Positions 1 through 23,441 of a stretch of DNA of 23,441 nucleotides are shown here, one piece after another. The notes beneath the pieces are model-generated. The model saw only the letters and a list, made by a program, of their open reading frames with translations. It searched no databases and was not told the DNA's origin. Origin of the DNA: Kofleriaceae bacterium (GTDB lineage: Bacteria > Myxococcota_A > Polyangia > Haliangiales > Haliangiaceae); NCBI GenBank assembly GCA_046597055.1, contig JBKJLC010000261.1, positions 1 to 23,441 of the forward strand, written 5' to 3'. How positions within the stretch are numbered: position 1 is the first letter of the stretch; the number at the start of each line of letters is the position of its first letter. A program made the translations under genes and the position numbers.

Positions 1-14
1 ACCAGCACGGAGGA

Positions 15-183
15 CGAGCCGAGGCGGGGACGAGGTCCCAGGCGCGCTCGTAAATTCCCCGGCCGGGTGGCGTGTGCGTCGGCGGGTCGGGGCAATGGCA
101 CCGGCGTGCGTCACGCCGGGGGACCCCGGATCGAGCAAGCGCCGGGACCTCGGCCTCGTCGACGGCGAGGCCGGCCCCGCGTG
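15..183. repeat. ~169-bp structured dispersed repeat, copy A
   Basis: Hand alignment to 5983-6150 gives ~84% identity (27 differences incl. 1 gap). Inverted arms CGAGGTCCC (31-39)/GGGACCTCG (144-152) and GCTCG (46-50)/CGAGC (132-136). Confidence 0.85.
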
Positions 184-260
184 CCCCCAGGCCCGAACGT
201 ACGCGGTTCCGAGCAGCCCTCTGATCCGAGCACCGCCAGGCGCGGAGCGACGCGCGGCGC

Positions 261-752
261 TCAGCGGGCGCTGACGGCGAGCGTCCGGTAGCCGCGCCGG
301 TAGTAGACGAGCGGGGTCCGGTCGGGATGGGCCACCGCCTCCACGACCCGGCCGATGACGATCGCGTGATCGCCGACCGCCATCTCGCCATGGAGCTCGC
401 AGTCGAGGTAGGCGATCGCGCCGTGGACGACCGGCATCCCGGAGGTGGTGCGGTCTTCGGCGACGCCCTCGAAGGTCGGGGTCGGCTCGCGCCCGGACCG
501 GGCAAAGGCGGACGAGGCGTCGCCCTGATCGGACGACAGCAGGCTGACCGCGAACCGCTGCGACGCGCGCATCATCGGCGGCATCCGGCTGCTGCTGGCG
601 ATGCACACGATCACCAGCGGGGGCTCGAGGGACAGCGACGCGAAGCTCGAGACGGTCATGCCGTAGACCAGCCCGCCGGCGCGGGTGGCGACGATCGACA
701 CGCCCGAGGCCCACGAGGCGAGGGCGTCCTTGAAGTCGCTGGTGAGCGCCAT
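261..752 (-). CDS. Flavin reductase-like protein (HpaC/HsaB family), 163 aa
   Basis: C-terminal part of ORF 261..1799. MALTSDFKDALASWASGVSIVAT, SFASLSLEPPLV, GDHAIVIGRV and PLVYYRRGY are typical of the family. AGGAG Shine-Dalgarno upstream of ATG 752. Confidence 0.9.
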   Translation of the reverse strand: MALTSDFKDALASWASGVSIVATRAGGLVYGMTVSSFASLSLEPPLVIVCIASSSRMPPMMRASQRFAVSLLSSDQGDASSAFARSGREPTPTFEGVAEDRTTSGMPVVHGAIAYLDCELHGEMAVGDHAIVIGRVVEAVAHPDRTPLVYYRRGYRTLAVSAR

Positions 753-766
753 CGTGTGCTCCTGGA

Positions 767-1945
767 TCAGGCCGGGCCGCGCGGCAGGCCGAGCGCCCGC
801 GCCGCGATGATGTTGCGCTGGATCTCGCTGGATCCCGCGTAGATGGTGTCGGCGCGCGAGAACAGGAACGTCTCCTGCAGCGCGGTGAGCGTGTAGGGCT
901 CGCCCGCGATGATCTCGGCGTCGGCGCCGAGCACGTCCATCGCCAGCTCGCCGAGCTTGCGGTGCCAGGTCGACCAGAACAGCTTGCCGCCGAGCGCCTC
1001 GCGCGGCAGCTCGCCGCCCTCGCCGTGGCCCAGCACGCGCAGCGCGTTCCACCGCATCACCCGCAGGCCGATCCAGGCGTCGGCGAGGCGCTGGCGGAGC
1101 TGCGGATCGCGATCGGCGCCGCTCCGGCGCGCGACGTCGATGATCGCGTCGAGCTCGGAGGCGAAGCCGATCTGCTGGCCGAGCGTCGACGCGCCGCGCT
1201 CGAAGGCGAGGGTCGACATCGCGACCTTCCAGCCCGCGCCGATCGCGCCGACCACGTGGTCCTCGGGGGTGCGGGCGCCATCGAAGAACACCTCGCAGAA
1301 CTCGGCGGTGCCGGTCAGCTGGCGGATCGGGCGGACGTCGATGCCGGCCTGGCGCATCGGCACCAGCAGGTACGACAGGCCGTCGTGCCGGCGCGCGCCG
1401 GTGCTGGTGCGGCACAGGACGAAGCACCAGTCGGCGACGTGCGCGTGCGAGGTCCAGATCTTCTGGCCGGTGATGTGCCAGTGGCCGTCGACCAGCTCGG
1501 CGCGGGTCGACACGCCGGCGAGATCGCTGCCGGCGCCGGGCTCGGAGTAGCCCTGGCACCACAGCTGCTCGCCGCGCGCGATCGCGGGCAGGAACCGGGC
1601 CTGCTGCGCGGGCGTGCCGAGCGCGGCGATGGTCGGGGCCAGCAGGAACTCGCCGATGTGGCCGACCCGGCCCGGCGCCCGCGCCCGCGCGTACTCCTCG
1701 TGGAAGATCACCTGGCGCAGCAGGGACGCGCCGCGGCCGCCGGCGGCGCTGGGCCAGCCCAGGCCGATCCAGCCGGCGGCGCCGAGCGCGCGCTCCCAAC
1801 CGGTGCGCTCGGTGACGTCCTCGTGCTCGCGGCCGGGGCCGCCGCGGCCGCGCAGGTGCCGGAATTCGCCGTCGAGCCGGGTCTCGAGCCAGGTCCGTAC
1901 CTCGAGGCGAAAGGCCTCGTCGTCGGGCGAGAAGCGCAGGTCCAT
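767..1945 (-). CDS. Acyl-CoA dehydrogenase, IpdE1/FadE30-like subunit, 392 aa
   Basis: MDLRFSPDDEAFR start. GGPGREHE, WCQGYSEPGAGSDLA, GQKIWTS, FERGASTLGQQI and LFSRADTIYAGSSEIQRNII closely recall FadE30. ATG overlaps the upstream stop (TGATG). Confidence 0.88.
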   Translation of the reverse strand: MDLRFSPDDEAFRLEVRTWLETRLDGEFRHLRGRGGPGREHEDVTERTGWERALGAAGWIGLGWPSAAGGRGASLLRQVIFHEEYARARAPGRVGHIGEFLLAPTIAALGTPAQQARFLPAIARGEQLWCQGYSEPGAGSDLAGVSTRAELVDGHWHITGQKIWTSHAHVADWCFVLCRTSTGARRHDGLSYLLVPMRQAGIDVRPIRQLTGTAEFCEVFFDGARTPEDHVVGAIGAGWKVAMSTLAFERGASTLGQQIGFASELDAIIDVARRSGADRDPQLRQRLADAWIGLRVMRWNALRVLGHGEGGELPREALGGKLFWSTWHRKLGELAMDVLGADAEIIAGEPYTLTALQETFLFSRADTIYAGSSEIQRNIIAARALGLPRGPA

Positions 1946-3117
1946 CAGGGCACTCCGGTCATGCGCGGCGCGGTGGCGACGCCGAGGCCGAGCATACGCG
2001 CGACCTGCTCGCGATGGTGCGCGGGCGAGCCGAGCACGGTGCGACCGGCGCGCGCGCGCTTGAAGAACAGGTGGGCGTCGTGCTCGAAGGTGAAGCCGAT
2101 GCCGCCGTGGACCTGGATGGTGTCGGCCGCGCACTGGAAGAACGCGTCGCCGCAGTACGACCCGGCCGCCGCCGCCGCGGCGTCGAGCTCGTCGGGGGCG
2201 TGGGCCGCAGCCCAGCCCGCGTAGTACGCCGCCGAGCGCGCCGACTCGACCAGCACGAACAGCTCGGCCAGGGTGTGCTGGATCGCCTGGAACGAGCCGA
2301 TCGGGCGGCCGAACTGGTGGCGGACCTTGGCGTACTCGACCGACAGATCCAGGCAGCGCTGGGCGCCGCCGACCTGCTCGGCGGCCAGGCCGATGTGACC
2401 GAGCGCGAGCGCGCGCGCGATGGCGGGCCAGCCGCCGGCCCCGAGCGCGGCGCTGGCCGGGACCCGCACGTCGGTGAACCCGACCTCGGCCAGGGCGCGG
2501 GTCGCGTCCATGGTCGGCAGCCGGTGACGCTGCACGCCGGGGGTGGCGGCCGGGACCGCGTAGATTGCCAGGCCCTCGGTGCCCGCGCTGCCCGGCGCGC
2601 GCGCGATCACCAGCAGCAGGTCGGCGGTGTGGCCGTCGATGACGAAGCGCTTGGTGCCGTCGAGGATGATCTCGCCACCGGCGGCCGAGCGCGCGGTGGT
2701 CGTGATCGCCGCCGGATCGGGATCGCCGCTGGCCTCGAGCCAGGCCAGCGCCGCGGTGCCGTCGCCGCGCGCGATCGGCGGCAGCAACCGCGCGTGCTGG
2801 TCGGCGGTGCCCGTTTCGAGGATCGCGGCGGTCGCCAGGCACGCGGTCGACAGGAACGGCACGCACGCGAGCGCGCGGCCGAGCTCCTCCATCACCGCGA
2901 CCAGCTCGACCCAGCCGAGGCCGGCGCCGCCGTGCGGCTCGGGCACGATCAGCCCGGCCAGCCCGATCTCGCGCGCCAGCACCCGCCACAGCGGGGCGTC
3001 GTGATGGTCGGCGGTGAGCATCGCGCGCCGGGCCCCGGCGACTCCGCCGCCCGCGTCGAGGATGCGGCGGACGCTGCGCCGCAGCTCGTCTTGCTCGTCC
3101 GTGAACGCGAACCGCAT
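1945..3117 (-). CDS. Acyl-CoA dehydrogenase, IpdE2/FadE33-like partner subunit, 390 aa
   Basis: MRFAFTDEQDELR, TMDATRAL, LAAEQVGGAQRCL, RHQFGRPIGSFQAIQH, IQVHGGIGFTFEHDAHLFFKRA. Coupled to the IpdE1-like gene as in heteromeric ACADs. Confidence 0.82.
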   Translation of the reverse strand: MRFAFTDEQDELRRSVRRILDAGGGVAGARRAMLTADHHDAPLWRVLAREIGLAGLIVPEPHGGAGLGWVELVAVMEELGRALACVPFLSTACLATAAILETGTADQHARLLPPIARGDGTAALAWLEASGDPDPAAITTTARSAAGGEIILDGTKRFVIDGHTADLLLVIARAPGSAGTEGLAIYAVPAATPGVQRHRLPTMDATRALAEVGFTDVRVPASAALGAGGWPAIARALALGHIGLAAEQVGGAQRCLDLSVEYAKVRHQFGRPIGSFQAIQHTLAELFVLVESARSAAYYAGWAAAHAPDELDAAAAAAGSYCGDAFFQCAADTIQVHGGIGFTFEHDAHLFFKRARAGRTVLGSPAHHREQVARMLGLGVATAPRMTGVP

Positions 3118-3126
3118 CGGCAAAAG

Positions 3127-3140
3127 TAGAACATGTTCCA
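3127..3140. promoter_or_regulatory. KstR-type operator TAGAACATGTTCCA
   Basis: Exact match to TnnAACnnGTTnnA. Lies 9 bp upstream of the ACAD start, in a divergent intergenic region. Confidence 0.85.
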
Positions 3141-3269
3141 CTATGGCCAGCAAGCCCAGCGAGCGAAGCGAGCGTTCAACAATGACGCTGGGTGTGCGGG
3201 GTCACGATTCGAGTGCGAGATCTGATTTCATCCGGCTCTTCGAGTGGACCAGCGTGTTATACGGCCGGA

Positions 3270-4175
3270 ATGGTGCGTCTCCTCGAGGGTCGAGTCGCGA
3301 TCGTCACCGGCGCCGCGCGCGGGCTGGGCCGATGCCACGCGCTGGAGCTCGCGCGCCACGGCGCGCGCGTCGTCGTCAACGATCTGGGGGTCGAGCCGGA
3401 CGGGACCGGCGGCGCCAGCGGGCCGGCCGACCAGGTCGTCGCCGAGATCCGGACCAGCGGTGGCGAGGCGATCGCCAACGGCGACGACGTCGCCGACTGG
3501 GACGGCGCGCGTCGGATGATCGCGGCCGCGGTCGACACCTGGGGCCGGCTCGACGTGCTGGTCAACAACGCTGGCTTCCTGCGCGATCGCATGTTCGCCA
3601 ACGCCAGCGAGGACGAGTGGGACGCGGTCATGCGGGTCCACCTCAAGGGCCACTTCGCGCCGGCCCGGCACGCGGCCGGCCACTGGCGTGACGCCGCCAA
3701 GCGCGGCGAGCCGGTCGACGCGCGCATCATCAATACCACCTCGGGCGCCGGCCTCCAGGGCAGCATCGGCCAGGCCGCCTACGCCGCGGCCAAGGGCGGC
3801 ATCGCGGCGCTGACGCTGGTGCAGGCCGCCGAGCTCGGCCGCTACGGCGTGACCGCCAACGCGATCGCGCCGGCCGCGCGCACGCGCATGACCGAGACCG
3901 CGTTCGCCGCGGCGATGAAGGCGCCCGACACCGGCTTCGATGCGATGGCGCCCGACAACGTGTCGCCGCTGGTCGCCTGGCTGGCCAGCGCCGAGTCGCG
4001 CACGATCAGCGGCCGGGTGTTCGACGTCTCCGGCGGCACCATCGCCGTCGAGGACGGCTGGCGGCCGGGCCCGAAGGTCGAGCGCGACGCGCGCTGGGAC
4101 GCCCGCGAGCTCGGCGGCGTGGTGACCGAGTTGGTCGCGAGCGCGCCGGTGCCGGCCCCGGTCTGGGGGGCGTGA
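3270..4175 (+). CDS. Short-chain dehydrogenase/reductase, Rv3548c-like, 301 aa
   Basis: TGAARGLG Rossmann motif, NNAG and YAAAK catalytic motif. RDRMFAN..DEWDAVMRVHLKGHF and NAIAPAARTRMTE recall sterol-cluster SDRs. Confidence 0.88.
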   Translation: MVRLLEGRVAIVTGAARGLGRCHALELARHGARVVVNDLGVEPDGTGGASGPADQVVAEIRTSGGEAIANGDDVADWDGARRMIAAAVDTWGRLDVLVNNAGFLRDRMFANASEDEWDAVMRVHLKGHFAPARHAAGHWRDAAKRGEPVDARIINTTSGAGLQGSIGQAAYAAAKGGIAALTLVQAAELGRYGVTANAIAPAARTRMTETAFAAAMKAPDTGFDAMAPDNVSPLVAWLASAESRTISGRVFDVSGGTIAVEDGWRPGPKVERDARWDARELGGVVTELVASAPVPAPVWGA

Positions 4176-5599
4176 GCGTGCGCACCGCGGCGGCCTGCGC
4201 GCTGGCGCTCGCGGCCTGTGGTGGCGGCGAAGGCGACGCTGAGGGTCGCCTGCCCGAGGCGCGGCGCTGCGCGATCGACGCCCCACCTCCGGGCGCGCTG
4301 CACGCCGAGGGTACTCGCATCGTCGACGACGCCGGCCGCACGGTCACCCTGCGCGGGATCAACACCGGGGGCCGCGCCAAGTTCGCGCCGTACGCGCCGT
4401 TCGAGTACGCCGAGGGCGGCTACGACGCCGCGCTCGCCGCCTACCTCGATCGCGCGGCGAGCTGGGGCTTCGACGTCCTGCGGGTGCCGTTCTCGTGGCA
4501 CGCGCTGGAGCCGATCCGCGGCGAGGTCGACGAGGCCTACCTGGCCCGCTACGACGCGCTCCTCGACGGCGCGTGGGCGCGCGGGATGTGGACGATCGTC
4601 GACTTCCACCAGGACGTCTACGCCGAGCCGCTGTGTGGCGACGGCTTTCCGTCGTGGACGCTGGTCGATCCCCCGGCGCCGCGTCGCGACTGCCCCAACT
4701 GGGCGCACGGGTACGAGAACGACCCGCGCGTGCAGGCCGCGTTCGATGGGTTCTGGTCCGACGCGACCGGCGTGCAGACGGCGTTCCGCGCGATGTGGAC
4801 GCGCATGGTCGCGCGGCACCGGGCGCGCCCGGGCGTGATCGGCTACGAGCCGATCAACGAGCCGCATCCGGGCACCGGCGACCGCATCGCGTGGGAGGAG
4901 GGCCCGCTGACCACGTTCTACAGCGAGATGGCCGCGCTGATCAACGCAGGCGATCCGGGCGCGCTGGTGTTCGTCGACACCACCGGCTTCGAGGCCGTGA
5001 TCGGCCAGACCTCGCTGCGACGTCCGAGTGGTGACGGCATCGTGCTGGCGCCGCACTCGTACGATGCCGGGGCGCTGCTCGGCGGCGACCCTGACCCCGA
5101 CGTGCACGCGCGGCTGGCCAAGTGGGCTGCGCTCGGCGCGACGTGGGACGCGCCGGTGCTGATCGGCGAGATGGGCATGCCGGTCGACAACCCGCACGCC
5201 GCGATGCACGGGCGCCGGCACATGGATGCGCTCGATCAGCTCGGGATCGGCGCGACCTGGTGGGAGTACAGCGTGTCGTCCGAGCTGTGGAACCACGAGA
5301 ACTTCTCGATCGTCGCGGCCGACGGCACCGAGCTGCCGATCGTCGACGAGCTGGCGCGGCCGTACCCGCGCGCGCTGGCCGGCACGGCGCCGGTGGCGAG
5401 CTACCGGCCCGAGCCGGGTCGCTTCACGATCGAGTGGGCCCCGGCTGGCGACGCGCCGACCGAGCTGGCGGTGCCGACCCGCTGGGGTGCGGTCCGCATC
5501 GGCGCCGAGGGCGCGTGCGTCGCCGAGGCGGCCGGCACCGTGCGGGTCCAGGCCGACCCCGGTGCGACGCTCGTGCGCGTGTCGATCGAACGGAAGTGA
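4172..5599 (+). CDS. GH5 glycoside hydrolase lipoprotein, endoglycoceramidase-like, 475 aa
   Basis: Lipobox LAAC (Cys16). LRGIN, SWHALEP..G..DEAYL, DFHQDVY, GDGFP.W, INEP (acid/base), PHSY, IGEMG (nucleophile), RPYPRA. GTGA overlap with the SDR stop. Confidence 0.85.
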   Translation: MSVRTAAACALALAACGGGEGDAEGRLPEARRCAIDAPPPGALHAEGTRIVDDAGRTVTLRGINTGGRAKFAPYAPFEYAEGGYDAALAAYLDRAASWGFDVLRVPFSWHALEPIRGEVDEAYLARYDALLDGAWARGMWTIVDFHQDVYAEPLCGDGFPSWTLVDPPAPRRDCPNWAHGYENDPRVQAAFDGFWSDATGVQTAFRAMWTRMVARHRARPGVIGYEPINEPHPGTGDRIAWEEGPLTTFYSEMAALINAGDPGALVFVDTTGFEAVIGQTSLRRPSGDGIVLAPHSYDAGALLGGDPDPDVHARLAKWAALGATWDAPVLIGEMGMPVDNPHAAMHGRRHMDALDQLGIGATWWEYSVSSELWNHENFSIVAADGTELPIVDELARPYPRALAGTAPVASYRPEPGRFTIEWAPAGDAPTELAVPTRWGAVRIGAEGACVAEAAGTVRVQADPGATLVRVSIERK

Positions 5600-5729
5600 T
5601 CCGCAGCGGTCGCGTGCGCCGCGACGTGATCGGTGGCGAGCCCGGCCCCGCTTCATCGGCAGCCCCGGCGGAACCGTCACGTTCGCTTCGTGTCGACGGG
5701 CAGGCGGCAGGCCTCTGGATCCCACACAT

Positions 5730-5888
5730 CTTCCCGGTGGCCCTGCGCCAGGGCGAGCGCACGCGAGCCCGCCGTCGAAGGGCAGCCCGTCGAAGTTCAC
5801 GTGCGGCACCTTGGCGCGCTGCCCGCTGCTCGCTGCCCGCTGCCCTTCGACACGGCGCCTTCGGCGCCGGCTCAGGGACACCGGGAAG
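5730..5888. repeat. REP-like composite inverted-repeat element, copy 1
   Basis: Arms CTTCCCGGTG/CACCGGGAAG and GTCGAAGGGCAGC (5774-5786)/GCTGCCCTTCGAC (5839-5851). Shares 35 bp (1 mismatch) and 16 bp (exact) with 10759-10876. Confidence 0.8.
5818..5845 (+). repeat. Tandem heptamer GCTGC(C/T)C x4
   Basis: gctgccc gctgctc gctgccc gctgccc read directly. Confidence 0.75.
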
Positions 5889-5982
5889 GGGGGGAGCGCT
5901 TTCGATCACATGGAGACTTGTGGTCAATCCCGAGGGCAGCGCTCTGGATCCCGCCCATCTTCCCGGTGGCCGTGAGCCAGGG

Positions 5983-6150
5983 CGAGCCGAGGCGGGGGCA
6001 AGGTCCCAGAGCGCTCGTAAATTCCACGGCCGGGTGGTGAGCGCGTCGGCAAGCTGAGGCAATGGCACCGCCCAGCGAGACGCCCGGGGACCCCGGATCG
6101 AGCCAGCGACGGGACCTTGGCCTTGCCGACGGCGAGTCCGGCTGCGCGTG
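5983..6150. repeat. ~168-bp structured dispersed repeat, copy B
   Basis: ~84% identical to 15-183. Arms CAAGGTCCC (5999-6007)/GGGACCTTG (6111-6119). Confidence 0.85.
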
Positions 6151-6160
6151 ACGCGCGCGG

Positions 6161-7729
6161 TCAGGACTGCAGGAGGCGGGCGCGCAGCTCGGTCTTGAGG
6201 ACCTTGCCGGACGCGTTCTGGGGCAGACGGTCGACGATCTCGAACCGGCGCGGGACCTTGTAGTTGGCCATGCGCGCGCGGCTCCAGGCCAGCAGCTCGG
6301 CGGGGTCGGGCGCGGTGTCGGGGCGCGGGACCACGAAGGCGATGCCGACCTCGCCGAGGCGGTCGTCGGGGGCGCCGACCACGGCGACCTGGGCGATGCC
6401 CGGGTGACGGAGCAGCACGCCCTCGATCTCGGCCGGGTAGGCGTTGAAGCCGCCGACGATGAACATGTCCTTCTTGCGATCGGTGATGCGCAGGTAGCCG
6501 CGCGCGTCGAGGGTGCCGATGTCGCCGGTGCGCAGCCAGCCGGCCGCGTCGATGGTGGCGGCGGTGGCCTCGGGGTCGTCGAGGTAGCCGCGCATGACGT
6601 TGTAGCCGCGCACGACCACCTCGCCGGCGACGCCGGTGGCGACCGGCACGCCGGCGTCGTCGACGATCGCGACCTCGACGCCGGGGATCGCGCGGCCCGA
6701 CGTGGTCGCGACGGTCTCGGCGTCGTCGCCGTCGCGGCACAGGGTCGCGGTGCCGGTGGTCTCGGTGAGGCCGTAGCCGGTGAGCACGGTGGCGAAGCCG
6801 AGGTCGGTGCCCATGCGGCGCACCAGCTCGACCGGCACGTTGGCGGCGCCGGTGACCGCGAGCCGCAGCGACGAGAGATCGACCGCGGCGCGGCCGGGGT
6901 GGGCGAGCAGCGCCAGGTACAGCGTCGGCGGGCCGGGCAGGACCGTGATGCGGTGCTCGGCGATCTGCGCCATCACGCGCTCGACGTCGAACACCGGCGC
7001 CGGATACACGATGGCGCCGGTCTGCAGCGCGGCCAGCCAGCCGGCCTTGTAGCCGAAGCTGTGGAAGAACGGCGCGACCACCAGGTAGCGGTCGCCGTGG
7101 CGGAGCCCGACCAGCTCGCCCCAGGTCGCGAACACGCGCAGGGTCTGGGCGTGGGTGGCCGGGATCGCCTTGGGCCGGCCGGTGGTACCCGAGGTGAACA
7201 TGAGGTCGCCGACGTCGTCGGGGCTGACCGCGGCCGCGGCTCGCGCCAGCTCGGCGTCGGTCACCGCCGCACCGCGCGCGACCAGCGCGGCCCAGCCGAT
7301 CGCCGCGTCGTCGGCCTCGCCGGTCACGGCGATCGTGGTCAACGCCGGCAGCGCCACGCCGCTCGCGCGCAGCATCGCCGGGTAGCGCGCGCCCAGGAAG
7401 TCACCGACCGTGATCAGCACGCGCGCGCGGCTGCGGGCCAGCACGTCGGCGGCCTCCGCGCCCTTGTAGCGGGTGTTGATCGGCACCAGCACCGCGCCGA
7501 TCGTGTGCGCTCCGAGCGCCGCGACGATCCACTGCCAGCAGTTGGGCGCCCAGATCGCGACCGCGTCGCCGTGGCCGACCCCGCTCGCGAGCAGCGCGCG
7601 GGCGAGCTCGTCGGCCCGCGCCGCCAGCGCCGCGGTGGAGAGTCGGACCTCACCGTCGACCACCGCCAGCTCGTCGGGCCGGTCGAGCGCGGCCCGGGCG
7701 AGCAGCCCCCCGATCGTGGCCGCGGTCAT
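6161..7729 (-). CDS. fadD3: Acyl-CoA synthetase, FadD3-like (HIP-CoA ligase), 522 aa
   Basis: MFTSGTTGRPK AMP-binding motif, PFFHSFGYKAG, ITVLPGPPT, AVTGAA, YGLTE, CRDGDDAETVATTSGR, TGDIG, KDMFIVGGFNAYPAEIE. ATGA overlap with the upstream gene. Confidence 0.82.
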   Translation of the reverse strand: MTAATIGGLLARAALDRPDELAVVDGEVRLSTAALAARADELARALLASGVGHGDAVAIWAPNCWQWIVAALGAHTIGAVLVPINTRYKGAEAADVLARSRARVLITVGDFLGARYPAMLRASGVALPALTTIAVTGEADDAAIGWAALVARGAAVTDAELARAAAAVSPDDVGDLMFTSGTTGRPKAIPATHAQTLRVFATWGELVGLRHGDRYLVVAPFFHSFGYKAGWLAALQTGAIVYPAPVFDVERVMAQIAEHRITVLPGPPTLYLALLAHPGRAAVDLSSLRLAVTGAANVPVELVRRMGTDLGFATVLTGYGLTETTGTATLCRDGDDAETVATTSGRAIPGVEVAIVDDAGVPVATGVAGEVVVRGYNVMRGYLDDPEATAATIDAAGWLRTGDIGTLDARGYLRITDRKKDMFIVGGFNAYPAEIEGVLLRHPGIAQVAVVGAPDDRLGEVGIAFVVPRPDTAPDPAELLAWSRARMANYKVPRRFEIVDRLPQNASGKVLKTELRARLLQS

Positions 7730-8313
7730 GCCGCGGCGGACTGGGTGTGCGCGCGCTCGAGGTGCGCGGCGATCTTGTTGGCGAGGTCCTCGGCGGCCGG
7801 GAGCAGCGCCGGGCCGAGCATCGCGTTGACCAGCGGCCCGGTCGGTCCGCCCGCATCCATGCGCAGGGTGAACGTGAGCCGGGTGCCGGCGACGCGCTCG
7901 CCGGTGAGCCGCTTGGGCCCGTCGCCGTGCATGCGGCGGAACATGCGGCGGGCCATCCAGTCGAGGATGCGGCGGCCGAACCAGCGCCGCTTCGGCTTGA
8001 CCGGGGCCGGTGCGTCGGCGGTGACGCCCTCCATGACCAGCACGCCGCCGCCATCGACCTTCTCGTTGAGGCCGGTGAGCGTGAAGGTGACCCGCTCGCC
8101 GTCGACCCACTCGGTGACGTGGGCTTGCAGGCGCACGACCCGCGACAGGATCCCGACGTCGCCCTTGAGGGTCCACACCGAGTCGGTGTCGTCGAGGATC
8201 TCGTGCTTCTGGTAGCCGGTCAGCATCGGCGCCCAGTTGTTCATGTCCTTGACGAACTGCCAGACGACGTTGCCGGGCAGGGCGATGCGGGTGGCGTACT
8301 CGACCTCGGGCAT
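7726..8313 (-). CDS. SRPBCC/CoxG (START-like) domain protein, 195 aa
   Basis: VWQFVKDMNNWAPMLTGY N-terminus, beta-rich core and C-terminal helix (GPLVNAMLGP..AEDLANKI). GGAGG Shine-Dalgarno; operonic between kstD-like and fadD3-like genes. Confidence 0.72.
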   Translation of the reverse strand: MPEVEYATRIALPGNVVWQFVKDMNNWAPMLTGYQKHEILDDTDSVWTLKGDVGILSRVVRLQAHVTEWVDGERVTFTLTGLNEKVDGGGVLVMEGVTADAPAPVKPKRRWFGRRILDWMARRMFRRMHGDGPKRLTGERVAGTRLTFTLRMDAGGPTGPLVNAMLGPALLPAAEDLANKIAAHLERAHTQSAAA

Positions 8314-8322
8314 GACGGCCTC

Positions 8323-9978
8323 CTACTTCTGCTCGCGGGCGGCGGCGTGGCGACCGGCCAGGTAGCCGAACGTCATCGCCGCGCCGATGGTGGCGCCGGC
8401 ACCCGGGTAGCCGGCGCCGGTCACGCCGGCCATGACGTTGCCGGCCGCGTACAGCCCGGCGATCGCGGTGCCGTCGGGGCGCAGCACGCGGGCGTCGCCG
8501 TCGGTACGGGCGCCGCCCTTGGTTCCGATCGCGCCGGGGTGGACCTGGATCGCGTAGAACGGCGCCTTCTCGACCGTGCCGAGGTTCGGGTTCGGCTTGT
8601 GGTCGGGGTCGCCGTAGAAGTGATCGTAGAGGCTCTCGCCGCGGCGGTAGTCGGGGTCGGCGCCCTCGACCGCGAACCGGTTGAACCGGGTCACGGTCGC
8701 GGTCAGGCCGCGCGGGTCGACGCCGATCATGGCCGCCAGCGCCTCGAGCGTGTCGGCCCGGGTCAGCCACTCGGGGATCGGCATGCCGGGCACGTACGTC
8801 ATCAGCGCGTACCGATCGAGGTACTGCTGATCGACGATGATCCAGGCCGGCAGGTTGCGGCGCTCGTAGGCGACCGGGTCGAAGGCGAAGAACGCCTTCA
8901 TCAGATCGTTGTAGTTGTGGGCCTCGTTGACGAACCGCTGGCCGGCGCGATTGACGATCACGCTGTGGGGTAGGGAGCGGGTCGCGAAGTCGCCGCGGTT
9001 GAGCGGGCGCTGGTCGTACTCCTCGCCAGGGATCTCGAGCGACGGGCACCACCACGCCTCGCTCATGTTGCCGAGGTCGGCGCCGAGCGACATCGCCATC
9101 TTCAGGCCGTCGCCCTCGAGCGACGGGGGGCTGTTGGGGTGGGTGAGCGGGCCACCCAGGAACCGGCGGCACAAGTCAGGGTTCCACTCGAAGCCGCCGC
9201 TGGCGAGGACCACGCCGCGCCGGGCGCTGATCAGGATCTCCTTGTCGCCCTGCCGGGCCCGGACGCCGACCACCCGATCGTCGTCGACCAGCAGCTCGTC
9301 GGCCGCCGCGCCCAGCATCGGCTCGATGCCGCGATCGAGCAGCGCCTTCAGCAGGCCGCCGGCGAGCGCGCCGCCGTAGCAGACCAGGCCCTGCTTGAAC
9401 CGCTTGCCGAGCAGGCTGAACGGCAGCGCCTGCGGCTTGGAGAACACGCCCCAGTCGGTCGCCTCGCTGACCGACATGGCGGTCATGCCGAACACCGGCG
9501 AGCGGCGCAGCTTGTCCTTCCAGGTCCCGAGCGTGTTGGTGTCGAACAGGCCGGGATCGAGCGAGCGGCCCCCGGAGCGGCCCCCGGCGAACTCCGGATG
9601 ATAGTCGGGGTAGCGGGCCAGCGCCTTGAAGGCGATCGGGGTGGCGCCCTCGACGAAGTCGAGCATCTCGGGCGCGGTCTCGAGGTAGCGGCGGATGAGC
9701 GCCGGCTCGCTGCGACCGTCGGCCAGCCGGGTGACGTACCCGATCGCCTCGTCGAGTGAGTCGGCGATGCCGAGCGCGGCCATGTGCTTGTTGCACGGCA
9801 CCCAGACCACGCCGCCGGACACGGCGGTGGTGCCTCCGAACTTGTCGGTCTTCTCGAGGACGGCGACCCGGGCCTTGCCGGCGTGGGCGGCGAGGGCGGC
9901 GACCGCCCCGGCGGCGCCACTGCCGATCACCACGACGTCGACCTCCAGGTTCCACTTGATCGACTTACGAAACCACAT
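8323..9978 (-). CDS. kstD: FAD-dependent 3-ketosteroid delta1-dehydrogenase-like protein, 551 aa
   Basis: DVVVIGSGAAG, GGTTAVSGGVVWVP, YPDYHP, GVVLASGGFE, RFVNEAHNY, GTKGG, GLYAAGN and YPGAGATIG. The three Tyr-containing motifs of KstD appear present; Delta1 versus related specificity is not proven. Confidence 0.78.
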   Translation of the reverse strand: MWFRKSIKWNLEVDVVVIGSGAAGAVAALAAHAGKARVAVLEKTDKFGGTTAVSGGVVWVPCNKHMAALGIADSLDEAIGYVTRLADGRSEPALIRRYLETAPEMLDFVEGATPIAFKALARYPDYHPEFAGGRSGGRSLDPGLFDTNTLGTWKDKLRRSPVFGMTAMSVSEATDWGVFSKPQALPFSLLGKRFKQGLVCYGGALAGGLLKALLDRGIEPMLGAAADELLVDDDRVVGVRARQGDKEILISARRGVVLASGGFEWNPDLCRRFLGGPLTHPNSPPSLEGDGLKMAMSLGADLGNMSEAWWCPSLEIPGEEYDQRPLNRGDFATRSLPHSVIVNRAGQRFVNEAHNYNDLMKAFFAFDPVAYERRNLPAWIIVDQQYLDRYALMTYVPGMPIPEWLTRADTLEALAAMIGVDPRGLTATVTRFNRFAVEGADPDYRRGESLYDHFYGDPDHKPNPNLGTVEKAPFYAIQVHPGAIGTKGGARTDGDARVLRPDGTAIAGLYAAGNVMAGVTGAGYPGAGATIGAAMTFGYLAGRHAAAREQK

Positions 9979-9993
9979 GGGTGTGAGCAGAAG

Positions 9994-10007
9994 TGAAACA
10001 TGTTCTA
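9994..10007. promoter_or_regulatory. KstR-type operator TGAAACATGTTCTA
   Basis: Exact TnnAACnnGTTnnA between the divergent kstD-like and tetR genes. Confidence 0.85.
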
Positions 10008-10029
10008 GTAGAGCCGCGCAAGCAGCATC

Positions 10030-10043
10030 GAGAACATGTTGCG
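10030..10043. promoter_or_regulatory. Degenerate operator GAGAACATGTTGCG
   Basis: AACATGTT core conserved, outer T/A lost. Confidence 0.6.
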
Positions 10044-10059
10044 TTCCTCACGTACGGGT

Positions 10060-10073
10060 GCGAACCTGTTCCG
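10060..10073. promoter_or_regulatory. Degenerate operator GCGAACCTGTTCCG
   Basis: GAAC-CT-GTTC core immediately before the likely tetR GTG start. Confidence 0.5.
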
Positions 10074-10075
10074 AA

Positions 10076-10735
10076 GTGAGCGCAGCGAGCAAGGAGAAGG
10101 ATCGCGGTATCTTCGACAGGATCTTCGACGTCGCGATCTCGCTCGCTGAAGAGGGCGGCTACGACAACGTCCGCCAGCGCGACGTGGCGGCCCGGGCCGG
10201 GGTCGCCCTGGGCACGCTGTACAAGCGCTTCCGCAGCAAGGAAGACATCCTGTCCGCCGCGCTCGAGCGCGAGACCGAGAAGCTCGAGCGCAAGATCGAG
10301 AAGGGCCCGGTCCAGGGCGGCTCGGTCGAGGATCGCCTGGTCGCGTTCTATACGATGCTGACCAAGGCGCTGTGCCGGCGGCCCCACTTCGCGCGCGCGG
10401 TGCTGCGCGCGATGGCGTCGGGCCAGCCCGAGGTCGCCAAGCACGTGGTCGCCTATCAGGGCCGGATGAACGGCCTGATCATCGCCGCGATGCGCGGGGT
10501 CGGCAGCCTCAGCTACGGGGACGCAGCGGTGACCCCGCCCACCGAGCGCGAGCAGACGCTGGCGTTGCTGCTGCAGCAGATCTGGTTCGCGTCGCTGATC
10601 GGCTGGTCGGCCGGGCTGCACAGCCAGCCCGCGGTGCTCGAGCATGTCCGCACCGCCGCCCGGCTGTTCCTGCGGTCGCTCGATCTCGAGGCCAAAGAGC
10701 AGAAGCCGGCCAAGTCCGTCGCGACCGCGCGCTGA
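10076..10735 (+). CDS. kstR: TetR-family regulator, KstR-like, ~219 aa (start uncertain)
   Basis: HTH GGYDNVRQRDVAARAGVALGTLYKRFRSK recalls KstR GGYEAVQMRAVADRADVAVGTLYRYFPSK. C-terminal PTE.EQ..A....IW...L..W pattern is also KstR-like. Cognate operators adjacent. Confidence 0.8.
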   Translation: MSAASKEKDRGIFDRIFDVAISLAEEGGYDNVRQRDVAARAGVALGTLYKRFRSKEDILSAALERETEKLERKIEKGPVQGGSVEDRLVAFYTMLTKALCRRPHFARAVLRAMASGQPEVAKHVVAYQGRMNGLIIAAMRGVGSLSYGDAAVTPPTEREQTLALLLQQIWFASLIGWSAGLHSQPAVLEHVRTAARLFLRSLDLEAKEQKPAKSVATAR

Positions 10736-10758
10736 GCCGGTCGAGCCGGACACTCACC

Positions 10759-10876
10759 CCCGTTCGTCCTGAGCCCGAGCGAGCGCACGCGAGCTCGGTG
10801 TCGAAGGACGGCCTTCACACCGTCGGACACCCGCCCTTCGACACGGCGCCTGCGGCGCCGGCTCAGGGCGAACGGG
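10759..10876. repeat. REP-like composite inverted-repeat element, copy 2
   Basis: CCCGTTCGTCCTGAGCC/GGCTCAGGGCGAACGGG and GTGTCGAAGG/CCTTCGACAC arms with internal hairpins; directly downstream of the tetR stop. Confidence 0.82.
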
Positions 10877-10951
10877 AGGGCCGGTTTCACGCGTGCGAGC
10901 TGTTTCGATCGACAAGCGAGCCGGCACCGAAATCTTGCTTGCTGGCTGGAA

Positions 10952-10965
10952 TGGAACATGTTCTA
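10952..10965. promoter_or_regulatory. KstR-type operator TGGAACATGTTCTA
   Basis: Exact reverse complement of 3127-3140. Palindrome extends to GAAT.GAACATGTTC.ATTC. Upstream of the Mce/Mla operon. Confidence 0.85.
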
Positions 10966-11103
10966 TTCAGCCTCGACCGCAGTCGCGCATCGGTGCGCGG
11001 CCGCCCGGCCGTGCTCGACGAGCCGGCCTCGGTGCGCGGCCCTGCCACGCAGGCAACCGTCAGGTCGCGAGCCGGGACTACACGCCAGCATGTCGAGCGG
11101 CGC

Positions 11104-11117
11104 TAGAACATGTATCA
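11104..11117. promoter_or_regulatory. Near-consensus operator TAGAACATGTATCA
   Basis: One mismatch to TnnAACnnGTTnnA, 57 bp before the ATPase start. Confidence 0.65.
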
Positions 11118-11174
11118 CTCGCGCCCGGCCCCACCCGCTGGGTGCGCCGATGCCGTGGCGCCACCTGGTGAGCG

Positions 11175-11876
11175 ATGCCCGCTGACGATCGCGGCTGGGC
11201 GGTCGAGCTGGTCGAGGTCGACAAGCGCTTCGGCGCCCGCCGCGTGCTCGGCGACGTCACCCTGCGGGTCGCCCGCGGCGGCCGGCTCGGCATCATCGGC
11301 CCGGCCGCGGCCGGCAAGAGCGTGCTGCTCAAGCTGGTGGCCGGGCTGCTGCGCCCCGACGGCGGCAGGGTCCACGTCAGCGGTCGCATCGGCATGCTGT
11401 TCCAGAACAGCGCGCTGTTCGACTTCCTCACCGTCGCCGAGAACGTGGCGTTCCCCCTGGTGCAGGCGGGCGGCGTCGCCGACGACGAGATCGCGGCGCG
11501 GGTCGCGGCCCGGCTCAAGGCGGTCGGCCTGGCTGGCTCCGAGCGCAAGGTGCCCTCGGAGCTGTCGGGTGGCATGAAGAAGCGGGTCGGCCTGGCCCGC
11601 GCCACCGTCGCCCGGCCCGAGGTCGTCCTCTACGACGAGCCGACCGCCGGGCTCGACCCGGTCACGACCGCCAAGGTCTATCAGCTCCTGCGCGACGATC
11701 ACGATGCCGGCGGTGGCACCGCGATCGTGGTGTCGTCGGACGTCGAGGCCGTGGCCGGGTTCGCCGACACCATCGCGTTCGTCGACGACGGCCGGGTCCG
11801 CTGGGTCGGGCCCGCGGTCAGCCTGCTCGACGCCGACGACCCGCAGGTGCGCGCGTTCGCGCGGGGGACCGCATGA
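11175..11876 (+). CDS. ABC ATPase, MlaF/MceG-like (1), 233 aa
   Basis: [43 protein letters not shown]. Confidence 0.9.
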
Positions 11877-12649
11877 ACCTGCGCGGCTCGGTCGCCGCGC
11901 TCGGCGGGCGCACCATGGGCGCGGCCCGCGACGCCGGCGGCATCGTCGTGCTCGCGTACGAGGTCGGGCGCTCGCTGGTGCCGCCGCGGCTCGACGGCCG
12001 CGAGCTGATCCGCAACCTCTACAAGATGGGCTTCAAGTCGGTGCCCATCGTGGTCATGACCGCGCTGTTCGTGGGCGCGCTGATGGTGATCCAGTTCGCC
12101 GCGTTCGTGAAGCAGTACGGCGCCACCGGCATGATCGGCTGGGGCACCGGCTACGCGGTGCTGCGCGAGGTCGGCCCGCTCCTGATCGGCCTGATGTTCT
12201 CGGGTCGGGTCGGCGCCAACAACGCCGCTGAGCTGGGCACGATGACGGTCACCGATCAGATCGACGGCCTGCAGGCGCTGGCGATCGATCCGATCCGCTA
12301 CCTGATCGTGCCGCGGGTGCTGGCGATGATGATCACGCTGGTGGTCATGACGATGATCGGCGACGCGGTCGCGATCTGCGGCGTGATGCTGGCGTCGCAC
12401 GCGCTGCTCGACATCCACCCGTACACGGTCTGGTACGGGCTGGTCGACAACCTCGGCGCCGGCGACTTCCTGCACGGCATGGCCAAGGCGCTCGTGTTCG
12501 GCGCCGCGATCGCGCTGTCGTCTTGCTACTACGGCCTGACCGTCCAGGGCGGCGCGGTCGGGGTCGGTCGCGCGGTCAACTCGGCGGTGGTGAGCGCCGC
12601 GGTGTCGATCTGCTTCCTCGACTTCCTCATGACGTACCTCACCAACTGA
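11873..12649 (+). CDS. MlaE/YrbE-family permease (1), 258 aa
   Basis: [58 protein letters not shown] overlap. Confidence 0.92.
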
Positions 12650-12654
12650 GCCCC

Positions 12655-13464
12655 ATGTCTGCCCTCCGTCGCACCGTCACCTCCGTCGGCGCCAGCACCC
12701 TGGCCACCGTCGCGGCGGCCACCGAGCTGGCCTCGGTCGCGGCCCAGACCGTGGCGGGCGCGGTGTTCGGCTACTGGCGTGGCAAGCGGCCGCGTGGCGC
12801 GATCGCGCGCCAGCTCTACCTCATCGGCAACCGCTCGCTGCCGTTCGTGCTGGTCACGCTCGGGTTCGTCGGGATGGTGATGGTCTACCAGACCTGCCTC
12901 CTCACCACCCGGATCGTCGACGGCCGCAACCAGGTCGGCCAGCAGTGGGCCCGCCTGCTGGTGCTCGACGTCGGACCCAGCCTGACCGCGATGATGCTGG
13001 CGACCCGGGTCGGCGCCGGCATCGCCGCCGAGATCGGGTCGATGAAGGTGACCGAGCAGCTCGACGCCCTGCAGATGTCGGGGGTGACGCCGATCCGCTA
13101 CCTGATCGTCCCGCGCTTCTTCGCCTGCGTGATCATGACGGTGGTCCTGACCATGTTCGGCATGGCCGCGTCGTGGGCGGCCGGCGGGGTGACCGGCTAC
13201 TACTCGTTCCAGATCAACCCGCGCATCTTCTTCGACCTGGCGATGGTGAAGCCGGCCCACGTCGCGGTGTGCCTGGTGAAGGCGCTCGCGTTCGGCGCGG
13301 CGATCCCGATCGTGAGCGGCTTCTGCGGCCTGCGCGCGCGCGGCAGCTCGGAGGGCGTGGGCGGCGCCGCCACCGCGGCGGTGATCGGCTCGAGCTTCGC
13401 GGTGCTGGTGCTCGACGTCCTGATCTCGTGGGGGGCGCTGGTCCTGTTCGGAGCCGGGATGTGA
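12655..13464 (+). CDS. MlaE/YrbE-family permease (2), 269 aa
   Basis: [48 protein letters not shown]. Confidence 0.92.
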   Translation: MSALRRTVTSVGASTLATVAAATELASVAAQTVAGAVFGYWRGKRPRGAIARQLYLIGNRSLPFVLVTLGFVGMVMVYQTCLLTTRIVDGRNQVGQQWARLLVLDVGPSLTAMMLATRVGAGIAAEIGSMKVTEQLDALQMSGVTPIRYLIVPRFFACVIMTVVLTMFGMAASWAAGGVTGYYSFQINPRIFFDLAMVKPAHVAVCLVKALAFGAAIPIVSGFCGLRARGSSEGVGGAATAAVIGSSFAVLVLDVLISWGALVLFGAGM

Positions 13465-14213
13465 TCGAGCTCCGCGGCGTACACAAGGCGTTCGGGGGCC
13501 GGCCGGTGCTGGCCGGGGTCGATCTGATGGTCGGCCGCGGCGAGGTGGTGTGCGTGGTCGGCACCTCCGGCGTCGGCAAGTCGGTGACGATCAAGCACCT
13601 GGTCGGCTTCCTGCGGGTCGACGCCGGCGAGATCTGGTTCGACGGTCGCCGCATCGACGACCTGCCCGACCGCGAGTTCGCCGCGATCCGGCGCCGGATC
13701 GCGATGGTGTTCCAGAGCTCGACCCTGTTCGACGCGATGACCCTGGCCGAGAACGTCGCGCTGCCGCTGCGCAAGCACCGCCGCATGCGGGCGGGCGCCG
13801 CGCTGGTCGAGGCCCGGCGCCGGCTCGAGGAGGTCCACCTCGCCGAGCTCGGCGACCGATACCCGGCCGAGGTGTCCGATGGCGTGCGCAAGCGGGCCGC
13901 GATCGCGCGGGCGCTGACGATCGAGCCCGAGGTCGTGCTGTTCGACGAGCCGACCACCGGCCTCGACCCGACCAGCGCGCGCCGGATCGACCGCCTGATC
14001 CGCGAGCTCGCCGATCGCCGCGGCGTCACCGCGATCGTGGTGTCGCACGATCTCACCTCGATCTTCGCGATCGCCGATCGGATCGCGCTGCTCTACCGCG
14101 GCGTGGTCCACGCCTGCGGCACCCCCGGCGAGATCCGCGCCTCGGCGGACCCGGTCGTCCTCCAGTTCATCCATGGCCGCGCCGCCGGGCCCATGGAAAC
14201 CCCCGGCTTCTAG
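13461..14213 (+). CDS. ABC ATPase, MlaF/MceG-like (2), 250 aa
   Basis: GTG overlapping the upstream stop. GTSGVGKS, MVFQSSTLFD, VSDGVRKRAAIARAL, LFDEPTTGLDP, VSHD. Confidence 0.9.
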   Translation: MIELRGVHKAFGGRPVLAGVDLMVGRGEVVCVVGTSGVGKSVTIKHLVGFLRVDAGEIWFDGRRIDDLPDREFAAIRRRIAMVFQSSTLFDAMTLAENVALPLRKHRRMRAGAALVEARRRLEEVHLAELGDRYPAEVSDGVRKRAAIARALTIEPEVVLFDEPTTGLDPTSARRIDRLIRELADRRGVTAIVVSHDLTSIFAIADRIALLYRGVVHACGTPGEIRASADPVVLQFIHGRAAGPMETPGF

Positions 14214-14221
14214 GAGCTCCC

Positions 14222-15238
14222 ATGCGTGACGACGGCGTCGAGTACAAGGTCGGGTTGCTGATGGTGACGGCGGTGGCGCTGTTCGCCGTGTTCATCTTCG
14301 TGCTCGGGCGGTTCTCGCTCAGCAGCGGGTTCACGCTGTACGCGGACTACGAGTACAGCGGCAACGTCCAGACCGGGGCGCCGGTGAAGGTCTCGGGCAT
14401 CACGGTCGGCCGGGTCGAGGCGGTCGAGTTCCGCGGCGGCCAGCTCGATCCGGCGACCGGCCGGCGGGTCCAGGTCCGGGTCGAGCTGTGGATCGAGGAC
14501 CGCGCCCGCGACTCGATCCGCGGCGACGCCGAGTTCTTCGTCAACACCGCCGGTGTGCTCGGCGAGCAGTACGTCGAGATCGTGCCGGGCCGGAACTGGG
14601 AGGCGCCGCCGCTGGCGGCGGGCTCGATCATCGTCGGGGTCACCCCGCCGCGCACCGACCTGGTGGTCGCGCGGCTGTACGAGCTGCTCGACATCATGAC
14701 CGCGGTGATGCGCAAGGATCGCGACAAGATCGCGGCGATCATCACCAACGCGGCGCACGCGGTCGACCAGGTTGACGGGATCCTGGTCGAGAACCGGCCC
14801 AAGGTCGGCGGCCTGATCGACGCGGTCACCGGGCTCGCGCTCGAGAGCCAGCAGGTGCTGGCCAAGGTCGACGATGGCCTCGATAGCCGCCAGATCGCGG
14901 CGACCCTGCGCCACGCCGACGGCCTGCTGGTCACCGCCGACAAGACGCTGGCCGAGGCCGGTCCGGCGACCGGCGCGCTGATGCGCGAGGGCGTGCGGGT
15001 GCTCGAGCTCGCCACCGAGGCGCGGGTCGAGCGAACCCTGGTCGCGGTCGATCGCGCGGCCGGCGCCGCCGACCAGGCCGGGACGCTCATGCGCAACGCC
15101 AACGGCGCGCTCACCGACGTCCGGGCCGGCAAGGGCTCGATCGGCGCGTTGCTCACGCGGCTCGACGTCTACGCCGACGTCCGCGAGATGGTGCGCGACC
15201 TGCGGCGTAACCCGTGGAAGCTGATCTGGAAGGAGTGA
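14222..15238 (+). CDS. MCE/MlaD-domain protein with helical extension (1), 338 aa
   Basis: N-terminal TM (KVGLLMV...), GAPVKVSGITVGRV, TAGVLGEQYVEIVPG. AGGAG Shine-Dalgarno. Confidence 0.9.
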   Translation: MRDDGVEYKVGLLMVTAVALFAVFIFVLGRFSLSSGFTLYADYEYSGNVQTGAPVKVSGITVGRVEAVEFRGGQLDPATGRRVQVRVELWIEDRARDSIRGDAEFFVNTAGVLGEQYVEIVPGRNWEAPPLAAGSIIVGVTPPRTDLVVARLYELLDIMTAVMRKDRDKIAAIITNAAHAVDQVDGILVENRPKVGGLIDAVTGLALESQQVLAKVDDGLDSRQIAATLRHADGLLVTADKTLAEAGPATGALMREGVRVLELATEARVERTLVAVDRAAGAADQAGTLMRNANGALTDVRAGKGSIGALLTRLDVYADVREMVRDLRRNPWKLIWKE

Positions 15239-15242
15239 CCGG

Positions 15243-16259
15243 GTGGCGCTCAAGATCCACGACGAGCGGCTGACCCGTCGGGTCGGCGCGGCCGTGCTGG
15301 TGGGGGCCGCGCTGACCGTGCTCTTCGTGGCGATCATCTTGCCGCGGCTGGTCCGCGACGGCGTGACCGTGCGGGTCCGGTTCGGCGCGGTGGTCGGCCT
15401 GACCGAGGGCGCCGCGGTCCAGCTGGCCGGGCGCGACATTGGCCGGGTCCGCTCGATCGTGATCGCACCGGCCCACGGCGGCGTCGTCGTCGAGCTCGCG
15501 ATCGACCGCGAGTGGGCGGCGCGGGTGCCGGTCAACTCGGACTTCTTCGTCGACGCCCGCGGGATGCTGGGCCCGCGCTACCTCGCGATCGGCCCGCCGC
15601 GGGCGGGGGCGGCGCCCGCGCGCGGCCTGGTCGACAACGACCAGGTCACCGGGGTCGATCCGCCCAACCTCGACAACGTGCTCCAGCGCGCCTATGACAG
15701 CCTCGAGGAGGTCGCGCGCTTCGTCGAGGCGATCGCGCCGGCCGCGGCCCTGATCGAGGCGGCGTCGGCTCGACTCGGCACCACCATCCGCGGGCTCGAC
15801 CCGCGCCCGGGCGCGTCGGACGAGCTGGCGCGGACGGTCCGCGAGGTGACGCACACCGCCGACACCCTGATCACCGACCTGCGCGGCGGACGGATCGATC
15901 CGGCGGCGCTGGCCCGGCTGGTGGCCGGCATCGAGGCGCTGGCTGCGCGCGTGGATGGGGTGGCGACCGAGCTGCGCGGCCAGGTCGCGGTGGTGCAGGC
16001 CGCCGTCGACCGGGTCGGAGCGGCGCTGCCGGCCCCGCTGCGCGCGCGGGTCGAGCGGGTGATGGTGGGCGTCGACAGTGGGCTGGCACAGGCGCAGCAG
16101 CTGGCCGGGCAGATGCGCGGCGTGATCGCGGACGCCACCACCGGGGTCGGTACGATCGCGGCGTTCGGGGCCGACCTGGAGCTGGTCGACAACGTGCGGG
16201 AGCTGACGAAGGACCTGAAGCGCAAGCCGTGGCGCCTGGCCGTGCCGCCGCCGCAGTGA
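15243..16259 (+). CDS. MCE/MlaD-domain protein with helical extension (2), 338 aa
   Basis: N-terminal TM, GLTEGAAVQLAGRDIGRV, GMLGPRYLAIGP. Confidence 0.88.
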   Translation: MALKIHDERLTRRVGAAVLVGAALTVLFVAIILPRLVRDGVTVRVRFGAVVGLTEGAAVQLAGRDIGRVRSIVIAPAHGGVVVELAIDREWAARVPVNSDFFVDARGMLGPRYLAIGPPRAGAAPARGLVDNDQVTGVDPPNLDNVLQRAYDSLEEVARFVEAIAPAAALIEAASARLGTTIRGLDPRPGASDELARTVREVTHTADTLITDLRGGRIDPAALARLVAGIEALAARVDGVATELRGQVAVVQAAVDRVGAALPAPLRARVERVMVGVDSGLAQAQQLAGQMRGVIADATTGVGTIAAFGADLELVDNVRELTKDLKRKPWRLAVPPPQ

Positions 16260-16315
16260 CTCCCGCTCGGCTCTTTCCCGACAAGCGCAGAACGGCTCTG
16301 GCGTATAGATCGGCA

Positions 16316-18694
16316 ATGGTCCGTACCCTCCTGGCTGGCGCTGTCGGCGTTGCCACCCTGCTCCTCGTCGGTGCGCCGTCCGCCGGCGCGGCCCCGCCGC
16401 AGCCCGGCGGTCCCCATCCGCGCCTGTTCCTCGACACCGCGACGCTCGACGCCCTGAAGGTGGCGGCCGGCCGGCCGGACAGCGCGGTCGCGCGCGCGGT
16501 CACGCGCTGCAACCGCATCCGCGCCAACCCGGGCAACTTCACCACCGGGGGCATGGGGCTCGACTTCGGCGCCAACATGAGCGCCTGCGCGCTCGCGTGG
16601 AAGGTCACGGCCGACCCGGTCTACGCCACCGAGGCGGTCCGCTTCTTTCGCGCGCTCCTGAATGACTACCAGGCGATCGGCGACGGTGCGGGCGGCGACG
16701 ACGTCGTCCGCCACGACACCGGCTATGCGATGCGCGGCTTCGCGCCGTATGCCGCGATCGCTTACGACTGGCTGCGCGAAGCGCCCGGGGTCGACGCCGA
16801 CCTGCTGGCCCTGGCCCGCCGCCGCTTCAAGGCGTGGACCGACTGGTACGACGCCGACGGCTATCACAACGATCAGCCCGGCGCGAACTACCACGCCGGC
16901 TACATCTTCGGCGCGACCATGATCGCGATCGCGCAGGGCAACGAGGCCGGCGCCGAGGGCGCCGAGCTGTGGACCCACGTGGTCGACGACCTGTTCGGGC
17001 GCGACATGGCCGCGGCGCTCGCCGACGGCGGCACGCTCGACGGTGGCGACTGGCTCGAGGGCTGGCAGTACGGCAACCTCAGCGTGCTCGAGTACGCGGC
17101 GTCGGCCCGCGCGCTGCGCGATCAAGGGGTCACCCTCGAAGGGTACGCGGCGTGGGAGGGTGAGCTGGTCGCGCGCGCGATCTACGCGAGCCCGCCGGCC
17201 AGCGGCCAGATGTTCATCGGCGGCGATGCCGACATCGAGACGCCGTACCGCGAGCTGTCGGCGATGAACCTGTACGCCGCGCTGATCGACGTCGGGCCCG
17301 CCGAGGCGCGCGGCTGGGCGCAGCACCTGATCGAGACCTACGATCTGCAGGAGACGACGTTCCTGCTGCTGGCCGCGCTGGCCGAGGTGCGGGCGACCGC
17401 GCCGACGCCGTTCCCGACCGACGTGTCGACCCTGCTGTTCGCGCCCGGCTCGCACACCGTGTACGCGCGGTCGGGCTGGGGCGCGAATCAGGTCTGGATG
17501 GTCACCCGCTGCTTGCCGGGCAACGCGATCTCCGACCACCTGTTCTTCGACGCCGGCAACCTGGTGCTGTCGCGCGGGCCCGATCACCTGATCGTCGACC
17601 CGAGCCCGTACGGCTCGATGTCGTCGCTCACCGGCAACGCGCCGACCTTGTCGAGCAACACCCTGCTCGAGCAGTACCGACCCGGCCAGGGCCCGTGGGG
17701 CAGCCCCGCGAACGTCGGCTTCGCGTGGCGCCGCCAGTCGCGCTCGGGGGTGGTCGCGACCCGCTGCGAGTACAGCGGCCAGTTCAAGTTCCGGTCGGAC
17801 GACGAGCGGGCGCCCGACGTGACCCGCGCGGTCCGCGACCTCGTGCTGGTGCCGACCAGCGCCGGCACCGACGCCACCCTGGTCGTGATCGACTACGCGG
17901 CCGGCGGCAACGGCCCCCTGCTGCTGCGGTACCGGACCCAGGCGGCGCTCGCCGCGAGCGGCAGCCGGGCCGCCGGCACCCTCGGCGCCAGCCGCCTGAC
18001 CATCCAGGCCGCCGCCGGGCCGGCCGGCACCGTGCGGGACCTGCCGCAGGGGGATTGCTTCGAGGGCCAGACCCGCGGCAACTGCGACGTCGCCCGGTTC
18101 GCCGGCGACGAGTGGCGGACCAGCGTGGCGGGCACGACCAAGCGGGCGATCACGGTGATCGACGCGGCCAGCGGCGATGCGCCCGCCGCGCTCGTCACCG
18201 CCGGCACCGGCTTCGAGGTGGTGGGGACCGAGCGCGGCGGCCACTGGATCGCGGTGGTGACCGCGACCACGCCGTCGGCCGGCACCGCGGTGGCCGCCCC
18301 GCTCACCTACCGGACCCGGGCCGGCGTCGTGGCCACCCACGTCGTGGTCGATGCGCCGCGCGGCGATGGCGGGCGCAGCGACGTCACCGCGCGCATGGTC
18401 GGCGACGAGTGCGAGGTGACGGTCATGCCCCGCGCCGGCGCCACCGGTGGCTTCGACGGCCGGCCGCTGATGCTGGCGGTGTCGGCCACCTGCGCGGTCG
18501 CCGAGGATCCCGACCTCGGTCCGTTCGAGCCGCCTAGCCCGCCCGATCCCGGCCCCGGCACCGGGTGGGAGGGTGCCGAGGTCGAGGGCGGCTGCTGCGA
18601 CGCGGGTGGCGCGCCCCTGCCGGCGCTGGTGCTGGTCCTGGTGCTCGCGCCGCTGGTGGGTCGGCGCGCCGGTCGCCGCGCCGAGCGCCGCTGA
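16316..18694 (+). CDS. Secreted protein, heparinase II/III / alginate-lyase-like fold, MYXO-CTERM-like tail, 792 aa
   Basis: Signal peptide; HPRLFL, AIAYDWL, NYHAG, GGDWLEGWQYG, ARSGW and H..FDAGNL recall lyase toroid plus beta-sandwich proteins. Pro-rich linker, then GGCCDAGG-hydrophobic-RRAGRR. Substrate unknown. Confidence 0.65.
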   Translation: MVRTLLAGAVGVATLLLVGAPSAGAAPPQPGGPHPRLFLDTATLDALKVAAGRPDSAVARAVTRCNRIRANPGNFTTGGMGLDFGANMSACALAWKVTADPVYATEAVRFFRALLNDYQAIGDGAGGDDVVRHDTGYAMRGFAPYAAIAYDWLREAPGVDADLLALARRRFKAWTDWYDADGYHNDQPGANYHAGYIFGATMIAIAQGNEAGAEGAELWTHVVDDLFGRDMAAALADGGTLDGGDWLEGWQYGNLSVLEYAASARALRDQGVTLEGYAAWEGELVARAIYASPPASGQMFIGGDADIETPYRELSAMNLYAALIDVGPAEARGWAQHLIETYDLQETTFLLLAALAEVRATAPTPFPTDVSTLLFAPGSHTVYARSGWGANQVWMVTRCLPGNAISDHLFFDAGNLVLSRGPDHLIVDPSPYGSMSSLTGNAPTLSSNTLLEQYRPGQGPWGSPANVGFAWRRQSRSGVVATRCEYSGQFKFRSDDERAPDVTRAVRDLVLVPTSAGTDATLVVIDYAAGGNGPLLLRYRTQAALAASGSRAAGTLGASRLTIQAAAGPAGTVRDLPQGDCFEGQTRGNCDVARFAGDEWRTSVAGTTKRAITVIDAASGDAPAALVTAGTGFEVVGTERGGHWIAVVTATTPSAGTAVAAPLTYRTRAGVVATHVVVDAPRGDGGRSDVTARMVGDECEVTVMPRAGATGGFDGRPLMLAVSATCAVAEDPDLGPFEPPSPPDPGPGTGWEGAEVEGGCCDAGGAPLPALVLVLVLAPLVGRRAGRRAERR

Positions 18695-18720
18695 CCGCGG
18701 TGACCGGGCCCGCGGTCAGC
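18690..18720. terminator. Hairpin between convergent genes
   Basis: Perfect 11-bp arms GCTGACCGCGG/CCGCGGTCAGC with a 9-nt loop, containing both stop codons. No U-tract. Confidence 0.55.
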
Positions 18721-21700
18721 GCGGCGTGCGCGGCGACCCGCCGGGCTCGATGACGGCGGTGGTGTGCGCGTCGAGCCACGGGCCCAGCGGCTGGGCTGGC
18801 GTCGGCCCGGACCACGCGCCGGCCAGCTCCCACACCCGCACGGTGTGATCGTCGCCGCCCGAGAGCAGGCGCGCACCGTCGGGCGCGAACGCCAGCTCGG
18901 TCACGATCCCGGCGTGGCCGTGCAGGCGCGCGCACGCGCCACTGGCCAGCCGGCACACGCGGATCACCCCGTTCGGGCCGGCGGTCGCCACCTGCTCGTC
19001 ATCGGGCGAGAGGGCCAGCGCGTGGACGTCCTCGATCGGGCCCGGCACCGCGCGCCGCGGGCCGCCGCCGAGATCGTGGAGGTGGATCGTGCCGGCGAAG
19101 TCCACGAACAGCAGGTGGCGACCATCGGCGGTGAAGCGCGGCTTGTGGGTGCCGGTGACCGGTGACGCGAGCGCGCGCGGCTGGCCGGTCGCCGCGTCCC
19201 ACAGCCACACCTGATCGGTGTCCCCGGTCGCGGCGATCCACCGGCCGTCGGGCGAGACCGCGACCCCGCTCGGCTCGCCGGGTCCGCCGGCGAGCACCAG
19301 GCCACCGCCGCGCGCGAGATCCCACACCCGCGCGGTCCCGTCCTTCCCGACGCTGGCCAGGCGGCGGCCGTCGGGAAAGAACGCCAGGCCGAGCAGGGAC
19401 CCGGTGTGGCCCCCCACGTGGACGTCGGCGCCGGTCCGGACATCGCGGACGTGGATCTGCCAGTCGTAGGTCGCGTAGGCGACGTGGTGCTGGTCGGGCG
19501 ACACCAGCGGTAGCCAGCTGCCGCCGGCCGGTCCCGGCACCGGCGCGGCCTTGCCCGCGAGATCCCACAGCGTCAGCTGGGCGTCGACGCTGCTCGACAC
19601 CACCCGGTCGCCGGCGAAGCCGAGGCTGAGCACCCAGCCGTCGTGGTGCCCGAGGACCCGGGGCGGGCCGCCGCCAGCATCCCAGCGCAGGACCGCGCGA
19701 TCGCGGGCGCCGCTGACGACGTGGTGACCGTCGGGCGTCCACGCCACCGCGGTCACCGGCGCCTCGTGACCGCGCAGCACGCGCACGCGCGTCGGCAAGC
19801 GCTGCCACACGCGCACCTGGTCGCCGCCGGCGGCCGCGACCCGACCGTCGTCGGCGACCGCCAAGAGGTTCAGCTCGCGCCCGTCGCTGGCGAGCACCGC
19901 CTCCTCGACGCCGTGGTCGTCCCACAGCCGCACGGTGCCGTCCTCCGAGGCGCTCACCAGCCGACCGTCGGGCGCATACGCGAGCGCACGCACGGTGTCG
20001 CCGTGGCCGCGCAGGATGACGGCGGCGGCGGCGGGGTCGGTCCAGCGCCGCACGGTTCGATCGCCGCTGGCGGTCGCGAGGCCGGCGCCGCCCGGCGCGA
20101 TCGCGACATCGGGGATCCAGTCGTCGTGGACGCCGAGCACGCCGCTGGTTCCGGTCGCGAGGTCCCACCGGCGCACGGTCCGGTCCTCGCTGACGGTGAC
20201 CGCGCTGCCGTCGGCCAGGAAGCGGATCCGGTGCACCTCCTTGACGTGGCCGACCAGCTCGCGACTGGCGCCGGTGACGAGCGAATGAGCGTGAAGGCCG
20301 CCGTCCGACGCACCGGACAGGAGCCAGCGCCCGTCGCCGCTGAAGGCCAGGCTCGACGCCCGCCAGCCGTGCTGCGTGATCGTGCGCGCCGTCGGGGCGC
20401 CCGCGCGCAGGTCCCACAGGCGCACCATGCCGCTCACCGCGCCGGTGGCCAGCCACCGGCCGTCGGTCGACAGGGCCAGGCTCATGAGCGCGGTGTCGCC
20501 GGTGTGGATCGTCCACGCGGCCCCGGTCGCCAGGTCGCGGAGCCGCACGTCGCCGGTGCCGTCATGGCTGGCGATGCGGCGGCCGTGGTCCCCGAACGTC
20601 GCGAATCGAGCCGGGGCGTCGCGGCCGAGTTCGCGTCCACGGCCGGTGTCGACGTCCCACATCACCACCGCGCCGTCGCGGCTGATCGTGACCAGCTGGG
20701 GGCCGTCGCCGACGAACGCCAGTCCGATCGCGGTCCCGGACAGCGCGAGCACGTGCCGGGCCACGCCGCGCCCGAGCGCGTCCTCGGCGACGTCGCGGGC
20801 CGGGCCGGCCGGGGCGGGTCCGTCGCCGGCCGCGTAGCGACGGAGCCAGGCCATCGCGGCGGTTGGATCGGTGCCGACCACGCCCTGCGCCTGCAGCAGG
20901 ATCAGCTCGCGCTCGCGACCTCGCAGCGCGCCGGCGGTGACCTGGAGCCGGTCGCGCGACCCGATCACGCGCTGGACGCTGACCGTGCCGGTCACCGCCA
21001 GCGCCGCCAGCAAGATCGCGCCGACAGTGACCGCCGCGCGGTGGCGACGCAGCCAGCGGGCGAGCAGCGCCGACCAGGAATAGCGGTGGGCCCCGACCAG
21101 CCCGCCGTCGGTGAAGCGGCGCAGGTCGTCGGCCATCGCGCGCGCGGTCGGGTAGCGCGCGGCCGGGTCGCGGCTCATGGCCTGGTCGACGATCGCGGCG
21201 AGATCGCGGGGCACACCGACCAGCGCGCGCGCGGGCGTCGGCGGCCCCGCCAGCACGTCGGCGAGCACGCGCTGGGTATCGGTGCCGGCATACGGCGGCC
21301 GACCGGCGAGCACGTGGTAGAGCAGCGCCCCCAGCGCGTACACGTCGGCGCGCTCGTCGACCGGCCGGCCGGCCGCCTGCTCGGGCGGCATGTACGCCGG
21401 GGTGCCCACCACCGCGCCATGCGCGGTCAGCTTCGCCGCGTGCGCGCCGGTGCCGGTGACCACGCCGGGGTCGTCGTCGGGCTCGTCGAGGCTCTTGGCC
21501 AGGCCCCAGTCGATCACGATCGTCTCACCGAACTCGCCGAGCAGCACGTTGAGCGGCTTGAGGTCGCGGTGGATGATGCGCTGGCCGTGGGCGTAGGCCA
21601 GGGCGTCGACGATCGCGAGCAGGCGTGGCACCAGCGCGAGCCGCTGGCCGGGCGCGGTCGCCGCGATCGCCGCGTCGAGCGACCGGCCGGCCACCAGCTT

Positions 21701-22014
21701 CATGCAGTAGAACGGCTCGCCGCTGTCCAGCGTGCCCAGGTCGTAGACCGGCACGATCGCGGGGTGCTGGAGGCGCGCGGTGATGCGCGCCTCGCGGGCG
21801 AAGCGGGCGCGCTGGTGCGGGTCGAGCGCGATCAGCTCCTTGACCGCGACCGGCCGGGTCAGCCGCGCGTCGTAGGCGCGCCGGACCCGGCCCATGCTGC
21901 CGCGCGCGACCTCGTCGCCGAGGAAGTAGCGATCGTCACCTGCGGTCGGCGCCGCCAGATCGGGCCCGCCGAGCTCGGGTCCAGCGTCGTCGATGGTGAC
22001 GTTGTGCGGCCGCA

Positions 22015-22015
<1 letters not shown>
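18716..22015 (-). CDS. Ser/Thr protein kinase with WD40 repeats, ~1099 aa
   Basis: [37 protein letters not shown]; hydrophobic segment; many GH...D.TVR.WD repeats. TGATG overlap with the upstream gene. Confidence 0.92.
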
Positions 22016-23355
<1,340 letters not shown>

Positions 23356-23400
23356 CTGCCAGACACTACCGCAGCCGATCGCGGCCGGTGCCGGCACACG

Positions 23401-23417
23401 CCGGCACGACCCTGGCA
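23401..23417 (+). promoter_or_regulatory. Putative sigma54 -24/-12 promoter
   Basis: CCGGCACGACCCTGGCA has GG-N10-GC spacing and is close to YTGGCACGRNNNTTGCW. Target gene lies outside the window. Confidence 0.45.
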
Positions 23418-23441
23418 CGACCGCGCCGCACCTCGGTTCAC

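Follow-up and report, generated by a model that had tools for sequence, protein, structure and literature searches.

In the mycobacteria, the KstR2 regulon includes fadD3, ipdE1/E2 and Rv3548c (PMC3068626). The KstR regulon is described for Mycobacterium, Rhodococcus and Nocardia (PMC1995591). Two surveys assign aerobic steroid degradation to Actinobacteria and Proteobacteria (PMC4810484, PMC5790920); the words 'myxo' and 'Deltaproteobacteria' are absent from their main texts, and former Deltaproteobacteria could be placed under 'Proteobacteria' in their supplements or online taxonomy charts. Our literature searches, whose coverage excluded most subscription journals, found no prior report of a myxobacterial regulon of this kind.

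We analysed one stretch of 23,441 nucleotides (the window). Contig classification places its host, as the earlier note had proposed, in the Myxococcota, as a Kofleriaceae/Haliangiales myxobacterium and not an actinobacterium; Myxococcota are known as makers of sterols. The presence of KstR-type steroid regulon genes and sites in a myxobacterium is confirmed at the sequence level. These probably form a chromosomal, lineage-native regulon with a single repressor, by which this organism and other Polyangia would take up sterols and degrade them aerobically along the 9,10-seco route. The host genome (G000) is a metagenome-assembled genome (MAG) of 303 contigs, 94% complete with 7.6% contamination; the 37 named loci used for comparison are also all from MAGs.

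Pathway genes in the window and across the genome

The KstD-, FadD3-, IpdE1/E2-, Rv3548c- and flavin reductase-like genes and the KstR-like TetR gene named in the earlier note are all present in the window (Table 1). The HsaB-like protein scores 109 bits against the NCBIfam HsaB model (cut-off 230) and is 33–37% identical to actinobacterial hsaB-position genes; IpdE2 (NF050027, 199 bits, cut-off 450) and KstD (497 bits, cut-off 789) are also under their cut-offs. IpdE1 is 63% identical to the Nocardia gene at the fadE30 position and IpdE2 43% to that at the fadE33 position; the two names follow what we take to be the actinobacterial gene order. The Rv3548c-like SDR is 63–66% identical to actinobacterial genes. 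The SRPBCC/CoxG protein has no Pfam match, and in Kofleriaceae-like loci its gene keeps its place between those for KstD and FadD3; the GH5 gene lies behind an operator in one other of 53 annotated related loci (L035). The 792-aa gene at 16316–18694 was rejected as a member of the system: it resembles heparinase II/III lyases and adjoins the operon in no related locus.

Table 1. Features of the window, with positions, strand or location, and supporting evidence
Feature	Position	Strand or location	Evidence
HsaB-like flavin reductase, partner of HsaA on contig C117	261..752	-	PF01613, E 1e-40
IpdE1 (FadE30-like) acyl-CoA dehydrogenase, C/D-ring	767..1945	-	63–66% to ipdF-adjoining Nocardia, Nonomuraea and Streptomyces genes
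IpdE2 (FadE33-like) acyl-CoA dehydrogenase subunit	1945..3117	-	43–47% to syntenic actinobacterial gene
Operator 1, TAGAACATGTTCCA	3127..3140	between divergent ipdE2E1-hsaB and Rv3548c-like SDR	exact; position shared with related loci
Rv3548c-like SDR	3270..4175 (start possibly 3192)	+	PRK07791, 474 bits (over cut-off 373)
GH5 endoglycoceramidase-like lipoprotein, accessory	4172..5599	+	PF00150; NF051847, 138 bits (under cut-off 700)
FadD3, HIP-CoA ligase	6161..7729	-	NF005801, 732 bits (over cut-off 657)
SRPBCC/CoxG (START-like) protein, candidate sterol carrier	7726..8313	-	Atlas score 0.97 to SRPBCC/CoxG clusters
KstD-like 3-ketosteroid delta-1-dehydrogenase	8323..9978	-	PDB 7p18 (3-oxosteroid 1-dehydrogenase), E 4e-105
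Operator 2, TGAAACATGTTCTA	9994..10007	between divergent kstD and TetR, autoregulatory position	exact
Degenerate secondary site, GAGAACATGTTGCG	10030..10043		2 mismatches
Weak degenerate site, GCGAACCTGTTCCG, doubtful	10060..10073		2 mismatches; poorly conserved
KstR-like TetR repressor, putative	10076–10735	+	best NCBIfam model KstR, 107 bits
Operator 3, TGGAACATGTTCTA	10952..10965	5' of transport operon	exact; equivalent site in related loci
Operator 4, TAGAACATGTATCA	11104..11117		1 mismatch; PWM 21 bits
MCE/Mla-type ABC system	11175..16259	+	mlaF 11175–11876, mlaE 11873–12649, mlaE 12655–13464, mlaF 13461–14213
Two MCE proteins of the ABC system, 338 aa each	14222–15238, 15243–16259	+	

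The earlier note called the pathway incomplete, which is true of the window and not of the genome: contigs C48, C117 and C298 carry kshA, hsaA/C/D and ipdAB, and the search for the remaining 9,10-seco genes recovered them over several contigs. The set comprises two copies each of kshA and kstD, hsaA–G, cyp125, fadD19, echA19, ltp3/4, fadE26/27 and 13 C/D-ring genes. Most proteins of the 9,10-seco core (KshA, KstD, HsaA, HsaC, HsaD and HsaE/F/G) are under equivalog cut-offs; TetR, KstD, HsaA, HsaC and HsaD are all under those of NCBIfam. The best PDB matches of the two KshA proteins have E-values of 2e-65 and 4e-50. The HIP (C/D-ring) genes encode FadD3, IpdAB, IpdC, IpdF, EchA20, FadA6, IpdE1E2 and FadE31/32, and the side-chain genes Cyp125 (best matched by the reconstructed CYP125 ancestor, ahead of all extant structures), FadD19, ChsE4/5, EchA19 and Ltp3/4.

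Concerning the 'actinobacterial-style' character claimed earlier, to be checked by KstD, FadD3 and TetR phylogenies, the description holds for the regulator and its operator and for the side-chain genes. It fails for the transporter, which is of the Mla type, and for HsaA, FadD3 and IpdE1, which group with proteobacterial enzymes; IpdAB, EchA20, the side-chain genes and KstR are near those of actinobacteria. As judged from these groupings, the ancestry of the enzymes is mixed, part actinobacterial and part proteobacterial.

A dedicated KshB was found with one query neither in the host genome (94% complete) nor in 10 others of the 13 operator-rich genomes; the host genome has two ferredoxin reductases, in unrelated contexts. 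Ltp2 was not found there either (157 bits at best, cut-off 469, with a model which we take to be that of Ltp2), nor was a clear orthologue of FadA5, Hsd4A or FadE34; the gene at the FadA5 position matches FadA6 best (44%). Mineralisation to completion may therefore depend on substitute enzymes, or may not take place. Candidates for such substitutes are a ferredoxin in the SCP2 operon, an unassigned pair of FadE proteins encoded in the hsa operon and, on contig C31, a pair resembling MFE-2/SCP-x with a counterpart behind an operator in another genome (G039).

It is conceivable, though unlikely, that the regulon is real but partial and serves side-chain trimming, modification or detoxification, or the use of short-side-chain steroids or HIP from other bacteria, whole sterols not being mineralised. 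The lack of KshB, Ltp2, FadA5 and FadE34 would fit this, as would G039, in which the TetR, 12 sites, side-chain genes and both kshA and kshB occur without echA20; however, all ring-cleavage and C/D-ring genes stay together in several families, and the candidate substitutes exist.

Operator sites and the KstR-like regulator

The six sites claimed in the earlier note are all intergenic, but only four are strong: three match exactly, a fourth differs at one position and the remaining two at two positions each. Exact TnnAACnnGTTnnA occurs at 3127, 9994 and 10952, against a mean of 0.01 over 100 shuffles, none of which reaches three. The core of operator 2 is unchanged in 13/13 aligned promoters, and the site at 10030 is visibly retained in about eight of the 13 (counted by eye). 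A sigma-70 promoter scan of 9900–11250 gave no matches.

Enrichment extends beyond the window, as the earlier note had expected. Most sites across the genome front steroid-pathway genes, some (contigs C70 and C31) front genes without a known steroid role, and 16 of the 18 refined sites fall between genes; our gene calls make 86% of the genome coding. The TetR gene has a site in its own promoter (-400 to +50) in 21/37 loci; nine of 11 re-annotated loci are distant homologues or low-GC loci, and eight of those nine have no steroid genes nearby. Among TetR-positive genomes, 13/15 contain 12–44 sites (G011 and G021 have one each), versus 0–5 in all 26 TetR-negative ones. At least three strict sites are found in 46/47 genomes with echA20 and in 2/354 without it (401 genomes of the class, which are related, so that the counts are not independent).

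The TetR protein is about 30% identical to actinobacterial KstR and falls under the curated cut-off of the KstR equivalog NF033703 (280 bits), as does a Nonomuraea KstR-like protein (145), while those of Nocardia (335) and Tsukamurella (306) pass. Its best PDB match is KstR (E 3e-19; next unrelated TetR, 2e-8), ranks 1–10 of a Foldseek fold search are all KstR (TM 0.77/0.90), PF17925 is over its cut-off, and two helix-8 tryptophans are invariant in the alignment with KstR. In an IQ-TREE phylogeny of 63 rows, of which the 31 without a taxon were picked by a myxobacterial profile, it falls with KstR, apart from KstR2 and other TetRs (support 98/95); the myxobacterial proteins form their own clade (99/96), sister to or nested in KstR. 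By these comparisons the TetR is a divergent KstR relative, and the match of the sites shows a KstR operator apparently conserved across phyla despite this low protein identity.

A KstR-type site stands 5' of echA20 in 33/33 genomes examined, and a KstR2 site in none. A KstR2 query in 41 genomes gave no orthologue, only full-length matches of at most 31% with E-values of at least 2e-15; the KstR2-type domain is not enriched with echA20 (9/47 echA20-positive and 64/354 echA20-negative genomes); and the three exact KstR2 motifs of the host genome all lie off contigs C1, C48, C117 and C298. Neither mark of two-tier KstR/KstR2 control, a KstR2 protein and AnCAAGnnCTTGnT before C/D-ring genes, was found. 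As FadD3, IpdE1/E2 and Rv3548c are KstR2 targets in mycobacteria, the wiring here differs. We infer that the same operator serves upper and lower pathway genes without a second KstR2/HIP-CoA tier, where actinobacteria use two separate repressors.

It seems improbable that the TetR is instead a general lipid or acyl-CoA regulator reading the same palindrome, and that the C/D-ring genes also answer to a second, unrecognised regulator, so that control is still two-tier. A general role would suit the sites on C70 and C31 and the leucine that aligns with an arginine presumably contacting the ligand in KstR, but most sites front steroid-pathway genes. Mycobacterial KstR is itself described as controlling diverse lipid genes (PMC1995591). 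A non-homologous second regulator would escape homology searches; no other TetR occurs in five annotated clusters, whose labels are G000 best matches only.

Transport, F420 and ancestry of the locus

In the PDB the transporter matches proteobacterial MlaE best (E 8e-32); mycobacterial YrbE1 follows (8e-20). A second copy (at least 78% identity) is found only in nine operator-rich genomes of the family, and most relatives also have a copy at 60–66%, which indicates that the transporter is a regulon-specific duplicate of a widespread native myxobacterial Mla system. An Mce4-like transporter was rejected: there are only two MCE proteins, versus YrbE4AB and six Mce proteins, and the host genome contains no match to the Mce4 MCE proteins of Nocardia. 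A FadL-type outer-membrane channel was found in relatives and not in the host genome. The steroid cluster also includes a gene for an Rv3520c-like F420 enzyme together with genes of F420 biosynthesis; the latter is found in 43/47 echA20-positive versus 24/354 echA20-negative genomes of the class.

Many myxobacteria reportedly make sterols (bioRxiv 10.1101/2024.11.01.621555), and in one genome (G405) a squalene/oxidosqualene-type cyclase scores over the cut-off. Recycling of the organism's own sterols is nevertheless very improbable: four of the five genomes tested (G000, 94% complete, G004, G023 and G096) have no cyclase over the cut-off, and an uptake system is co-regulated.

The locus is native to the lineage, with orthologues at 81–86% in 7/16 genomes of the same genus, further orthologues across several families of Polyangia, and gene order kept in the closest named loci. 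The MYXO-CTERM-like tail reported earlier is visible in the 16316–18694 sequence but absent from the 26 HMM matches (150/271 candidates scored). The suggestion of a predatory host is unsupported, 26/47 echA20-positive genomes belonging to one family with genomes mostly of 3–5 Mb. Contamination, a chimeric assembly or a recent actinobacterial island, to which the fragmented assembly, its 7.6% contamination and the outer-fifth tetranucleotide distances of C1 and C298 (ranks 148 and 155 of 183) might point, is rejected as contaminant or chimera and barely credible overall, given the same-genus orthologues, the kept gene order, the low identity to actinobacterial KstR, MYXO-CTERM matches on the operator-bearing contigs C70 and C161, and ranks that are not unusual because the ribosomal-protein contig C267 ranks 164 of 183.

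Proposed regulon and comparison with described systems

The KstR-controlled sterol uptake and degradation in a Gram-negative lineage proposed in the earlier note is supported by the host, the TetR clade and the genome-wide pathway and operators, the regulation itself being predicted. In the single-repressor regulon that we favour, one KstR-like TetR dimer would bind TRRAACRYGTTYYA palindromes 10–130 bp before about 15 promoters, its own included, and repress all of them, as KstR does. Sterols would enter by the recruited Mla/MCE ABC system, with a FadL-type channel added in most relatives, and a GMC oxidase or SDR might form the 3-oxo compound. Cyp125 and FadD19 would yield a C26 CoA thioester which, by analogy, may free the DNA of repressor. 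FadE26/27, EchA19 and Ltp3/4 would shorten the side chain, including that of C24-branched plant- or fungal-type sterols; KstD and KshA would open ring B; HsaAB/C/D/E/F/G would remove ring A; and FadD3, IpdF, IpdE1E2, IpdC, EchA20, IpdAB, FadA6 and FadE31/32 would degrade rings C/D.

More speculatively, aerobic sterol degradation could have in the Polyangia a third lineage, also an old one, in which the regulon still has a single repressor. On this view the KstR2 tier would have arisen after a stage at which KstR governed all steps, and the pathway found in myxobacteria, instead of being a late actinobacterial transfer, would connect the two lineages already known. KshA would work without KshB, and the reaction of the Rv3520c-type F420 enzyme would matter enough to have drawn the synthesis of F420 into the gene cluster. 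The data point to about 12% of sampled Polyangia genomes (47/401) as sterol consumers, which, if true, would give the membrane lipids of eukaryotes a sink so far overlooked. The control also appears simpler in layout, with a single repressor. The role of Rv3520c-type F420 enzymes in sterol catabolism, Gram-negative import of intact sterols and the origin of the 9,10-seco pathway become testable.

The system shares with the KstR regulon (PMC1995591) the 14-bp palindrome (TAGAACATGTTCTA in the Nocardia kstR promoter of locus L067), a homologous TetR of the same fold, the autoregulatory site and the targets cyp125, fadD19, echA19, ltp3/4, Rv3521, fadE26/27, Rv3520c, kshA, the hsa genes and an MCE transporter. 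It differs in that the TetR is divergent from kstD and not from fadE34, the sites also front C/D-ring genes, the transporter is Mla-type with two MCE proteins, kshB, ltp2 and fadA5 were not found in the host genome, and F420 biosynthesis genes lie inside the cluster. With the KstR2 regulon (PMC3068626) it shares the gene set and the divergent Rv3549c/echA20 pair (10/12 close genomes), whereas the KstR-type site replaces the KstR2 site and KstR2 itself has no orthologue. The 9,10-seco clusters of Comamonas, Burkholderia, Caballeronia and Novosphingobium likewise have Gram-negative hosts, HsaA, FadD3 and IpdE1 group there, and in Novosphingobium, as here, ipdF is followed by MaoC; however, the Comamonas regulators are TesR/TeiR (PMC6678751), and the four proteobacterial loci have 0–1 loose KstR-pattern matches, no KstR homologue and, in the stretches compared, no match to Rv3521, Ltp3/4 or Rv3520c. 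Finally, the MlaE, MlaF and MlaD domains are those of Mla/MCE ABC lipid transporters, from which the myxobacterial system differs by its two permeases, two ATPases and two 338-aa MCE proteins.

Steroid genes and operator sites

All the steroid genes and the TetR regulator listed in the earlier note were found in the window, which belongs to a MAG of 8.38 Mb (G000). Also in the window, and not on that list, are a gene for a GH5 hydrolase, one for an SRPBCC/START-like protein, and the six genes of an Mla/MCE transporter. Exact matches to TnnAACnnGTTnnA number three (average over 100 shuffles, 0.01); since one further site has one mismatch and two have two, the six sites first proposed resolve into four strong, one weak but conserved, and one doubtful. 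Steryl-glucosidases occur among related GH5 enzymes, so that the GH5 lipoprotein may, by analogy, release sterols from glycosides.

Operator sites and genes of G000 by contig (C1, the window)
Contig	Position	Strand	Feature	Remark
C1	3127		operator 1	exact
C1	4172-5599	+	GH5 endoglycoceramidase-like lipoprotein	same orientation, downstream of operator 1
C1			SRPBCC/START-like protein	between kstD and fadD3
C1	9994		operator 2	exact
C1	10030, 10060		sites	two mismatches each
C1	10076-10735	+	KstR-like TetR	
C1	10952		operator 3	exact
C1	11104		site	one mismatch
C1			Mla/MCE transporter, six genes	downstream of operator 3
C1	16316-18694	+	792-aa secreted protein, MYXO-CTERM-like tail	rejected as regulon member
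C1	18716-23277	-	Ser/Thr kinase-WD40 protein; FHA-sigma54 activator	myxobacterial-type signalling, unrelated to regulon
C48			Rv3521-ltp4-ltp3-fadE26-fadE27	behind sites
C48			kshA	behind sites
C48			ipdF-maoC-maoC-Rv3520c-like-fno-cofE-(cofD)-cofC	behind sites; cofD named from position alone
C48			Rv3549c-cofG-cofH	behind sites
C48			echA20-ipdA-ipdB-ipdC-echA13-like-fadE31	behind sites
C117			echA19, divergent from cyp125-hsaA-hsaC-hsaD-hsaE-hsaG-hsaF; FadE pair	behind sites
C117	contig end		remainder of fadE31, fadE32, fadA6	
C298			SCP2, aldehyde dehydrogenase, ferredoxin; fadD19-kshA-SDR-amidohydrolase-kstD	behind sites
C161			GMC oxidoreductase	behind site
C70 (L003-L004)	5330, 11614, 22445		strong operators	before uncharacterised genes, SDR operon, dusB
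C70 (L003)	361-3420		1019-aa protein	EGF-like and Sushi repeats
C31 (L144)	2870-7101		SDR-MaoC-SCP2x3 multifunctional protein; SCP-x-like thiolase	like eukaryotic peroxisomal side-chain enzymes

Across the genome, a loose operator pattern gave 50 matches; the refined pattern TRRAACRYGTTYYA, built from these 50, gave 18 on seven contigs, 16 of them intergenic. The scan proposed in the earlier note located 9,10-seco genes missing from the window: sites front kshA, hsaA/C/D and ipdAB on C48, C117 and C298. The fadE31-fadE32-fadA6 order is unbroken in two relatives (G004 and G023). Rv names were given by comparing sequence and gene order with loci of Nocardia, Tsukamurella, Streptomyces and Nonomuraea, together with the mycobacterial gene order. 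KshA is the top PDB match of both Rieske proteins. The P450 best matches a reconstructed CYP125 ancestor (E 1e-166 vs 1e-103 for extant CYP124/125), though ancestral reconstructions generally draw divergent sequences. That ancestor prefers phytosterols (PMC12100521, in excerpt).

The genes behind four sites on C70 and C31 have no known steroid role; those behind the three C70 operators are candidates for sterol-related functions. The SDR-MaoC-SCP2x3/thiolase pair lies downstream of a different TetR in G000 and of an operator in the relative G039. In the Atlas, the 792-aa protein has Myxococcota hypotheticals as neighbours, along with heparinase II/III-DUF4962 lyases. Downstream of the MCE operon, several relatives have one gene of the fatty-acid-hydroxylase/sterol-desaturase family and one of DUF7802 (L047 18946-20525); in G000 they are on C83.

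Concerning gaps, no clear orthologue of Ltp2, FadA5, Hsd4A or FadE34 was found in G000. Of the 13 operator-rich genomes within the 41 examined, 11, including G000, gave no KshB orthologue; G032 and G039 have one. At window 10736-11174, G000 lacks three genes of most relatives: a divergent lipoprotein-like gene, one for a ~290-aa unknown protein, and a FadL/OMPP1-type channel (compare L026 10685-13894; L047 10620-13770). This type of channel was not found in G000 or G003; it is present in nine other operator-rich genomes (at least 59% identity) and in the operator-poor G014. Besides the TetR and 12 sites, G039 (3.4 Mb, 57-58% GC) carries side-chain genes, kshA, fadD3 and a kshB-like gene (L098-L099, C25:8000-45703); it has no echA20 match and is possibly a truncated form of the regulon.

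The regulator and its distribution

KstR is the top PDB match of the TetR by both sequence and predicted fold; the TetR is below the NCBIfam KstR cut-off, as is the Nonomuraea homologue. A profile of 37 myxobacterial TetR sequences next reached KstR-like proteins. In the trees (FastTree, 168 rows; IQ-TREE, 63-row subset), the myxobacterial TetRs form a single clade (99/96) in the KstR clade (98/95), apart from three KstR2 references; the predicted grouping with KstR thus held. Their clade would be either sister to KstR-like proteins or nested among them.

The TetR (E < 1e-50) is present in 15 of 41 relatives, of which 13 have 12-44 sites and two (G011 and G021) one apiece; the remaining 26 have 0-5. 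All five further operator-rich genomes tested contain it. More distant homologues (42-56%) are mostly without sites and steroid neighbours. At least three strict sites occur in 46 of the 47 class genomes with an echA20 orthologue vs two of the 354 without (401 genomes), which are not independent, 24 of the 47 being from one genus. A reversed-pattern control never exceeded three matches in any of the 401. Genome G314, marked as unpublished, enters only these denominators and the 64 PF17932-positive genomes without echA20.

The homologues of G011 (L100, C176) and G021 (L101, C5) are orphans, the regulon being absent; that of G021 lies among genes matching rpoB and ribosomal-protein contigs. All 24 sampled genomes of genus g50 (family f21; 3-5 Mb; L131-L140, L145-L147) have echA20, cofG and 3-10 strict sites, and one of them, G096, has a compact cluster; members of this genus may share sterol use as a core trait.

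Host, F420 cassette and ancestry

The myxobacterial host first suggested is borne out by marker genes. Named ribosomal protein S3 matches (taxon given on 5 of 120 rows) are Kofleriaceae (86%), Haliangium sp. (85%), Haliangiales (84%) and H. ochraceum (83%), with one possibly mislabelled Gemmatimonadaceae row (89%); G000 also has 26 MYXO-CTERM matches over cut-off, some on operator-bearing contigs. The 37 named TetR loci, all from MAGs, are mostly titled Kofleriaceae (74-85%), Polyangiaceae/Polyangiales (54-69%), Myxococcales or Myxococcota, six merely 'bacterium' or 'Proteobacteria'; their collections overlap with those of the G genomes and the counts are therefore not additive. Of 16 genomes from the same genus, 7 carry orthologues at 81-86%. 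The regulon locus is native to its lineage, and a conserved KstR-type sterol regulon in Myxococcota is real.

The F420 gene cofG occurs in 43 of 47 echA20-positive vs 24 of 354 echA20-negative genomes. Two of the four positives lacking it (G026 and G029) have no Rv3520c-like enzyme either; the other two (G001 and G032, >1,000 contigs each) have it. Rv3520c is KstR-linked (PMC1995591, in excerpt) and is entered as an F420-dependent oxidoreductase of the cholesterol pathway (PMC12855090, likewise); no defined reaction for it was found in the portions of the literature searched.

In small trees (10-18 rows, up to four actinobacterial and three proteobacterial taxa, SH-aLRT only), IpdA and EchA20 group with actinobacteria (99, 100), and HsaA, FadD3 and IpdE1 fall on the proteobacterial side (100, 94, 97). 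For IpdA and HsaA, plasmid searches gave the same picture. This suggests a mosaic pathway or a third lineage, the taxon sampling being too thin for direction.

A probable single tier of control, compared with KstR/KstR2

In all 12 close genomes and all 21 further ones (33 examined of 49 known positives), echA20 has an exact KstR-type site upstream; none of four actinobacterial controls has one there. A KstR2 site (up to one mismatch) was found there in none of the 33; the Nocardia and Tsukamurella controls have one at one mismatch, and Nonomuraea neither type. In the Tsukamurella Rv3549c/echA20 intergenic region (L070, near 44537), that site stands alongside a one-mismatch KstR-like site.

A second regulator, non-homologous to KstR2, beside the KstR-like TetR would be a less probable alternative to a single repressor. 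Concerning KstR2 itself, no orthologue was found in 41 genomes with a Nocardia query; PF17932, the broad KstR2-type domain, was not found in G000 and is not enriched with the pathway (9/47 vs 64/354; 11 candidates scored per genome). On these genomic patterns, we consider it probable that one KstR-type repressor controls how external sterols are taken up and degraded by the 9,10-seco route in Myxococcota.

Neither myxobacterial steroid degradation nor a myxobacterial KstR is mentioned in the main-text portions searched of Bergstrand 2016 and Holert 2018, nor in the portions searched of a 2019 review and a 2026 comparative preprint; no earlier account was found in the literature so covered. The regulon's parts and chemistry are known; new, as far as this literature goes, are its occurrence in this phylum, the proposed single tier of control, uptake of the Mla type and the F420 cassette. 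Nocardioides has both KstR and KstR2 motifs (PMC7593942, in excerpt). In mycobacteria, Rv3548c-Rv3565 are under KstR2, not KstR, with a KstR2 site between Rv3549c and echA20 (PMC3068626, in excerpt), whereas in the 33 Polyangia genomes examined the site upstream of echA20 is of the KstR type.

Follow-up and report, generated by a model that had tools for sequence, protein, structure and literature searches.

Four strong palindromes in the window (the whole stretch of DNA that was analysed, 23,441 nucleotides) are probably KstR-type operators, and we put at about three in four the probability that they are bound by the single TetR protein encoded at 10076–10735, which would keep the entire predicted sterol-catabolic pathway, including the C/D-ring genes, repressed until a steroid-CoA intermediate releases it. 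The basic KstR switch is already known, and the gain is in the wiring. The new element is that C/D-ring genes, which are controlled by KstR2 in mycobacteria, lie behind KstR boxes here, in a single-tier arrangement. The host is an uncultured soil myxobacterium with its closest relatives in the Kofleriaceae (Myxococcota), and its genome assembly (G000) is 94% complete and 7.6% contaminated, in 303 contigs. The features of the window are as follows:

261–752, minus strand: HsaB-like flavin reductase, in one set (261–3117) with the acyl-CoA dehydrogenase pair
767–1945 and 1945–3117, minus strand: two acyl-CoA dehydrogenases, a predicted FadE33/FadE30-like pair (subfamily inferred)
3127–3140, no strand: strong predicted KstR-type operator, 26.6 bits; the divergent gap that it occupies separates the acyl-CoA dehydrogenase pair/hsaB-like operon from the SDR/GH5 operon
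3270–5599, plus strand: SDR that passes the PRK07791 subfamily cut-off and, coupled to it, a GH5 endoglycoceramidase-like glycosidase
6161–7729, minus strand: FadD3-family CoA ligase of the HIP-CoA synthetase type (NF005801, 734.6 bits, passing the cut-off of 657)
7726–8313, minus strand: START/polyketide-cyclase-fold protein (PF10604), coupled to kstD
8323–9978, minus strand: KstD-like 3-ketosteroid dehydrogenase (best PDB match 7P18, E 4e-105; NF009478, 497 bits against a cut-off of 789)
9994–10007, no strand: strong predicted KstR-type operator, 27.0 bits, the principal site between the divergent kstD and kstR
10030–10043, no strand: weak site, possible auxiliary operator, 8.9 bits, departing from the consensus at both end bases
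10060–10073, no strand: very weak site, 4.2 bits, falling on a conserved TGnGAnnnT element (10059–10067)
10076–10735, plus strand: KstR-type TetR repressor (kstR), 219 aa, PF17925 over cut-off, single copy in the genome
10750–10880, no strand: dispersed REP-like repeat, 50–120 genome matches per position
10931–11132, plus strand: decayed lipoprotein/FadL block with promoter, lipoprotein gene fragment (11035–11082) and second box
10952–10965, no strand: strong predicted operator, 26.6 bits, flanked in relatives by two divergent lipoprotein genes, both missing from this locus through loss
11104–11117, no strand: predicted operator with one mismatch, 20.5 bits, 57 bp before mlaF, corresponding to the site that precedes a FadL-like gene in relatives
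11175–16259, plus strand: MlaF-MlaE-MlaE-MlaF-MlaD-MlaD (Mce-type) ABC transporter, a predicted sterol importer (family profiles)

All six 14-mers listed in the sequence-only reading were present at their coordinates. Exact matches to the KstR operator consensus TnnAACnnGTTnnA occurred in the window at 3127, 9994 and 10952 only, compared with 0.01 expected, and three or more matches were found in none of 100 shuffles. The 10952 site is the exact reverse complement of that at 3127. These three sites had been called perfect, which is correct for the match to the consensus; as palindromes they are imperfect, with 6/7, 5/7 and 6/7 complementary pairs at 3127, 9994 and 10952, respectively. The core AACATGTT is exact at 3130, 9997, 10033 and 10955, and one base off in the sites at 10060 and 11104. 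Further one-mismatch matches at 8672 (−2.9 bits), 13198 and 13719 all lie in coding DNA and were rejected.

For scoring, a weight matrix was built from 14 intergenic sites on other contigs of the host genome. By this measure, the sites at 3127, 9994, 10952 and 11104 are strong, while those at 10030 and 10060 are weak: 263 genome positions score as well as the former and 1568 as well as the latter. Such scores are still uncommon in divergent gaps, where 0.0014 and 0.022 sites, respectively, would be expected per 97 bp. Six equivalent operators were ruled out, since 10030 and 10060 score low and overlap conserved promoter elements. The earlier proposal that six boxes define the regulon thus had to be narrowed, as the strong sites are four of the six, and the window holds only 4 of the 25 sites of at least 17 bits in the genome.

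The kstD/tetR divergent gap extends from 9979 to 10075 (97 bp), provided that tetR starts at the GTG at 10076. The 9994 box was kept in all 12 relatives with the kstD/tetR layout, making the suggested autoregulation of the TetR likely at the level of sequence. The 10030 site overlaps the predicted −35 element of kstR (TTGCGT, 10039–10044); in the aligned promoters it scores at least 8.9 bits in 9/13 and is lost in 4/13, and a site of Mycobacterium tuberculosis (Mtb; Rv0223c) with the same first-base change was EMSA-negative. At 10060, the TGnGAnnnT element is kept in 13/13 aligned promoters and is operator-like in four, reaching 20.7 bits in one relative (L006); it is predicted to be the extended −10 for a kstR transcript with a short leader or none. 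A 27-bit counterpart of the 3127 box was found in the same place in all five relatives whose locus reaches that far (L001, L008, L010, L011 and L022), and a TTGC on the minus strand lies 13–14 bases from it.

The TetR protein is KstR-like and falls outside the actinobacterial equivalog, scoring 109.4 bits with the NCBIfam KstR model NF033703 against a cut-off of 280. Its best PDB matches, by both sequence and fold, were to Mtb KstR, at ≈30% identity; the fold was ranked with a model built without an alignment (pLDDT 67), which served for nothing else. The helix-turn-helix aligns well with that of Mtb KstR and is nearly invariant across 37 homologues, and the residues preceding the ligand domain's conserved Trp are unlike those of Mtb KstR. 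The closest relatives (72–86%) were found in at least 12 MAGs labelled Kofleriaceae or Myxococcales, with the same gene order, including the MlaFFEEDD order downstream of kstR. A box in the TetR's own promoter was present in these close relatives and in more distant loci labelled Polyangiaceae.

In a family sample of 81 genomes, the 12 that carry an orthologue of at least 73% identity have 16–46 boxes each, compared with 0–7 in the 67 genomes that lack a KstR orthologue, although these genomes are related and therefore not independent. Two genomes with a diverged homologue (G006 and G046) have one and two boxes and lack ipdA. In the phylum sample, at least 10 boxes were found in 31 of 92 KstR-positive genomes, with a median of six, and two or fewer in 12. 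KstR-type genes occur singly, one to a genome. In the family sample the motif follows the TetR across genomes, and the placement of KstR-type operators beside a KstR-type TetR, proposed in the sequence-only reading, was borne out in these comparisons.

Genome-wide, the host has 50 strict-consensus sites, compared with nine in a Markov-4 simulation. Twenty-one of the 50 are intergenic, against 12.6% intergenic DNA. For sites scored with the weight matrix, an intergenic excess is partly circular, as the matrix itself came from such sites in the host genome. An A at −2 and a T at +2 are often kept (29/50), and TTG[CA] lies 13–14 bases upstream of half of the boxes. Ten of the sites of at least 17 bits are on contigs C298–C48–C117, which were joined via 117-bp end overlaps into ≈82 kb. 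Most sites in this class precede genes for side-chain, A/B-ring and C/D-ring breakdown, F420 synthesis (cofD/E/G/H) and Mla uptake. The boxed side-chain genes include ltp3/ltp4-type thiolases, a FadD19-type ligase and EchA19, and these types pass their cut-offs. Also boxed are a P450, for which no assignment to a sterol C26 family was reached, two KshA, HsaA/C/D/E/F/G-like proteins, a second KstD, an SCP2 sterol-carrier domain and the Mce-type importer. The boxed late genes are echA20-ipdA-ipdB-ipdC-echA13, the ipdF-type SDR and FadD3. No family could be given to several boxed genes, on C70, C31 and C56, and three of the sites of at least 17 bits (C41, C66 and C115) are away from steroid genes.

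Judged by homology, one genome thus carries a predicted 9,10-seco steroid pathway set (KstD, KshA, HsaA–D and IpdAB), with several members below actinobacterial cut-offs; KstD, HsaA and HsaD are below those of NCBIfam. IpdA matched the rhodococcal and Mtb structures with E values of 4e-101 and 4e-97. The KstD of the window is scored nearly as well by a cyclohexane dehydrogenase model as by the KstD model (489 vs 497 bits). The homologue of the 767–1945 gene adjoins ipdF in five loci (L013–L015, L018 and L123). An oxidosqualene cyclase was not found in G000 (30.6 bits vs 851).

The arrangement shares with the KstR regulon of Mycobacterium and Rhodococcus (Rv3574/MSMEG_6042; Kendall 2007, PMC1995591) the 14-bp operator with its often retained flanking bases (A at −2, a T at +2), boxes in divergent gaps and in the repressor's own promoter, a repressor of the same Pfam C-terminal family, and side-chain, A/B-ring and Mce-type uptake genes. 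It differs in its host, a Gram-negative myxobacterium, in a repressor that is only ≈30% identical and below the NCBIfam cut-off, in a box centre that is mostly AT, and in boxes that also precede C/D-ring genes, cofD/E/G/H, MlaFFEEDD and, in relatives, a FadL-like channel. Actinobacterial KstR controls uptake, side-chain and A/B-ring genes, leaving the C/D-ring genes, among them fadD3 (Table 1 of Crowe 2017), to KstR2 (Crowe 2017, PMC5380842). KstR2 (Rv3557c) is the second mycobacterial repressor, which senses HIP-CoA and governs HIP and C/D-ring catabolism (Kendall 2010, PMC3068626; Crowe 2017, PMC5380842). Homologues of echA20, ipdA, ipdB, ipdC, an ipdF-type SDR, fadD3, acyl-CoA dehydrogenases and a thiolase of that regulon are present here. 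The 9,10-seco genes kshA, hsaA, hsaC and hsaD have been described in aerobic steroid degraders outside the mycolic-acid actinobacteria (Bergstrand 2016, PMC4810484; Holert 2018, PMC5790920). The main texts of these two papers do not mention Myxococcota, Haliangium or deltaproteobacteria, although their supplements may list such genomes. We found no publication on steroid catabolism in Myxococcota in the literature searched, which comprised the main texts of freely accessible papers.

In G000, KstR boxes precede echA20-ipdABC, ipdF and fadD3, so the lack of C/D-ring control that characterizes the KstR regulon would not extend to this genome, and the entire predicted sterol pathway is likely under a single repressor. 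The divergent SDR/echA20 layout is that of Mtb (Rv3549c/Rv3550), where it carries a KstR2 box; here the promoter has a KstR box, at C48:21754, as it does in 10/10 family relatives that have echA20. A two-tier system, in which the KstR operators are real but the C/D-ring promoters are controlled as well by another regulator that senses HIP-CoA and is absent from the assembly or too diverged to be recognised, is unlikely. Such a regulator could be missing because of the incompleteness and contamination of the fragmented genome, and a different, 16-bp palindrome was indeed found at ipdA in other Myxococcota lineages (21/32 loci). However, this palindrome was absent from the steroid clusters of G000, and among 52 Myxococcota ipdA loci a KstR box was found in 23, the second palindrome in 21 and both in none. 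(Counting this palindrome throughout 301 genomes gave 0–5 matches, and none in G000, and was uninformative because the matches equalled the control.) The KstR2 box AnCAAGnnCTTGnT had three exact matches in G000, all coding, none intergenic within one mismatch on the 10 contigs scanned, and was found at 0/32 and 1/20 ipdA loci. No KstR2 orthologue was found in or near the HIP cluster by searches that ran without a KstR2 sequence as direct query. A six-frame search yielded no KstR2 signature either, a weak test because the published pattern is specific to Mycobacteriaceae. The two TetR_C_24 proteins of G000 are encoded elsewhere in the genome, and their matches with E values of 1e-8 or better are FadR-type or unnamed TetRs, with no KstR2 among them.

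The inducer might differ from a 3-oxo-sterol-CoA if the regulon served another polycyclic lipid, such as bile acids, triterpenoids or alicyclic acids. This we consider quite improbable: the ring enzymes that score below the actinobacterial cut-offs, the unassigned P450 and the divergent residues before the conserved Trp would fit it, but the cholesterol-typical side-chain genes pass their cut-offs, and the sterol-carrier domain and the Mce-type importer are boxed. Nor does it seem at all probable that another protein binds the palindromes while the KstR-like TetR, having drifted to another site or role, merely travels with the steroid cluster. The low identity to Mtb KstR and the 10/37 homologue loci without a box in the flank examined would agree with this, as would three genomes (G118, G145 and G361; 97, 95 and 85% complete) that have 27, 21 and 13 boxes and ipdA, yet no KstR match. 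These three, however, are MAGs of 180–610 contigs, and G269, from the genus of G118, has kstR; moreover, the motif is the published KstR motif and is retained at the TetR's own promoter in close and distant relatives. That the contig is actinobacterial DNA with an ordinary KstR regulon, binned into a myxobacterial MAG, is largely refuted. The 7.6% contamination and the actinobacterial type of the gene set and motif suggested it; against it stand the TetR relatives in Kofleriaceae/Myxococcales-labelled MAGs, and a contig that carries MlaFE/D, an FHA-sigma54 activator and a kinase-WD40 gene and overlaps contig C83.

The boxes at 10952 and 11104 are leftovers of a deleted three-gene lipoprotein/FadL block. 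Comparison of 10931–11132 with a related locus (L005) gave three collinear matches (E values from 3e-4 to 5e-3, for the stretch compared), and the 11104 site is collinear with L005 7622–7651. Misassembly as the cause of the missing block was unsupported for 10840–11700, where one contig showed zero differences in runs X1 and X3; these may be source samples, and no listed contig spans the repeat at 10784–10840. A related strain (X4) had 24 differences and five gaps over 351 bp, none listed in the 10952 or 11104 sites; at a depth of 3, these unchanged boxes are too weak an observation to count.

Under single-tier KstR control, a TetR dimer at sigma70-type promoters would cover the spacer and the −10 region and block RNA polymerase. 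Sterol would enter via the Mla/Mce transporter, together with the FadL-like channel in relatives, and the P450 and FadD19-type ligase would then produce 3-oxo-steroid-CoA esters, freeing the operators. The known KstR ligands are 3-oxo-steroid-CoA thioesters, according to the titles of PDB entries 5CW8 and 5CXI. KstR would limit its own synthesis via 9994, probably together with a weak second site at 10030, and the late genes would be switched together with the early ones, unlike in the mycobacteria that use KstR2.

More tentatively, many myxobacteria could be unrecognised sterol eaters with a full actinobacterial-type cholesterol pathway on one KstR switch. The single-tier form would then be the older, and a second tier (KstR2 in mycobacteria, the regulator of the 16-bp operator elsewhere in Myxococcota) would have been added twice independently. 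The boxed FadL-like channel, lipoproteins and MlaFFEEDD might be a Gram-negative counterpart of Mce4 that imports the sterols of eukaryotic prey. The ≈20 operator copies per genome in Myxococcota provide, for a Gram-negative soil lineage, a list of candidate genes for sterol uptake and of unknown genes, and open to test both the use of prey sterols by predators and the origin of the two-tier system.

Window genes were called with a custom codon model and then profile-scanned. All six KstR-type 14-mers of the sequence-only reading are present at their positions, named here by start coordinate. They were scored with a weight matrix trained on 14 intergenic sites; because these all lie on other contigs, the window was scored out of sample.

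3127: box, 26.6 bits; HsaB-like reductase and two acyl-CoA dehydrogenases on one side, SDR and GH5 glycosidase on the other
FadD3: profile score above cut-off; with the START-fold and KstD-like genes, box 9994 next
START-fold protein: between FadD3 and the KstD-like gene
KstD-like enzyme: best PDB match 7P18; adjoins box 9994, with the TetR beyond
9994: box, 27.0 bits
10076-10735 (+): kstR, the TetR
10952 and 11104: boxes, 26.6 and 20.5 bits
MlaF-E-E-F-D-D: after the TetR and boxes 10952 and 11104

The sites at 3127, 9994 and 10952 are indeed the sole exact matches in the window (3 versus 0.01 expected) to TnnAACnnGTTnnA, the KstR motif published in Kendall 2007 (PMC1995591). Among those called degenerate, 11104 is strong, with a single mismatch, but 10030 (8.9 bits) and 10060 (4.2 bits) are weak, with 263 and 1568 equally good positions in the genome, respectively. 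The six had been taken to define the regulon; the four strong ones are KstR-type sites, but they are just four of the 25 genome sites of at least 17 bits.

The GH5 gene (4172-5599), coupled to the boxed SDR and seen at one relative locus only (L010), is endoglycoceramidase-like and also resembles, less closely, the fungal sterylglucosidase SglA (E 2e-10); its predicted product could release sterols from steryl glucosides. The gene at 16316-18694 (792 aa), after the Mla operon, has no Pfam or NCBIfam match, and its Atlas look-alikes are Myxococcota proteins and heparinase II/III-like or DUF4962 clusters. A Ser/Thr kinase-WD40 protein and an FHA-sigma54 activator (18716-23355), typical of myxobacteria, have no nearby box. 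A REP-like inverted repeat at 10750-10880 and 5733-5889 has >100 genome copies and ends many contigs.

Across the source genome, the strict consensus occurs 50 times versus 9 in a Markov-4 simulation, with 21 of the 50 intergenic versus 12.6% of the DNA. Outside the window, the sites of at least 17 bits fall on contigs C298, C48 and C117 (10), on C70, C161, C31 and C56 together (8), and elsewhere, at a distance from steroid genes (3). C298, C48 and C117 share 117-bp overlaps at their ends and can be linked into a stretch of about 82 kb, the C48–C117 join falling in a repeat. Boxed genes cover the side chain (Ltp3/4-type thiolases, FadD19-type ligase, EchA19, a P450), the A/B rings (two KshA, HsaA/C/D/E/F/G-like proteins, a second KstD) and the C/D rings (echA20, ipdA, ipdB, ipdC, echA13, an ipdF-type SDR, a thiolase), besides an F420-dependent enzyme with cofD, cofE, cofG and cofH, an SCP2 protein and a GMC oxidoreductase. 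We take the PRK model numbers to denote mycobacterial ltp3/4, fadD19, ipdF, echA20, echA13 and fadA6. IpdA matches solved structures (E 4e-101).

Boxed operons at C48:11548-14886 and 18574-21724 (L038, L039) contain the cof genes together with an F420:NADP oxidoreductase; cofG follows the SDR in 9/10 relatives' loci. Boxed genes without a known pathway role (C70, C31:22528-23067, C56:40230-40874, C161:16616-18220) include several family-less genes, a thioesterase-like protein and a GMC oxidoreductase, which is preceded by two boxes; two band-7 proteins are nearby. A 19-bit site within the end of ipdA, directly before ipdB (C48:23585; L124:3302), is kept in 7/10 relatives and is a candidate for coding constraint or an internal operator.

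The sites, their conservation and gene context, and the single KstR-type gene are direct observations. We put a probability of about 0.75 on the reading that the four strong boxes fall under one KstR-type repressor, which would govern the whole predicted sterol pathway including the C/D rings. In actinobacteria, according to Kendall 2010 (PMC3068626) and Crowe 2017 (PMC5380842), genes for uptake, side chain and A/B rings answer to KstR. About 15 C/D-ring genes are under KstR2, which acts via AnCAAGnnCTTGnT; the Rv3549c/echA20 and fadE30/fadD3 promoters are among its targets. The SDR/echA20 promoter here instead carries a KstR box (26.6 bits), as in 10/10 family relatives having echA20; fadD3 is coupled to kstD downstream of box 9994, and the ipdF-type SDR follows another KstR box. 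A hidden second regulatory tier is unlikely: AnCAAGnnCTTGnT has three matches in the genome, every one inside coding sequence, the 10 contigs scanned hold no near-match between genes, and the two TetR_C_24 proteins, on other contigs, match no KstR2 structure. Such a tier may exist in other Myxococcota lineages, where a 16-bp palindrome of neither KstR nor KstR2 type, with consensus AACGATACGTATCGTT, precedes ipdAB (L059-L083; also L122:1501 and L123:1501), with a second site between C/D-ring-type genes in genome G206; the palindrome is a candidate operator for a second-tier regulator that has yet to be described. It is absent from the steroid clusters of the source genome. The phylum sample has 85 ipdA-positive genomes, and 52 loci were examined. 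The first 32, including our own, gave 6 with a KstR box and 21 with the palindrome; 20 further loci, 17 of them picked for high box number, gave 17 in which a KstR box precedes echA20, and the palindrome in no case. The overall split (23 KstR box, 21 palindrome, 0 both, 8 neither, at least two of the last interrupted by contig ends) does not give frequencies, since the palindrome was discovered in these loci and the 20 were selected.

A regulon for another substrate is improbable. Slightly less probable still is binding of the boxes by another protein. Apart from the TetR, no protein of the genome has PF17925. Mtb KstR is the best match of the TetR by sequence (E 3e-19, identity about 30%) and by predicted fold; against the KstR equivalog model the TetR reaches 109 bits, below the cut-off of 280. 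Of 81 family genomes, 12 have an orthologue (identity >=73%) and 16-46 exact TRRAACNNGTTYYA sites each; 67 lack one and have 0-7, a group that includes unpublished G072 and G077, on which no claim rests; the other two, whose homologue is diverged, have 1 and 2 sites and lack ipdA. A further 300 genomes from the phylum include 92 with a homologue, and these have a median of 6 sites (31 with at least 10, 12 with at most 2). Seven of the 208 without a homologue match have at least 10 sites: in four the reversed-pattern control is equally high, and three (G118, G145, G361) have ipdA and no PF17925 match, which is either evidence against a strict motif-regulator link or a result of MAG gaps. As related genomes are not independent, these figures carry no statistical test. 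Two genomes that have hardly any boxes and lack ipdA still keep KstR-like genes (G006:C5:26606-27175, G046:C176:4586-5107), which are candidate orphan or repurposed regulators. The source MAG (8.4 Mb), of which the window is contig C1, is 94% complete with 7.6% contamination. A binning artefact is very improbable: MAGs labelled Kofleriaceae or Myxococcales hold the nearest relatives of the TetR (72-86% identity).

Box 9994 is kept in 13/13 aligned kstD/kstR gaps. Also conserved there are TTG[CT] and, 17-18 bases on (spacing recovered in 12/13), TGnGAnnnT, 6-9 bases ahead of the kstR start codon, which we read as a kstR promoter with a short leader, the two elements being its -35 and its extended -10. 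Site 10030 overlaps the predicted -35 and reaches at least 8.9 bits in 9/13 gaps; 10060 overlaps the predicted -10 and is operator-like in 4/13, up to 20.7 bits in locus L006. Such scores are uncommon, expected at 0.0014 and 0.022 per 97 bp of divergent gap, respectively. Thus 10030 is probably a weak site with an auxiliary role, and 10060 is for the most part a promoter element. TTG[CA] lies 13-14 bases upstream of 44/89 strong boxes (6/25 in the source genome), and the box would thus cover spacer and -10, as also described for the mycobacterial kstR promoter in Kendall 2007 (PMC1995591).

In 11/12 relatives with the same layout, the kstR-mlaF interval holds three genes. The first two, without a Pfam family match, are divergent around a strong box, often with a second, weaker one, and look like lipoproteins from their N-termini; the third encodes an outer-membrane protein of the FadL/OMPP1 family (PF03349 is detected in L001 and not in L002). 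This block (L001:10685-13894) is absent from window 10736-11174, and the genome has no orthologue of its genes. Three collinear remnants lie at 10931-11132, and single contigs of two sequencing runs read through 10847-11700 unchanged. From the missing orthologues, remnants and unbroken contigs we infer that 10952 and 11104 are what is left of the block, now ahead of the Mla operon. The deletion is also seen in L006. The block is a candidate Gram-negative sterol entry route.

Searches of the open literature, and of the main texts of two surveys of steroid degraders (PMC4810484 and PMC5790920), turned up nothing tying KstR or steroid degradation to Myxococcota. The TetR dimer would occupy the boxes and block sigma70-type promoters. 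Imported sterol, at a guess from eukaryotic prey (no sterol cyclase was found in the genome), would be converted to 3-oxo-steroid-CoA esters, the ligands in Mtb KstR structures according to PDB titles. These would free the repressor, so that uptake, side-chain, ring and F420 genes open jointly. Repressor type and motif were already known; the new part is the wiring of C/D-ring genes to KstR boxes in Myxococcota.

Follow-up and report, generated by a model that had tools for sequence, protein, structure and literature searches.

The operon F1-E1-E2-F2-D1-D2 (11175-16259), which comprises six intact genes on the plus strand of the 23,441-nucleotide stretch analysed here (the window), is a second, diverged copy of a lineage-wide transport system. 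We consider it probable, on comparative sequence evidence, that this duplicate of a six-subunit MCE-type ABC transporter is a steroid-induced importer carrying sterol from the envelope to the cytoplasm under predicted KstR-like control, because among relatives it was found only in those with steroid-degradation genes and behind KstR-motif sites. The features are as follows.

10028..10735, plus strand: KstR-like TetR repressor, the likely regulator; start codon approximate, own site at 9994
10759..10876, no strand: REP-like hairpin repeat, nested inverted repeats separating the repressor gene from the operators
10952..10965, no strand: operator-like site 1, TGGAACATGTTCTA, exact fit to the KstR motif TnnAACnnGTTnnA
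11104..11117, no strand: operator-like site 2, TAGAACATGTATCA, one mismatch to TnnAACnnGTTnnA
11175..11876, plus strand: F1, MlaF-like ATPase (ABC_tran); canonical LSGGM signature, H-loop His replaced by Ser
11873..12649, plus strand: E1, MlaE/YrbE-type permease (MlaE PF02405, 227.6 bits)
12655..13464, plus strand: E2, second MlaE/YrbE-type permease (MlaE PF02405, 184.9 bits); clade-specific changes at positions 72-106
13461..14213, plus strand: F2, MlaF-like ATPase (ABC_tran); Walker A/B and H-loop intact, signature degenerate (VSDGV)
14222..15238, plus strand: D1; TM helix and one MlaD PF02470 (MCE) domain, then some 190 residues of amphipathic helices and a PW tail
15243..16259, plus strand: D2; layout as D1, one MlaD PF02470 domain

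The ATPase-permease-permease-ATPase-MCE-MCE order and the tight coupling described in an earlier note were borne out by the Pfam domains and by the junction distances: at two junctions the genes overlap by 4 bases, and the other three leave gaps of 5, 8, and 4 bases. Both permeases scored above the PF02405 cut-off and were 33-36% identical to each other, D1 and D2 were 27% identical with D2 the fastest-evolving of the subunits, and dN/dS was below 1 for each of the six genes when compared with two relatives. With an MlaE permease, an Mkl/MlaF ATPase, and a membrane-anchored MCE domain in one operon, the locus matches MCE-type ABC lipid transporters in the broad sense; its proteins all fell below the MlaE/MlaF/MlaD equivalog cut-offs, MlaF being the best NCBIfam match, below cut-off, for both ATPases. 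An ORF at 16301-18694 was rejected as a seventh gene, being absent downstream of D2 in four relatives and having no Pfam or PDB match. A sigma-70 promoter scan over 9900-16500 found none, the sigma-70 model being uninformative for this lineage. The source is an uncultured soil myxobacterium, and the join from the operators to F1 is spanned by public contigs from the likely source run and from two runs of a second study. Among the sequencing runs listed as carrying the sequence, none was an RNA run. Among the contigs listed, none bridged the repeat at 10784-10840, and the join across it is supported by synteny in relatives.

Both upstream operator sites that had been described earlier were recovered, and they end 209 bases (10952) and 57 bases (11104) before the start of F1. 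The motif TnnAACnnGTTnnA is given in PMC1995591, which also counts the mce4 operon of M. smegmatis among the members of the KstR regulon. Genome-wide, the stricter pattern TRRAACAYGTTYYA matched 16 times in the forward and 15 times in the reverse direction, where a reversed-pattern control gave 0 in each, and its 17 places were confined to 7 of the 303 contigs. A weight matrix whose training set included site 10952 and left out site 11104 gave the latter a score of 22.1; of 5000 random 400-base windows, 7 scored as high. At a loose threshold of 14 the matrix returned 49 real matches against 0-77 in a column-permuted control, which was thus not clean. Steroid genes, and the repressor gene as well, are preceded by sites of the TnnAACnnGTTnnA type, and the same site precedes or flanks CYP125-like, HsaA, EchA19, FadD19-like, FadD3, and KshA-type genes. 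For the repressor, KstR NF033703 was the best NCBIfam match (109 bits, below the cut-off of 280), and the top four named PDB matches were all mycobacterial KstR (E ~2e-19), far ahead of other TetRs. The REP-like repeat had 160 blastn matches over 95 contigs.

The same six genes also occur as a housekeeping copy in the source genome, at the end of C140 and on C53, and in most of the order, where an E2 match was found in 122 of 135 genomes. The double MlaE/MCE/ATPase layout is shared by this copy and was ruled out as a sterol hallmark. What sets the duplicate apart is its distribution and its operators: two E2 copies occurred in 13 of the 16 KshA-positive genomes and in 0 of the 119 that were KshA-negative, and a KstR-type site lay within 400 bases upstream of all 13 clade operons checked (score 28.6-29.1) as opposed to none of 24 housekeeping starts (14 F1 and 10 D1, 16 of them from KshA-positive genomes; maximum score 6.1). 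Among KshA-positive genomes, G051 had an F1 without operator and G042 (80% complete) had no E2 match, and 68 of 80 KstR-like loci had no such operon within 10 kb, with some contigs short. The clade's operon borders a steroid island that was inherited, so its 12 genomes are kin, and operon and steroid genes may have been lost together as a block. The comparison of relatives with and without steroid genes proposed in the earlier note thus found the duplicate only with KshA and the operators only at the duplicate. The caveat raised there, that the operon could be a lineage-wide system merely adjacent to steroid genes, was right about the architecture; for the copy in the window, adjacency alone is largely excluded by the paralog-specific operators and the co-occurrence with KshA.

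A near-universal parent could also suit steroid-regulated envelope protection, in which the duplicate, during growth on steroids, would remove sterol or mislocalised phospholipid from the outer membrane, in the manner of an inducible Mla, and feed little into catabolism. F1, E1, E2, F2, and D1 are still 57-70% identical to the housekeeping copy (E1 64%, E2 61%), and two genomes retain the operon without an entry barrel, both of which fit this explanation. However, a FadL-like barrel is co-transcribed (as predicted from gene order) in 11 of 12 loci, which fits uptake, and any extra housekeeping need could be served if the existing, operator-free copy were brought under control; we therefore regard envelope protection as unlikely.

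In those 11 of the 12 operon-carrying KstR loci, the operator is followed first by a lipoprotein and then by the FadL-like outer-membrane barrel, whereas the source genome and G003 lack both. Remnants of the lost pair were sought in 10731-11180, where matches to other loci were confined to the repeat and the operator. The barrel exceeded the PF03349 cut-off in one of two cases tested, with PDB matches of FadL type only, and the lipoprotein fold had no Foldseek match at E 0.001, its best VIA hits (Z 8.5) being small beta-barrels, which are common as an arrangement. The cluster itself also contains an endoglycoceramidase-like GH5. Judged by the names of the PDB matches, FadL channels are fatty-acid channels, and this, together with the GH5 and the general lipid genes in KstR regulons (PMC1995591), would suit an importer for which sterols are the cue of eukaryotic prey or debris and the cargo is other lipids, for instance fatty acids or ceramides. 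Yet steroid-specific enzymes dominate the regulon, and the seven other FadL-family matches above cut-off in the source genome are all off the seven exact-operator contigs, making this cargo quite unlikely. Oxidosqualene cyclase was not found in the source genome or in 8 of the 9 other family members that are steroid-positive, which makes an external origin of the sterol likely.

Phylogenetically, the steroid-linked copies formed one clade (support 100/100) nested within the housekeeping copies of the family. G044, which belongs to a different family, carries E1-E2-D1-D2 downstream of two sites, with kstD genes on one side and kstR-kshA on the other, and its grouping with the clade was rejected in a three-gene test (p-AU 8.9e-7, or 2.6e-5 with a mixture model) in which the group had been named after the single-gene trees had been inspected; a D1-only test did not separate it from the clade (p 0.115). 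On this tree evidence, the family of G044 is an independent recruiter of its own steroid-linked copy. In G038, a sole E2 stands behind the site, adjoining the lipoprotein-barrel and cyp125-kshA-hsaA genes, and the main operon is without E2; G041 shows the same split. Homologs at L133/L142 have separately been placed behind the same site. Convergent pocket residues in the independently recruited E2s were sought and not found, all five being housekeeping-type at most of the 8 clade-specific columns.

These separate placements bear on whether the duplicate might be carried along as a passenger at the steroid island's edge, with the upstream site serving a neighbouring gene. The operon is the last unit of the island within the window, and in most relatives the site has the operon on one side and a divergent gene on the other, as a passenger would allow. 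But that divergent gene has been lost in the source genome and G003 while the site stays just upstream of F1, and with G044, G038/G041, and L133/L142 repeating the association, a passenger is very improbable. It is possible, and we propose it tentatively, that myxobacteria repeatedly turned a fully heteromeric housekeeping MCE transporter, comprising two permeases, two MCE needles, and an asymmetric ATPase pair, into a sterol importer which, with the FadL-like barrel and the barrel lipoprotein, makes up a complete Gram-negative envelope-spanning sterol uptake path convergent with Mce4. The routes may have included whole-operon duplication, ATPase-less duplication, and movement of one permease under KstR-type control.

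At the H-loop position, F1 had Ser in 27 of 27 homologs, and at the third signature position F2 had Asp in 31 of 31; these complementary ATPase defects point to a putative heteromeric complex and are better evidence for one than the shared PW tail. Degenerate-site ABC heterodimers are common among exporters, and transport direction cannot be read from sequence, so that the operon might be imagined to export toxic steroid intermediates. Characterised Mla and Mce systems, however, carry lipid inward (PMC10665443, PMC13492129), and the operon partner in relatives is an uptake-type barrel, and export is in our view highly improbable. The C-terminal tails are VREMVRDLRRNPWKL in D1 and VRELTKDLKRKPWRL in D2, in agreement with the earlier note. 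The PW tail is also conserved in housekeeping D1 and D2 and therefore reflects paralogy; it was ruled out as a sign of a heteromer or of sterol specificity, and the heteromeric tunnel that had been deduced from it lost that footing. Of the earlier proposal of a sterol importer, then, the double layout and the PW tail fell away as evidence, and strong comparative support came from the paralog-specific operators, KshA co-occurrence, the FadL-like operon mate, and independent recruitment. The D1 monomer model consisted of a TM helix, an MCE barrel, and helices from 145 to 337, with most of 183-320 at pLDDT <50, and its best Foldseek match, to Mce1 chain 8fed_F (E 6.3e-12), owed its score to the MCE domain.

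For import of sterol, a steroid catabolite would release the KstR-like repressor from 10952/11104, and sterol would enter the outer membrane, the FadL-like barrel being the way in for relatives and a different route serving the source genome. It would then move down the hydrophobic helical needle and the MCE ring of D1 and D2 to the E1/E2 permease heterodimer, where an F1/F2 heterodimer in which one ATP site works and the other is degenerate would power release at the inner membrane, and CYP125, KstD, KshA, and HsaA-type enzymes would degrade it.

Like mycobacterial and rhodococcal Mce4 (YrbE4AB, Mce4A-F, MceG; structural model Mce1 PDB 8FED), the operon encodes two distinct MlaE-type permeases and MCE subunits that differ from one another and carry long helical extensions, and it has predicted KstR-type control and a steroid gene context; the steroid-linked copies of G044 and G001 resemble mycobacterial mce operons in having no ATPase genes. 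Unlike Mce4, with its six different Mce proteins, this operon and every complete clade operon contain two MCE genes; the two ATPases are linked, different, and complementary in motif loss, whereas Mce4 uses a shared, usually unlinked MceG homodimer; and relatives of the source genome add a FadL-like partner. The Mce4_CUP1 domain (DUF3407, PF11887), which Mce4 carries after the MCE domain, had no match in D1, D2, or the rest of the genome. Since the duplicate arose from a myxobacterial housekeeping operon, the best reading is that it resembles Mce4 by convergence and is not a member of that group. E. coli MlaFEDB-MlaC-MlaA shares the Pfam families, but has a single MlaE, MlaF, and short MlaD, whereas every subunit here is doubled and diverged, the D proteins are 338 aa, and the operon is without MlaB and MlaC genes (the one MlaC of the genome is unlinked); MlaA was sought in the genome and not found. 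Brucella Mpc (PMC12436622) and Veillonella MlaEFD (PMC10665443) likewise have an MlaEF-type ABC core and a single MCE domain whose long helical extension is predicted to reach across the periplasm, but as described there they have one MlaD-type gene and a role in phospholipid homeostasis, and our operon differs in its predicted catabolic regulation and in having no C-terminal barrel. No PqiC-like gene was linked to the operon, the only PF03886 match of the genome being at another MCE locus (C145). For Sterolibacterium denitrificans, FadL-like cholesterol uptake has been suggested, as reviewed in PMC6678751, making a FadL-family barrel the outer-membrane sterol entry there too; that review's account of the proposal names no inner-membrane MCE partner, whereas relatives here have barrel and MCE transporter in one operon.

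Reviews describe steroid uptake outside mycolic-acid bacteria as unidentified or poorly understood (PMC4810484, PMC6678751, PMC7264893), and one review states that an MCE role in Gram-negatives 'cannot be excluded'. The contrast between homohexameric Gram-negative and heterohexameric mycobacterial MCE systems is drawn in PMC13492129. A literature search over the full texts of papers available without subscription found none on an MCE sterol importer in Myxococcota. The locus puts concrete candidate genes on a poorly understood step of Gram-negative steroid uptake, and the housekeeping paralog in the same genome is a built-in matched control for determinants of sterol specificity. If our reading is true, two MCE subunits rather than six would offer a simpler model of Mce4-like transport, and the locus suggests that soil myxobacteria share in sterol turnover.

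The operon at 11175-16259 appears, from comparative sequence evidence, to be a genuine duplicate, specific to the steroid regulon, of a heteromeric MCE transporter. The earlier note had described six tightly coupled genes with two operator sites upstream, and gene calls and motif matches bore this out:

10952, operator-like site, exact match to TnnAACnnGTTnnA, the KstR motif according to PMC1995591
11104, operator-like site, one mismatch to TnnAACnnGTTnnA
11175-16259, six intact genes in the order F1-E1-E2-F2-D1-D2 (F, MlaF-like ATPases; E, MlaE/YrbE-type permeases; D, MCE-domain proteins), no overlap or gap between neighbours exceeding 8 bases

The strict form of the motif is found at 17 locations, spread over 7 of the genome's 303 contigs, and a reversed-motif control gave 0 matches. 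The join between operators and F1 is no assembly artefact, since public sequencing-run contigs span it: one from the likely source run covers 10840-13017 without differences, and 10949-11298 is covered in two runs from another study. Against two relatives, dN/dS was below 1 for all six genes, with dS compressed by a GC3 near 0.97. A REP-like hairpin lies at 10759-10876 (160 matches on 95 contigs; related copy near 5600-6000). Beyond the operon, 16301-18694 (+) encodes a secreted protein of ~790 aa with a GlyGly-Cys-Cys sorting-like tail and no Pfam, NCBIfam or PDB match, an ORF not conserved 3' of D2 in four relatives; the kinase-WD40 protein and FHA-sigma54 activator pair at 18716-23418 (-) bear no relation to the transporter.

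Judged by its genes, the regulon behind the KstR-type sites is evidently steroid catabolic. In the window, FadD3 exceeds its cut-off (734.6 vs 657), a KstD-like protein scores 497 of 789 (below cut-off), and the TetR repressor has KstR as its best profile match (109 of 280, below cut-off) and mycobacterial KstR as its best PDB matches, its nearest relatives being labelled Kofleriaceae or Myxococcales, a result that puts the genome in Myxococcota. On the other operator contigs (90 ORFs called, 64 scanned) we found HsaA (412.6 of 450), EchA19 (394 of 400), two strong matches to KshA_C, a steroid-enzyme marker, and, over cut-off, a PRK07798 acyl-CoA synthetase, which we take to be FadD19-like; the nearest entries to the P450 directly after a tandem site are CYP125 (E 8.6e-164). 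Oxidosqualene cyclase was not found in the window's genome (94% complete) or in 8 of 9 steroid-positive family relatives. The steroid cluster also holds a GH5 lipoprotein (4172-5599, +), nearest to endoglycoceramidases (E 1e-28) and weakly matching the sterylglucosidase SglA (E 2e-10), present in G035 and absent from several other relatives; it could act on plant steryl glycosides to release their sterols. On contig C48 the steroid cluster includes genes for F420 biosynthesis together with an F420-dependent LLM oxidoreductase (L075 11314-13948; L076 2-6945). Two genomes that lack KshA and have a single operator match carry KstR-like genes (L071 in G021, L072 in G011), possibly remnants of a lost regulon.

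The earlier note had cautioned that the operon might be a lineage-wide lipid system, merely adjacent to the steroid genes. The lineage-wide part holds: E2 has a match in 122 of 135 genomes of the order, so the six-gene architecture is housekeeping and does not follow steroid genes. A second set in the same genome (F1-E1-E2-F2 at the end of C140, L232 8546-11690; D1-D2 on C53, L083 708-2760) is 57-70% identical to the window's subunits, D2 excepted (36%), and in several genomes housekeeping D1-D2 form a separate convergent unit. Mere adjacency is largely excluded for the window copy. With KshA_C as an independent steroid marker across the same genomes, two E2 copies occurred in 13 of 16 positives, one in 2 (G038, G041) and none in 1 (G042, 80% complete), against two in 0, one in 107 (including two unpublished genomes, G085 and G086) and none in 12 of the 119 negatives. 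The window's clade is present in 12 of the 13 two-copy genomes (74-100% to E2; three genera), which are kin and therefore not 12 independent events. A 27-row tree of E1+E2+D1 included 11 of the clade operons, which were monophyletic (100/100) and nested in the family's housekeeping copies, and the D1 tree points to an old duplication that was lost several times afterwards. G014, placed among steroid-positive genomes, lacks KshA, repressor and duplicate, and retains the lipoprotein and barrel genes as an orphan pair with no site.

Operator-like regulation likewise seems to track the duplicate and not the housekeeping copies. All 13 clade operons scored 28.6-29.1 in the 400 bases 5' of their first gene with a weight matrix for which relatives are the fair test, because it was built from this genome's own sites. 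The same search gave at most 6.1 for 14 housekeeping F1 starts (one further start was too short to score) and -4.6 for 10 housekeeping D1 starts; 5 of 5000 random windows reached 25.

In relatives the operon is fuller. Among 80 loci drawn from the repressor alignment, the operon or its start adjoins the repressor in 12, of which 11 have the order repressor, divergent gene, site, lipoprotein, outer-membrane protein, transporter. The outer-membrane protein of G009 passes PF03349 (FadL/TodX) at 35 bits, that of G035 scores 21, and a 22-row profile matched exclusively FadL-type structures in PDB. No Pfam family matches the lipoprotein; its predicted fold is confident (pLDDT 90.8) and weakly resembles small beta-barrels. 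The lipoprotein-like divergent gene, with which the operon has a common operator in relatives (L045 8364-9062, -), has no Pfam match and may have a PA14-like motif. The other 68 loci show no six-gene operon within 10 kb; the barrel is present in four of them, in two alongside a lipoprotein match, and three have an E2-like gene by itself. Divergent gene, lipoprotein and barrel are all absent from G003 and the window's genome, which has on contig C70:

361-5285 (L077), operator-led surface cassette of three genes: small barrel-like protein, 338-aa lipoprotein, 1035-aa repeat lipoprotein

The cassette may act as a substitute, because its lipoprotein, found in 5 of 61 genomes, each of the five KshA-positive, occurs in both barrel-less ones.

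Transporter genes also appear to have been brought behind such sites independently. In G044, of another family, the stretch from the kstD genes to kstR-kshA holds two sites followed by E1-E2-D1-D2 with no ATPase genes, and a separate housekeeping operon is retained. Forcing G044 into the window's clade was rejected on three genes (p-AU 8.9e-7; 2.6e-5 under a mixture model with the long outgroup removed) and not on D1 alone (0.115). The main operon of G038 is F1-E1-F2-D1-D2, and its sole E2 lies behind a site, adjoining the lipoprotein-barrel pair and cyp125-kshA-hsaA; G041, whose contig is truncated, shares this split. At L133 and L142, two sites and a small gene read as SCP2-like precede a lone E2. 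In G001, a member of the clade, neither ATPase gene is present at its junction.

Measured against canonical ABC ATPase signature, Walker and H-loop motifs, F1 keeps the LSGGM signature with the H-loop His replaced by Ser in 27 of 27 homologs, and F2 has intact Walker and H-loop motifs with a signature Asp in 31 of 31. Either homodimer would have both ATP sites impaired, and an F1/F2 heterodimer would have one complete and one degenerate site. These complementary losses, which also hold for the housekeeping copies, are the best evidence pointing to a single heteromeric complex. The D1 monomer model begins with a TM helix, followed by an MCE barrel and then helices up to the C-terminus; its top structural match, an Mce1 subunit, is attributed to the MCE domain, because the helices are low-confidence. 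In amphipathicity the D1 and D2 extensions exceed shuffled sequences (1.16 and 1.24 vs 0.87 and 0.85), a property that a hydrophobic needle would require.

Profile and genome searches ruled out an E. coli-type Mla. The putative working resembles that of Mce4, but the window operon lacks the six Mce subunits and the CUP1 domain, and has F1 and F2 with complementary defects in place of an MceG homodimer. Permease or ATPase gene duplication in Gram-negative mce-like operons was noted in 2007 (PMC1810536), elongated MlaD bridges are already known (PMC10665443, PMC12436622), and Gram-negative MCE rings are treated as homomeric (review, PMC13492129). A literature search covering main texts found no description of the transporter system; passages of PMC5561183, PMC5790920, PMC11713862 and a 2026 preprint hold nothing on it, and no paper among those searched describes the housekeeping version with its six genes and asymmetric pair of ATPases. 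Of the roles considered for the duplicate, import of sterols is the likeliest, and on this genomic evidence we consider it probable. Gram-negative steroid uptake is treated as open in reviews (PMC4810484, PMC6678751, PMC7264893), and the duplicate operon makes that question directly testable.
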